Source: Anaeromyxobacter sp.
GTDB lineage: Bacteria > Myxococcota > Myxococcia > Myxococcales > Anaeromyxobacteraceae
Length of the DNA: 64,000 nt
Direction of reading: 5' to 3'
Assembly: GCA_049840735.1 (NCBI GenBank)
Contig: JASGJN010000026.1
Coordinates: 384,001-448,000 of the forward strand
Of this stretch, positions 1 to 64,000 are shown piece after piece (positions within the stretch are counted from its first letter, which is position 1; every line of letters starts with the position of its first letter). Below the pieces are notes generated by a model, which had not been told where the DNA came from, made no database searches, and saw only the letters and a list, made by a program, of their open reading frames with translations. The translations under genes were made by a program, and so were the position numbers.

Positions 1-134
1 AAGGCCACCGCCTCCTCGGCGCCGCCGAACGTCTCCGGCGCCAGCTGGCGGCAGGTGTCGCAGGCGATGCAGCGGTCGTCGACCGAGAGGTCGCCGGGGG
101 CGTTCAGCGGGTGCAGGCGGGCGGGGCGGGCCAC
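1..134 (-). CDS. 5' part (runs off window) of a ferredoxin-like/MBL-fold metallo-hydrolase family protein
   Basis: Manual translation from GTG at 134: VARPARLHPLNAPGDLSVDDRCIACDTCRQLAPETFGG. The CxxCxxC..AP motif is typical of the N-terminal ferredoxin domain of this family. Confidence 0.65.
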   Translation of the reverse strand, partial: MARPARLHPLNAPGDLSVDDRCIACDTCRQLAPETFGGAEEAVA

Positions 135-290
135 GCGCCGGTCATAGCGGCGGGCGGCTTCCCGCGCCGCCCGCAACCTCCGCCCGCACCCACGGCCCGA
201 GCCCCGGGCTCACCGGGGGTTCGGGCGCGCCTGAAGCGCCGCGCGCCCCGGGGGACCGGGGCGCGCGGGTGGGCAAGGGTGCGGCGCGGC

Positions 291-689
291 TCAGTGCTTG
301 CCGTGCCCGTTGCCGTGCCCGTGCCCGTGCCCGCCGCCGCCGTGGCCGCGCTTGTAGGCCTTCTTGGCCTGCCCGGGCGGCATCCAGTTGCGGTAGTGGC
401 CCTCGGGGAGCTCGACCAGGCGGGCGGGCACCACGCGGCGCTCCACCACCACCCAGCCGTGCCGGTGATCCGGCGAGCGGTACCAGGCGTCCCCGCGGCG
501 GCACCAGTAGTGGTTGTCGACGTAGAAGACCTCCTCCTGGACCTGCGGGACCACCTGGACGCCGGGCTGGATCACGACCAGCTGCGGCAGGACCGCCGGC
601 AGGTTGATCTGGAACCCGGCGGAGATGGTGGCCTGGCCGAGGGCCAGGGTCGGGGACAGGACGGCGAGTGCGAGGAGGGTCTTGCGCAT
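291..689 (-). CDS. Secreted hypothetical protein with PPGQAKK motif and His/Gly-rich tail
   Basis: Signal peptide MRKTLLALAVLSPTLALG; C-terminus MPPGQAKKAYKRGHGGGGHGHGHGNGHGKH. Confidence 0.75.
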   Translation of the reverse strand: MRKTLLALAVLSPTLALGQATISAGFQINLPAVLPQLVVIQPGVQVVPQVQEEVFYVDNHYWCRRGDAWYRSPDHRHGWVVVERRVVPARLVELPEGHYRNWMPPGQAKKAYKRGHGGGGHGHGHGNGHGKH

Positions 690-878
690 GGCGGCAGGAT
701 GCGGGGCCGGGGTAGGGTAGGAGCAAGGAGCGGCCTGTCGGCCGCCGGCCCGCGCGCTACAAGATGACGGGCCTGGGCCGGAAAAGTTTCACCCCGAGCG
801 TGGGTTTCCAGATCCGGGACGCCCCGCCGCAGGGGAAGGGGGCTCGCAACCCCGCGAAGATCCAAGCCCCGGGAATCC

Positions 879-908
879 TTGACAGGCTGGCGCCCAGGAT
901 CGTATATG
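879..908 (+). promoter_or_regulatory. Putative sigma70 promoter of rplU-rpmA
   Basis: TTGACA at 879-884 and an AT-rich -10-like GTATATG at 902-908, upstream of rplU. Confidence 0.5.
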
Positions 909-989
909 ACCGCCCTTCCGGAGGCCCGGGCGTGGCGCCGTAGAACGCGCGCGACCGGACCCACCTCCCCAGATTTCGAGGAGAAGGCG

Positions 990-1295
990 ATGTACGCGGT
1001 GATTCGGACCGGCGGGAAGCAGTACCGCGTCGCCCAGGGCGATCGCGTGAAGATCGAGAAGCTGGCCGGCGATGTCGGCGGCAAGGTGAACTTCGACGTG
1101 CTGCTCGTCGGAGGCGAGGGCGAGGCCAGGATCGGCAAGCCCGTCGTCGACGGCGCGGCGGTCGAGGGCGAGATCGTCGCCCAGGGCAAGCACAAGAAGG
1201 TCATCAACTTCCGGAAGAAGAAGGAAGGCTGGACCAAGAAGCGCGGCCACCGGCAGCCGTACACCGAGGTCGTCATCACCACCGTCCGGGCGTAG
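990..1295 (+). CDS. rplU: 50S ribosomal protein L21
   Basis: [14 protein letters not shown]...[18 protein letters not shown] upstream. Confidence 0.98.
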
Positions 1296-1370
1296 CGCGC
1301 CCTCCCTCCCCGCCCTGCGGGCGAGGGAAACACGGCCCAGCTCGGGACGAGCGGAAAGGCAGAACGCACC

Positions 1371-1625
1371 ATGGCTCACAAAAAGGGACAGGGCTCCTCG
1401 CGCAACGGGCGTGACTCCCCGGGGCAGCACCGCGGGGTCAAGATCTACGGCTCCGAGAAGGTCACGGCCGGCAACATCATCATGCGCCAGGTCGGCACCC
1501 TCATCCACCCCGGCCAGAACGTCGGGATGGGCAAGGACTTCACGCTGTTCGCCCTGGTGGACGGCACCGTGAAGTACAGCCGGACCCGCGGCGATCGCCG
1601 CGTCGTCTCGGTCATCGAGGGCTAG
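1371..1625 (+). CDS. rpmA: 50S ribosomal protein L27
   Basis: [16 protein letters not shown]...[12 protein letters not shown]. Confidence 0.98.
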
Positions 1626-1645
1626 GCTCCGCCCGGCGGAGCAGC

Positions 1646-1689
1646 AACGCGGCGCCGCGGGCCCTGAGGGTCCGCGGCGTTGCGCGTTT
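1646..1689 (+). terminator. GC-rich hairpin after rpmA (possible terminator or processing stem)
   Basis: AACGCGGCGCCGCGGGCCC-TGAG-GGGTCCGCGGCGTTGCGCGTTT immediately after the rpmA stop. Confidence 0.4.
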
Positions 1690-1722
1690 GTGGGGCCGGA
1701 GCGCGCGGCCCCGGGATCAGGG

Positions 1723-2017
1723 CCGTTCGCCCTGCGTGCAGCGGAACGGAAGGGCGAGCCAGCCGTCAGGCCCGTTCGCCCTGCGTGCAGCGGAACGGAA
1801 GGGCGAGCCGGCCGTCAGGCCCGTTCGCCCTGCGTGCAGCGGAACGGAGGGGCGAGCCGGCCGTCAGGCCCGTTCGCCCTGCGTGCAGCGGAACGGAGGG
1901 GCGAGCCGGCCGTCAGGCCCGTTCGCCCTGCGTGCAGCGGAACGGAAGGGCGAGCCGGCCGTCAGGCCCGTTCGCCCTGAGCGTAGCGGCGCGCAGCGCC
2001 GCGGAGTCGAAGGGCGA
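1723..2017. repeat. Tandem array of 49-bp palindromic units (5 near-identical copies plus 1 variant), REP-like
   Basis: Units start at 1723, 1772, 1821, 1870, 1919, 1968. Unit is CCGTTCGCCCTGCGTGCAGCGGAACGGARGGGCGAGCCRGCCGTCAGGC with an internal TCGCCCT/AGGGCGA inverted repeat. Confidence 0.95.
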
Positions 2018-2027
2018 GGTACCCAGG

Positions 2028-3095
2028 ATGAAATTCGTCGACGAGGTGAAGATCTACGTGAAGGCCGGCGACGGCGGCGACGGCGCCGTGGCCTGGCGGC
2101 GGGAGAAGTTCATCCCCCGCGGCGGCCCGGCCGGCGGCGACGGCGGCAACGGCGGCGACGTGGTGCTGGTGGTCGACGCGCAGCTCTCCACGCTGCTCGA
2201 CTTCCGCTACGTGCGCGAGCACAAGGCCCGCAACGGCGAGAAGGGCCACGGCTCGGACATGAACGGCGTGGACGGCGCCGACCTGGAGCTGCGGGTCCCG
2301 CCGGGCACGGTGGTGAAGGACGCCGCCAGCGGCCAGGTGATCGTGGACCTGGGCACGCCCGGCCAGCGGTACGTGATCGCCAAGGGCGGCCGGGGCGGCC
2401 TGGGCAACATGAACTACGCCACCTCGACCAACCAGGCCCCGCGCTACGCCCAGGACGGCACCGACGGCGAGGAGAAGGACCTCATCCTCGAGCTGAAGCT
2501 GCTGGCCGACGTGGGCATCGTGGGCTTCCCCAACGCGGGCAAGTCCACGCTCATCAGCCGCATCTCGCGCGCCCGCCCGAAGATCGCCGACTACCCGTTC
2601 ACCACGCTGGTGCCGAACCTGGGCGTGGTCTCCTGGCGCGGCGAGCGGTCCTTCGTGGTGGCCGACATCCCCGGCCTGATCGAGGGCGCGCACACCGGCG
2701 CCGGGCTGGGCCACCAGTTCCTGCGCCACGTCGAGCGCTGCCGCGTGCTGGTCCACCTGGTCGAGGGCGCGAACCCCGAGCCCGGGCGCGAGCCCAGGGG
2801 CGACCTCGAGACCATCAACCGGGAGCTGGCGCTCTACTCGCCCGAGCTGGCGAAGAAGCCGCAGATCATCGCGGTCACCAAGGTGGACGTGCCCGAGGCC
2901 CGCGCCGCCGGCGAGAAGCTGGCCAAGCTGCTGGGCCGGCGCAAGAAGCCGGTGCCGGTGCACCTGGTGTCGGCGGTGACCGGCGAGGGGCTGCCCGAGC
3001 TGCTGGACGCGGTCGGCCGCGCACTCTACGAGGACGCCGTCCCGCGCCGCGGCGGCGGCGGCCGCAAGCTGGCCAAGCCGAGGGCCCGCACGTGA
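2028..3095 (+). CDS. obgE: GTPase ObgE/CgtA
   Basis: MKFVDEVKIYVKAGDGG, GFPNAGKST, DYPFTT, DIPGLIEGA; standard rplU-rpmA-obgE synteny. Confidence 0.97.
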   Translation: MKFVDEVKIYVKAGDGGDGAVAWRREKFIPRGGPAGGDGGNGGDVVLVVDAQLSTLLDFRYVREHKARNGEKGHGSDMNGVDGADLELRVPPGTVVKDAASGQVIVDLGTPGQRYVIAKGGRGGLGNMNYATSTNQAPRYAQDGTDGEEKDLILELKLLADVGIVGFPNAGKSTLISRISRARPKIADYPFTTLVPNLGVVSWRGERSFVVADIPGLIEGAHTGAGLGHQFLRHVERCRVLVHLVEGANPEPGREPRGDLETINRELALYSPELAKKPQIIAVTKVDVPEARAAGEKLAKLLGRRKKPVPVHLVSAVTGEGLPELLDAVGRALYEDAVPRRGGGGRKLAKPRART

Positions 3096-3796
3096 GCGGG
3101 CCGGGGCGCCCGGCCGATCCGCCCTCGGCCGACTTCCTCGTCCCGGAGCGCCGCGCGCGCATCGACCAGGTGGTGGCCGGGCGGACCCGGACGCTCACCG
3201 TGGTGATGGAGGCGTTCTGCGACCCGCAGAACGTCAACGCCGTCCTGCGCACCTGCGAGGCCTTCGGCGTCCAGGCGCTGCACGCGATCGAGGGGCCCAT
3301 GAAGCCCTTCGACCGCAACAAGAAGATCAGCCAGAACGCCGACAAGTGGCTGGAGGTGCACCGCTGGGAGTCCACCCGCGCGTGCCTGGAGCACCTCAAG
3401 GCCGAGGGCTTCGCCATCTACGTCACGCACCTGGGGCCGGGCTCGCGGCGGCTGCGCGAGCTCTCGTTCGCCGGCAAGGTGGCGCTGGTGTTCGGCAACG
3501 AGCACAGCGGCGTGTCGGACGAGGCGGTGGCGCTGGCCGACGCCAGCTACGCCATCCCCATGCGCGGGTTCGTGCAGTCGCTCAACGTGTCGGTGGCGGC
3601 CGCCATCTCCATCGCCACCGCGGTGGAGCAGCGCGAGGCCCAGCGCGGCCGGCATGGCGACCTCACCGAGGCCGAGCAGGCCGAGCTGCGCGAGCGGTTC
3701 TACGTCTCGGGCGTGAAGCAACGGACCCGGATCGCCAAGGCCCAGCACGCCGCCGAGCGGCGCGCGCGCTACGCGCGGCGGCGCGGGCAGGGCTGA
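3092..3796 (+). CDS. TrmH/SpoU-family RNA methyltransferase
   Basis: DPQNVNAVLRTCEAFG, LVFGNEHSGVS and IPMRGFVQSLNVSVAA SPOUT motifs; GTG start overlaps the obgE stop (GTGA). Confidence 0.9.
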   Translation: MSGPGRPADPPSADFLVPERRARIDQVVAGRTRTLTVVMEAFCDPQNVNAVLRTCEAFGVQALHAIEGPMKPFDRNKKISQNADKWLEVHRWESTRACLEHLKAEGFAIYVTHLGPGSRRLRELSFAGKVALVFGNEHSGVSDEAVALADASYAIPMRGFVQSLNVSVAAAISIATAVEQREAQRGRHGDLTEAEQAELRERFYVSGVKQRTRIAKAQHAAERRARYARRRGQG

Positions 3797-3891
3797 GCCG
3801 CGCCCGTTACGGGCGCGTGACACACGGCCCGCGGCCGGCGTGGTGGCATCCCTCCTGAACCGGGGCCGACCCGGTGAAAGGAGTGGACCTC

Positions 3892-5043
3892 ATGACCCCG
3901 ACCCGCCTGAAGGCCTGGACCTGGACCGCCGCCCTCGCCGCGTCCCTCGCGCTCACCTCGCCGCCCGCCGGCGCCGCCCAGGCCCCGCCGGCGCACCCCC
4001 GCCCGGTGGTGCAGCTGGCGCTGCTCCTCGACACCTCGAACAGCATGGATGGGCTCATCGACCAGGCCCGGGTGCAGCTCTGGAAGGTGGTGAACACGCT
4101 GTCCGCGGCGCGCCGCGGCGGCGTACGGCCCGACCTGCGCATCGCGCTCTACGAGTACGGCAACGACGGCCTGCCCGCCGGCGGCCACTGGATCCGGCTG
4201 GTCACCCCGTTCACGTCCGACCTGGATCTCGTCAGCGAGCGGCTCTTCGCGCTCACCACCAACGGCGGCCAGGAGTACTGCGGCGCGGTCATCGACCGCG
4301 CGCTGCACGACCTCGACTGGTCGCGCTCCGCCGACGACCTGAAGCTGGTCTTCATCGCCGGCAACGAGCCGTTCACCCAGGGGCCGGTGGAGTTCCGCCG
4401 GGTGGTCCGGCAGGCCGCCTCGCGCGGGATCACCGTGAACACCATCCACTGCGGCCCCGAGGGCCTGGGGGTGGAGACCGGCTGGCGGGACGGCGCGCTG
4501 CTGTCCGGCGGGGCCTTCACCACCATCGACCAGGACCGCGTGGCGGTGGACCCGCCGGCGCCGCAGGACGCCGAGCTGGTCCGGCTCAACGAGCAGCTCA
4601 ACCGCACCTACCTGGCCTACGGCGCGCTCGGCAAGGCGTCGCAGGAGCGGCAGGCGGCGCAGGACGCGAACGCGGCCAAGATGTCGTCGAGCGCGCTCGC
4701 GGCGCGCACCAGCTCCAAGGCCGGCGCCTACTACACCAACTCCGGCTGGGACCTGGTGGACGGGGTCCGGGACGGGCGCGTGAAGCTGGAGGCGCTGAAG
4801 GCCGACGACCTCCCGGAGGAGCTGCGGAGGCTGCCCCCCGGCGAGCGGCGGGCGTACGTGGACGCCCGGGCCCGCGAGCGCGCCGCGCTGCAGCAGCGCA
4901 TCGCCGCGCTCTCGGTCGAGCGCGGCGCCTTCCTCGCGAAGGCCCGGGCCGCCGTGGCGGACGCCGGCCAGGGGACGCTGGACGCGGCCATGCTCCAGAC
5001 CGTCAAGGTCCAGGCGGCGAAGAAGCAGTACACTCTCGACTGA
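3892..5043 (+). CDS. Secreted von Willebrand factor A domain protein
   Basis: Signal peptide, then VVQLALLLDTSNSMDGLIDQAR (MIDAS DxSxS) and VFIAGNEPF; SD AAGGAG upstream. Confidence 0.88.
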   Translation: MTPTRLKAWTWTAALAASLALTSPPAGAAQAPPAHPRPVVQLALLLDTSNSMDGLIDQARVQLWKVVNTLSAARRGGVRPDLRIALYEYGNDGLPAGGHWIRLVTPFTSDLDLVSERLFALTTNGGQEYCGAVIDRALHDLDWSRSADDLKLVFIAGNEPFTQGPVEFRRVVRQAASRGITVNTIHCGPEGLGVETGWRDGALLSGGAFTTIDQDRVAVDPPAPQDAELVRLNEQLNRTYLAYGALGKASQERQAAQDANAAKMSSSALAARTSSKAGAYYTNSGWDLVDGVRDGRVKLEALKADDLPEELRRLPPGERRAYVDARARERAALQQRIAALSVERGAFLAKARAAVADAGQGTLDAAMLQTVKVQAAKKQYTLD

Positions 5044-5047
5044 GCCC

Positions 5048-5746
5048 ATGCCCGCCCGGCGCATCCTGGTGATCGAGGACGACCCCGCCATCCGCCGCGG
5101 CGTGGTGGACGCGCTCCGGTTCGCCGGGCACCACCCCGTGGAGGCGGCCACGTTCCAGGACGGCCTGGCCGCGGCGCTGCGGCCCGGGGTGGACCTGCTG
5201 CTGGTGGACCGGGTGCTGCCGGGCGGCGATGGGCTGGACATCCTGGTGGAGGCGCGCAGCGCCCACCCGACCTTGCCGGCCATCGTCCTCACCGCCCGCG
5301 GGGCGGAGGGGGACCGCGTCCACGGGCTCACGCTGGGCGCGGACGACTACGTGGTGAAGCCGTTCTCCGCCCGCGAGCTCCTGGCGCGCGTGGAGGCGGT
5401 CCTGCGCCGCAGCGCCGAGCGCCCGGCGGACCTGACGCGGGTGGCCTTCGAGGGCGGCGAGGCCGAGCTGGGCAGCCGCGAGGTCCGGCTCACCGGCGGC
5501 GGCACCGCCGAGCTCTCCGAGCGCGAGGCCGAGCTGCTGCGCTACCTGGCGCGGGCCGAGGGCCGCCCCGTCTCCCGGGACGAGCTGCTGGAGCGCGTCT
5601 GGCACCTGCGGCCCCAGGGGGTCCACACCCGCACCGTGGACATGCACGTGGCGCGGCTCCGCGAGAAGCTGGGCGACGCGGCCGGGGAGCCGCGGGTGAT
5701 CGTCACGCTGCGGGGCAAGGGCTACCGCTTCCTGCGCAAGGCATGA
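5048..5746 (+). CDS. OmpR-family DNA-binding response regulator
   Basis: RILVIEDD, DLLLVD, LTAR, GADDYVVKPF, TRTVDMHVARLREKL, TLRGKGYRF. Confidence 0.95.
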   Translation: MPARRILVIEDDPAIRRGVVDALRFAGHHPVEAATFQDGLAAALRPGVDLLLVDRVLPGGDGLDILVEARSAHPTLPAIVLTARGAEGDRVHGLTLGADDYVVKPFSARELLARVEAVLRRSAERPADLTRVAFEGGEAELGSREVRLTGGGTAELSEREAELLRYLARAEGRPVSRDELLERVWHLRPQGVHTRTVDMHVARLREKLGDAAGEPRVIVTLRGKGYRFLRKA

Positions 5747-7383
5747 CCCGCCGCTGGCACCTCTGGGCGGTCTTCGCCCTCTGCCTGGCCGGGCTGCTCG
5801 CCGGCGTGGGCGGGATCAGCCTGGCCGCCCTCCGGCTCGACCGCGCGGAGGCGGAGGCGCGCCGGCAGGCGGCGCTGGAGCAGGACGTGCGGCTGGCGCT
5901 GTGGCGGCTGGACGCCGCGGTGGCGCCGCTGCTGGCCCGCGAGGGCGCGCGGCCGGCCCGGGCCTACGCGGCGGCCCTGCCGCTCCCGGAGCGCGTGCTG
6001 GCCCACTTCCAGCTGTCGCCCGGTGGCGAGCTGCGCTCGCCGCAGGGGGCCGCGGCCGCGCCGGTGCTGGAGGCGCTGCGGCCGCGGCTGGCGTGGCGTG
6101 GGCTCCTGGCGGCGCTCGGGCCGGTCCCGGCAGACCAGGCTTCGAAGGCCTCGCCGGCCGCGGCCGCGCCCGCGACCAAGCAGCGCCCCAGGGTCCTCTC
6201 CTTCGAGTCCGTCGAGTCGCGGAAGAGCGAATCGGAGTACCAGGCCCGACAGCGGCAGGTGACCGCGATGAACGTACAGGCGCTCCCGCCGGCGCCAGCC
6301 GCACCCTCGCGGCGGCCGGACCCGCCGCCGGCGCCCGCCGGGGAAGGCGTGATGACGCCGGTCTGGCTGGGGGATCGGCTGGTGCTGCTGCGCAGGGTGG
6401 GCGACGGGGAGGGGGCGCTCCAGGGCTGCGTGCTCGACTGGGAGCGGATCCGCGCCAGCCTGCTGCAGGAGGTGGTGGATTTCTTCCCGGACGCCAGGCT
6501 GGTGCCGGCGCCGGCGGCCGCAGCGCCCGGGCGCAGGCTGGCCGCGCTGCCGGTGGGGCTGGTCCCGGGGGCGCTCCCGTCCAGCCCGGCCGGCGACTCG
6601 CCGCTCTGGCCGGTGCTGGTGGCCACCTGGACGCTGGTGCTGCTGGCGTCTGGCGCGGTGCTGGCGCTGCTCCTGGGGGTGCAGCGGCTCTCCGAGCGGC
6701 GCGCGGCCTTCGTCTCGGCGGTGACCCACGAGCTGCGCACGCCGCTCACGACCTTCCGCCTCTACGTCGAGATGCTGGCGGACGGCATGGTCCCGGACGA
6801 GCGCCGGCGGCAGGAGTACCTGGAGACGCTGCGGCGGGAGGCGCTGCGCCTGGGGCACCTGGTCGAGAACGTGCTCGCCTTCGGCCGCGTGGAGCGGGGC
6901 AGGCTGGTCCGGCGCCCCGAGCCCCTGGGCCTGGCGGCGCTGCTCGCGCGGCACGGGGAGCGGCTGCGGGAGCGCGCCGCCGCGGCCGGCATGTCGCTCG
7001 AGGTCCAGGTCCCGGAGGAGCTGGTGGTCCTGGGCGAGCCGGGCGCCCTGGAGCAGATCCTGTTCAACCTGGTCGACAACGCCTGCAAGTACGCCGCGGG
7101 CGCGCAGGATCGCCGCATACAGCTGGCGGCCCGGCGCGAGGGCCCGCGCGTCCGGGTCACGGTGCGCGACTTCGGGCCCGGGATCGCGCGCCAGGACCGG
7201 CGCCGGCTCTTCGTCCCCTTCAGCCGGTCCGCGGCGCACGCGGCCGGCGCGGCGCCGGGCGTGGGGCTGGGGCTGGCGCTCTGCCGGTCCCTGGCGCGGA
7301 GCCTCCGCGGCTCGCTCGAGCTCGAGCCCGTGAGCGGGCCTGGCGCCTGCTTCGCGCTCCGGCTCCGGGCGGGCGGGTGCTGA
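5743..7383 (+). CDS. Membrane sensor histidine kinase
   Basis: Two TM segments; H-box FVSAVTHELRTPLT; N-box NLVDNACKY; G-boxes DFGPGI and GVGLGL. Confidence 0.93.
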   Translation: MTRRWHLWAVFALCLAGLLAGVGGISLAALRLDRAEAEARRQAALEQDVRLALWRLDAAVAPLLAREGARPARAYAAALPLPERVLAHFQLSPGGELRSPQGAAAAPVLEALRPRLAWRGLLAALGPVPADQASKASPAAAAPATKQRPRVLSFESVESRKSESEYQARQRQVTAMNVQALPPAPAAPSRRPDPPPAPAGEGVMTPVWLGDRLVLLRRVGDGEGALQGCVLDWERIRASLLQEVVDFFPDARLVPAPAAAAPGRRLAALPVGLVPGALPSSPAGDSPLWPVLVATWTLVLLASGAVLALLLGVQRLSERRAAFVSAVTHELRTPLTTFRLYVEMLADGMVPDERRRQEYLETLRREALRLGHLVENVLAFGRVERGRLVRRPEPLGLAALLARHGERLRERAAAAGMSLEVQVPEELVVLGEPGALEQILFNLVDNACKYAAGAQDRRIQLAARREGPRVRVTVRDFGPGIARQDRRRLFVPFSRSAAHAAGAAPGVGLGLALCRSLARSLRGSLELEPVSGPGACFALRLRAGGC

Positions 7384-7456
7384 CCGGCGCGCACCCGGGC
7401 GCCGCGAGGGCGCGGCGGGGGGGCTCAGGGCCCAGCCGCCGCGCCGTGCGCAGGCG

Positions 7457-8551
7457 CTAGCGGCAGGTCCAGACGGTCCAGCGGTCCGTGCGGCCGCTGA
7501 TGGCGCCCGAGCTCTCGCCGCCGCCGTCGTTCCACAGGCCGTGGTTGCCGTTGGGCATCGTGCCGGTCCCGGTGAGATTGTACAGGCCGTAGTAGGTGCC
7601 GCCGCTGGCCCAGGCCAGCAGGCGGGGATCGGTGCTGGCGGTGGCCGGCGTCCCGTCCGCCGCCTGGCCGGAGCTCCAGGTGAGCCGGCCGCAGACGCGG
7701 GTGTTCGCGCTCTGCCAGGTGCTGTAGTTCTGGTTGAGCGTCACGCCGGTGGTCTCGTAGGGGTTGAGCTGCACCGGCGGATCGACCGTCGAGGACCGGT
7801 TCCAGCAGATCCAGCCGTACTGGAAGAGCTCGGCCAGCAGCCGCTGGCTGGGCCAGGAGCCGTTGGTGGCGGCGGTGCTCCGCCAGCCCTGCAGGATCGA
7901 GGAGCTGGTGGCGCTGCCGGCCACCATGCCGCCGGGCCGCTCGACGTAGTCGAACTCCAGGCGGCAGCCGCCGTAGCTCGCGCCGCCGACGGTGAGCTGG
8001 CCCTGCACCGCCACGTCCCCGGTGACGCTCAGGTCGCCGTCGATGGCGCCCCCCGTGGCGCCGACGTAGCGGCCGTCGTGGGCGTGATCCCCGGCCGCCA
8101 CCTGCCCGGCGCCGGTGCCGATCGGCAGCACGCTGGCGCTCAGGGTGCTGCTGGAGGCGTTGACGCGCGCGACGATCAGGTCGCCGCCCAGCTCGGGCAG
8201 GGTGAGCGTGATGGCGGCCTGGGCCGAGCCGGCGCTGCTGACGGCGCTCACCGCGTAGCTGCCGGAGCGGACGTCGGCCGGCAGGACCAGCTCGGCGCGG
8301 GTGGCTGTCTGGCTGCGCATCGTGGTGGCCAGCGGCTGCCCGCCGGCGTCGGTGACCGAGAGGGTCGCGCCGTCCAGCTTCGAGCCGGTGACCACCAGGC
8401 CGTCGGTGACGCGGCCCGGGTCGCCCGCGTCGTTGCCGGTGACGCTGGAGATGGTGGGCGCGGCGGCACCACCGTTCGAGGAGGAGGACGAGGAGCAGGC
8501 GACGGCCAGGAGGCAGGCCGCGACCGCCAGGAGGCGGACAGGGGTCGGCAT
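7457..8551 (-). CDS. Lipoprotein with IPT/TIG-like domain and fibre-like linker, hypothetical
   Basis: Lipobox LLAVAC and Ser linker; APTISSV...LVVTGSKLDGA (IPT-like); GTGAGQVAAGDHAHDGRY segment. Confidence 0.7.
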   Translation of the reverse strand: MPTPVRLLAVAACLLAVACSSSSSSNGGAAAPTISSVTGNDAGDPGRVTDGLVVTGSKLDGATLSVTDAGGQPLATTMRSQTATRAELVLPADVRSGSYAVSAVSSAGSAQAAITLTLPELGGDLIVARVNASSSTLSASVLPIGTGAGQVAAGDHAHDGRYVGATGGAIDGDLSVTGDVAVQGQLTVGGASYGGCRLEFDYVERPGGMVAGSATSSSILQGWRSTAATNGSWPSQRLLAELFQYGWICWNRSSTVDPPVQLNPYETTGVTLNQNYSTWQSANTRVCGRLTWSSGQAADGTPATASTDPRLLAWASGGTYYGLYNLTGTGTMPNGNHGLWNDGGGESSGAISGRTDRWTVWTCR

Positions 8552-8610
8552 CGGGTGGATCTCCAGAGCTTGGGAGGGCAGCACCCGGAGCATGACACGT
8601 ACGGAGTGTC

Positions 8611-8638
8611 TGGAAAGAAATTCTTTACACTGAGTCAA
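8611..8638 (-). promoter_or_regulatory. AT-rich palindromic operator candidate next to a -35 hexamer
   Basis: TGGAAAGAA-A-TTCTTTACA (8611-8629, one mismatch) beside minus-strand TTGACT (8633-8638), in the divergent intergenic region. Confidence 0.45.
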
Positions 8639-8791
8639 GGTGTCGCGCGGCCAGGCCCGCGCGAGCCACCTCCCGCCCGCCCGGCCGCCTGTGCCCGATC
8701 AGGCGCCGCCGGGTCGGGCGGTACCCGCGCCCGGGATCCCGGGGGCGCATTTCGGGTTTCCAGTGCTGGTGGCCGGGCGTATCTCAGCCGC

Positions 8792-10228
8792 ATGCGCTTC
8801 CTCCACCCCGAGCACGACGAGCAGCTGGAGCTCTCCCTCGAGGACGTGTTCCTCGTCCCCAACTGCTTCGAGGGCACCTCCCGCCTGGACGTGGACCTCC
8901 GCCCGCCCGACTTCGCCGGCGGGTCGCACCCGGTGGTCTCGGCCAACATGAACGCCGTCACCGGCAAGCGGATGGCGGAGACCATGGCCCGCTTCGGCGG
9001 CCTGGGCGTGCTGCCCCAGGACATGGAGCTCGACACCGCGGCGCGGATCATCCAGCACATCAAGGCGGCCGATCCGCGCTACGACACGCCGCTCTCGGTC
9101 TCGCCGCGGGCCACGCTCCGCGACGTGGCCGGCATCATCCGCAAGCGCGCCCACGACCTGGTGGTGGTGGTGGACGACGAGCGGCGCCCGGTGGGCATCA
9201 TCACCCACGCCGACCTGCGCGACCGGGACCAGTACACCCCGGCCAGCGCGCTCATGTCCTCGCGCATGGTGACGGTCCCGGTGGGCATCTCCAACCGCGA
9301 CGCCTTCCTGCTCATGGAGGAGCACCGGGTGAAGGCGGTGCCGGTGCTGGACGCGGCCGGCCGGCTCTACGGGATCCTGACCCGCGACGACGCCGTCCGC
9401 CTGGAGCTGCTCAAGCCCTCGCTCGACGGCCAGGGCAAGCTGATGGTGGCCGCCGCGGTGGGCATCTCCTCCTCCACGGAGAACGCGGCGGTGCGGCTGG
9501 TGAAGGAGGGCGTCTCCTGCCTGGTGCTGGACACCGCCCACGGCCACCAGCGCCGCATGATCGAGGCCATCCGTGCGGTGCGCCGCGCGGTGGGCGAGGC
9601 GCTCCCCCTCGTGGCGGGCAACGTCTGCACCGCCGAGGGGACCGCGGCCCTGCTGGAGGCGGGCGCCAGCGTGGTGAAGGTGAACGTCGGGCCGGGCGCC
9701 ATGTGCACCACCCGCATGCAGACCGGGGCCGGGCGGCCGACCTTCAGCTCGGTGCTGGCCTGCGCCCGCGAGGCCCACCGCCGCGGCGGGCACGTCTGGG
9801 CGGACGGCGGCGTGCAGCACCCGCGCGACGTGGCGCTCTACCTGGCCGCCGGCGCCGCCCGCGTCATGATCGGCACCGCGCTCTCCGGCACCTACGAGAG
9901 CCCGGGCGACGTGAAGGAGGATCGCGAGGGGCGGCTCTACAAGGAGAACTACGGCATGGCCAGCGCCCGGGCGGTGAGCGACCGGACCGCCGGCCTGGAC
10001 GCCTTCGAGCGCGCCAAGAAGGGGTTCTTCCGCGAGGGCATCTCCACCTCCCGCATCTACATCAGGGAGGGGCGCGAGAGCGCCGCCGGCTTCCTGGTGG
10101 ACGTCATCACCGGCGTGCAGTCGTCCTTCACCTACGTGGGCGCGCGCGGCTGGGAGGCCTTCCACCGGCAGGCCGTGGTGGGCGTGCAGACCCCCGGCGG
10201 CTACGGGGAGGGGAAGCCGAGGCCGTAG
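8792..10228 (+). CDS. guaB1: GuaB1-family IMPDH-related protein with CBS pair (probable GMP reductase)
   Basis: SANMNAVTGKRMAETMARFGGLGVLPQD, DTAHGHQ, catalytic loop VGPGAMCTTRMQTG, WADGGV, KENYGMASARAV. Confidence 0.85.
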   Translation: MRFLHPEHDEQLELSLEDVFLVPNCFEGTSRLDVDLRPPDFAGGSHPVVSANMNAVTGKRMAETMARFGGLGVLPQDMELDTAARIIQHIKAADPRYDTPLSVSPRATLRDVAGIIRKRAHDLVVVVDDERRPVGIITHADLRDRDQYTPASALMSSRMVTVPVGISNRDAFLLMEEHRVKAVPVLDAAGRLYGILTRDDAVRLELLKPSLDGQGKLMVAAAVGISSSTENAAVRLVKEGVSCLVLDTAHGHQRRMIEAIRAVRRAVGEALPLVAGNVCTAEGTAALLEAGASVVKVNVGPGAMCTTRMQTGAGRPTFSSVLACAREAHRRGGHVWADGGVQHPRDVALYLAAGAARVMIGTALSGTYESPGDVKEDREGRLYKENYGMASARAVSDRTAGLDAFERAKKGFFREGISTSRIYIREGRESAAGFLVDVITGVQSSFTYVGARGWEAFHRQAVVGVQTPGGYGEGKPRP

Positions 10229-10239
10229 CGCGGGGGGGC

Positions 10240-11457
10240 CTAAAGCCCGAACCGCTCGCGCTGCGCCAGGAAGTTCTGCCTCAGCTCGTCCTCGGTGAGC
10301 GCGCGGTCGTACATGCGGACGATGGCGTAGCGCGACCCGGCCGGCCACAGGGCCGCGCCGTCGTTGGTCTGCGCGCCCAGCCGGAGCAGGTGGGGCGCGT
10401 CGGCGTCGAGGGTGCCCCAGGCGTCCACGGTGAAGTCCGGGTCGTCGTGCGGGAACCTGCTCCCGTCGCGCAGCGTGAAGCCGGTGCCGGCCACGGTGTC
10501 CACGCTGATGGCGAGCTGCTGCCAGCGGTCCATGGCGACGAGCCGCTTGCTGGGGGTCTGGAGCTCCGGCGCGGGCGCATCGACGCCGAAGCCGCCCAGC
10601 GCGCCCTCCAGGAACCAGCGGAAGCCGGTGGTCCCGAGGTTGTCGGTGGTGCCCAGCGCGATGAAGTAGGCGTCCGGGCTGGGCACCACGTAGACCCACA
10701 GCTCGATGGTGAAGCGCGCGCCGGGCCGGTGGATGGCGTTCACGAAGGCGCCGTTGGCGCCGTGCTTGGTGAACCAGGCGCTGCCCATCACGAAGCTGCC
10801 GGCGTCGAAGGCGGGATCGCGGTCGTCCGCGCCCGGACCCCGGCCCAGGTCGAAGTCGTTGGCGTGGCCGCTCAGGTCGAGCCAGAGAATCGCCGGTGCC
10901 CGGGTAGGAGGAGGCGTCACCGGCGTCGAGGTGCACCTGCAGGCCGCTGGTGGCCAGCACGGCGGGCAGGTCGTCGAACCGGGTGGCGCCGGCCACGTCG
11001 GCGGCCGAGGCGGGGTGCGCGCTGACCACGCGGCTGACCGCGCCGCCGCTGGCGTAGGTGAGCGCGGCCGTGTCGCCGCTTCTCGCCACGGTGAGGGTGC
11101 CGGCGCTGGTGGCGACCGTGAGGCCCTCCACCGCAGTGACCGCGAGGTCGTCGCGGGTGTCGTAGGTGACGATGGCGAGCGCCGGGAGCTCGGTGCCGCG
11201 GTCGAAGAACCGGGCGCGGCGGTAGGTGCGCACGCGCGCGCCGGTGATTCGACGAAGAGGTCCTCCTGCCGCGTCACCGTCCCGTCCTCGGTGGTGTCCA
11301 CCGGGAAGCTCGCCTGGCTCGCCGGCGAGGTGGTCTCGACGTGGAAGGCCCGGTAGACGCCGAGCGCCGAGGGCGAGGGGGCACCGCCGCCGTCGCCGCA
11401 GGAGGCGAGCGGGCCGGCGAGGGCGAGCAGCAGCAGGGCGAGCAGGGCGCGGCGCAT
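10240..11457 (-). CDS. Lipoprotein with C-terminal LamG/concanavalin-A-like domain (two compensating frameshifts)
   Basis: Lipobox PLASC. The sensible middle segment (VRTYRRARFF...LQVHLDAGDASSYPGTG) is in another frame between ~11248 and ~10889. C-terminus FTIELWVY...VRMYDRALTEDELRQNF. Confidence 0.75.
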   Translation of the reverse strand: MRRALLALLLLALAGPLASCGDGGGAPSPSALGVYRAFHVETTSPASQASFPVDTTEDGTVTRQEDLFVESPARACAPTAAPGSSTAAPSSRRSPSSPTTPATTSRSLRWRASRSPPAPAPSPWREAATRPRSPTPAAARSAAWSARTPPRPPTWPAPPGSTTCPPCWPPAACRCTSTPVTPPPTRAPAILWLDLSGHANDFDLGRGPGADDRDPAFDAGSFVMGSAWFTKHGANGAFVNAIHRPGARFTIELWVYVVPSPDAYFIALGTTDNLGTTGFRWFLEGALGGFGVDAPAPELQTPSKRLVAMDRWQQLAISVDTVAGTGFTLRDGSRFPHDDPDFTVDAWGTLDADAPHLLRLGAQTNDGAALWPAGSRYAIVRMYDRALTEDELRQNFLAQRERFGL

Positions 11458-11534
11458 GGTGATCCCGGAGAGAGGGGAAAGGGGCGGGACCCTACCATCG
11501 GTCCGGGTCCGGCGGAACCGCCGGGGGCCCCGAT

Positions 11535-11563
11535 CCGTTCGCCCTGAGCCCGTCGAAGGGCGA
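11535..11563. repeat. Single copy of the CCGTTCGCCCTGAG..GTCGAAGGGCG palindromic element
   Basis: CCGTTCGCCCTGAGCCCGTCGAAGGGCGA has the same ends as the copies at 1968 and 22501. Confidence 0.8.
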
Positions 11564-11585
11564 CCGGGAGCCGTCGGTGCCGCGC

Positions 11586-12497
11586 CTACCCCCGCTCGCC
11601 GGTCCGCTCCGCCAGCACCACCCCGGCCAGCACCAGCCCGCCGCCGAGCGCCAGCGACCAGGTGAAGGGCTCACCCAGCAGCAGCACGCCGGTGAGCACC
11701 GACAGGAGCGGGATGCCGTTGAGCAGGTTGTTGGCCAGGCTCACGCCCAGCACCGGCAGCGCCAGGTTCCAGAGCAGGTAGGCCGCCGCGGAGCAGAGCA
11801 GGCCCAGGTACGCCACCGCGCCCCAGGCCGCGGGCGTGGGCGCGTGCAGCGGGCGGAAGGCCGCCTCCAGCGCCGCCAGCGGCAGCAGCGTGAGCGCGCC
11901 GGTGCCCATGGTCGCGGCGGTGACGGTGAGCGGCGGGTAGCGCAGCATCAGGTCGCGCGCGAGCAGCGTGTAGCCCACCCACGAGGCCATGGCCCCCAGC
12001 ATGAGCGCGTCGCCCAGCGGGCTGGCCGCGCCGGTGCCGTCCGGCCGGACCACCACCGCCACGCCGGCCAGCGCCAGGATCATCCCCAGCACCGGCAGCG
12101 GCCGCGGCGCGCGCCGGCGCTGCACCGCCTCGGCCGCCGCGCTCACCAGCGGCACCGTGGCCACGATCAGCGCCGCGTGCGAGGCGGTGGTGAGCAGGAG
12201 GCCGTAGTTCTCGAAGGCGAAGTAGACGGTGACGCCCAGGAGCCCCAGCGCCCAGGCGCGGGGTCGGTCGGCGCGCCCCAGCGGCGGCGCGTTGCGGCGG
12301 GCCAGCGGCCAGAGCACCGCCGTGGCCAGCAGGAAGCGGAGGGCGGCCAGCGCCAGCGGCGGCAGCGCCTGCACCGTCACGCGCGTCACCGGGAAGGAGA
12401 CGCCCCAGAGCACCACCGGCACGAGCGCCATGAGCACGGCGCGGCCACGGCGCGGGCGGGGCTGGGCGGCGGGGCGGGCGGGCGCGTCGGCGGTCAT
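11586..12497 (-). CDS. DMT/EamA-family transporter
   Basis: VVLWGVSFPVTR, LAALRFLLA, LGDALMLGAMASWVGYTLL, LLLGEPFT; about 10 TM helices. Confidence 0.9.
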   Translation of the reverse strand: MTADAPARPAAQPRPRRGRAVLMALVPVVLWGVSFPVTRVTVQALPPLALAALRFLLATAVLWPLARRNAPPLGRADRPRAWALGLLGVTVYFAFENYGLLLTTASHAALIVATVPLVSAAAEAVQRRRAPRPLPVLGMILALAGVAVVVRPDGTGAASPLGDALMLGAMASWVGYTLLARDLMLRYPPLTVTAATMGTGALTLLPLAALEAAFRPLHAPTPAAWGAVAYLGLLCSAAAYLLWNLALPVLGVSLANNLLNGIPLLSVLTGVLLLGEPFTWSLALGGGLVLAGVVLAERTGERG

Positions 12498-12568
12498 GGA
12501 GCGCGCACCATGCCGCCGGTGGCGCGAGCCCGCAAGGGGCAGCGCTCCCGGGGATGGGGACGCGCTGC

Positions 12569-12611
12569 TTGACTTCAATGCACAGCGCATATATGCATAG
12601 TGCAGCGAAGT
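12569..12611 (+). promoter_or_regulatory. Promoter and 40-bp imperfect palindrome upstream of nrtR (probable NrtR operator)
   Basis: TTGACT at 12569 overlaps ACTTC-aa-TGCAC-agc-GCATATATGC-ata-GTGCA-gc-GAAGT (12572-12611). Confidence 0.6.
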
Positions 12612-12629
12612 TGCGAGAGCGAGAGCGCC

Positions 12630-13430
12630 ATGGCCACCCGGAACCCCCGCCGCACCCCCCGCACCCGCCCCGCCGAGGCCGGCCCGGTCGCCGACCCCGG
12701 CGAGGCGGCGTTCCTGGAGGCCTACGACCCGGGGCGCTACGAGCGCCCGTCGGTGGCGGTGGACGTGGTGCTGCTCACCGCCGAGGAGGACGCGCTGCGC
12801 ACGCTGCTGGTGCGGCGCGAGGGCCACCCGCACCAGGGGCGCTGGGCGCTGCCGGGCGTCTTCGTGGGGTTGCAGGAGCCGCTGGAGGCGGCGGCGGCGC
12901 GGGCCCTGCGGGAGAAGGCCGGACTCACCGGGCTCTTCCTCGAGCAGCTCTACACGTTCGGCGATCCCCGCCGCGACCCGCGCACCCGGGTCCTCAGCGT
13001 GGCCCACGTGGCGCTGGTGGACGGCGCCCGCTTCCGCGCCGCCGGCGCCGCCGCGGGCGAGCGCGGCCTGGCGGTGGGCGAGCTGGAGGTGCCCTGGGAG
13101 GGCGAGACCGGCGGGCCGGTGGAGGTCCGCGCCGCCGGGAAGCCGCTGCCGCTGGCCTTCGACCACGCCGAGATCCTGGGCATGGCCGTGAAGCGGCTGC
13201 GCGGCAAGCTCGACTACACGCCCATCGGCTTCCAGCTCCTGCCCGAGACCTTCACCCTGCTCGAGCTCCAGCGCGTCCACGAGACGGTGCTGGGACGGCC
13301 GGTGAACAAGGACTCCTTCCGGCGCCGCATGCTGGCCTCCGGCCAGCTGGAGGCGACCGGGGAGAGCCAGACCGGGGTCGGCCACCGGCCGGCCGAGCTG
13401 TACCGGTTCGCGCGCCGCTCGGCGCTGTAG
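12630..13430 (+). CDS. nrtR: NrtR-family Nudix-related transcriptional regulator
   Basis: RPSVAVDVV, WALPGVFV, LEQLYTFGDPRRDPRTRVLSVAH, LAFDHAEI, and C-terminal wHTH FTLLELQRVHETVLG...HRPAELYRF. Confidence 0.9.
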   Translation: MATRNPRRTPRTRPAEAGPVADPGEAAFLEAYDPGRYERPSVAVDVVLLTAEEDALRTLLVRREGHPHQGRWALPGVFVGLQEPLEAAAARALREKAGLTGLFLEQLYTFGDPRRDPRTRVLSVAHVALVDGARFRAAGAAAGERGLAVGELEVPWEGETGGPVEVRAAGKPLPLAFDHAEILGMAVKRLRGKLDYTPIGFQLLPETFTLLELQRVHETVLGRPVNKDSFRRRMLASGQLEATGESQTGVGHRPAELYRFARRSAL

Positions 13431-13494
13431 GGCGCGGCCACCGCCGCGAGACCCGCACCAGCCGCGGCCCCACCGGGCCGCAGAAGGGACAGCC

Positions 13495-14614
13495 ATGGCC
13501 CAGATCACCCGCTTCGGCCCCGTGCGCCACCTCCGCTCCGACGCCAGCGCCCACGTCCTGCTCTTCCGCAACGGGCGGCTGCGGCGCGAGGGGCGCGGCC
13601 TCTCCTTCCTCTTCCAGGCCCACTCCGCCTCCATCGCCGAGGTGCCGGCGGACGACCGCGAGCTGCCGCTGGTGGTCCACGCCCGCACGGCCGATTTCCA
13701 GGACGTGACGGTGCAGGGCGTGCTCACCTACCGCGTGCGCGATCCCCGCACGCTGGCCGCGCGCGTGGACTTCACCATCGACCTCGGCTCGGGGCGGCCG
13801 CTGCGGCAGCCGCTGGAGCAGCTGGCGCTGATCTTCGGGCAGCGCGCCGAGCAGCACGCCGCGGCCTGGGTGGCCGGCGCCGACCTGCGCGACGTGCTGG
13901 CGCAGGGGCCGGAGGCGGTCCGCGGCGTGGTCGAGGCCGGGCTGGCCGGCGACGCCTCGCTCCAGGCCATGGGGCTGGAGACCGTCTCGGTCCGCGTCTC
14001 CAGCGTGAAGCCCGTGCCCGATCTGGAGAAGGCGCTGGCCGCGCCCACCCGCGAGTCGCTGCAGCAGGTCGCGGACCAGGCCGCCTTCGCGCGCCGGGCG
14101 CTGGCGGTGGAGAAGGAGCGGGCCATCCAGGAGAACGAGCTCAAGAACCAGAATCGAGCTGGCCCGCCGCAAGGAGGAGCTGATCAGGCAGCAGGGGCAG
14201 AACGCGCGGCGCACCGCCGAGGAGAAGGCGGAGGCGGAGCGGATCGCCGCCGAGGCCGGCGCCCGCCAGACCGGCATCGCCAGCCAGGCGGAGGCGGCGC
14301 GCGCCCGGGCCGAGGCCGACGCAGCGGCGCACCAGGTCCGGACCGCCGGCGACGCCTCGGCCCACCGGACGCGCGTGCAGGGCGAGGCGGACGCGGCGGC
14401 CCTGGCGCTCTCCGAGCGGATCCGCACGCAGGCCGAGCAGGCCCGCATGGCGGCGGTGAAGGACGTGCCCCCGGCGGTGCTGATGGCGCTGGCGGCCCAG
14501 GCCATCGCCGGGAAGCTGGAGAAGATCGAGCGCGTCACGCTGGGCCCGGACACGCTGGGGCCGGCGCTGGAGGGCCTGCTCGAGGCCGGCGCCAAGCGGC
14601 TGGCGGGGGGGTGA
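13495..14614 (+). CDS. SPFH/Band-7 domain protein, NrtX-like (frameshift ~14152)
   Basis: RTADFQDVTVQGVLTYRV and AFARRALAVEKERAIQENEL. After removing one base the frame continues IELARRKEELI... as a coiled coil to the stop at 14614. Confidence 0.85.
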
Positions 14615-14618
14615 GGCC

Positions 14619-15518
14619 ATGGGCGCTCCGGTCCCGCGGGTGGTGGTGGTGACCCGCGCCACCGAGCTGGAGGCGCTGGTCGCGCGCCACGGGACGCGGG
14701 CCCAGGCCCGCTTCTTCCTGGAGGCGCGCGGCCAGGCGCTGGCCGACCTGGAGCGCCGCCAGGAGGCGCAGGACGCGGCGCTCCAGCTGGTGTCGCAGGC
14801 CATCCCGTCCGAGTGGCGGCGCGTCCGGCTCGGGCGGGAGGACCTGGCCCGGTTCGTCTTCGAGCCGGACGACCTGCTGGTGGCGGTGGGGCAGGACGGG
14901 CTGGTGGCCAACGCGGCCAAGTACCTGGCCGGCCAGCCCGTGCTGGGCGTGAACCCGGATCCGGCCCGGTACGATGGTGTGCTGGTGCCGCTCGCGCCGG
15001 ACCGCGTCCGGAAGCTGCTGCCCGCGGCGGCCGCCGGCCGCGCGGAGGTGGAGGCGCGCACGCTGGCGGAGGTGCGGCTCGACGACGGCCAGCGGCTGCT
15101 GGCGCTGAACGAGGTGTTCCTGGGTCACCGCACCCACCAGTCGGCCCGCTACCGGCTGCAGCTGGGGCGGCAGGAGGAGCGCCAGTCGTCGTCGGGGGTG
15201 ATCGTGGCCACCGGCACCGGCGCCACCGGCTGGGCGCGGTCGATCAACGGCGAGCGGCGCCGTCCGCTCGACCTGCCGGGCGCGGCCGACGCCGCGCTGG
15301 CGCTGTTCGTGCGCGAGCCGTTCCCCAGCAAGGCCTCCGGGACCACGCTGGACGGGGCGCGGCTGGACGCGCCGGAGGGCGCGACGGTGGTGTCGGAGAT
15401 GAACGAGGGCGGCGTGATCTTCGCCGATGGCATCGAGGACGACCGGCTCGAGTTCGCCTGGGGCGTCACCGCGCGGGTGGGCGTGGCGGAGGAGCGGCTC
15501 AGGTTGGTGAAGGGGTGA
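14619..15518 (+). CDS. NAD-kinase-like protein, NrtY-like
   Basis: AVGQDGLVANAAKYL (GGDG-like motif), LALNEVFLG, SSGVIVATGTGATGW. Confidence 0.85.
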   Translation: MGAPVPRVVVVTRATELEALVARHGTRAQARFFLEARGQALADLERRQEAQDAALQLVSQAIPSEWRRVRLGREDLARFVFEPDDLLVAVGQDGLVANAAKYLAGQPVLGVNPDPARYDGVLVPLAPDRVRKLLPAAAAGRAEVEARTLAEVRLDDGQRLLALNEVFLGHRTHQSARYRLQLGRQEERQSSSGVIVATGTGATGWARSINGERRRPLDLPGAADAALALFVREPFPSKASGTTLDGARLDAPEGATVVSEMNEGGVIFADGIEDDRLEFAWGVTARVGVAEERLRLVKG

Positions 15519-16469
15519 ACCCGCACCCCTCCCAGAACCCCCGCAGCTCCTCCGGCAGCGGACACTCCAGCCGGAGCGGCTCCCGCGTCACCGGGTGCGG
15601 GAACTCCAGCCGCCACGCGTGCAGCGCGTGGCGCGGCAACCTGAGCGCCGCCAGGTCCGCCTCGGTCATCTCACGCCGCGTGAACCGGTCGAAGATCCCC
15701 TCGTCCGGCCCGTAGATCTTGTCCCCCACCATCATCAGCCCGGCGTGGTGCAGGTGCGCGCGGATTCTGGTGCTGCCGCCCCGTCCGCGGGGAGCAGGCG
15801 AGGAGCGCCACCGGGACCCCGTCCGCCGTGCGCCGCCGCCCCAGCACCTCGAAGTCCGTCACCGACGCCTGCCCCTCGGCGTGGACGTGCATCCGCACCC
15901 GCACCAGCGAGGCGCCGGTGAGCGCCAGCGGCGCGTCCACGGTGAAGCGGTCCTCCGCCGGCGTCCCCAGCGCCAGGGCCAGGTAGGTCTTCTGCACGCG
16001 CCCGGCGGCGAAGTCGCGCTTCAGGATTCTGGTCACCTCCGGCTCGGAGCCGCAGACCAGCAGGCCGGAGGTCTCGCGGTCGAGGCGGTGGGCCGGGTCC
16101 ACCTTCCGCTCCGGGAAGCGGGCCCGGGCCAGCGCGGTGAAGGTGTGGGCGAAGTAGCGTGCCGTGGGGTGCACCGGCAGCCCGGCCGGCTTGTCCACCA
16201 CCAGCAGCAGGCCGTCGTCGTGGACCACGCCGAAGGTCATGGGCGTGTCCGGCTCCGGGTCGGCCTCCTTCAGCAGGAAGAAGGTGAGCCCGGGCTCGAC
16301 CGCGGTGCCGGCCTCCAGCGCGCGCCCGTCCTCGCTCACCAGGCGGTTCGCGATCAGGTGCTGGATTCCGCTCCGCCGGGAGCCGGCGGATCTTCTCCTG
16401 CAGGTAGGCGTCGAGCCGCCACCCGGCGTAGTTGCGCTCGACCGTGAAGCGGATGCGGACCTCGGGCAC
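15499..16469 (-). CDS. RluA-family pseudouridine synthase (frameshifts ~16366, ~15765)
   Basis: S4-like GWRLDAYL, VVDKPAGLPVHP, HRLDRETSGLL, TGRQHQ|IRAHL, GDKIYG, HALHAWRLEFPHP. Confidence 0.9.
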
Positions 16470-16519
16470 CGGGCAGGTATAGCACCCGCCGCCCCGCCCC
16501 GCCCTGCCGGCCGCCGGCC

Positions 16520-17627
16520 TCACGCCGCCCGGCGCGTGCCGGCCAGGAACGCCACGATGGCCTCGGCGGCGCGCTCCCCGGCGCGCCCGTCCCAGAGCGC
16601 CGGGATGCGCCCGCGCCGCCCGCCCTCGCCCAGCGCGCGCGCCGTGGCGGCGGCGATGCGCGCCGGGTCGGTCCCCACCACCTCGTTGGTGCCCTCGGTC
16701 ACCGTGATGGGGCGCTCGGTGTTCTCGCGCAGCGTCAGGCAGGGGATGCCCAGCGCCGTGGACTCCTCCTGCAGCCCGCCGGAGTCGGTCAGCACCAGCC
16801 GCGCGGCGCTGGTGAGCGAGAGGAACTCGCAGGTACCCCAGCGGCTCCACCAGCCGCAGCGCCGCGGCGGCGGCCGCGAGCCGCGGCTCGGCCAGCCGCG
16901 CCCGCGTGCGCGGGTGGACCGGGAAGACCACCGGCAGCCGCCGCGCCACCTCCGCCAGCGCCCCCAGCAGCCGCTCCAGCGTGGCCGGCTGGTCCACGTT
17001 GGAGGGCCGGTGGAGCGTGACCACGGCGTAGCCGCCCGGCGCGAGCCCCAGCCCCTCCGGCACCCGCAGCGCGCGGGCCCGGGGCAGGTGCTCGCGCAGC
17101 GTGTCGATCATGAGGTTCCCGACCCGCGCCACCCGCTCCGCCGGGATGCCCTCCCGCGCCAGGTGCGCGTCGGCGTCGGCGCTGGGCGTGAGCAGGAGGT
17201 CGGCCACGTGGTCCACCACCACCCGGTTCACCTCCTCCGGCATGGCCCGGTCGAAGCTGCGCAGCCCGGCCTCGAGGTGGGCCACCGGCACCCCCAGCTT
17301 GGTCGCCACCAGCGCGGCGGCCAGCGTGGAGTTGACGTCCCCCGGCACCACCACCAGCTCCGGCCGCCCGCCCTCGGCCAGCAGCGCCCGCTCGAAGGCC
17401 ACCATCACCTTTCCGGTCTGCTCGCCGTGCGAGCCGGAGCCGACGCCCAGGTCCAGGTCGGGGCGCGGCAGCCCCAGCGCCTCGAAGAAGACGCCGCTCA
17501 TCTGCCGGTCGAAGTGCTGGCCGGTGTGGACCAGCCGCTGGGCCACGCCGCGGCGGGACAGCGCCGCCATGAGCGGCGCGATCTTCATGAAGTTGGGGCG
17601 GGCGCCCACCACGTGGAGCACGGGCAT
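16520..17627 (-). CDS. wecB: UDP-N-acetylglucosamine 2-epimerase, non-hydrolysing (frameshift ~16830)
   Basis: VVGARPNFMKIAP, VHTGQHFD, HLEAGLRS, TLHRPSNVD, LTDSGGLQEE, LRENTERP. Confidence 0.93.
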
Positions 17628-17775
17628 CCCGTGGAAGGTGCACCCGCGCCGCCCCGGCGCCGACGCCCGGTGAAGGGGCGCACGCCCGGCGGGGCGGACG
17701 CGGAGCCCCGGCGCGCCCGCGCGTGTCTTCGGGAAGGCCCTGGGCGGGCGGCGGCGGAGGCGCCACCCAAGGTGC

Positions 17776-22478
<4,703 letters not shown>

Positions 22479-22492
<14 letters not shown>

Positions 22493-23075
22493 GAACAGCT
22501 CCGTTCGCCCTGAGTCCTTCGGCTCCGCCGCCGCGAAGCGGCGGCTACGCTCAGGACAGGCGAAGTCGAAGGGCCGGGGCCTCTCCCCCCGCGCCCTGCT
22601 GGCCCGCGCCGCGAAGATCCGGCTGGTGCTCCTGGACGTGGACGGCGTCCTCACCGACGGCCGCATCTGGTACGGGCCGGAGGGCGAGGCGCTCAAGGCC
22701 TTCGACGTCCGCGACGGCCACGGCGTGGTGCTGCTGCGCGAACAGGTGGACTTCGGCGTCATCTCCGGCCGCCCGGGCAAGGCCACCCAGGCGCGCCTGG
22801 AGGAGCTGCGCTTCAAGCACCTCGTCTTCGGCCAGCGCGACAAGCTGGTGGGCTACGCCAGCCTGGCCCACCTCGGCGTTCCGGACGAGCAGGTCGCCTA
22901 CATGGGCGACGACGTCAACGACGTCCCGCTGCTCCTCCGCGTGGGGCTCGCTGCCGCCCCCGCCGATGCCCGGCCCGAGGCGCAGGCCGCGGCCCACCTG
23001 GTGACCCAGGCGGGCGGCGGTCGCGGCGCGGTGCGTGAGCTCTGCGACCTGATCCGGCGCGCCCGCGGCGGGTGA
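22479..23075 (+). CDS. kdsC: KDO 8-phosphate phosphatase (HAD family), N-terminus contains a palindromic repeat
   Basis: [45 protein letters not shown] start preceded by GGAAGG and overlapping the kdsA end. Confidence 0.88.
22501..22574. repeat. Nested double copy of the palindromic element (outer forward, inner reverse)
   Basis: Outer CCGTTCGCCCTGAG...GAAGTCGAAGGGC. Inner reverse complement CCTGTCCTGAGCGTAGCCGCCGCTTCGCGGCGGCGGAGCCGAAGGA resembles 1975-2014. Confidence 0.8.
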
Positions 23076-23319
23076 GCCCGGCCGGGCGGGGCGTGCCAGC
23101 TCCCCGTCCCAGCCATGAGCCGGAGCGCGCCCGGCGCTCGGCCGGCTGCCGGGCGGGCGCCGTCCGGTCCGGCGCCCCCGAGGTCCGAGGCCCGGGGACC
23201 AAGGCCTCCTCACGGCCCAAGCAAAGGCAATGCCGAAAACCGTTGAGCTTTCCAGCGGGTAGGTGTAGGGCCTCTAAAGCAAGGTCTGTGCCCTTCGCGT
23301 CGAGCCGGGAAAGAATGCT

Positions 23320-23871
23320 ATGTTTCAGCGGTTTTGGAGGGGCGCGGGGGCGCTCGTGATCACCCTTCTCCTGGCCGGAGCGGGGGTGGGTTGCAGCCCC
23401 GGCGCAAGCCAGGAGGCCGAGCAGGTGGTGCCAGAGCTCAAGCTCGAACGGGTACGCTTTCGCGTCTGGCGCGGCGCTGACCTGCGCCTGCGCGGCGCAG
23501 CCCAGGCCATGACCCTGCGGCGCGACTCCTCCGAGCTGGCCGCCACCAACCTGGCCGCCGAGCTGCCGCGCGGCGACGCGCCCATCCTCATCACCGCGCC
23601 CACCGGCACCGGCGTGATGGCCCAGCGGGACTTCGAGGTCCACGGTGGCGTGACCATCACCCAGGCCGCCAACGTGGCCCGCACCGCCGCCGCCCGCTTC
23701 CAGCCGGTCCCCGGCACCGGGCAGATGCAGGTGATCGGCACCGACCCGGTGATCGTCACCGGCCCGGCCTACCAGCTGGAGGGGACCGGCTTCGCGCTGG
23801 ACGCGGCCAGCGGCGACTTCCAGATGCAGGGGCCGGTGCAGCTCCACATCCGCGCCGCGGAGGCCCGGTGA
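23320..23871 (+). CDS. lptC: LPS export periplasmic protein LptC-like
   Basis: N-terminal hydrophobic segment, beta-strand-rich body, position directly before lptA/lptB. Confidence 0.7.
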   Translation: MFQRFWRGAGALVITLLLAGAGVGCSPGASQEAEQVVPELKLERVRFRVWRGADLRLRGAAQAMTLRRDSSELAATNLAAELPRGDAPILITAPTGTGVMAQRDFEVHGGVTITQAANVARTAAARFQPVPGTGQMQVIGTDPVIVTGPAYQLEGTGFALDAASGDFQMQGPVQLHIRAAEAR

Positions 23872-24401
23872 TCGCGCTCCTCGCCGCCGTGGCCCTGGCC
23901 GCCGGCCAGCCCGCCCCGCGCCCCGCCGCCGCCAAGCCGGCTGCGCCCCGGTCCGCCCTCTCCGCGACCCAGGCCGGTGACTGGGTCGTCCAGGGCAAGT
24001 CGCTCAGCTACATCTTCAAGCAGCGCCAGACGGTGATGACCGGCGAGCCGGTCAAGATGACCCGCACCGACGCCACGCTCACCTGCAAGAAGGTGACGCT
24101 GCAGAACGACGAGAAGGACCAGCTGCAGACCGCCACCTGCCTGGGCGACGTCCGGTTCACCCGCTCCACCAGCGTGGTCACCTGCGAGAAGGCTACCTAC
24201 GACCAGGTGAACTCGCGGCTCACCTGCGAGGGCAGCCCGGTGCTGCGCGACGGCGACCGCGTGGCCGAGGGCTCGCTGCTCACCTACGACCTGGTCCAGG
24301 ACGTGGCCACGCTGAAGGACGCGATCATCCTCGTGCCCGGCAGCTCCTCCGAGGACGCGCGCAAGGCGCTCGACGCGCGGCGGACGGGAGGCAGGAAGTG
24401 A
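23868..24401 (+). CDS. lptA: LptA/OstA-family protein
   Basis: Signal peptide; [34 protein letters not shown]; synteny. Confidence 0.8.
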
Positions 24402-25177
24402 CCGCCCACGCCGTCGGCGCCGACGACCTGCTCCGCGCCGAGGGGCTGGTCAAGAGCTACCGCGGGCGCCGGGTGGTGGACGGCGTCTCCTTCCACGTCT
24501 CCCGCGGCGAGGTGGTGGGGCTCCTGGGGCCCAACGGCGCCGGCAAGAGCACCTCCTTCAACATGACGGTGGGGCTGGTGCTGCCGGAGGCCGGGCGGGT
24601 CTCGCTCGGCGCGCACGACCTGACCAAGCTGCCCATGCACCGGCGCGCGCGGCTGGGCGTCGGCTACCTGCCGCAGGAGGCCTCCATCTTCCGCAAGCTG
24701 ACGGTGCGGAAGAACTTCCTGGGCGTGCTGGAGGCGCTGGGCGTCTCGCGGCGCGAGCGGAAGCGGCGCGCCGACGAGCTGCTGGCCGAGTACCGGCTGG
24801 AGAAGGTGGCCCACTCGCTGGGCGAGCAGCTCTCCGGCGGCGAGCGCCGCCGGGCCGAGGTTGCGCGCAGCCTGCTCTCGAACCCCAAGTTCATCCTCTT
24901 CGACGAGCCCTTCGCCGGCGTCGACCCCATCGCGGTGGGCGAGCTGCAGCGGCTGATCGGCGGGCTGCGCGACCGCGGCATCGGCGTGCTGATCACCGAC
25001 CACAACGTGCGCGAGGCGCTGGGCATCTGCAGCCGCGCGTACATCCTGGCCTCGGGCAACATCCTCGAGGCCGGCACGCCGGCCGAGATCGCCGCCAGCC
25101 CCCGCGCCCGCGCGGTCTACCTGGGCGAGCACTTCCGGCTCGACGAGCCGCAGCATGTCCCGACGGAGCAGCGATGA
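24398..25177 (+). CDS. lptB: LPS export ABC transporter ATP-binding protein
   Basis: [62 protein letters not shown]. Confidence 0.96.
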
Positions 25178-26679
25178 GCCTCGAGCTGAAGCAGCACCTC
25201 AAGATGACGCAGCAGCTGGTGATGACGCCCCAGCTGCAGCAGGCCATCAAGCTCCTGCAGCTCTCGCGGATGGAGCTGGTCGAGCTGATCCGCACCGAGG
25301 TGACCGAGAACCCGCTGCTGGAGGGGGCGGACGAGCCGGACGAGGAGCCGGTCCAGAGCGGCGAGAGCCCGGCCGAGGTCGCGGACCACGACGCCAAGCC
25401 CGAGCACAAGGAGGCGGAGAAGGCCGAGGAGGTGAAGGGCGAGGAGGGCGCCAACGAGATCGACTGGGACCAGTACCTCGACCACTACCAGCTCCAGGGC
25501 CACACCGCGCCGTCCAACCGCGGGCTGGCCGACGAGGAGCTGCCCGGCTACGAGGCCACGCTCACCAAGAAGACCGATCTCGTCGACCACCTGGTCTGGC
25601 AGCTGCGCCTCTCCAACTTCACGCCCGAGGAGGAGCAGGTGGCCATGCTCATCATCGGGAACCTCGACGACGACGGCTACTTCAAGATGCCGCCGGTGGA
25701 GGGCGAGTCGGAGGAGTCCACCACCCGCGACCCGCTGGTCCGCGTGGCGTTCGAGTCCGGGCGCGGCGTCGAGTTCGCCGAGGGCGTGCTGCACAAGGTG
25801 CAGACGCTGGACCCCATGGGCGTGGCCGCGCGCGACCTGCGCGAGTGCCTGCTGCTGCAGGTCAGGCACATCAACGCCGACACGCCCGAGATCGTCGCCA
25901 TCATCGAGCGCCACCTCAAGCACCTCGAGTCCAAGAACTACGGCGCCATCGCCAAGGACCTGAAGCTGCCCATCGAGGAGGTGGTGAAGGCGGTCAAGGT
26001 CATCAGCCGGCTGGAGCCGAAGCCGGGCCGCGCCTTCACCGGGGAGGACCCGCAGTACATCACCCCCGACGTCTACGTCCACAAGATGGGCGACAAGTAC
26101 GTCACGGTGCTGAACGACGACGGCCTCTCCAAGCTGCGCATCAGCGGCATGTACCGGGCCGCGCTGAAGAACGGCGAGGCGGGGAAGGCCAAGGAGTACA
26201 TCCAGGAGAAGCTGCGCAGCGCGGTCTGGCTGATCCGCTCCATCCACCAGCGGCAGCGGACCATCTACAAGGTCACCGAGTCGATCGTGAAGTTCCAGCG
26301 CGACTTCCTGGACAAGGGCATCGCCCACCTCAAGCCGCTGATCCTGCGCGACGTGGCCGAGGACATCGGGATGCACGAGTCCACCGTCTCGCGCGTCACC
26401 ACCAACAAGTACGTCCACACGCCGCAGGGCATCTACGAGCTCAAGTTCTTCTTCAACTCCGCCATCAACAAGACCGGCGGCGACGAGATCGCCAGCGAGG
26501 CGGTGAAGAACCACATCAAGCAGATCGTCGCCGGCGAGGACCCCAAGCACCCGCACTCCGACCAGCGCATCGTCGAGCTGCTCAAGGAGCAGAAGATCGA
26601 GATCGCGCGGCGGACGGTGGCCAAGTACCGCGAGGTGCTGGGCATCCTGCCCAGCTCGAAGCGCAAGAAGTACTTCTAG
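25174..26679 (+). CDS. rpoN: RNA polymerase sigma-54 factor
   Basis: [23 protein letters not shown], RpoN box [10 protein letters not shown]. Confidence 0.98.
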
Positions 26680-26709
26680 GGCGGCCGGAGGCGTCGGCCC
26701 CTCCCGCGC

Positions 26710-28599
26710 TCAGCGCGGTCCCCGCTCCGCGGCCAGCGGCGCGTCGCGCGCCAGCCGGTGGCGCGCCTGGAGCTCCTGCACCAGCGCGCCGAAGCGGGCG
26801 TCGTCGTGCAGCGCCGTCAGCGCCTGGCCCGCGTCGGCGGGCAGGAGCCAGGGCACGCCCTCGTCCACCGCCTGGCGCAGCGCCGCGAAGGCGCGGTCGC
26901 GCTCGCCCAGGGCGGCGTGCACGGCCGCCACGTCCAGCGGGCTGCTGGCCCGGCCGGGCGGCGGGTGCTCCACCTCGAACAGCAGCTCGCGCGCCGGCCC
27001 GGGCGCGCCGGTCTGGGCGCGCAGCCCGGCCAGGGTGGCGACGTAGGCGGGGCCGCGATCGGAGAGCCGGACCGCCTCGGCCAGCGCCGCCAGCGCCTCC
27101 GCACCGTGGCCGGCCGCCAGGTGCGCCCGCCCCAGCACGTCGTAGGCGGCCGGCAGGTGCGGGGCCAGCCGGAGCGTGGCCAGCGCCTGCTCGATGGCCG
27201 CCTCCGCCTGCCCGGCGTGGTGATAGGCCGCCGCCAGCGCCACGTTGGCGGCCGGGGCCATGGGATCGAGGTCGCGCGCCATCCGCGCCTCCGCCACCGC
27301 CTCGGCGTGCCGGTCCTGCAAGGTCAGGATCGCGGCCAGCCGCCGGTGGCCCACCTCCAGCGACGGCTCGATGGCGATGGCCCGGCGCAGGCTGGCCTCG
27401 GCCTGCGCGAAGTCCCAGCGCGCCGCCGCCACGGCGCCGAGCGCCGCGTGAGCCTCGGCCAGGCCGGGATCGAGCGCGCCGGCGCGCCGGGCGGAGGCCT
27501 CCGCCAGCTCCACCGACTGGCCCGCCGGCAGGACCCGCGCCTCGGCCGCCAGGAGGTAGGCCTCGGCCAGCCCGGCGCGGGCGCGGGCGTCCTCCGGATC
27601 GAGCCGCACCGCCTCGCCCAGGTGCTCCAGGCACTCGCCCAGCACCTGCGGCGTGGCGCGGCGGCAGTAGGCCCGCCCCACCTCCTCCTCGCGCTGGGCT
27701 GCGGCGTGGGCGCCCAGCGGGGGGCGGGGCTCCGGGGCGGACAGCGCCGCCACCTGCTCGCTCACCGTCCGCGCCACGCGCTCCTCCAGCTCGGGCAGCG
27801 CCACCGGGTCGGCCTCCAGCACGTCGGCCCAGCGCAGCCGCTCGCCCGAGGCGTCGATCAGCTCGGCCACGACCCGCACGCGGTCATCGACGCTGAGGAG
27901 CGAGAGCTCGACGAACGCCGCCGCGGCCGGCCGGCCCGCCGCCGCGGGCACGTGGTCGGGGGCGGCCGTGACCTCGATCCCGGGCAGGGTGGCCAGGTGC
28001 CGGGAGAGCGTCTGGGCCAGCTTGGTGCAGAGCGCGCCGTACCTGGGCTGGCCGGTGAAGTTCGACACCGGCAGCACCGCCACCCGCTGCGGGGCCGGCG
28101 CGTGGCGCGCCACGGCGTAGGCGGCGATCCCCAGCGCGGCGGCGAGGCCCAGCGCCGCGGCCGCCCGGCGCAGCGGTCGTGGCGACCGGGCCGGGGGTCC
28201 TGGCTCGGGCGGCGCCGGGGCGGGCGGCGGCGGCGGCGCGGGAGGGGTCGGGACTGGGGTGGGCGCCGGGCGCGCGGCGCGGGCCACCGGCGCCAGGAAG
28301 CGGTAGCCGCAGCGCGGGACGGTCTCGATGTAGGTCGGCGCGCGCGCGTCGTCCCCCAGCGCCCGGCGCAGCGCCGCCACGTGCTGGGAGAGGTTGCACT
28401 CCTCCACCCGGACCGAGCCCCAGACGCGCTCGAAGAGCCGCTCCTTGCGGAGCAGCCCGCCGGCCTGCTCCAGCAGGACCAGCAGGACGTCCACGTCCTT
28501 CGGCTTGAGATCGACCGCCGCCGCGCCCCGCCGGAGCACGCGCTCCGCGGGATCGATCACGAAGGGCCCGAACGAGAACAGGAGCTCCTGCTCTTCCAA
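26710..28599 (-). CDS. Membrane-anchored regulator: OmpR/PhoB-type winged helix + TM + TolB-like + TPR repeats (CadC/ToxR-like)
   Basis: FSFGPFVID...LSQHVAALRRALGDDARAPTYIETVPRCGYRF, Pro linker, TM helix, RVAVLPVSN, TPRs; TTG at 28599 preceded by GGGGAGG. Confidence 0.85.
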   Translation of the reverse strand: MEEQELLFSFGPFVIDPAERVLRRGAAAVDLKPKDVDVLLVLLEQAGGLLRKERLFERVWGSVRVEECNLSQHVAALRRALGDDARAPTYIETVPRCGYRFLAPVARAARPAPTPVPTPPAPPPPPAPAPPEPGPPARSPRPLRRAAAALGLAAALGIAAYAVARHAPAPQRVAVLPVSNFTGQPRYGALCTKLAQTLSRHLATLPGIEVTAAPDHVPAAAGRPAAAAFVELSLLSVDDRVRVVAELIDASGERLRWADVLEADPVALPELEERVARTVSEQVAALSAPEPRPPLGAHAAAQREEEVGRAYCRRATPQVLGECLEHLGEAVRLDPEDARARAGLAEAYLLAAEARVLPAGQSVELAEASARRAGALDPGLAEAHAALGAVAAARWDFAQAEASLRRAIAIEPSLEVGHRRLAAILTLQDRHAEAVAEARMARDLDPMAPAANVALAAAYHHAGQAEAAIEQALATLRLAPHLPAAYDVLGRAHLAAGHGAEALAALAEAVRLSDRGPAYVATLAGLRAQTGAPGPARELLFEVEHPPPGRASSPLDVAAVHAALGERDRAFAALRQAVDEGVPWLLPADAGQALTALHDDARFGALVQELQARHRLARDAPLAAERGPR

Positions 28600-28773
28600 G
28601 CGCGCCTCCCCAGCTGCTGCTTCGAGTGGACACAGGTGCACCACCGCTCCCGCCCCGCGCGAGTCCCACGTCCCCGGTGCCCGTCCAGGGTTCACGCTTC
28701 GTGAGGTGACTCCCGGGGCCACCGCCGACGGAGGTCGTCGCGCGCGAGGCCAGGGCCCGCGCGAGCAGCGACT

Positions 28774-28806
28774 CGTGAATTCACGCTGATTTCAGCGGGG
28801 CTTCAC
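28774..28806. promoter_or_regulatory. Three TTCA(C/G) direct repeats at 11-bp spacing plus overlapping palindromes
   Basis: TTCAC 28780, TTCAG 28791, TTCAC 28802; CGTGAATTCACG (28774-28785) and CGCTGA-TT-TCAGCG (28784-28797). Confidence 0.5.
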
Positions 28807-28901
28807 GGCGGGGGCGGGCGGGGCTGCCCATGCTCGCCTCCGACTCGAGGCCCGTCGGGGACGCCTGGAGGCGTTCACCGGACGGAAAGGCGGACCCAGC
28901 C

Positions 28902-31900
28902 ATGGACAGGCGAACGATCGTTGGCACCCATCGGGCTCTTCACTCCCAGCGATGGCTCACCGCGTGGCTGCTGGCGGTGGTGGCCGGGATCCCGGCGCTG
29001 GCCGGGGCCGCCCCGGTCTCGCTCGACGTGTCCAGCGCGCGCAGCGAGCCGCGCTGGGGCGACGGCGTCGGCATCCTGGAGGGGACGCCCATCGGCGCCT
29101 ACCGCTACCTGATCAACGTGGACGACACCGCCGACGGCTCCCAGCCGGCGGTGGACGGCTGCACGCCGGAGACGCCCGGCTACCCGGCCACCTGCCGCTG
29201 GCCCTCGGTGGCGGCCATCTCCTCCTCCAGCCCCATCTACACGCAGGGTGACCAGTCCGACTTCGCCAGCTTCCTGGACCTGCCGCCAGGCCGGTACCTG
29301 ATCTCGGTCCTGGCCGACGGCTTCAAGCTGGACGGCGCGCACTTCACGGTGCCGGACGCCGGCGCCGTGGTGGTGGAGGTGCGCCTGCAGCCGCACCCGC
29401 TGCCCACCGCCACGCTGCAGGCGCTGGTGTTCGAGGACACCGCCCCCGTCAACGGCGCGCCGGACGTCCCCGCGGAGCGCGGCCTGGCCGGCTTCCAGGG
29501 GCACATCGCCGACTACATCGACTTCGTCCTCACCGACATCTTCGGCAACCCGCTCTGCACCGAGTACGACCCGGCCACCGGCGAGCCCATCCCGGGCAGC
29601 GGCGGCGTCTGCCTCTCGCGCTGCTACGACGCCGACGGCCTCGACGTCACCGCCCAGGCCGACGCCGAGGGGCGCTGCCCGGTGGGCGCGCAGGGCATCC
29701 TCAGGATCCCCAACCTCGGCCCGAACCGCTACGCGCTCTCGGTGGTGCCGCCCGACGGCACCCCCTGGGTCCAGACCACCACCCTGGAGGGCAACCTGGA
29801 CTGGGACAGCTGGGTGATGGAGGGCAACACCGGCTACGACACCGAGTTCGTGCAGGCCGCCGAGCCGGTGCCCACGCCCATCTTCGGCTACGTGCGCCCC
29901 CTGAACACGCTGGCCGGCGGCGCCGGGCACGTGACGGGCGTGGTCGAGTCGGTCAAGAACTGGATCCCGCCGCGCGGCGGCGCGGCGCTGCCCGGGACGA
30001 TCTGGGGCGGCCTGGCCAGCTCCAAGCTCGATCGCCCATCGACCGGCCCTGGGTCGCGCTCTCCGACCTGAACGCCGGGGACGCGGCGGTGTACGTGGGG
30101 CAGGGCGGCGCCGACGGGCGGTTCGACATCGGCGGCGTGCCGGACGGCACCTACACGCTGACGTACTGGGACTCGGACCTCGACCACATCCTCGACCTGT
30201 TCAACGTGACCGTGGACGGCGGCGAGGTGGTGGACCTGGGCATCGTCCCGCTCTCCGGCTGGTGGACGCGCATCGAGGGCGACGTCTTCAACGACCTGAA
30301 CCGCAACGGCAAGCGCGACGCGGGGGAGCCGGGCATCGCCGGGTTCCCGGTGGTGGTGAAGAAGCGCGAGAACGCCGTGATGGACCGCGGCGCCACGCTG
30401 GTCACCACCGACGCGGCCGGCCACTACGTCCTCTCGAACGCCTACCCGCTCACGCAGTGGGTGGTGATCGAGGCCTACTCCGACCTGTTCTACACCACCG
30501 GCGTCACCTGGCAGGCCGACAACCAGCTGGAGGAGACCACGGTGCTGGGCGCCGGCGTGGACGTCGGCATGCTGCCCATCATCGGCCTGGGCGGGCGGCT
30601 GGACTGGGCGGTCCACGCCTACGATCCCACCGGGGCGACCGGCGGCCTCGATCCGCGCAACGGCGGCATCGTCGGGACCGTCTCCTACGACACCACCCGC
30701 AACGAGCTGGACCCCGCCTACGCGGCGGTGGAGGACTGGCAGCCGGGCATCCCCGGCCTGACGGTGAACCTGTGGGCCACCGTCCCCTGCGCGGCCGGGG
30801 CCATCTGCGACTCGACCCGGCGCTACCAGCTGGAGTCGGACGGCTCCTACCGCAAGGGGCAGCTGCTCAACCAGTACCAGACCGAGCGCTGGGCGCGCCC
30901 CCGCGGCTGCCAGCCGCGCGACGGCGACGGGGCGCCGCTGGCCTACCCGGCGGACCAGCAGTTCATGCCCGCGGCCAGCCCGGACGTGGAGTGCATCGAG
31001 GCGCCCGCCATGGGCGTCCAGTTCGAGCAGGGCTTCTCGGCGGTGGACGGCAACTACGGCTTCACCGACGGCTGCTTCGGCGCCGGCGGCTTCGACCCGG
31101 TGGCCGGTGCGTGCGCCGACGGCGCCGATCCCGTCGAGCTCTCGCCGCGCGACTACCTGGTGGAGGTGCTGGTGCCGGAGGACGCGCGCGGCCTGCCGCT
31201 CTACCAGGTCACGCGCGAGGAGGACATCAACATCGCCCGCGGCGACCAGTGGGTCCCGCAGGTGCCCCCGCCGCCGTGCGCCGGGCCGCTCCACACCGTG
31301 GACCTGGCCGGCGACGGCGTGGACGGCTACCCCGCCGTCGCGCTGGCCAGCGGCGTCCAGGTGCCGGCCTCGACCCCCACCGGGAACCCGACCTTCCTCG
31401 ACATCGGCGGGTCGCCCTACGAGGGCCAGGCCCGGCCGCTGTGCAACATGAAGCTGGTGCGGGTGAGCAACGGCCGCTCCATCGCGCCGACCTTCAACTA
31501 CTTCACCGACGTCCCGGTGGCGGGCCGCCTCTTCACGTACATCGTGGACGACCTGACCTTCTCTGCCAACCCGGCCTCCACGCTCTACGGCGAGAAGGCC
31601 GGCGTGCCCCACGTGCCGGTGGGCATCTACGACTACACCAACCGGCTGGTCACCACCGCCGAGTCCGACGTCAACGGCATGTTCGACGTGCTGCTGCCGT
31701 CGTCCGATCGCATCAGCTGCCCGACGCCCTCCGGCGTCTGCGCGAACCTGTACCGGCTGGTGGGGAACGACCCGGGGATCCCGGGGCGGCTCAACCCCGC
31801 CTACAACCCGCGCTTCCGCACCATCGCGGCGGAGTTCGAGGTCTTCCCCGGCCTGACCGTCCCGGCCGACCTGGCGCCGACGCAGGTGGGCGTCACGGTG

Positions 31901-34616
31901 CAGCTGCCCGGCGGGCAGACCGAGGCGGTCAGCTGCGCCCTCTCCGCCAGCACGCCCCAGCTCTTCCAGATCTCGGCGCCCTACGTGCGCGACAGCGGCG
32001 CCGCCACCAGCACCCTCGTCCTCCGCGGCCTGGGCTTCGGCGCCACGCAGGGCACCGGCGCGGTGACGCTGGACGGGGCGCAGGCGCTGACGGTCACCGC
32101 CTGGACCGACACGCAGATCACCGTCCGCATCCCCCCCGGCGCCGTCGCGCCCGGCCCCCACCAGCTGGCGGTCTCGGCGGCCAACGGGCTGCGCACGGTC
32201 AACGGCCTCACGCTGCACGTGCTGCGCAGCCCCTACCTGCCCACCGTCCGCGAGGTGGGCCCGGGCCGGACCTACGCCACCATCCAGGCCGCGCTGGACG
32301 CGGCGGCGGCCGGGAACGGCCCGCAGCTGGTGGTGGTCTACCCCGGGAACCCGGACCCGGCCAACCCGCGCCTCAACCCGCGCGGCGCCTACTTCGAGAA
32401 CCTGATCATCTCGCGCCCGGTGAAGCTCCAGGGCGTGGGCCCCGGCGGCTTCCAGGGCACCACCTACGTGCCCGGCTCGATCGTGGACGGCGGCGCCTTC
32501 GGCGGCGACGGCGCGCTGGCCGACGCCTGGCGCGCCCGCGTGGACGCGCTCACCTGGAGCGGCAACCAGACCGTGTTCGAGGGGGCCACCATCACCGTCC
32601 TGGCCACCGCCGGGCAGTTCGGCCAGGCCTACCCGGCCACCATCGACGGCCTGGACGTCCGCGGCGGCGATCAAGATGGGCTTCCCCGGCAACATCAACC
32701 AGATTGGCGGGACCCCCACCGGCCTCCCCGCCAACGCCATCACGCAGGGCGGCGGCATCTTCGTCAACGGCTACGCCCCCTACCTGCGCATCACCAACGA
32801 CGTGCTGGAGGCCAACGGCGGCGCCTACGGCGGCGCCATCCGGCTGGGCACGCCCAACCTGCCGGCGCCCCTCACCTCCAACCGGAACGAGCTCGTGAGG
32901 ATCCTCAACAACCGGATTGTCGCGAACGGCGGCACCAACCTGGCCGGCGGCGTGGGCATCTTCGCCGGCGCGGACGGGTTCGAGCTGGCGCACAACGACA
33001 TCTGCGGCAACTCCTCGGCCGAGTACGGCGGCGGCCTGACCGTCTACGGCTACAGCCCCGGCGGCCGCATCCACCACAACCGGATTTGGTTCAACAGCTC
33101 CTACGACGAGGGCGGCGGCGTGATGCTGGCCGGCGAGCTCCCGGCCGACCCGGGCACGCTCTCCCCCGGCACCGGCGCGCTGGAGGTGTCGGCCAACCTC
33201 ATCCAGTCCAACCTGGCCAACGACGACGGCGGCGGCCTGCGCCTGCTCATGGTGGGCAACTACCCGGTGGACGTCTTCAACAACGTGATCGTCAACAACG
33301 TCTCCACCCACGAGGGCGGCGGCGTGGCGCTCGACGACGCGCCGGCGGTCCGGTTCTTCAACAACACGGTGATGAAGAACCTCACCACCGCCACCGCCGT
33401 CACCAGCAACGGCTCCCCCGCGCCGGCGGGCCTCTCCACCGCGGCCAACAGCGACGCGCTCCAGGCGGTGCTGCCGCCCGGCGCGCCCACCTTCTCGAGC
33501 CCGCTGCTGTTCAACAACGTGTTCTGGGACAACCGGGCCGGCGCCCGCTCCGGGGCCACCGTGCTGGGCATCGGCCTGCCCGGCGACGCCAGCCCCGTCC
33601 ACCCCTGGGACCTGGGCGCCGGCGACGGCAGCGGCCTGCTCACGCCCACCGCCTCGGTGCTGCAGACCGCCGAGGGCACGGTGCCGGACGCCAGCAACAC
33701 GCTCGCCGATCCGCTGGTGATGCAGCCCTACGACACCTCGGTCGCGCTGGCGCCCTGGCGCACCAACCCCAACTTCATCGGCGCGGTGATGGTGGTCACG
33801 CCGCTGCCGCCCAACCTGATGGGCGACTACCACCTGACCCAGGCCTCGCCGGCGGTGAACACCGGCGTGCCCTCCCGGGCGGGCATCGCCGCCCCCGCGC
33901 TCGACTTCGACCTCCAGCTCCGGCCGGCGGGCGGCGCCTTCGACCGCGGCGCCGACGAGCAAGGCGCGGTGGCGCCGGGCGGCGGTGGCGGCGGCGGCGG
34001 CCCGGGCGCCGCCTTCCCCTCCACGCCCATCCTCGACGCGTTCACCCGCGCCAACACCAGCTCCGGCCTGGGCGCGAGCTGGACCGGCAACGGCGGCGCC
34101 TTCCAGATCTTCTCCAACCAGGTCCGGACCACCTTCGGCGTGGGCGGGGCGCTGCGCTGGAGCCCGGCCGTCTTCGGGCCCAGCCAGGAGGCGTACTTCA
34201 CCTTCACGCGCGTCTCGGTCGTCGGCTACGAGCAGGCGCTCCTGCTCAAGCTGAACGGGACCTCGCCGACCTCCACCAACGCCTCCGGCATCGAGGTCCG
34301 CTACAACGCGCTCACCGCCACCGCCAGCGTCCTGACGCGGGTGCCGGGCGCGGGCTGGGTCCAGCGCGCGAGCTTCCCGGTCACCTTCGCCGCCGGCCAG
34401 CAGCTGGGCGCGCGCGCCCTGCCGGACGGGACGGTCACCGTCTTCCGCAACGGCTCGGCCGTGGGCACCACCAACGTCACCGCCGGCGTCAACCCCTGGC
34501 CGGCGGTGTACGCGAGCGGCGGCGGCCGGATCGGGTTCGCGTTCGGCGGCGCCTTCTTCCCCCTGCTCGGCACCGACGCCCGCATCGACACCTTCGGCGG
34601 CGGGACCATGCCGTGA
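28902..34616 (+). CDS. Giant secreted protein (~1900 aa): SdrD-B/carboxypeptidase-regulatory-like and IPT/TIG domains, right-handed beta-helix, C-terminal lectin-like domain (frameshifts ~30037, ~32673)
   Basis: Joins ORFs 28830-30071, 30089- and 32676-34616. Signal peptide; IEGDVFNDLNRNGKRDAGEPGI; LRGLGFGATQG..WTDTQI; YATIQAALDAA; GGG/N-ladder repeats; DYHLTQASPAVNTG..FDRGADE. Confidence 0.8.
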
Positions 34617-34636
34617 CCCGCGCCAGGAGACCCGTC

Positions 34637-35951
34637 ATGACCCAGCCCACCGATCCCAAGCGCATCACCCGCCGCCACCTGCTCCGGGGCGCCGGAGGGG
34701 GGCTCGCGCTCCTCGCCGGCGGCGGTCTCCTGCCGCGGCCGCTCTCGCGCCTGCTCCTGCCGTCCAGCGTCGGGGTGGCCGGCGCGGCGGACGACCCGCC
34801 GCACGACCTGTTCTTCGCCGGCACCGACGGCTGGATTTGGCTGCCCGAGGCGCCGGCCCTCCGGCCCTTCCACCCGGACGTGCTCGCGCCGCCGCCGTTC
34901 ACCACCTACGTGTTCGGCTTCCGCAACGTCACCGGCCTCACCGCCACCGAGCGGGCCGCGCAGAAGTTCAAGGCGCAGCACTCGGCCCCGCTCTGGTGGG
35001 TGGACCAGTACGACGGCGCGCGCGAGTTCCGGGTGGCGCTCGACCAACCTGGGGCTGGGCATGCGGCCCGACCTCACCGACGCCCACACGCTGCACTGGC
35101 ACGGCTTCCGGAACGTGCTGCCGTTCTTCGACGGGGAGCCCACCGGCTCCTTCGGCGTGCCGGCGGGGCGGATCTTCGTCTACGCGTTCCGGCCGCGCGA
35201 TCCCGGCACGTACATGTACCACTGCCACGTGGAGGACACCGAGCACGTCCACATGGGCATGACCGGGATCGTCTTCGTGCGCCCGGCCATAGGCCCCGGG
35301 TTCGCCTACAACGACCCCGCCACCGCCTTCGACCGGGAGTACGCCATGTTCCTGTCGGAGGTCTGGGCCGAGGCGCACTGGTGCGACGCCCACATCCAGC
35401 TGCCGGACTGGACCGACTACCGGCCCGACTTCTCGCTGCTCAACGGCCGCGTCTGGCCGGACACGCTGCTCCCCAGCGGCTCCATCGACCCGTTCCACCC
35501 GGTGCGCGCGGCCGGCGGTGATCTGCTCCCGCCCGGCGGCGAGGAGCGGCTGCGCTACCAGCCGTACTCGTCGCTGGTCACCTGCAACGCCGGCGAGCGC
35601 GTGCTGCTCCGCTTCGCCAACCTGGGGTTCCGCGAGGCGGCCATGCGCTGCGCCCTGCGCCTGCGCGTGGTGGGCAAGGACGCCACGCCCATGCGCGGGC
35701 GCGACGGCACCGACACCAGCTACGAGGCCCAGACGCTCTCCTTCGGCGCCGGGGAGTCGATCGACGCGATCTTCACCGCCCCGCCCCACGGCGGCGGCGC
35801 CGGCCCGGACGTCTACGTGCTGGAGGACCGCGACCTGAGGCGCTCGGGGAACCTGGCGCAGGGCGGCTTCGGCGGGCGCCGCACCGAGATCCGCGTCCAC
35901 CCGCCGGGCACGCTGCCGCCGCAGCGCTACCCGCACGACGCCTGGCTGTGA
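34637..35951 (+). CDS. Tat-exported two-domain multicopper oxidase-like protein A (T1 site and domain-1 His ligands; frameshift ~35041)
   Basis: KRITRRHLL twin-arginine signal; HTLHWHG; YMYHCHVEDTEHVHMGM; domain 2 lacks His pairs. Confidence 0.85.
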
Positions 35952-35962
35952 GGAGACCGACC

Positions 35963-37221
35963 ATGACCGCCCTCCGGATCCCGGCCCTCGCCGCCCTCCT
36001 CCTGGCCGCGCCGCTCGCCGTCGCCGCCGACCCGGCCGTCGGCCTGGCCGGCTGCCCCGCGTCCCCGCCCGCCAACCCCACCTACGTCCTCACCGCCACC
36101 GACGGCTACATCCAGCTGCCGGACGGCAACACCATGTACATGTGGGGCTACGCGCCGGCCGGGGGCGGCTTCCAGCACCCCGGCCCGGTGCTCTGCGCCA
36201 GCGCCGGCGACACGGTGACGGTGGTGCTGCGCAACGACCTCGCCCAGGCCGTGTCGGTGGTCTTCCCCGGGCAGGAGGGCGTGACCGCCGACGGCGCCCC
36301 GGTGCAGCCGCAGTTCACGGACGGTGCGCTCACCTCGCTGGCCCAGGCGGCGCCGCCCGGCGGCGGGACCGTCACCTACCGCTTCGTGGCCGGCCGCCCC
36401 GGGACCTTCGCGTACCACAGCGGCACCGACCCGGCCACGCAGGTGCGGATGGGGCTGTTCGGCGCGCTGGTGGTGCGGCCGGCCGGCGTCCCGCTCCAGG
36501 CCAGCGGCCGGGCCGACAGCGCCTTCACGGAGGGGGAAGAGTTCCTGGTGCTCCTCTCCGGAGATCGACCCGCTGCAGCACCAGGCCCTGGAGAGCGGGC
36601 TCCCCTACGACGCCAGCGCCTACCAGGCGCGCTACTGGCTGCTCAACGGGCGCGGCTTCCCCGACACCGTGGCCGACAACTTCGCGCCCTGGCTGCCCAC
36701 GCAGCCCTACGGCGCGCTGGCCCGGGTCCACCCCCTCGATCCGGTCGCCCACCCGCGCCCCGGCCTCATCCGCTACCTGAACCTGGGCGCGGAGAACTAC
36801 CCGTACCACCCGCACGGCAACAACGGCCTGGTGATCGCGCGCGACGGCTTCCCGCTCGGAGGGGCCGGGCGGCGAGGACCTCTCCATGGAGAAGTTCTCG
36901 GTGAACGTGGCGCCCGGCCAGACCTGGGACGTCCTCTTCAGCTGGCACGACGCCGAGGCCTACTCCGAGGCCAACCCGGTGCCGGTGACCGTGCCCAGCT
37001 ACGCCAACCTGCAGCTGGGCATGTTCTACGGCGGCTCGCCGTACCTGGGCCTGACCGGCCCGCTGGGGCCGGGCAAGTCCACGCTCAACCAGTGCGGCGA
37101 GCTCTACGTCATCTCGCACAACCACGCCCTCGACCGGCTCACCGGCTGGGGCGGCGTGACCATGGTCGGGCCCATCACCTACCTGCGGGTGGACCCCCCG
37201 CTGCCGAACACCTGCCCGTAG
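35963..37221 (+). CDS. Two-domain multicopper oxidase-like protein B (domain-2 His ligands only; frameshifts ~36561, ~36858)
   Basis: Sec signal; YMWGY..PGPVLCASAGDTVTVVLRN; GTFAYHSG..QVRMGL (no Cys); YPYHPHG; ISHNHA. Confidence 0.82.
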
Positions 37222-37236
37222 CGCCCGGAGACGGCC

Positions 37237-40158
37237 ATGACGCGAACCCTCCCGCGATCGCTCCCGACCTGTCTATTCCTGCTGGCCCTCGCTCCGGCGG
37301 CGGGGCGGGCCGACCCGCTCCCGCTGCAGGCCTGCGCCGAGCCGGTGGCCGGGCAGCCCACCTGCGCCCTCCACGCCGGCGCCGGCACCCTGGCGCTGCC
37401 GGACGGCTCGACCGTGCCGGTGTGGGGCTACGCCGCCGCGGAGGGCGGCGCCGTGACCTCGCCCGGCCCCGTCTACGTGGTGCGCCAGGGCGACCAGGTG
37501 ACCCTCACCCTCCACAACGACCTGGGGGTGGCCACCTCGCTCCGCCTCTCCGGCCTGTCCGGCGCCCCCGAGCTGCCGGCGGTGGCGCCCGGCGGCAGCG
37601 CGGACCTCTCCTTCGTGGCCGCGGCGCCGGGCACCTACCGCTACGAGGCCGGCGCCTCGCCGGGCACGCAGTACCAGGTGGCCATGGGGCTGCACGGCGT
37701 GCTGGTGGTGCGCCCGGCTGCGGACGGCACCGCCTACGGCGATCCCGCCAGCGCCTTCGACGACGAGGCGGTGGTGGTGCTCTCCGAGCTCGACCCGGCC
37801 CTGCAGGCCGCGGCGGAGCCGGCCGCCTTCGACCTGCGCAGGCTGGCGCCGACCTGGGGCCTGGTGAACGGCCGGCCCTACGCCGGCGCCGCCGCCTCCG
37901 ACCTGGTGGTGCCGGTCTCCGCGGGGCCGCGCCGGCTGCTCCTGCGCTACGCCAACGCCGGCAGCGCGCCGCGCGCCATGGCGCTGCTGGGCCTGCCGCA
38001 GGCGCTGCTGGCGGTGGACGCCGCGCGGCTGCCCTGGGCGCAGCGCGGGGTCTCGCAGGCGCTGGGCGCCGGCCAGACCGCCGACGCCGTGGTGGTGGTG
38101 CCGGGTGGCCTGGCGGAGGGGTCGCGCTACGCGCTCTACGACGCGAGCCTCTCGCTCCACAACCCCGGCCAGGCCGGGCTGGGCGGCATGATGACGTTCC
38201 TGCGGGTGGGCGCGCCCGGCGCGGGCGGCGGCGAGCTGCGCCCGACCACCGGCGGCGTGGCCGTCGCGCCGGCCGCCACCGCCGGCCTGTCGGTGACCGT
38301 CAGCGCCACCGTCTCGAGCCCCGGCGGCGACGTGCTGGCGGCCGAGGCCTTCCTGGACGCGCCCGGCGCGGACGGCGCCGGCGCCGCGCTGGCGGTCACC
38401 GCCGCGCCCTCCGTCACCGCCAGCGGCGCGCTGGACGTGGGCGCCGCCGCCTCGGGGGTCCACGCCGTCCACGTGCACGGGCGGAACGCGGCGGGCTGGG
38501 GGCCGTTCGCGGTCGGCACCGTGCGCATCGACCGGGCCGGCCCGCTCACCAGCGCGGTGGCGGCCAACCCCGCCGCCACGCGGGGCGCCGCCGCGGTGGT
38601 GGTCTCGGCCACCGGCGACGATCGCGCCACCGGCGGCTCGGCGGTGGTGGCGGCCGAGCTGACCATCGCCGACCCGGGCAACCCGGCGCCGCTGGCCATG
38701 GCCGCGGGGCAGGCGGGCGACGTGACCGGCTCACCGTGACGCTGCCGCCCGCGCTGCTGGCCTCCCTGGCCTCAGGCCCGCACCTGCTCTCGAATCCGCT
38801 CCCGCGACGCCCTCGGCAACTGGGGCGCGCCGGCGCTGGCCACCGCGCTGGTGGTGGACCGCGCCGGGCCGTCGGCGGTGGCCAGCGTGGCCCCGCCGGC
38901 CACCAACGGCACGCAGGGTGTTCTCCTCCGGCGTGGCCGCGCTGCGCCTCTCCGTCACCGCCACCGACGCCCTCTCGCGCGTCGCCGGCGCGGAGGGGTT
39001 CATCGACGCCGCCGGGGCCGAGGGCAGCGGCTTCCCGCTGCTGGCCGGCGACGGCAGGTTCGACGGCCTCACCGAGGCGCTCACCGCCGACGTGCCGCTC
39101 GCCACGGTGGTGCAGCTCCCCCAGGGCACGCACGCGCTGCTGGTCCGGGCGCGCGACGCCGCCGGCAACTGGGGGACGCCGGGCCTCCGTCTCCTTCCTC
39201 TACGAGAAGGGCCGGCCCACGGTGTCCGGCCTGGCCCTCGCGCCCAGCCCCACCGGCGGCGCGGCCAGCGTCACGGTGACGGCCACCGCCACCGAATCCG
39301 GCCCCGGCCTCCGGCGTCGCGGCCGCCGAGTGGTTCGAGGGGACCGACCCCGGCGCCGGGCGCGGCGTGGCCATGGCCGCCGCCGACGGCGCCTTCGACG
39401 GCGCCACCGAGGCGCTCACCGGCACCATCCCGGTGGCCGCCCGCGGCTGGAGCGCCGGCACGCGCACCATCTCGGTCCGCGCCCGCGACCGGGCCGGCAC
39501 CTGGAGCGCCCCGGTGGCCGCCACGCTGACCATCACCGTCCCCGGGCAGCTCTTCGCCGACGGCTTCGAGGCCGGGAACCTCTCGGCCTGGAACGGCGGG
39601 GCCACCGGCGCCGGCCTGGCGGTCGCCGCGCCGGCCAGGCTGGGCCCCACCGGCACCTACGGCCTGGCCCTCGCGGTGGGCAACACCCCGGCCTTCGTCA
39701 CCGACACCACGCCCACCGCCGAGCCGTCCTACCGGGCCCGGTTCTGGTTCCACCCGAACGGCACCGGCACCGGCGGCAACGCCTGGGATCTGTTCCAGGG
39801 CGCGAGCGGCGCGCAGGTGCCGCTGCGGGTCCAGTACCGGCGGCAGGGCGCGGCCACCTACCAGGTGCGCGCGCAGCTGCTGGCGGCAGGCGGCGCGGCC
39901 GTGGCCACGCCGTGGGTGACCATCAGCAACGCGCCCCACGCCGTGGAGGTGGCCTGGACCGCCGGCACGGGCGCCGGCCCCCGGCTGCAGCTGTTCCTGG
40001 ACGGGGCCCTGGCGCAGACGCTCTCCGGCCAGAACACCGGCGCCTACCGGATCGACACCGCCCGGCTCGGGCGCGTCGCCGGCCCGACGGGGGGCGCCGG
40101 CGGCACGCTCTACCTGGACCAGTTCGTCTCCTCGCGCGGCGCGGCCATCGGGCCATGA
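37237..40158 (+). CDS. Ligand-less multicopper oxidase-like protein C with C-terminal Ig-like repeats (~970 aa; five apparent frameshifts 38730-39295)
   Basis: VPVWGY..PGPVYVVRQGDQVTLTLHN, GTYRYEAG..QVAMGLHG, LVNGR, LLRYANAG. Then repeats of AAEAFLD..G..VRARDAAGNWG and a LFADGFEAG terminal domain. Confidence 0.75.
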
Positions 40159-40583
40159 GCGCGCGCCGGGACAGCCAGGGCGGGGCGGCGGGGCGGGCCG
40201 CGCTCGCGCTCGTGCTCGCCGCGGCCGGGCCGGCCGCGGCGGGCGGCGAGGGGCCGACGCTGCCGCCGGCCGCGCTCGAGGCCGGGCACGGCCTCCGGGT
40301 GGCGCGGGTGGCGCTGGTGGCGGCGGGCGGGATGGTCGACCTGCAGCTGCGGGTGCTCGACGCCGCCCGGGCCCGGGCGCTGCTGGGCCGCCACGCGCCG
40401 CTCCAGCTGGTGGTGGACCCGGGCGGCGCGGTCCTGGCGGCGCCCGGCCACGCGTCGCCGTGCAGCGCGGCCGCGGCCGGCTGCGCGGTCCTCTTCCCCA
40501 ACGCCGGCGGCGCCGTGCACCGCGGCGGCACCGTCACCTTGCTGGTGGGCGACCTGCGGGTCGGGCCCATCGTGGTCCAGTAG
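40155..40583 (+). CDS. Small exported hypothetical protein
   Basis: ATGA overlap with the upstream stop; signal-like N-terminus; RVALVAAGGMVDLQLRVLD...LFPNAGGAVHRGGTVTL. Confidence 0.65.
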   Translation: MSARRDSQGGAAGRAALALVLAAAGPAAAGGEGPTLPPAALEAGHGLRVARVALVAAGGMVDLQLRVLDAARARALLGRHAPLQLVVDPGGAVLAAPGHASPCSAAAAGCAVLFPNAGGAVHRGGTVTLLVGDLRVGPIVVQ

Positions 40584-40596
40584 GCCGGAGGACGCC

Positions 40597-42469
40597 ATGG
40601 CCCCTGCAGCGCTGCTGGTCGCACTCGATCGTCAACGCGCCGCCGGCGCTCGCGCCGGAGCTGGAGCAGGGGCTGCGGGCGCTGCCGGCGGGGGGCACGC
40701 TCGCGGTGGTGGTGCGGCTGGCGGGAGGGACCGGCCCCGCGCCGGGCGCGCTGCGGCCCGGGCCGCTGGCCGGCGCGCTGCGCGCCCGCGCGGCCGCGGC
40801 CGGCCGGGCGCTGGAGCCGGCGCTGCAGGGCTGGCGGGCGCGGGGCCTGGTGGCCCGCTGGACGCCGCTCTGGATCGTGAACGGCTACTCGGTCACCGGC
40901 ACGCCCGAGGTGATCCGGGCGCTGGCCGCGCGGCCCGACGTGGCCGCGGTCTCGCCCGACGCGCTCGACCTCTCGCCCCAGGGCGCGCCGGCCGAGCCCA
41001 ACGTGGCGGCGGTGGGCGCCCCGGCGCTCTGGGCGGCCGGCTTCACCGGCCAGGGCGTGACGGTGGCCATCCTCGACACCGGCGTGGACGTGAGCCACCC
41101 CGACCTGGCGGCGCGGTGGCGCGGCGGCCCCGGCGGCTGGCTCGACCCCTACGGCCAGCACGCGTCGGCCCATGACGCCAGCGGCCACGGCACCTGGACC
41201 GCCGGCGTGCTGGTGGGCGGCGAGGCGGGCGGCACCGCGCTGGGCGTGGCCCCCGGCGCCCGCTTCATCGCCGCCAAGGTCTTCCCGGACGCCGGCCCGG
41301 CCACCGCCACCGCCGTCCACGCCGCCTTCCAGTGGGTGCTGGACCCGGACGGCGACCCGGCCACCGAGGACGCGCCGCGGGTGGTGAACGGCTCGTGGTC
41401 CTTCGGCGCGCCCGGCTGCAACCTGGAGTTCCTGGAGGACCTGCGCGCGCTGCGGGCCGCCGGCATCCTCCCGGTCTTCGCCGCCGGCAACTACGGGCCC
41501 GGCGACGCCACAAGCACCTCCCCGGGCAACTACCCCGAGGCCCTGGCGGTCGGCGCGCTGGACGGCGGCGGCCGCCCCCTCGACCTCAGCAGCCGCGGCC
41601 CCTCCGCCTGCGGCGGCGGCCCGTTCCCGGCGCTGGCCGCGCCCGGGCTCGACGTCTGGACCACCGACCTCATGGCCTGGTACCTGCCGGCCAGCGGCAC
41701 CTCGATCGCGGCGCCGCACGTGAGCGGCGTGGCGGCGTTGCTGGCCTCCGCGGTCCCGGGCGCCTCCGCCGACCAGCTGGCGGCGGCGCTGCAGGCGGGC
41801 GCGCTGGACCTGGGCGCGCCGGGGCCGGACCCGGCCACCGGCCGCGGGCAGGTGGACGCGGCGGGCGCGCTCCAGGCCCTGCTGGCCCCGCCCGCGCCCC
41901 AGCCCCCGGTCGCCTCCGCCGACGCGTACACGCTCGACGCCGGCACCTCGGCCACCTTCACCGCGCCGGGCGTGCTGGCCAACGACGCCTCGCCCAGCGG
42001 CGCGCCGCTCTCGGCCGAGCTGGCGGCGCCGCCCGCCCACGGGCAGCTGGCGCTGCGCGCCGACGGCGGCTTCGACTACACGCCCGACGCCGGGTTCTCC
42101 GGGGCGGACGGGTTCGGCTACCGCCCGCGCGCCGCAGGGCTGGCCGGCGCCGTGGCGGCCGTGGCGCTGACGGTGCGCCCGCCCAACCAGGCCCCGGTGG
42201 CGCGCGCCGACGCGGCCCGCACCGCCCCCTCCACGCCGGTGGCGGTGCCGGTGCTGGACAACGACGCCGATCCCGACGGGGCGCTGGCGCCGGCCACGCT
42301 CGCGGGGGTCGCGCGGCCGCAGCACGGGCGCGTGTCCTACGCCGGCGGGCGCGCCACCTACACCCCGAGCTTCGGCTTCCGCGGCCGTGACACGTTCACC
42401 TACCGCGTGCAGGACGACCGCGGCGCCTGGTCCAACGCGGCCCGGGTGACCGTGGACATCAAGAGGTGA
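40597..42469 (+). CDS. S8 subtilisin-like serine peptidase with two C-terminal Ig-like (Big_9/cadherin-like) domains (frameshift ~40628)
   Basis: Triad ILDTGVD, GHGTWTAG, SGTSIAAPHV; FAAGN; GVLAND..DGGFDYTP; NQAPVARAD..VLDNDADPDG; SD GGAGGA before ATG 40597. Confidence 0.9.
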
Positions 42470-42473
42470 CCTG

Positions 42474-43310
42474 ATGCGCTGCCTGGCCCGCCCCGCTCCC
42501 TCCCTCGCCGCCCTCGCGCTCGGCGCCGGAGCCCTCCTGGCCGGCTGCGGCGGCGACGCGCCCCCCGGCGCCGCGCCGCGCCCGTCGCGCGCGCCGCTCC
42601 AGCCGGAGCAGGCGCTGCGGGTCGAGGTGGCGCTGGGGGCGGGGCCCGACCGCCACCCGCTGCCGGACGTGGAGGTCAGCTTCATCCCCGAGGCGCTCAT
42701 GGTGGCTCACCTGGAGCGGCGGCAGGCGGAGGTGGCGGGGCGGCTGGAGCGGCTCCGGGCGGAGACGGAGCGGCTCCACGGCGCGCTGGCGCGGCAGCAG
42801 GCGGTCAACGAGCAGGCCAGCCAGGCCTATGCCCGCCAGTCGGGCGACTACCTGCGCGACCGGACCGCGCTCAACCTGTCCCGCGGGCACTCCGCCTCCG
42901 ACGTGACGGCCGCGCGCGCCTCCCTGTCGCGCGATCGCCGCACCGCCCGGCTCACCGCCGAGGCGGTGGCGCGCGACACGCTGGCGGCGGAGCGGCGGCT
43001 GCACGCGGTCCGGGCCGAGCTGGAGCGGGTCCAGACCGAGACGCTGCTGGCCGGCCTGCCGCAGCCCATGAAGCTGGCGCGGACCGGGCCGGACGGCCGG
43101 GCGGAGCTCACGCTGCCGCCGGGCCGCTACGCGGCGGTGGGGCTGGCTCCGGCCGGCGCCGGCGCGCCGGCGGGGCCGTGGCTGGGATGGGTCGAGGTGC
43201 AGGCGCGCCCCGGCCTGCTGGTGCTGGACGACGCCAGCGCGAGGGCGCTGGAGCCGGGCCTGGCGCGCCAGGCCGCGGGTGAGGCTTCCACCGGAGGAGT
43301 GCAACCATGA
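42474..43310 (+). CDS. Lipoprotein, hypothetical, with coiled-coil insertion
   Basis: Lipobox LLAGC; helical heptad-rich middle; ARTGPDGRAELTLPPGRY (prealbumin-like fold motif). Confidence 0.65.
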   Translation: MRCLARPAPSLAALALGAGALLAGCGGDAPPGAAPRPSRAPLQPEQALRVEVALGAGPDRHPLPDVEVSFIPEALMVAHLERRQAEVAGRLERLRAETERLHGALARQQAVNEQASQAYARQSGDYLRDRTALNLSRGHSASDVTAARASLSRDRRTARLTAEAVARDTLAAERRLHAVRAELERVQTETLLAGLPQPMKLARTGPDGRAELTLPPGRYAAVGLAPAGAGAPAGPWLGWVEVQARPGLLVLDDASARALEPGLARQAAGEASTGGVQP

Positions 43311-43918
43311 TCGCGATCCGTCCTGCCCTGCTGACCGCGCTGGCGCTGGCCGCCGGCGCCACCGCCGCCGAGGCCCCATGCCCGTGCCACGCCGGCAAGC
43401 CGGCGGCGGCGCCCGCGCGCGCGGCCGTCACCCGCACCGCGCACGCCTACGCGCCGCCGGACGTGACCCTAATCGACCAGGACGGCCGCCCGGTGGCGGT
43501 GGCCGAGGCCCTGGCGCAGGGCGGACCGCTGGTGGTCAACTTCATCTTCACCACCTGCACCACCATCTGCCCGGTCATGAGCGCCTCCTTCGCCGGCCTG
43601 CAGCGCCAGCTGGGCGCGGCGGGGGAGGGGCTGCGGATGGTGTCGATCACCATCGACCCCGCCCACGACCGGCCCGCCGAGCTCGAGGCCTACGCGCGCC
43701 GGCACGGGGCCGGGCCGGGCTGGACGTTCCTCACCGGCCGCGAGGAGGACGTGCGGGCGGTGGCGAGCGCCTTCGACGCCTGGGTGGCGGACAAGGCCGA
43801 GCACCGGGCCTTCACGCTGCTCCGGCCCGCCGGGAGCGCCACCTGGGTCCGGGTGGAGGGGCTGGCCGGCGCGGCCGCGCTGGCCGAGGCGCTGCAGCCG
43901 CTCCAGGCCGGGCGGTGA
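43307..43918 (+). CDS. SCO1/SenC-family copper chaperone
   Basis: LIDQDGRPV, NFIFTTCTTICP (CxxxC), SITIDPAHD, WTFLTG, conserved His in AEHRA. Confidence 0.93.
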   Translation: MIAIRPALLTALALAAGATAAEAPCPCHAGKPAAAPARAAVTRTAHAYAPPDVTLIDQDGRPVAVAEALAQGGPLVVNFIFTTCTTICPVMSASFAGLQRQLGAAGEGLRMVSITIDPAHDRPAELEAYARRHGAGPGWTFLTGREEDVRAVASAFDAWVADKAEHRAFTLLRPAGSATWVRVEGLAGAAALAEALQPLQAGR

Positions 43919-45483
43919 CCGTGGGCGCGCTGGCGGCCCTGCTGGCGGCGGCGCTGGCCGCGGCGCCGGCCGGGGACGCCGCGGCCGGCGAGCGGCTCTA
44001 CCGCGACGGGCGGCTGGCGGGCGGGGCGCCGGTGCAGGCCGTGGTGCTCGACGGGCTGCCCATCAGCGGCGCGCAGGTGAGCTGCGCGGCCTGCCACGGG
44101 CGGAGCGGGATGGGCGCGGACGAGGGGGGGGTGGTCACGCCCTCCATCACCGCAGCGACCCTGGCCGCGCCGCGCGGCGGCGAGCGGCCGCGGCCGGCCT
44201 ACGACCGGGCCGCGCTGGCGCGGGCCATCCGCGAGGGCGTGGACGCCGCCGGCCGGCCGCTTGATCCGCTCATGCCGCGCTTCCGCCTGGAGGGGCGGGA
44301 GCTGGAGGCGCTGCTCGATCACCTGGGCGGCCTCTCGGCGCGCCCCTCGCCCGGCGCCGGCGAGGCGCTGCACCTGGCCACCGTGATCGCGCCCGACGCG
44401 CCGCCGGAGGTGAGGGACGCCACGCTCGCGGTGCTGCGCGCCTACGTGGCGGCCCACAACGCGGCCGCGCGCGTGGAGCGGCTGCACCACCGCCGCGTGC
44501 AGCGCCCCACGCTGGGGGACGAGGAGCCGGCCAGCGACTGGGTGCTCCACGAGTGGACGCTGCGCGGCGCGCCCTCGTCCTGGGGCGCGCAGCTCGCGGC
44601 CCAGCAGCGGGCGCAGCCTGCCTTCGCGGTGGTCAGCGGTGCGGGCGGGGCGCGCTGGGAGCCGGTGGACCGGTTCTGCGAGGCGCAGCGGCTCCCCTGC
44701 CTGTGGCCGAACCTGGTCACGCCGCCCGAGGCGGAGGGCTTCTACGCGCGCTACTTCTCGCGCGGCCTGCGGCTGGAGGCGGACACCGTGGCCGCCGACC
44801 TGGCGCGGCGCGGCGGCGGGCAGCGGGTGCTGCAGGTGCTGCGGCGCGGCGGGCCGGGGGCGGCCGGCGCGGCGGCGCTCTCGGCGGCGCTGCGGCGCCA
44901 GGGCGTGCCCGCGGAGGCGCTGGCGCTCGGGCCGGCGGAGGCGGTGGACGCCGGGCGCCTGGAGGCCGCCGCGCGACGGTCCGGCGCGACGGCGGTGATG
45001 CTCTGGCTGCGCCGCGAGGAGCTCGCCCTGCTGGCCGGCGCGCCGCAGCGGCTGGACCGGGTCTACGCCTCGTCGGCGCTGCTCGACGGCGACCTGTCCG
45101 CGGCCGCCGCGCTCCCCGCCCGCCGCGTGGCGGTGGCGCACGCGTGGGCGCTGCCGGAGGACGCCGCCGCGCGCGAGGCCGCCTCGGAGGGCTGGTTCCG
45201 GGCCGCCGGGCTGGGGCCCGCCGGCGGCGCTGCGCGGCGCGCGCGCGACCAGTCCTTCGCGGCCATGCGGCTGCTGGGGCAGGCGCTGATGCACCTGGAG
45301 GAGTCCGGCGCCTTCCAGCGGGACTTCCTGCTGGAGGTGCTCGATCACGGCGCCGGGCCCTGGGATGCCTCGGCGCAGCACCCGCGGCTCACGTTCGGCC
45401 CGGGCCAGCGGTACCTCTCGACGGGCTGCTACCTGGTGCCGGTCGGGGAGGAGGCCGGGGCGCCGGCGTGGATCGTGCCCTGA
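43915..45483 (+). CDS. Cytochrome c fused to periplasmic-binding-protein-like domain
   Basis: Signal peptide; GERLYRDG; CAACHG; LMPRF axial Met; FAVVSG..FCEAQRLPCLWP; RLTFGPGQRY. Confidence 0.8.
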   Translation: MTVGALAALLAAALAAAPAGDAAAGERLYRDGRLAGGAPVQAVVLDGLPISGAQVSCAACHGRSGMGADEGGVVTPSITAATLAAPRGGERPRPAYDRAALARAIREGVDAAGRPLDPLMPRFRLEGRELEALLDHLGGLSARPSPGAGEALHLATVIAPDAPPEVRDATLAVLRAYVAAHNAAARVERLHHRRVQRPTLGDEEPASDWVLHEWTLRGAPSSWGAQLAAQQRAQPAFAVVSGAGGARWEPVDRFCEAQRLPCLWPNLVTPPEAEGFYARYFSRGLRLEADTVAADLARRGGGQRVLQVLRRGGPGAAGAAALSAALRRQGVPAEALALGPAEAVDAGRLEAAARRSGATAVMLWLRREELALLAGAPQRLDRVYASSALLDGDLSAAAALPARRVAVAHAWALPEDAAAREAASEGWFRAAGLGPAGGAARRARDQSFAAMRLLGQALMHLEESGAFQRDFLLEVLDHGAGPWDASAQHPRLTFGPGQRYLSTGCYLVPVGEEAGAPAWIVP

Positions 45484-45887
45484 GGAGCGGTCGGGGGGCT
45501 GCGCCCGCCGCCCCGCCGCTGGCTCCGGTGGAGGCTCGGCCGGCTGGCCCGTACCCGAGGTGCGGGAGGTCCCGGGCCCATCGACCCTTGGCGGCACCCC
45601 ACGGATCGAGATCGTTAGCGCCGATCGCCCCGCGGATCCAGCCCCCTGGCGTCGATCTGCGCTGATCGACCAGGCCGGCGCCAGGCGGCTGACGGACGCC
45701 CCCGAAAAGCGAAGGCGTCGTGGGCAGGTGGGATCGATCGCGGCGGCGGCCGGGCTATGATGACCCAGCAATGTTGCCAGCCACGGCAACATCGGTGTCG
45801 GCCGCGGAACCGGCGGGGCTCATGAGCCGCCGGGACGCGGCCGATGCATTTTCAGCCCGTCCGCAGCAGCACCAAGGAGGCGGTTCC

Positions 45888-46446
45888 ATGCAGGTGAACA
45901 TCACCTTCCGTCATCTCGAATCCCACCGAGGCCCTCAAGGCGCACGTCCGCGAGCGCGTGGCGCACGTCCAGCGCTACATCGATCGGCCGTCCGAGGCGC
46001 ACGCGGTCCTGCACGTCGAGAACCTGCACCACCACGCCGAGATCACCATGAAGGCCGGCCGGTTCCTGCTGCGCGGGACGGCGCGGACGGAGGACATGTA
46101 CGCCTCGATCGACCAGGCCGCGGACAAGATCGAGCGGCAGCTCAAGAAGCACAAGGAGAAGCTCCACAACCACAAGGCCAACGGCGTGGCGGTGGCCGAG
46201 GGCGAGCCGGTGGACGTCCGCCACGACATCCTCGACATCCTGGACAACCCGGACCGCCCCAGCCACCGCGTGGTGAAGAGCGAGCAGCTCAAGGCCAAGC
46301 CCATGTCGGTGGACGAGGCGCTCCTGCAGCTGGAGCTCCTGGATGAGCGGTTCCTGGTGTTCCAGAACGCGAACGACCGCGCCATCAACGTCGTCTACCG
46401 GCGCGAGGACGGGAACTTCGGGTTGATCGAGGCGCGCACCGCCTGA
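45888..46446 (+). CDS. hpf: Ribosome hibernation promoting factor, long form (frameshift ~45919)
   Basis: MQVNITFRHL|DPTEALKAHV, DMYASIDQAADKIERQLKKHKEK, KPMSVDEALLQL, NVVYRREDGNFGLIE. Confidence 0.93.
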
Positions 46447-46566
46447 GCTCCCCGCGCGTCCCCGCCCGTCGAAGGGCGGGCGGGGGCGCGCGCGTCTCCG
46501 CGGGGACGGCCGGCTCGTCTTGCGTTCTTGCCCCGGCGTTGCCAACTGTGTTAACGCCGGTTCGCC

Positions 46567-47025
46567 ATGAAGATCGTCGAGTTCCTCCGGCCCGAGGGCG
46601 TCATCGCAGACCTGTCCGGCCAGACCGGGCAGGCCGTGCTGGCGGAGCTCTGCCGCCCCCTGGCCGGCGGACCGCGCGCCGACGGGCAGCGGCTCCTCGA
46701 GACGCTCCTCGACCGCGAGAAGCTGGGCTCGACCGGCATCGGCGAGGGCGTCGCCATCCCGCACGGCAAGGTCCCCGGCCTGCCGGCCCTCACCGCCAGC
46801 TTCGGCCGCTCCGTGCCCGGGGTGGACTTCCGCGCCATCGACGGCAAGCCCACCTACCTGTTCTTCGCGCTCTTCGCGCCGGAGAACTCGGCCGGCGCGC
46901 ACCTCAAGGCGCTGGCCCGCATCAGCCGCATCTTCAAGAACCCCGCCTTCCGGGAGGCCATCCTCAAGGCCCCGGATGCGGCGGAGATCTACCGGCTGAT
47001 CGAGGGCGAGGACGCGAAGTACTGA
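46567..47025 (+). CDS. ptsN: PTS IIA (nitrogen-regulatory/fructose-type) component
   Basis: LLDREKLGSTGIGEGVAIPHGK, DFRAIDGKP, HLKALARISR. Confidence 0.93.
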   Translation: MKIVEFLRPEGVIADLSGQTGQAVLAELCRPLAGGPRADGQRLLETLLDREKLGSTGIGEGVAIPHGKVPGLPALTASFGRSVPGVDFRAIDGKPTYLFFALFAPENSAGAHLKALARISRIFKNPAFREAILKAPDAAEIYRLIEGEDAKY

Positions 47026-47144
47026 GCGGACGCCGGGCCGGGCGCCACCTCGGCCGGCCGCGTCACCTGCCGCACCCCTCGGCCTCGGCGTTTGGGCGTT
47101 GGCCCGCCGGCCCCGCCGTACGATGATGCGCCTCGGGAGGGGAC

Positions 47145-48026
47145 ATGAGCGCTGGCGTCCGGGTTGGTGTGGTGCTCCACGTGCTGGAGGATCAGCCGTG
47201 GTGCCTCCGCCTCATGCAGGACCTGCAGGGCCTGCTGGCGCACCGCGCCGACATCCACCTCGAGGTCTCCGACGGGGCGGCCGACGCCGAGCGCCAGCTG
47301 CACCTGGTGGAGGCCCACCTGGCCGCCCGGGTGGACGTGCTGATGGTCCTGCCCATCGACTCGGAGCGGCTGAAGCCGGTGCTCCGCGGCTACCGCGAGG
47401 CGGGCATCCCGGTCATCGTGCTCGACAACGAGGTGGACGACCCCTCGCTGTACCGCTCGCTCATCGTGGCCGACAACCGCCACTTCGGCCGGAAGATGGG
47501 CGAGTTCTTCCTGGAGGTGACCGGCGGCCGGGCGGAGCTGCTGGAGCTGCAGGGCATCGCCAGCACCAGCGCCGCGCGCGACCGGGGGCAGGGCTTCCGC
47601 GAGGCGCTGGCGGGCCAGCCCGGGGTGCGGATCGTCGAGAGCGTCACCGGCGACTGGCTGGCCGAGCGCGCCCGCGAGCAGGTGGCCGCGGCCCTGCCGC
47701 GCCACCCCGGCCTGGACGGCGTCTACGCCCAGAACGACGAGATGGCGCGCGGGGCCTGGGACGCCGCGGCCGCGGCCGGGCGCGCGGACGAGCTGCTCAT
47801 CACCGGCATCGACGCGCTCCGCGGCGAGCACGGGCTGGGGCTGGTGATGCAGGGGCGGCTCGCCGCCACCATGATCAACCCCTCCCCGGCGGGCGCCGCC
47901 GCGGAGGCGCTGCTGGCCATCCTGCGCGGGGAGGCCCCGCTCAAGAAGACCCTGCTCCAGACCTCGCTGCTCCGGTCCAACGAGCGCGTGCGCGAGTGGC
48001 AGCGGGCGCGGCGGCGGTCGGCCTGA
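47145..48026 (+). CDS. Sugar-binding (ribose/LacI-like) substrate-binding domain protein, no evident signal peptide
   Basis: AGIPVIVLD, ADNRHFGR, DRGQGF, VYAQNDEMARGA, ITGIDA. Confidence 0.82.
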   Translation: MSAGVRVGVVLHVLEDQPWCLRLMQDLQGLLAHRADIHLEVSDGAADAERQLHLVEAHLAARVDVLMVLPIDSERLKPVLRGYREAGIPVIVLDNEVDDPSLYRSLIVADNRHFGRKMGEFFLEVTGGRAELLELQGIASTSAARDRGQGFREALAGQPGVRIVESVTGDWLAERAREQVAAALPRHPGLDGVYAQNDEMARGAWDAAAAAGRADELLITGIDALRGEHGLGLVMQGRLAATMINPSPAGAAAEALLAILRGEAPLKKTLLQTSLLRSNERVREWQRARRRSA

Positions 48027-48140
48027 GGGCCGGCCTCCCGCGCGATCCCCGCTGACACCTGGGCCCGTTCTCCCACCTTCGCGCTTCCCCGGATCCTGGG
48101 ACCTGGCCGGCCCTCGATCCCGACGCGGCCTGGTGACACC

Positions 48141-48866
48141 ATGGGTCGCATGGAACTGCGCGTCCCGGCCACGCTCCGCACGCCCGCACTCCTGGCCGCG
48201 CTGCTGCTGGCCGCCGGCTGCGGCCGCGCCGTCCGCACCTCCCCGCCGGCCGAGGCCAAGCCGGCCGTCCGCGCCGTCTTCTTCGGCTCCAGCACCGTGG
48301 CCGGCACCGGCGCCACGCGCCCCGAGCGCACCTGGACCGCGCGGCTCGCCCAGGAGCTGCGCTGGACCGAGCTGAACCTGGGGCTGCCCGGCTCGCGCCT
48401 CACGCAGCGCCCGGCCCGCATCCCCTCCGGCGAGCAGCGCTGGCCCGAGGTGGTGGCCGCCCGGCCGGACGTGGTGGTGCTGATGTACGGGGCCAACGAC
48501 GTGGACGGGAACGTGCCGCTGGGCGAGCCCGGGACGCCCGGCACCTTCCGCCACGCCGCCGCCCAGGTGCTCGGCCAGCTGCACCGCGCGCTGCCCAGGA
48601 CCGTGCTGGTGGTCTGCTCGCCCCAGCCCGCCCGCGCGCTGGAGGAGAAGCGCGGCCCGTACGACCAGGCCCTGGCCGAGGCCGCCGCCGCCGTGGGCGC
48701 CCTCTACGTCCCCGGCGACCAGGCCTTCCCGTCCGCCCGGCTGGACGCGCTGGCCCGCGATCGCCTGCACCTGAACGACGCCGGCCACGCCGAGCTGGCC
48801 CGCTTCGTGGCCGCGCGGCTCCACGCGGCCAACGTGGCGGCGCAGGGGGGGCGCTCACCGCGGTGA
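48141..48866 (+). CDS. SGNH/GDSL hydrolase-family lipoprotein
   Basis: Lipobox LAAGC; FFGSSTVAG, NLGLPG, MYGAND, DRLHLNDAGH. Confidence 0.85.
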   Translation: MGRMELRVPATLRTPALLAALLLAAGCGRAVRTSPPAEAKPAVRAVFFGSSTVAGTGATRPERTWTARLAQELRWTELNLGLPGSRLTQRPARIPSGEQRWPEVVAARPDVVVLMYGANDVDGNVPLGEPGTPGTFRHAAAQVLGQLHRALPRTVLVVCSPQPARALEEKRGPYDQALAEAAAAVGALYVPGDQAFPSARLDALARDRLHLNDAGHAELARFVAARLHAANVAAQGGRSPR

Positions 48867-48873
48867 CGTGAGC

Positions 48874-49450
48874 GGGGCGCAGCCCCGGATATCTGCCGCA
48901 GCGCTGCCCGCTGCCCGCGGCCCGCAGGGTGGGGGCCCCAGCGTAGCTGGGGGAGGGGCGCAGCCCCTCGACGCTGGGTGCCGCGCAAGGGCCCAGTCCT
49001 CTTTGCTGGAAGATCCGGGCCCGCAGCGCGGCGGGACCCAGCGCAGCAGGGGTGGGGCCCCGACGGCTCTGCCGGCGGGGCGGGGGCGCAGCCCCCGATA
49101 TCTGCCGCAGCGCAGCCCCTCGACGCTGGGTGCCGCGCAAGGGCCCAGTCCTCTTTGCTGGAAGATCCGGGCCCGCAGCGCGGCGGGACCCAGCGCAGCA
49201 GGGGTGGGGCCCCGACGGCTCTGCCGGCGGGGCGGGGGCGCAGCCCCGGATATCTGCCGCAGCGCTGCCCGCGGCCCGCAGGGTGGGGGCCCCAGCGCAG
49301 CTGGGGGAGGGGCGCAGCCCCTCGACGCTGGGTGCCGCGCAAGGGCCCAGTCCTCTTTGCTGGAAGATCCGGGCCCGCAGCGCGGCGGGACCCAGCGCAG
49401 CAGGGGTGGGGCCCCGACGGCTCTGCCGGCGGGGCGGGGGCGCAGCCCCC
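48874..49450. repeat. Composite tandem repeat of GGGGCGCAGCCCC-delimited modules (A-B-A'-B-A-B)
   Basis: Module B (TCGACGCTGGGTGCCGCGCAAGGGCCCAGTCCTCTTTGCTGGAAGATCC...) starts at 48968, 49120, 49322 (periods 152 and 202); lies between convergent genes. Confidence 0.92.
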
Positions 49451-49454
49451 GTTT

Positions 49455-50156
49455 CTAATGATTCACGAAGTGGAACAGCCGGTCCCAGCGGAGCCCCTTG
49501 TCGCCCCACGAGACCAGCGCGATCCAGGCGCGCCCCTTGATGCGCCCCACCGGCACCGGGCCGAAGTAGCGGCTGTCGAAGGACTTGTCGCGGTGGTCGC
49601 CGGCCAGGAAGACCGTGCCCTCCGGGACGACGAACGGGTTGACGTCGTCGCCGCAGTGGCCGTCGAGCGAGGGCTCGCAGTAGGTGTGGTAGCGGTGCCC
49701 GTCCAGCGTCTCGAGGTGGTCGGCGCAGCGCTCCTCCTCCCAGGGGCCGTCCTCGGACCTGGTCATGTAGGTGCAGCGCTCGTCCGGCACCGCCTCGCGC
49801 GGCACCGGCGTGCCGTTGACGCTCAGGTGGCCGGAGCGGATGGCCACCGTGTCGCCGCCGACCGCCACCACGCGCTTGATCAGGTCGTCCTTGCGCCGGT
49901 TCTGCTCCGGCGCCAGCAGCACCACGATGTCGCCGCGCCTGGGCGAGGACCACATGGCCTGCGCCGTCGAGGTGAAGGGGAGGCGGGCGCCGTAGGCCCA
50001 CTTCTGGACCACCACGTAGTCCCCAATCTGCAGGGTGGGGATCATCGAGCCCGAGGGGATGTAGACCGCCTCGAAGAGGAACGTCCGGAAGGCCAGGACC
50101 GCGAGGATGGTGAGCGCCCAGCCCCGGATCTCCTTGACCAGCTTCGCTCTGTCCAC
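49455..50156 (-). CDS. lepB: Signal peptidase I
   Basis: YIPSGSMIPTL, LIKRVVAVGGD, GDHRDKSFDSRYFG. Confidence 0.93.
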   Translation of the reverse strand: MDRAKLVKEIRGWALTILAVLAFRTFLFEAVYIPSGSMIPTLQIGDYVVVQKWAYGARLPFTSTAQAMWSSPRRGDIVVLLAPEQNRRKDDLIKRVVAVGGDTVAIRSGHLSVNGTPVPREAVPDERCTYMTRSEDGPWEEERCADHLETLDGHRYHTYCEPSLDGHCGDDVNPFVVPEGTVFLAGDHRDKSFDSRYFGPVPVGRIKGRAWIALVSWGDKGLRWDRLFHFVNH

Positions 50157-50172
50157 GCGCCCCGCCTCGGCT

Positions 50173-51409
50173 CTATTCGGTCCGCATCGCCTCGACCGGG
50201 TCGAGCCGCGACGCACGCGCGGCGGGGTAGATGCCGAAGAGGAGGCCTGCCCCGCCGCTGGTGACGAGGGAGACTATCACCGCCCAGGCCGGCACGCTCG
50301 CCGGAATGTCGAAGACCTCCCGCGCCGCCACCGCCAGCCCTGCCCCGGTGAGCACGCCCGCGAGGCCACCCAGGGCCGCCAGCGTCACCGACTCGACCAG
50401 GAACTGGGACAGGATGCGCCGGCGCCGGGCGCCCAGCGCCATGCGGATGCCGATCTCGCGGGTCCGCTCGGTGACCGAGACCAGCATGATGTTCATGATG
50501 CCGATGCCGCCCACCAGCAGCGCCAGCGCGCACACGCCGAAGGCGGCCGAGCCCACCACGCGGGCCAGGTTGTCGAGCAGCTCGCCCGCGGTCTCGTTGG
50601 AGAACATGTCGAAGTCGTTCTCCTCGTGCGGCTGGAGCCCGCGCATCCGCCGCAGCGCGCCGATGACCTCCTCCTGCGCCTTGGCCGAGTCCTCCGGCCG
50701 GGTGGCCACGATGGCGATGTTGGTGTTGCGCTGCTTGCCGATGACGATGTCGTAGACCGTCCACGGGATGACCGCGAAGCCGTCCTTGGACTGGCCCAGG
50801 ATCGAGCCCTGCCGCTGCGCCACGCCCACGACCTGGAAGCGCGCGCCGCGGATGCGGAATCTCCTGGCCCAGCGGGTCCTGCTTCGGGAACAGGATGTCC
50901 GCCACGTCGGCGCCGATGAAGACCACCCGGCGTCCCAGCTGGACGTCGCTCTGGGTGATGAAGCGGCCCTGGCCGACGGTCACGCCGTTCGCGTCGGCGT
51001 AGTCCGGCAGGCCGCCGCAGAGCGTGATGTCGTTCTTGGTGGACTTCTCCGGCGTGGAGAGGGTGACCAGGCCGTTGCCGTGCTCGTACTCCTCGATCGA
51101 GACCTGGGAGACGTGGGGCAGGTCGCGCAGCCCCTCGCCCTGCTCGCGGGTCAGGTCCGGCCGGCGCTCGTACTTGCGGTTGTCGTGGGGGCCGAACTGC
51201 ATGGCCGGCCACTTCTGCACCTGGAACGCGCCCGCCCCCAGCGCGGAGAAGTCCGAGTTCATCTTGAGGCGCAGCCCCTCGACGCCGGACATCATGGCCA
51301 CCACCGCGGCAGAGCCGATGATGATGCCGACCAGGGTCAGCACCGAGCGGAGCACGTTGGTCCGCAGGGTGTTCAGCGCCATCGCGATGGTGTCGAGCAG
51401 GCTGGTCAT
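50173..51409 (-). CDS. MacB/FtsX-like ABC transporter permease (frameshift ~50859)
   Basis: [63 protein letters not shown]. Confidence 0.92.
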
Positions 51410-52671
51410 TCGTACCTCAGGGCCTCGACCGGATCGAGCTGCGCCGCGCGCCAGGCCGGCCAGGCGCCGAAGAGCAGCCCCACGAAGGCGGAGAAGCCCA
51501 GCCCCAGCGCCACCGCCGAGGGCGTGACCGCCGCCGCCAGCGGGGTGAGCAGCGAGACCAGCTGGGCGATCCCCAGCCCCAGCGCCGTGCCGATGGCGCC
51601 GCCCAGCGCCGCCACCAGCGAGGACTCGATCAGGAACTGGAGCAGGATGGTCAGGCGCCGGGCGCCCAGCGCGCGGCGGACGCCGATCTCGCGGGTCCGC
51701 TCGGTGACCGAGACCAGCATGATGTTCATGATCCCGATGCCGCCCACGAAGAGCGTGATGGAGCCCACGAAGAGGGCGATGCCGTAGAGGGCGCCGGTGA
51801 GCTGGTTGTAGATGCGCAGGAACTGCTCCTGGCGGTTGAGCGCGAAGTCGTCCTTCTTCTCCGGCGGCACCTGCCGGACCCGCCGCAGGATCCCCACCAG
51901 CTGGTCCTCCAGCGCGTCCAGGTCCTCCGGCGCGGCCGCGACCGCCAGGTTGATGGAGCGCTTGGCGCCCAGGTCGCGCATGAAGGTGGTCCAGGGGACG
52001 AGGACGTTGGAGTCCATGTCCATGCCCAGCAGCTTCCCGCGCCGCGCCATGGTGCCGATCACGGTGAAGACCCGGCCCTCGACCACCACGCGCTGCCCCA
52101 CGATCTGCTCGGGCGGCACGCCGGGGAAGAGCCGCTGGGCCACGCCGAAGCCCAGCACCACCGTGTTGCGCGAGAGGTCGACGTCGGTCTCGCTCAGGAA
52201 CCGCCCGGCCGACACCGAGCCCGAGCCGGTGTCCAGGTAGCGGGCGTTGGTGCCCTGGATGGAGACGCTCGAGACCTCCAGGTCGAGCCGCTTCACCGAG
52301 CCGCGCGACATCACCTGGGGCGCGATGGCGGTGGCCAGGAAGGCCTCCTTCTCCACCGCCGCCAGCTCCTTCTTGCCCAGGTCCTTCCGGTTGCGCATCT
52401 CCCACCACTCGCCCCGGCCTTGCGTGAACCAGGCGAACTTGGAGACGTAGACGGTGTGCGCGCCCAGGTTGGCGATCTGCGACTCGAAGGAGGCGTTGAG
52501 CCCCTGGATGATGGCCACGATGGCGATCACCGTCATCACGCCGATGACGATGCCCAGCGTGGTGAGGAAGGTGCGCAGCCGCGCCCCAACCAGCGCCTGG
52601 AGCGCGATGCGGACGTTCTCCGCCACCTCGGCGGTGACGCGGAGGACGCCGTGGCGCAGCCGGCCGCTCAT
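51406..52671 (-). CDS. MacB/FtsX-like ABC transporter permease
   Basis: [52 protein letters not shown]. Confidence 0.93.
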
Positions 52672-53402
52672 GCGTGCACCGCGCGCGGGGAGGCGCCCAG
52701 CGCGGCGATCTCGGCGCCCGGCCCGTCGCCCACCACCTGGCCGTCGGAGAGCCGGATGGCCCGCGGGCAGCGCGCCGCCAGCTTCGGCTCGTGGGTGACG
52801 AGGATGATGGTGTGGCCGCGGGCGTGCAGCTCGCCGAAGAGCCGGATGATCTCCTCGCCGGTGGCCGAGTCCAGGTTGCCGGTGGGCTCGTCGGCCAGGA
52901 GGATGGAGGGGTCGCCCACCAGCGCGCGGGCGATGGCCACGCGCTGCCGCTGGCCGCCGGAGAGCTCGTTGGGCCGGTGGGTCATGCGGTGCGCCAGCCC
53001 CACCGCGCGCAGCGCCTCCTCGGCGCGGGCCCGCCGCTCGCGCCGGGACATGCCGCGGTACACCAGCGGCAGCTCCACGTTCTGCAGCGCCGTGGCGCGC
53101 GGCAGCAGCTGGAAGGTCTGGAAGACGAAGCCGATCTCCTTGTTGCGCAGGTCGGCCAGCGCGTCGTCGGAGAGCCCCTCCACGTCGGAGCCGTTGAGCC
53201 GGTAGACGCCGGCGCTGGGCGTGTCCAGGCAGCCCAGCAGGTTCATCAGCGTGGACTTGCCCGAGCCGGACTGGCCGATGATGGCCACCCACTCGCCGCG
53301 CTCGATGCGGAAGGAGACGCCGTCGAGGGCGCGGACCGTCTCGCCGCCCACCACGTAGTGGCGGTGCAGCTCGTCCACCACGATCAGGGACTCGTCCGTC
53401 AC
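52668..53402 (-). CDS. ABC transporter ATP-binding protein (MacB/LolD-like)
   Basis: [38 protein letters not shown]. Confidence 0.96.
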
Positions 53403-53406
53403 GGTC

Positions 53407-54792
53407 CTACCCCTTCCCGCCCGCCGCGGCGCCCTTGCCGCCCAGCGGCTCGTCCTTGACCGGCTTGCCGTCGGCCAGCTCGCGGGAGAGGACCCGGTAC
53501 GGCCCCTCCACCACCTTGTCGCCCTCGGCCAGGCCGGCGGTGATCTCGATCTCCGTCTCGCTGGCCAGGCCGGTCTCGACCGCGCGGATCTTCGCGACGC
53601 CGTCCTGCACCACGAAGACCACCTTCTTGAGCGGGTCGCGCACCGGCTTCTTGCCCGACCCGGCCTGCTCGCCCTCGGGCTGCGGCAGCGGGCGCTCCTG
53701 CGGCCCCGGCCCGCCGCCCTTGACCTCCTTCTCCGGGCGGACCGTCACCGCCTGGATGGGCACCACGATCGCGCCCTCGCGCGTGTCGGTGGCGATCGAG
53801 GCCTGGGCGCTCATGCCCGGCAGCGCGTTGGCGACCGACTCGTCGAGCGAGAGGCGGACGAAGAAGGTGGTGACCTCGCCCTCCGTCCCCTGGTTCTTTA
53901 CGGTGGCGTTGCGCGCCACCTCCACCACGGTGGCCTTGAACTTCTGGTCCGGGAAGGCGTCGATCTCCACCTCGGCGGGATCGCCCTCCTTCACGTAGAC
54001 CACCTCGTGCTCGCCCACCTCGATCTTGGCCTCCATCTTGGAGAGGGTCGAGATGATCAGCACCACGTCCTCGGAGAGGTCGGAGCCGCGGACGCGCTCG
54101 CCCACCTGCTTCTCGCGCTTGGTGATGACGCCGTCGATGGGTGAGCTGAGCGTGGTGAGCGAGAGGTTGTGGCGCGCCTCGGAGAGGAGCGCGTCGGCCT
54201 GGGCCACGCGGTCCACGGCGGCCTGGAGGCGGGCCTGCTCGGCGGCCAGGTTGGCCCTGGCCGTGTCCAGCTCGGCCGCGGAGGCGTTCTCGGTCGCGTG
54301 CAGCCGCTCCACCCGCTTCAGCTCCTGGCCGGCCTGGTCCACCTTGACCCGCTGGACGCTCACGTCGGCGGCGGCGCTGGCGCGGTTGGCCTCCTGCTGC
54401 GCCACCTGGGCGGAGTAGCGCCGGGCGTCGATCCGGCCCAGCACCTGCCCCTTCGTCACGCGCTCACCCTCGTGCGCGTCCAGCTCCAGCAGGTCGCCGG
54501 AGACGTTGGCCGAGAGCTTCACCTCGGTCGCCGCCTGGAGCTTGCCGGCCGCGGTCACGACGCGGGTGATGGGCCCCTTGCGCGCCGCCGCCAGCTGCAC
54601 GCCGGTGGGCGGCTGCGGGCGCGGGCGCAGCGAGGCGGCGGTGATGGCCGCCACCAGCAGCACGAACAGCGTGACGAGCACGCGCCGGGTCCAGCTCATC
54701 TTCACGGCGGGCACCACGGGGGCCAGGGTCGGTCCGGTCTCGCCGGGGCGCGGCTCGGGAGTGGTCATGGGGATCGGGTTCTGCGTGGCCAT
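53407..54792 (-). CDS. Efflux periplasmic adaptor subunit (MacA/YknX-like)
   Basis: N-terminal [12 protein letters not shown]; alpha-hairpin; [21 protein letters not shown]. Confidence 0.92.
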
Positions 54793-56166
54793 CTAGAGGG
54801 CTCCTCCCACCGCGCGGACCAGGTCGGCCGAGGCGACGGCGAAATCGATGCGGGACTGGACCAGGGCCAGCTCGGCCTGGGCGAGCTTGAGGTTGGCGTC
54901 GCGGATCTCCAGCTGGCTGGCGAGGCCGGCCGCGAACCGCTGCGTGGCGAGGTCGAGCGCGCTGCGCGAGAGCCTGAGCGCCTCCTCGGAGAGCGTCACC
55001 TGCGCGGCCAGCGAGACCACCGAGGCGCGGGCGTCGGCCACCTCCTTGGCGACCGCCTCCACCGAGGCCTGCTGCAGCGCCTGGTTGCGCGCCAGGTTCC
55101 CCTCGGCGCGCGTCACCTGCGAGCGCGTGCGCATGCCCTCGAAGAGGTTCCAGGACAGCGCCACGCCCACCGAGGCGGAGTAGGCCTTGGTCGGATCGCC
55201 CAGCACGCCCTCCACGCCGGAGAGGTCCTGCCCGGAGCGGCCGTAGGTGCCGCGCGCCGTCAGCGCCGGCAGGTAGCCGCCCTTGGCGGAGGAGATCGAG
55301 GAGCGCGAGGCGGCCAGGGCCTCCTCGCCGGCGGCCAGCGTGGGCCGCCGCTCGCGGGCCCGGGCCTGGAGCTGGTCGAGCGGCGGCGGGGCGCTGGCGG
55401 TGAGGGTGGCCGCGTCCAGCCCGGGCGGCGGCGCCGCCGAGAGCTCCTCGGCGCCGGTCCGGCCCAGCGCCTGCGCCAGCGAGGTGCGGGCCTGCGCCAC
55501 GCGCACCCGCTGCGCCTCCACGTTGATGAGGTCGTTCTGGAGGTTGACGCGGGCGGTGAGCGTGTCGCTCTTGGGCGAGCGGCCGGCGGAGAAGAGCGCC
55601 TCGGCGCGATCGACCAGCTCGCGCGAGCGGTCGGCGGTCTGCTGCAGCACCGCCAGGCTCCGCTCGGCGCGGAGCAGCGCGTAGAAGCGCTGGGTCACGT
55701 CGAAGGAGACGGTGAGCGCGGCCTCGTCGTAGAGCCGCTCGCCCTGCCGCTTGCCGTGGTTGGCGGCGTCCAGGTCCTTGAAGGCGGACCAGTCGAACAG
55801 CACCTGCGACGCCGTCAGGTCGGCGCTGTAGGAGCCGACGTTGGTGGCGTCCGAGCCGCCCACCAGCACCGGCTGCCCGGTCACCGGGTCGATCACGCTG
55901 CGGCCGCGGGTGGCGCCGGCGAAGGAGCGGCCGGCGGCGGCGGAGAGGTCGAGGCGGGGCAGCACCGCGGCGCGCGCGGTGGTGCGATCGGCCTCGGCGA
56001 GCGTCACGTCGGCGCGGGCCCGCAGCAGGTCGGCGTTGGCCTTCTCGGCCTCGCCCAGCGCCTGCTCCAGCGTGAGCGTGGCGGGTGCAGCGGGTGCGGC
56101 GGGCTCCTGCGCCAGGGCGGGCGCGGCGGCGGCGACGAGGAGGAGGGCGGCGATGGGTGTGCGCAT
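54793..56166 (-). CDS. TolC-family outer membrane protein
   Basis: Signal peptide; LTLEQAL, LPRLDL, LSWNLFEG, RFAAGLASQLE. Confidence 0.92.
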   Translation of the reverse strand: MRTPIAALLLVAAAAPALAQEPAAPAAPATLTLEQALGEAEKANADLLRARADVTLAEADRTTARAAVLPRLDLSAAAGRSFAGATRGRSVIDPVTGQPVLVGGSDATNVGSYSADLTASQVLFDWSAFKDLDAANHGKRQGERLYDEAALTVSFDVTQRFYALLRAERSLAVLQQTADRSRELVDRAEALFSAGRSPKSDTLTARVNLQNDLINVEAQRVRVAQARTSLAQALGRTGAEELSAAPPPGLDAATLTASAPPPLDQLQARARERRPTLAAGEEALAASRSSISSAKGGYLPALTARGTYGRSGQDLSGVEGVLGDPTKAYSASVGVALSWNLFEGMRTRSQVTRAEGNLARNQALQQASVEAVAKEVADARASVVSLAAQVTLSEEALRLSRSALDLATQRFAAGLASQLEIRDANLKLAQAELALVQSRIDFAVASADLVRAVGGAL

Positions 56167-56184
56167 GGTGTCGGATCGAGGAGG

Positions 56185-56904
56185 CTAGTGGGGGCCAGGG
56201 CCGGGGCCGCCGGACATGAAGGCGGGACCGGCGACCCGGAACAGCGCGACGTAGCAGAGGAAGAGGACGAGCGTGGTGACGACGGCGCGGGTGCGCGAGG
56301 TGCCGGCGGCGCGCGCCATGCCCAGCGCCATGAGCCCCAGCGCCCACAGGTTGAAGACGTCCACCGCCAGCAGCGCGCCCTCGAGCTCGTGCGGCGCGCC
56401 CGGCGCGAGCGCGGCCAGGCTGGCGGGCACGAGCCCGGGGAGCTCCTCGAGCGGCAGCGGGCCGTGGAGCAGGGCCAGCGGGAGGTAGAGCAGGCCGCCC
56501 AGCCAGACCGGCACCAGCGCGTGCGCGGAGACGGCGAAGCTGGCGCGAAGGGTGGGGCTGGCCCCGGCCGCGCGGAAGCCGAGGAACAGGCCCAGCGCGA
56601 CCAGCCCGGCGCGCAGGGTGGGACCCACCAGCGCCCGGGCCCAGCCGAAGATCAGCCCCAGCTTGTGCGCGGTGATCGCGGCCTCCTCGCGCTCGAAGGC
56701 CGTCATGTCCGGCCCGCCGCCCGAGCCCATGCCGAAGTCGACGTGGGGCAGGACGAAGGCGGCGAAGAGCACTGCGGCCACGGTGGAGACGAGCAGCGCC
56801 GCGAAGGCGCGGCGGCGCGCGACCACGGTGGTCAGCGTCCGCTCCGGCGACGTGAGCGTGCGCAGGACGAGGGTGCCGTCGGCGGAGAGGTCGGAGGCGG
56901 TCAT
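56185..56904 (-). CDS. YIP1-family membrane protein (YknW-like)
   Basis: LTSPERT, about 5 TM helices, DVFNLW; first gene of the exporter operon. Confidence 0.75.
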   Translation of the reverse strand: MTASDLSADGTLVLRTLTSPERTLTTVVARRRAFAALLVSTVAAVLFAAFVLPHVDFGMGSGGGPDMTAFEREEAAITAHKLGLIFGWARALVGPTLRAGLVALGLFLGFRAAGASPTLRASFAVSAHALVPVWLGGLLYLPLALLHGPLPLEELPGLVPASLAALAPGAPHELEGALLAVDVFNLWALGLMALGMARAAGTSRTRAVVTTLVLFLCYVALFRVAGPAFMSGGPGPGPH

Positions 56905-56924
56905 GTCGTTGGCTCTGGGGCCCC

Positions 56925-56950
56925 TACGTGGGCGGGTGCCGGCTATTTCA
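56925..56950 (-). promoter_or_regulatory. Putative ECF-sigma promoter (SigW-like TGAAAt-N16-CGTA)
   Basis: Minus strand reads TGAAAT-agccggcacccgccca-CGTA, ending 20 nt before the ATG at 56904. Confidence 0.55.
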
Positions 56951-57545
56951 GGCCCGGCCGGCTGGCCGTCCCTGCAACACGGAGGGGCCGGGGCGATTCC
57001 TGTGACAATGCCGCAGGGTTGCCAGCGTGCCGCGGCCCTTCGGGGCCGCCGCCAGGCCGCCCCGTGCGCCCCTCCCCGCGAGCGCGCCCGCGGCCGCAGC
57101 GGGCGCTCAAGGATGGCGACACCTTACGCCGTCCGGGCGGAGCCCGAGTTGCCGGTTCGTGAAGGAATGTGAACGTGGACGGACGCGATCAGTGGACAGC
57201 GTCGAGCGTCCGCTCCAGGGCCGAGGGGCCGCCGCTCTGCTCCGGCCCGTCTCCGCGGAGCTTGGCGAGGGCGTGGTACGGCATCGAACCACCGAGGGCG
57301 AGGCGGGCGGGAAGATCCGCAGCCGCCCTCGCCCGCCTCGCCCACCGGTCGACCCCCATCGGCCCCCCCACCCCTCTCGGCCGCAAAGATCGGCACCGGC
57401 CGCGCGTGGGGCAACCGGCGGCGGTGTGCGGGGAGGACCGCGCCCGCGGCCCTCCGCGCGCCCGCCCGCCCAGCGCGCCTGCGGGCGCCCGCCCTCCCGC
57501 CCGCGCTCCGCGCGGCGGCGTACCACGCAGCGCGCCGACCGCCCG

Positions 57546-59060
57546 TCAGCGCCGGGCGCGCGGCGCGGGCGCGGCCGACACCTCCAGCCGCCGCCCGAAG
57601 ATGGCCCGGAAGAGCTTCGCCTCGCGCGCCGCGTCCCAGAGCTCGAGGTCCAGCGGCGTCCGCGTCAGCGCCGCGATGCGCACCGCGCGCCGGTCCACCA
57701 CCGTGCGCAGCGCCGTCACGGCCTGGTGGTGGCTGCGGTCGAGCGCGTCAGCGACCCGCAGGAGCCCCACCAGCCGCCGGACGGTGCGGAACTCGCCGGG
57801 CCGGAGCGGCTCCAGGTCCTCCCGGCCGCGCTCCGGGGCGCTGCGCCGGTGGTAGCGCGCCACCAGCGCCACCAGCTGCCGCTCCTGATCCGAGAAGCCG
57901 GGGATGTCGGCGCTGGCGATGAGGTACTGGCTGTGCCGGTGGTGGCGGCTGGGCGAGACGGCGTGGCCCACGTCGTGGAGCAGGGCCGCCGCCTCCAGCA
58001 GGCCGCGCGCGCTGGCCGGCAGGCCGTGCAGCGGGGCCAGCGCGTCGAAGAGCCCCACCGAGAGCCGCGCCACCTGGCGCGCGTGGGCCTCGTCGAAGCG
58101 GAAGCGCCGCCCCAGCGCCAGGGCGGCCAGCACCCGGCCCTCCGCCGCCGCCTCGGCCGCGGCGGGGGAGCGGCGCGCCAGATCGCGCAGCACCCCGTCC
58201 CGCAGCCCGCCCTCGACCGCCACGACCTCCTTGAGCCGCAGCTGGCGCATGGCCGCCTCGAGGATGACCGCCCCGGCCACCACGATCTCCGCGCGCTTGG
58301 CCTCGAAGCGGCGGCGGCGCTCGGCCAGGCTCAGCTCGGCCAGGGCCTCCACGGCCCGCTCCAGCCGGCGCAGCGTGATGCGGCCGCCGTCGCCCTCCGC
58401 CGCCACGACGGCGCTGGCGGTCCCGGAGGAGGCGAGGGCGGTCCTGAAGCGGGGCAGGTCCCGGGGCAGCGAGTCCCGGAAGGCCTCCTCCGCGTAGCTG
58501 CGCAGCACCTTGAGCTGCCCGGGGGAGACGCGGCCGGAGGAGCCGAACAGCTCGGTGAGCCGCACGGCGCCCACCCCGACGCTGTACAGGCCGGTGGGGC
58601 GCTCGCCGCGCGCCGGGGCGACCTCGGTGGAGCCACCGCCGACGTCGATCACCAGCGCGCGCGAGGTGGGCGGCCGGCCAGCCAGCACGCCCATGCAGAT
58701 GAGCCGCGCCTCCTCCCGCCCCGAGACCACCTCCAGCTCCAGCCCCGCCTCGTCCAGCGCGCGGCGGACCACCTGCTCGCGGTTCTTCGCCTCGCGCACC
58801 GCGCTGGTGGCCACCGCTCGCACCCGGGCGCCGTAGCGACGGCAGAGCGCCCCGTAGCGGCGCAGGGTGGCGATCAGCCGGTCGGCGACCGGACGGGGGA
58901 GGCTGCCGGTAGTGAAGACGCCCTCTCCGGGGCGTACGGGATCGCGCTCCTGGTGGAGGGTCTCGAGCGTGCCATCCGGAAGGGGGCGGGCGATCTCCAG
59001 GCGAACGGCGTTGGTGCCGACGTCGATCGCGGCCAGGATCCGGTCTCTTGCGCGCGCCAC
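57546..59060 (-). CDS. ppx: Ppx/GppA phosphatase with HD domain
   Basis: AAIDVGTN, VATSAVRE, SGREEARL, IDVGGGSTE, GLRDGV, LLHDVG. Confidence 0.92.
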   Translation of the reverse strand: MARARDRILAAIDVGTNAVRLEIARPLPDGTLETLHQERDPVRPGEGVFTTGSLPRPVADRLIATLRRYGALCRRYGARVRAVATSAVREAKNREQVVRRALDEAGLELEVVSGREEARLICMGVLAGRPPTSRALVIDVGGGSTEVAPARGERPTGLYSVGVGAVRLTELFGSSGRVSPGQLKVLRSYAEEAFRDSLPRDLPRFRTALASSGTASAVVAAEGDGGRITLRRLERAVEALAELSLAERRRRFEAKRAEIVVAGAVILEAAMRQLRLKEVVAVEGGLRDGVLRDLARRSPAAAEAAAEGRVLAALALGRRFRFDEAHARQVARLSVGLFDALAPLHGLPASARGLLEAAALLHDVGHAVSPSRHHRHSQYLIASADIPGFSDQERQLVALVARYHRRSAPERGREDLEPLRPGEFRTVRRLVGLLRVADALDRSHHQAVTALRTVVDRRAVRIAALTRTPLDLELWDAAREAKLFRAIFGRRLEVSAAPAPRARR

Positions 59061-59203
59061 GGCGCCCCATTGTAGCGCAGCACGCCAGCGCCCGGTGCCC
59101 AGGCGGGCCACCGTTCACCGTTCCGTCACGGAGCGGAAGGCGACCCGGGGGCCTGGGTCCGTTATCTTCTGGAGCAAGAGGCGACAGCCCGAGCCGCTCA
59201 CCC

Positions 59204-61423
59204 ATGGTCCAGCCCAGCACCGCCCCCGCCGCGCTCCCCCTGGAGCCGGCCCCGCCCCGCCGCCCCCTCGATCTGACCGATCCGGGCCTGTTCATCAACC
59301 GCGAGCTCTCCTGGCTCGGGTTCGACGGCCGCGTGCTGGAGGAGGCGCAGGACCGCACCCTCCCCATCTTCGAGCGGCTCAAGTTCCTGGGCATCGTCTC
59401 GTCGAACCTGGACGAGTTCTTCATGGTGCGGGTGGCGGGCCTGAAGAAGCAGATCCTGGGCAACGTGGCCGAGCCGCGCAACGACGGGCTGACGCCGCGC
59501 GAGGCGCTGGCCGCGGTGGCCGCCCGCACGCACGAGCTGGTGGAGGCCCAGTACCGCTGCTGGCGCGAGGAGCTCCTGCCCGAGCTGGCGCGCAACGGGC
59601 TGGTGCTGGTCCCGTCGCGCGACCTCACGCCGGAGCAGGCGGAGGCGGCGCGGGTCCACTTCAACGAGAAGGTCTTCCCGGCGCTCACGCCGCTGGCGGT
59701 CGATCCCGGCCACCCCTTCCCGCACCTGCGCAACAAGTCGCTCAACATCGCGGTGCTGCTGCGCCGCGAGGGGCGCCGCCGCAAGCGCGAGCCGACGCTG
59801 CCGCTGCTGGCCGTGGTCCAGGTGCCGGCGGTGCTGCGCCGGCTGGTGCGCCTCCCCTGCGCGGCCGGGAGCGCCTTCGCGCTCCTCTCCGACGTGATCG
59901 CCGCCCACGCCGGGCTGCTCTTCCCGGGCTACTCGGTCCGGCAGAGCGCGGTCTTCCGCGTGACGCGCAACTGGGACCTCTCCATCGACGAGGAGGAGTC
60001 GGAGGACCTGCTCTCCACGGTGGAGGAGGAGCTGCGCCGGCGCGACCGCGGCGCCGCGGTGCGGCTGGAGCTGTCCGGCGAGGCGCCGGAGGAGCTCGCC
60101 GAGGCGCTGGTCTCGGCGCTCAACCTGGAGCCGGCCGACGTCTACCGCGTCCCCGGCCCCCTGCAGCTGCAGGACCTGGGCGCGCTGGCCGACGCCGATC
60201 CCCGCCCGGAGCTGCGGGTGGAGCCGGTGGCGCCGGTGGTGCCGCCCATCTTCGACGAGGAGGAGCCCATCGTCGAGACGGTGGCGCGCGGGGACGTCCT
60301 GCTTCACCATCCGTACGAGTCGTTCGACCCGGTGGTGCGCTTCGTGGAGGAGGCGGCCGACGACCCGGCGGTGCTGGCCATCAAGATGACGCTCTACCGC
60401 ACCTCGGGCGACAGCCCGTTCGTGCGCGCCCTCTCCCGCGCGGCCGAGAACGGCAAGCAGGTGACGGTGCTGGTGGAGATCAAGGCCCGCTTCGACGAGG
60501 CCAACAACATCGCCTGGGCGCGGCGGCTGGAGGAGGCCGGCGTCCACGTGGTCTACGGCGTGGTGGGGCTCAAGACCCACTGCAAGGTGGCGCTGGTGGT
60601 GCGGCGCGAGGGGAACGGCATCCGGCGCTTCGTGCACCTCGGCACCGGCAACTACAACCCGCTCACCGCCCGCATCTACACCGACCTCTCGCTCTTCACC
60701 GCCAAGCCGGCGCTGGCCGAGGACGTCTCCAACCTGTTCAACATGCTGACCGGCTACGCCGAGCCGCCGCGCTGGCAGAAGCTGGCGGTGGCGCCGTTCG
60801 GCCTGCAGGAGCGGCTGGTGCGGCTCATCGACCGCGAGGCGGAGCGCGCGCGCCGCGGCGAGCCGGCCCGCGTCGTGGCCAAGATGAACTCCATCGTGGA
60901 CCCGGTGGTGATCCGCGCGCTCTACGCGGCCAGCGCCGCGGGCGTGGAGATTGACCTCCTGGTGCGCGGCATCTGCTGCCTGCGCCCGGGCGTGCCGGGC
61001 GTGTCGGAGCGGATCCGCGTCACCTCCATCGTGGACCGCTTCCTGGAGCACAGCCGCGTCTTCGCCTTCGGCGAGTGGCCCGCCGCCGAGGTCTTCCTCT
61101 GCAGCGCCGACTGGATGCCGCGCAACTTCCACAGCCGCGTGGAGGTGCTCTTCCCGCTGGAGGACCCCGCGCTGAAGGCGCGCGTGCTCGACCAGGTGCT
61201 GGGCCTGGCGCTGGCCGACACCGTCAAGGCGCGGCGGCTGCAGCTCGACGGCTCCTACCGCCGGGCCGAGCCGGGCGCGGGCGGGCTGCGCAGCCAGGAG
61301 CAGCTCCTGGCGCTGGCGCGCCAGGCGGCGGAGGCGCCGGTCCGCCCGGTCATCCGCCAGGTGCCCGCGCCGGAGGGGACGCTCGCCGCGGCCTCCCGCG
61401 CGGAGGCGCCGCCGCGCGCCTGA
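59204..61423 (+). CDS. ppk1: Polyphosphate kinase 1
   Basis: FINRELSWL, SNLDEFFMVRVAGL, LHHPYESF, KARFDE, LKTHCK, GTGNYN, SADWMPRN. Confidence 0.97.
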   Translation: MVQPSTAPAALPLEPAPPRRPLDLTDPGLFINRELSWLGFDGRVLEEAQDRTLPIFERLKFLGIVSSNLDEFFMVRVAGLKKQILGNVAEPRNDGLTPREALAAVAARTHELVEAQYRCWREELLPELARNGLVLVPSRDLTPEQAEAARVHFNEKVFPALTPLAVDPGHPFPHLRNKSLNIAVLLRREGRRRKREPTLPLLAVVQVPAVLRRLVRLPCAAGSAFALLSDVIAAHAGLLFPGYSVRQSAVFRVTRNWDLSIDEEESEDLLSTVEEELRRRDRGAAVRLELSGEAPEELAEALVSALNLEPADVYRVPGPLQLQDLGALADADPRPELRVEPVAPVVPPIFDEEEPIVETVARGDVLLHHPYESFDPVVRFVEEAADDPAVLAIKMTLYRTSGDSPFVRALSRAAENGKQVTVLVEIKARFDEANNIAWARRLEEAGVHVVYGVVGLKTHCKVALVVRREGNGIRRFVHLGTGNYNPLTARIYTDLSLFTAKPALAEDVSNLFNMLTGYAEPPRWQKLAVAPFGLQERLVRLIDREAERARRGEPARVVAKMNSIVDPVVIRALYAASAAGVEIDLLVRGICCLRPGVPGVSERIRVTSIVDRFLEHSRVFAFGEWPAAEVFLCSADWMPRNFHSRVEVLFPLEDPALKARVLDQVLGLALADTVKARRLQLDGSYRRAEPGAGGLRSQEQLLALARQAAEAPVRPVIRQVPAPEGTLAAASRAEAPPRA

Positions 61424-61622
61424 GCCCGCACCCGGGACCCGGTCCCGCGACGTCCCGACACCCCTGTCTGCGCCGACCCGGTGGCGCGCTCGTGATGCTT
61501 TCGCCTCGGCGCGCCATGGGGCAGAACCCGCGGCACCTGCCGAGCCGCCGCCCGTCCGGCCTCCCGCGACCTCGCGGGCCGGCCCCGCGGCGCATCGCTC
61601 GCCCGGAACGTTCGAGGTGCAC

Positions 61623-62911
61623 ATGTCCACGGGTCCCCGTCTCTCGCCCCTGCGCAAAGGGGAAAGCTGGCCGTCCTGCTGCCCGGCATGGGCGCGGTGG
61701 CCACCACCGCCATCGCCGGCGTGCTGGCGGTGCGCAAGGGGCTGGCGCAGCCGGTGGGCTGCCTGACGCAGCTGGGCCACCTGATGGACGAGAAGGGCGG
61801 GCACGGCGGCCGGCTCCGCGACGTGCTGCCGCTCGCCGCCTTCGACGACCTGGTCTTCGGCGGCTGGGACCCGGTCCCGGACGACGCCTACCAGGCGGCG
61901 CTGCGCGCCAACGTGCTCGACCGCAAGCACCTCGACCCCCTCCGCGAGGAGCTCGAGGCCATCAAGCCCATGCCGGCGGTGTTCGAGCCGGCCTGGGTGA
62001 GCCGCATCGAGCCGGTCAACGTGAAGAAGGGCTCGCTGCGCGCCCGCGCCGAGGCGCTGCTGGCCGACATGCGCGGCTTCCTGCAGCGGAACGGCTGCGC
62101 CCGCGGCGTGGTGGTCTGGACCGGCTCCACCGAGGCCTACGCCGAGACCGGCCCGGCCCACCTGACCCTGGCCGCCTTCGAGGCCGCGCTGGACGCGGAC
62201 GACAGGACCATCGCGCCCTCGATGGTCTACTGCTGGGCCGCGCTCAACGCCGGGCTGCCCTTCCTGAACGGCGCGCCCAACCTGACCACCGACGTGCCCG
62301 CGCTGCGCGAGCTGGCGGCGAAGAAGGGGCTGCCCACCGGCGGCAAGGACTTCAAGACCGGCCAGACGCTCATGAAGACCACGCTGGCGCCCATGCTCCA
62401 CGCGCGCCTGCTCGGCCTGCAGGGCTGGTTCTCCACCAACATCCTGGGCAACCGCGACGGCGAGGTGCTGGACGACGCCGCCAACTTCAAGACCAAGGAG
62501 GTCTCGAAGCTCTCGGTGCTCGAGGCCATCCTCGACGCGAAGCAGCACCCCGAGCTCTACGGGGACATCGACCACAAGGTCACGATCCACTACTACCCGC
62601 CCCGCGGCGACAACAAGGAGGGCTGGGACGCGATCGACCTGTTCGGGTGGATGGGCTACCCCATGCAGATCAAGATCAACTTCCAGTGCAGGGACTCGAT
62701 CCTGGCCGCGCCGCTGGTGGTGGACCTGGCGCTGCTGGGCGACCTGGCCGCCCGCGCCGGCGAGGCGGGGCCGCAGGAGTGGCTCTCCTTCTTCTTCAAG
62801 AGCCCGGTGACCGCGCCCGGCCACACGCCGGTGCACGACCTCTTCGCGCAGCAGGCCAACCTCCAGGCGAAGCTCCGGGCCTACGCCGCCGCCTACGCGG
62901 CGGCGCGGTAG
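61623..62911 (+). CDS. ino1: Myo-inositol-1-phosphate synthase (probable frameshift near 5' end)
   Basis: KLAVLLPGMGAVATT, FGGWD, GKDFKTGQT, NILGNRDG, RGDNKE, CRDSILAAP. The SD-preceded ATG at 61623 is out of frame with the body. Confidence 0.92.
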
Positions 62912-62920
62912 GAGGGCGCG

Positions 62921-63694
62921 GTGGCGAGCGGCGCCTGGGCGGTGCTGGCGCACCTCGGGCTGGTGGCGCTGACGGCGGTGGTCTACGCCGCCGTACGCCC
63001 GCCCTACCCGGCGCGGCTCGACGGCTACCGCGGCCCGCTCCGCTGGCTGGGCGGCTGGGCCTACTGGGCCACCCGCCCCATCCTGCGCGCCGCCGTCCGC
63101 GGCGGCTGGACGCCGTCGGCGCTCACCTGGATCGGCCTCGCGCTCAACGTGGCCGCCGGCGTGGCCGCGGCCAGGGGCGCCTGGGGCTGGGCCTGGGTGG
63201 CGCTGCTGTGGGGCTCCACCGGCGACCTGCTGGACGGCGCGCTGGCGCGCGAGACCGGCACGGGCAGCAAGGCCGGCGCCTTCCTCGACTCCAACCTCGA
63301 CCGGCTCTCCGAGATCGCGCTGCTGGGCGGCTTCGCGGTGGGGCTGCCGGCGCCGGCCGGCGAGGCCTGGGCGGTGGCGGCGCTGGCCGCCTCGCTGATG
63401 GTCTCCTACACGCGCGCCCGCGGTGAGGGGCTGGGCGTGGACTGCCCCGGCTTCGGGATGGAGCGGCCGCACCGGATGGTGCTCTTCCTCTTCGCGCTGG
63501 TGGTGGCGCCGTTCCTGGCGCCGTCCGCCGCCGACCTGCTCCTGGTGATCACCTGTGGGGTGGTGGCGGTGGGTGCGAGCCTGACGGCGGTGGCGCGGCT
63601 GGTGGTGATCGATCGCCTGCTCCGGGCTCCCCCGCCGGTGGCGGCCGAGGAGGCACACGGTCGCCGCGGGACCCAGCCGGGCGGGATGCCGTAG
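62921..63694 (+). CDS. CDP-alcohol phosphatidyltransferase (phosphatidylinositol(-phosphate) synthase-like)
   Basis: TPSALT, DLLDGALAR..GAFLDSNLDR motif, VSYTRARGEGLG, MERPHR. Confidence 0.88.
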   Translation: MASGAWAVLAHLGLVALTAVVYAAVRPPYPARLDGYRGPLRWLGGWAYWATRPILRAAVRGGWTPSALTWIGLALNVAAGVAAARGAWGWAWVALLWGSTGDLLDGALARETGTGSKAGAFLDSNLDRLSEIALLGGFAVGLPAPAGEAWAVAALAASLMVSYTRARGEGLGVDCPGFGMERPHRMVLFLFALVVAPFLAPSAADLLLVITCGVVAVGASLTAVARLVVIDRLLRAPPPVAAEEAHGRRGTQPGGMP

Positions 63695-63703
63695 GCTGCC
63701 GCC

Positions 63704-64000
63704 GTGCGCGTCTGCATCATCACGCCGTACGACCTGGCCATCGACGGCGGCGTGAACCGCCACGCCTTCTCGCTGGCCGCCGCGCTGGGCCGGCTGGGGC
63801 ACGAGGCGGAGGTGCTGGGGCCCACCAGCGGCCCGGCGCCGGCCGGCGCCCACGGCCTGCCCGGCGTGGTGCCGGTGCCGGCCAACGGCTCGGTGGCGCG
63901 CATCGGCCTGCTCACGCCGCCCAGGCTCACCCGCGAGTTCCTGGCCGACGGCGGCTTCGACCTGGTCCACGTGCACGAGCCCATCGTGCCCGGGCCGGGG
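63704..64000 (+). CDS. Glycosyltransferase family 4, PimA-like (3' truncated by window)
   Basis: Manual translation VRVCIITPYDLAIDGGVNRHAFSLAAALGRLGHEAEVLGP...VPANGSVARI...FDLVHVHEP. Confidence 0.8.
   Translation, partial: MRVCIITPYDLAIDGGVNRHAFSLAAALGRLGHEAEVLGPTSGPAPAGAHGLPGVVPVPANGSVARIGLLTPPRLTREFLADGGFDLVHVHEPIVPGPG

Follow-up and report, generated by a model that had tools for sequence, protein, structure and literature searches.

Gene content and insertion site

The window, that is, the whole stretch of 64,000 nucleotides of Anaeromyxobacter sp. that was analysed, contains nine co-directional genes (28902-45483), spaced by -4 to +20 bp, together with a divergent regulator, between the end of rpoN (26679) and the start of hpf (45888). 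Features are listed in Table 1. An earlier note on this DNA had described nine packed co-directional genes with a divergent membrane regulator, inserted between rpoN and hpf; gene content and coordinates were confirmed, and the insertion is borne out by the synteny described below.

Table 1 Features of the rpoN-hpf region. Positions are those of the window; shifts are 1-base frameshifts.
Feature	Position	Strand	Description
rpoN	25174..26679	+	left flank, core gene; ORF of 501 aa; 85-94% identity to genus orthologues at full or near-full length
regulator	26710..28599	-	629 aa from TTG 28599; winged-helix DNA-binding domain, Pro-rich linker, one hydrophobic segment, TPR region
triple direct repeat	28776..28805	+	TTCA core, 11-bp period, ~100 bp upstream of gene 1
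gene 1	28902..34616	+	exported protein of ~1,900 aa; transthyretin-like/SdrD-B beta-sandwich domains, IPT/TIG, right-handed beta-helix (Pfam)
subunit A	34637..35951	+	Tat-type two-domain cupredoxin; domain 1 with the full type-1 Cu site plus four trinuclear His; shift near 35045
subunit B	35948..37221	+	start 35948 or 35963; two-domain cupredoxin; no Cys; shifts near 36563 and 36861
subunit C	37237..40158	+	ligand-less two-domain cupredoxin, then Ig-like repeats and C-terminal beta-domain; at least 3 shifts in 38730-39530
gene 5	40155..40583	+	exported protein of 142 aa, function not assigned; nearly always directly after C
gene 6	40597..42469	+	S8 subtilase with Big_9/cadherin-like repeats; Pfam Peptidase_S8 6.5e-42
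gene 7	42474..43310	+	lipoprotein, variable accessory
gene 8	43307..43918	+	SCO1/SenC copper chaperone; Pfam 2e-22; CxxxC at 43556-43573
gene 9	43915..45483	+	monoheme cytochrome c (CxxCH 44083-44097, conserved Met) with periplasmic-binding-protein fold; MofC-like
hpf promoter/leader	45730..45887	+	ancestral, outside insert; 71-84% identity to rpoN-hpf spacer in 21/21 relatives compared
hpf	45888..46446	+	right flank, core gene; shift near 45924

The rpoN-hpf junction was examined in 27 of the 36 other genomes of the genus; in two the contig stops within rpoN, and in all 25 with downstream sequence the two genes are adjacent, ~210-350 bp apart. Subunit B is patchily distributed (10/37 genus genomes), and the nine carriers elsewhere in the genus all have an undisturbed rpoN-hpf pair. 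The cassette is best explained as an accessory, putative operon inserted after rpoN. The insert spans 26680-45694 at most: of the extent 26680-45887 proposed earlier, the 3' part (at least 45695/45730-45887) is ancestral hpf leader. The synteny comparison suggested in the earlier note speaks against an ancestral position, the relatives being without cassette genes at this site; the suggested comparison across taxa found the cassette genes together in other genomes, kept as a unit, in agreement with an accessory island.

Neither an integrase family among the scanned genes nor a tRNA was found, and the 20 largest repeat families listed include no direct repeat that flanks the insert; the note had remarked the same for integrase and att repeats. 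GC content is 0.72-0.82 inside and 0.67-0.79 outside, with no low-GC signal. Classification as an integrative genomic island by integrase, by att repeats or tRNA site, or by deviant composition was rejected; a site that is empty in relatives and patchily occupied in the genus, another mark of such islands, is present.

Frameshifts

Genes 1, A, B and C are broken by 1-base indels relative to the intact copy in genome G005. Gene 6 changes frame directly after its start codon. Gene 1 has two shifts, near 30040 and 32674, and is 73-77% identical to its G005 orthologue. Assembly errors are the likely cause, because flanking genes (kdsA, kdsB, hpf and an ABC permease) are also shifted. Decay of this particular copy into pseudogenes, whatever the family does elsewhere, is kept in view by the higher indel density of the cassette (~11 in 16.6 kb, against 2-6 per 8-18 kb aligned in the flanks), yet it is unlikely: the lesions are exclusively 1-base indels, no in-frame stops occur within aligned stretches of the cassette genes, all ligands, the protease triad, CxxxC, CxxCH and the putative operator are intact, and kdsA, kdsB and hpf are frameshifted as well.

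Regulator and upstream repeat

The regulator (Pfam Trans_reg_C 8e-16, and TPR; hydropathy peak of 1.99 at aa 146-164) is likely a membrane-anchored one-component activator. Orthologues with 45-55% identity adjoin the cluster in G005, G008, G013 and G022. The triple direct repeat has one match in the window (0 in 100 shuffles) and one copy in each of 5/37 genus genomes (reversed-pattern control, 0). The same five genomes carry the regulator orthologue, and the repeat is found only with regulator-bearing copies of the cluster. This co-occurrence suggests that the repeat is likely the operator of the regulator, through which the operon would, with good probability, be turned on.

Exported accessory proteins

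Signal peptides were judged by eye rather than by a predictor: Tat-like for A, a lipobox for gene 7, Sec-like for the remaining genes; the earlier description of nearly all products as carrying Sec, Tat or lipoprotein signals agrees with this inspection. Gene 5, the counterpart of Slit_1815 of Sideroxydans lithotrophicus by size and position, has no conserved His, Cys or Met. The Asp/His/Ser triad of gene 6 is intact (41069-41710); in the stretches examined of loci with a C-gene 1 fusion, gene 6 was not found. Gene 7 has no Pfam or NCBIfam match and was seen elsewhere only in G005, G212 and G263. Proteins with the cytochrome c and periplasmic-binding architecture of gene 9 are MofC-like as described by He 2017 (PMC5566968) in its passages on such loci. 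In many cluster loci with long flanks, no gene 9 or SCO gene was detected. A Cu chaperone, electron carrier, protease and scaffold of its own had been proposed for the cassette, and an SCO protein, a cytochrome, an S8 protease and a scaffold-like giant protein are indeed present; a maturation role of the protease and assembly of the complex at the surface are candidate features. The term heme redox module says too much for one lone CxxCH motif.

Copper ligands of A, B and C

Ligands were tabulated from genome and metagenome loci (~60-90 homologues per subunit). The eight domain-1 ligands of subunit A, in two motifs here (35085-35105, 35220-35261), are kept in 62-65 of 63-66 sequences; the exceptions are a degenerate orphan copy in G008, which accounts for the substitutions, and single alignment gaps. 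Domain 2 of A is without a ligand set. The type-1 Cu set (His, Cys, His, Met) of the N-terminal domain is found in A only, not in B or C. In subunit B the four trinuclear His lie in domain 2 (36807-36815, 37117-37125; HxH motifs in 89/91 and 87/87 sequences, the residue between the last pair being Cys in 0/87), and there is no ligand set in domain 1, which lacks His at the first motif and has Ser or Ala, never Cys, at the Cys position (90/90). Subunit C has no conserved ligand set. Judged by these conserved residues, no single one of the three oxidase genes is complete alone, the copper ligands being divided between A and B with none on C. No paper describing such a split among the three cupredoxins was found in the literature.

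The three are paralogues by profile comparison (hhalign E 6e-47 for A/B and 1e-69 for B/C). PDB entry 3G5W is the best match of both A and B and is matched over both domains, weakly in domain 2 (i-E 0.21 and 0.036), and the His of B align with those of its domain 2. Copper nitrite reductase (NirK) was rejected: in-frame pieces score 29.8-39.4 bits with TIGR02376, whose curated cut-off is 296, and eight, not three, non-type-1 His are conserved.

In metagenome loci, B is adjoined by A in 66/80 cases and by C in 60/80; loci missing A or C have <0.6 kb upstream or <1.4 kb downstream of B. Clean B-C fusions occur in two of 150 B sequences; an A-B fusion was found in none of these 150, nor in 54 long A matches.

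Gene 1

Gene 1 is fused to A in 52/54 long A matches and to C in 4/10 genome loci (one gene with C in G021, G013, Cupriavidus and Paraburkholderia, but a separate gene in G005 and in this copy), which suggests that it is likely the tether of the oxidase. Conservation over 73 homologues revealed no metal or heme motif. AlphaFold models of the G005 orthologue (pLDDT 83.8 and 85.8) match SdrD/pilins and glycan-active beta-helices. For the beta-helix, Foldseek ranks three enzymes highest, lacto-N-biosidase LnbX, the mannuronan epimerase AlgE4 and DFA-IIIase, all at 10-13% identity (E 7e-6 to 1e-4; TM by query 0.33-0.44).

Relation to known systems

By sequence, the cassette belongs to the family of Slit_1812-1818 of the iron oxidiser S. 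lithotrophicus ES-1, already in print, and Anaeromyxobacter is among the carriers listed in the relevant passages of He 2017 (PMC5566968) and Keffer 2025 (PMC12016527; bioRxiv 2024.09.20.614158). Both clusters have three cupredoxin proteins in tandem and, beside them, a small protein that is exported, SCO1/SenC and a MofC-like cytochrome; protein sizes agree (296, 56, 55, 18 and 59 kDa). Orthology to Slit_1818/1817/1816 was judged not by a search of the Sideroxydans genome itself but via published peptides: by eye, those of Slit_1817 and Slit_1818 are identical over 19 and 16 residues to B of G013 and to A of G021 respectively, and both these sequences can be aligned with the present copy. Its subfamily is a distant one, at 33-35% for A and 37-38% for B to the Sideroxydans-type G013/G021. 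Here gene 1 and C are separate with gene 1 first, whereas in Slit_1812-1818 C is fused with gene 1; the present copy has in addition the S8 protease, the lipoprotein and the regulator with its putative operator. Slit_1817 and Slit_1818 are called proteins with typical MCO motifs in the passages on them in both papers (PMC5566968; PMC12016527), where a split is not remarked.

The closest PDB relatives of A and B are type-C two-domain MCOs (3G5W, 2ZWN; Nitrosopumilus Nmar_1354, 9CCK), with type-1 Cu likewise in domain 1 and trinuclear His at the same positions. Two-domain MCOs are trimers in which domain 1 of each chain and domain 2 of its neighbour together build a trinuclear cluster. The type-C enzymes are one-gene trimers in which every chain has all ligands; here the ligands are on two genes, the third paralogue has none, and none of A, B and C carries all eight trinuclear His. 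The "heterotrimer" of 9CCK consists of a single protein in two forms, one of which has an additional domain. Six-domain MCOs of the ceruloplasmin and Bacillus MnxG type are rings of three two-domain units sharing one trinuclear site, as A, B and C would be. Among PDB matches of B, ceruloplasmin is a weak one (E 4e-9); these six-domain proteins are single chains, in contrast to the cassette, which has three chains and a lone type-1 site, located in domain 1.

SCO1/SenC in the operon and a MofC-like cytochrome-binding-protein fusion are shared with the Pseudomonas mnxG/mcoA, Leptothrix mofABC and Geobacter ompB loci. An MnxG/MofA-type locus was nevertheless ruled out, the copper motifs here being split over chains: MnxG has five and McoA four copper-binding regions in one chain, whereas a cassette gene holds two of the four motifs at most and gene 1 has none. 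The analogy to MnxG/McoA/MofA Mn(II) loci drawn in the earlier note is for the same reason not supported, those being one-chain oxidases, and the section of He 2017 (PMC5566968) on the three tandem Sideroxydans MCOs states that they are not homologous to oxidases of this type.

Discussion

With the copper ligands divided among three paralogues, A, B and C likely assemble into a heterotrimer that has one active site. The best explanation, which we hold to be reasonably probable, is that A, B and C split the ligands of one type-C two-domain MCO, tethered by gene 1. The trinuclear cluster would very probably form at the interface of A domain 1 and B domain 2; C would probably close the ring as structural subunit, and SCO would load copper after export. 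Gene 1 would, again probably, keep the enzyme in contact with the surface of a solid or a polymer. Electrons would pass from the substrate to the type-1 Cu and on to O2, yielding water, so the enzyme by itself would not conserve energy.

Two observations count against a heterotrimer: the lack of A-B fusions among the sequences surveyed, and the Tat-like signal of A against the Sec-type signals of B and C, which complicates co-assembly. Without a heterotrimer, A would be a stand-alone blue type-1 electron carrier, B would bind copper otherwise, and C and gene 1 would be surface scaffolds in a mineral-to-cytochrome chain without O2 reduction. The missing fusion fits this arrangement, a lithotroph would thereby retain its electrons, and the discussion of these proteins in Keffer 2025 (PMC12016527) frames them as possible extracellular electron-transfer components. 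It is nonetheless quite unlikely, because exactly eight trinuclear His, four on A and four on B, are kept in nearly all homologues, and an electron carrier has no use for them.

For the split enzyme, a surface-bound reduced metal, Fe(II) or Mn(II), is the leading candidate substrate, tentatively so. In its favour, the family proteins are made together in Sideroxydans and rise by 3.5-7.7 log2 late on fresh magnetite, according to the magnetite data of Keffer 2025 (PMC12016527); two of them were unchanged early on, so that induction may track growth phase or attachment. Against a metal, the extra acidic residues that this subfamily has near the type-1 loop of A are missing from the Sideroxydans-type subfamily. 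Gene order is conserved and the cassette widespread but patchy, the family being present in thousands of protein clusters; heterotrophs that the literature consulted does not describe as iron oxidisers commonly carry it (Paraburkholderia, Cupriavidus, Nocardioidaceae, Cellulomonas, Chloroflexota), which likewise argues against a metal.

The breadth of soil heterotrophs would suit an organic or polymer oxidase, the gene-1 beta-helix binding a polysaccharide or humic/lignin surface while phenolics are cross-linked or degraded (e.g. biofilm matrix, soil organic matter). Two-domain MCOs oxidise phenolics, late and solid-associated expression in Sideroxydans is consistent with attachment, and the modelled resemblance of the beta-helix to LnbX, AlgE4 and DFA-IIIase points to polymers. 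Such fold matches are, however, generic to beta-helices and say nothing on function, the Sideroxydans proteins were made in magnetite cultures, and MofC-like cytochromes go with metal oxidoreductase loci, OmpB/MofA enzymes being accompanied by such a cytochrome and SCO in the loci treated by He 2017 (PMC5566968). We regard this alternative as rather unlikely.

Protection is less probable still: at oxic-anoxic boundaries the same split enzyme would scavenge O2, or would oxidise Cu(I)/Fe(II) in the envelope, and gene 9 would supply electrons from the cell; microaerophiles and facultative anaerobes are the proposed hosts. The O2-reducing ligand set is complete, the cluster is enriched in this family (10/44 genomes, against 2/141 in another family of the order), and long homologues are named from Thermodesulfobacteriota and Deferrisomatales. 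Detoxification has no need of a 1,900-aa adhesin-like partner fused to subunits, however; the cassette genes include no copper efflux, CopC/D or CueR-type gene, and many loci with long flanks lack a detected gene 9 and SCO.

On balance we lean towards an obligate heterotrimeric MCO, a ceruloplasmin-like ring of three separate two-domain genes with one type-1 site, one cross-gene trinuclear cluster and one copper-free subunit, carried on a 200-kDa adhesin, oxidising solid minerals or polymers at the cell surface and distributed over several bacterial phyla. The insertion at rpoN-hpf is a strain-level event of modest interest in itself. Annotation pipelines and, in their passages on the cluster, both papers (PMC5566968; PMC12016527) treat the genes as separate oxidases, so that single-gene expression likely yields inactive protein. 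The split-ligand reading names the co-expression set, A, B and C with SCO, and opens the magnetite-induced Sideroxydans family to direct test; the putative regulator-operator pair offers a reporter for finding the inducing signal. An MCO needing two gene products for its O2-reducing site would extend the two-, three- and six-domain architectures. If true, the heterotrimeric ring would be a living model for the origin of six-domain MCOs and might represent a class of solid-phase Fe/Mn oxidase that has so far gone unrecognised.

Copper ligands of the three oxidase paralogues

The three two-domain Cu-oxidase proteins of the cassette (A, B, and C) are paralogous by profile comparison; among solved structures, A and B are closest to 3G5W, a type-C two-domain MCO. 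Ligand columns were tabulated over 77 A, 91 B, and 70 C sequences. Domain 1 of A holds the complete type-1 set of four ligands together with four trinuclear histidines (62–65 of the 63–66 sequences covering each site); its domain 2 is without a ligand set, one vestigial histidine persisting in 24/76. Domain 2 of B carries one HxH in 89/91 and another in 87/87 sequences, never with Cys, and the motifs of its domain 1 are lost, a single histidine remaining in 9/90. The sole ligand remnant of C is a vestigial histidine in domain 2 (47/63). The same pattern is found in the window's own A, B, and C genes. This split is missed in the earlier note, made from the sequence alone, and no account of it was found in a literature search covering few subscription papers.

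Two-domain MCOs are described in two papers (PMC13151041; PMC11761707) as trimers, with the histidines of the trinuclear cluster contributed by domain 1 of one chain and by domain 2 of its neighbor. It follows from the ligand table that neither A alone nor B alone can supply a trinuclear site, and that domain 1 of A and domain 2 of B together supply exactly one. For a three-fold ring we infer that the B1–C2 and C1–A2 interfaces would be copper-free, matching the sequences. As an architecture, A-B-C would depart from the known two-domain MCOs, in a gene cluster itself already known.

Membership of NirK was rejected on TIGR02376 scores of 29.8–39.4 bits against a cut-off of 296. Membership of MnxG/MofA, to whose Mn(II)-oxidation loci the earlier note had tied the cassette, was considered and likewise rejected, no one chain holding all copper regions; that tie was not borne out.

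A non-canonical histidine in domain 2 of A (His258 in the orthologue from G005, the genome with the intact reference copy) is kept in 68/70 A sequences; most B sequences also have histidine at the matching position, and His258 may form an additional site for metal or substrate.

Gene content and reading frames

The source assembly, from the genus Anaeromyxobacter (6.67 Mb, 26 contigs, 94% complete), contains the cassette once, by tblastn with the G005 proteins. Gaps between the nine genes are −4 to +20 bp; export signals were assigned by eye.

Features of the cassette, its surroundings, and related loci (window coordinates unless a locus is named)
Feature	Position	Strand	Content or basis
kdsB and pyrG, apparently fused; kdsA, split	19079-21667 and 21673-22492
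Insert, at most	26680-45694
Regulator	28599-26710	-	resolved as for the nine genes
Triple direct repeat	28776-28805		11-bp period
Nine genes	28902-45483	+	codon-position GC, in-frame pieces, tblastn with intact G005 proteins
Gene 1			SdrD-B/TIG/beta-helix (Pfam)
A, B, C			three Cu-oxidase proteins, following gene 1 in order (Pfam)
Gene 5			no Pfam family; after C
Gene 6			S8 peptidase, Ig/cadherin repeats (Pfam)
Gene 7			no Pfam family; lipobox
Gene 8			SCO1/SenC (Pfam)
Gene 9	43915-45483		cytochrome c (Pfam), periplasmic-binding fold (Atlas, a protein-cluster database)
Match to relatives' rpoN-hpf spacer	45730-45887 (from 45695 in one relative)
hpf-leader hairpins	45771-45853
Sugar-type periplasmic-binding-fold protein, GDSL lipoprotein	47145-48866		after ptsN
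A orthologue, G005	L051:11929-13269
Putative lipoprotein, G005	L051:634-2148		downstream of the cluster
Degenerate A paralogue, G008	L056:999-2573		cluster end, divergent from regulator

Genes 1, A, B, and C are frameshifted against the G005 copy by 1-base indels, with no in-frame stops in the stretches aligned to it; the frame of gene 6 changes just past its start. The flank genes kdsA, kdsB, and hpf and an ABC permease are likewise frameshifted. GATC/GAATC words coincide with or adjoin about half of the real frame breaks, a placement that would resemble long-read errors at methylated motifs. Decay of this copy of the cassette is given a slim chance because the frameshift density of the cassette (~11 in 16.6 kb) exceeds that of the flanks (2–6 per 8–18 kb aligned). 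The apparent kdsB-pyrG fusion and the split of kdsA, caused by 1-base indels, are probably artefacts of assembly and a possible trap for others who read this genome.

Atlas matches of gene 5 are unnamed clusters and one with an automatic "copper(I)-binding" label, which is unsupported, gene 5 having no conserved His, Cys, or Met. Matches of gene 9 include a cluster of SCO-cytochrome c fusions (~811 aa) that is most frequent in Acidobacteriota, which suggests that genes 8 and 9 may act together.

Gene 1 as a probable partner of the oxidase

The N-terminal 1,063 residues of gene 1 match transthyretin-like, SdrD-B, and TIG domains, in each case as single beta-sandwich domains only, and were modeled confidently for the G005 orthologue with pLDDT 83.8 and pTM 0.79; the next 587 residues give a beta-helix model (pLDDT 85.8) with a likeness to glycan-active proteins at 10–14% identity. 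Over 73 homologues only two histidines, and no Cys or Met, reach 80% conservation; a redox role for gene 1 was rejected, no metal ligands being conserved.

Fusion of gene 1 with A is seen in 52 of the 54 long A matches and with C in 4/10 genome loci, and clean B–C fusions occur in 2/150 representatives; no A–B fusion was present among the 54 long A matches (866–2,470 aa only) or 150 B matches. Overall, the fusions link gene 1, A, B, and C, with A never joined directly to B.

Insertion between rpoN and hpf and its regulator

The earlier note's proposal of an inserted oxidase cassette was borne out: in 25/25 same-genus genomes with downstream sequence, rpoN and hpf are adjacent, spaced by ~210–350 bp (27 of the 36 other genus genomes were examined; in two the contig ends in rpoN). 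The match to the relatives' spacer sets the outer limit of the insert, and hpf retains its own leader. As the note had also reported, neither integrase nor att-like repeat (among the repeats shown) was found for the insert, nor were a tRNA or a low-GC signal; a search of viral contigs gave no relative. Searches for an Rfam family, a sigma-70 promoter, and an intrinsic terminator gave no match.

Two hairpins in the hpf leader are conserved in 18 genus sequences without an Rfam match (consensus −28 kcal/mol; pairs mostly invariant, with one compensatory change and several G-U shifts); they may act as a regulatory RNA element throughout the genus, or form a palindrome to which a protein binds. 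The periplasmic-binding-fold protein and GDSL lipoprotein after ptsN had no match among ORFs from the G021, G020, and G009 neighborhoods, and probably mark a second variable spot beside the rpoN-hpf-ptsN operon.

The triple direct repeat occurs nowhere else in the source genome. Its pattern, derived from four of the five matching genomes and from G171, so that G013 is the only independent match, was found in 5/37 genus genomes, once in each and in every case immediately before the start of a gene 1. All five hold regulator orthologues (45–55% identity) beside the cluster; the repeat is absent from six clusters whose fetched stretch contains no regulator. Weaker regulator homologues are present in G016, in G047, and elsewhere in G013, the tally being a lower bound from a stricter first look. 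An 11-bp period is typical of winged-helix operators.

Distribution and relatedness

B was found in 10/37 genus genomes, in the nine other carriers always at sites other than rpoN-hpf (9/9); in 19/301 genomes of the phylum, including 10/44 of Anaeromyxobacter's family versus 2/141 of another; and in 10/301 genomes of the phylum to which a Chloroflexia genome belongs. A search with A scored 8,000 protein clusters, of which 4,544 reached E<=1e-30. Plasmid-database matches comprise 12 records of 1.7–2.6 Mb, from Paraburkholderia, Ralstonia, and Cupriavidus replicons. Among 80 metagenome loci chosen by their B gene, A adjoins B in 66 and C does so in 60; the misses are loci with short flanks. The oxidase genes travel together, as the note had proposed. 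The order gene 1-A-B-C-gene 5 forms the core; protease, SCO, cytochrome, lipoprotein, and regulator are variable.

In a quick tree built from 47 B sequences, the genus contributes seven copies, which require no fewer than four changes on starred branches, a pattern that would fit repeated gain or loss. The window B is sister to that of G005 (SH-aLRT 99); their clade includes a Chloroflexia sequence, and the G021/G013/Cupriavidus/Paraburkholderia subtype lies far from it. Two B genes each are present in G008 (C18, C27), G013 (C20, C34), and G171 (C1, C4); the two G013 clusters belong to different subtypes, which suggests that their roles may be distinct. The cluster of G008 ends in a fourth A paralogue, a degenerate one in which none of the copper ligands survives. 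The G005 locus encodes a protein of 504 aa, putatively a lipoprotein, in which an acidic tract and five Cys-rich repeats accompany a C-terminal CxxCH.

Published relative and proposed function

Keffer et al. 2025 (PMC12016527) report Slit_1812-1818 of Sideroxydans as more abundant late on magnetite and give Paraburkholderia, Ralstonia, and Anaeromyxobacter as carriers; supplementary values there show log2 differences of 3.5–7.7 late on fresh magnetite, and no significant early change on it for Slit_1816 and Slit_1817. Slit_1817 and Slit_1818 are described as having typical MCO motifs (PMC12016527; He et al., PMC5566968). Published Slit peptides (PMC12016527) match B and A of the compared genomes G013 and G021, which ties Slit_1812-1818 to the family of the window cassette as a different subtype. 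Keffer et al. was the only literature found on these locus tags, within a search mostly outside subscription journals.

Most likely, the subunits would after export receive copper with the aid of SCO and come together as A-B-C on gene 1. Oxidation of the substrate would take place at the type-1 copper of A, and reduction of O2 at the A/B cluster; no energy would be conserved without diversion via gene 9. As substrate we tentatively place surface-bound Fe(II)/Mn(II) first, at somewhat less than an even chance; polymers or phenolics come second and are rather unlikely, and a role in protection from O2 or Cu, the third choice, is distinctly improbable. The gene cluster is already known; what would be new, as read from sequence, is the architecture of its two-domain MCO.
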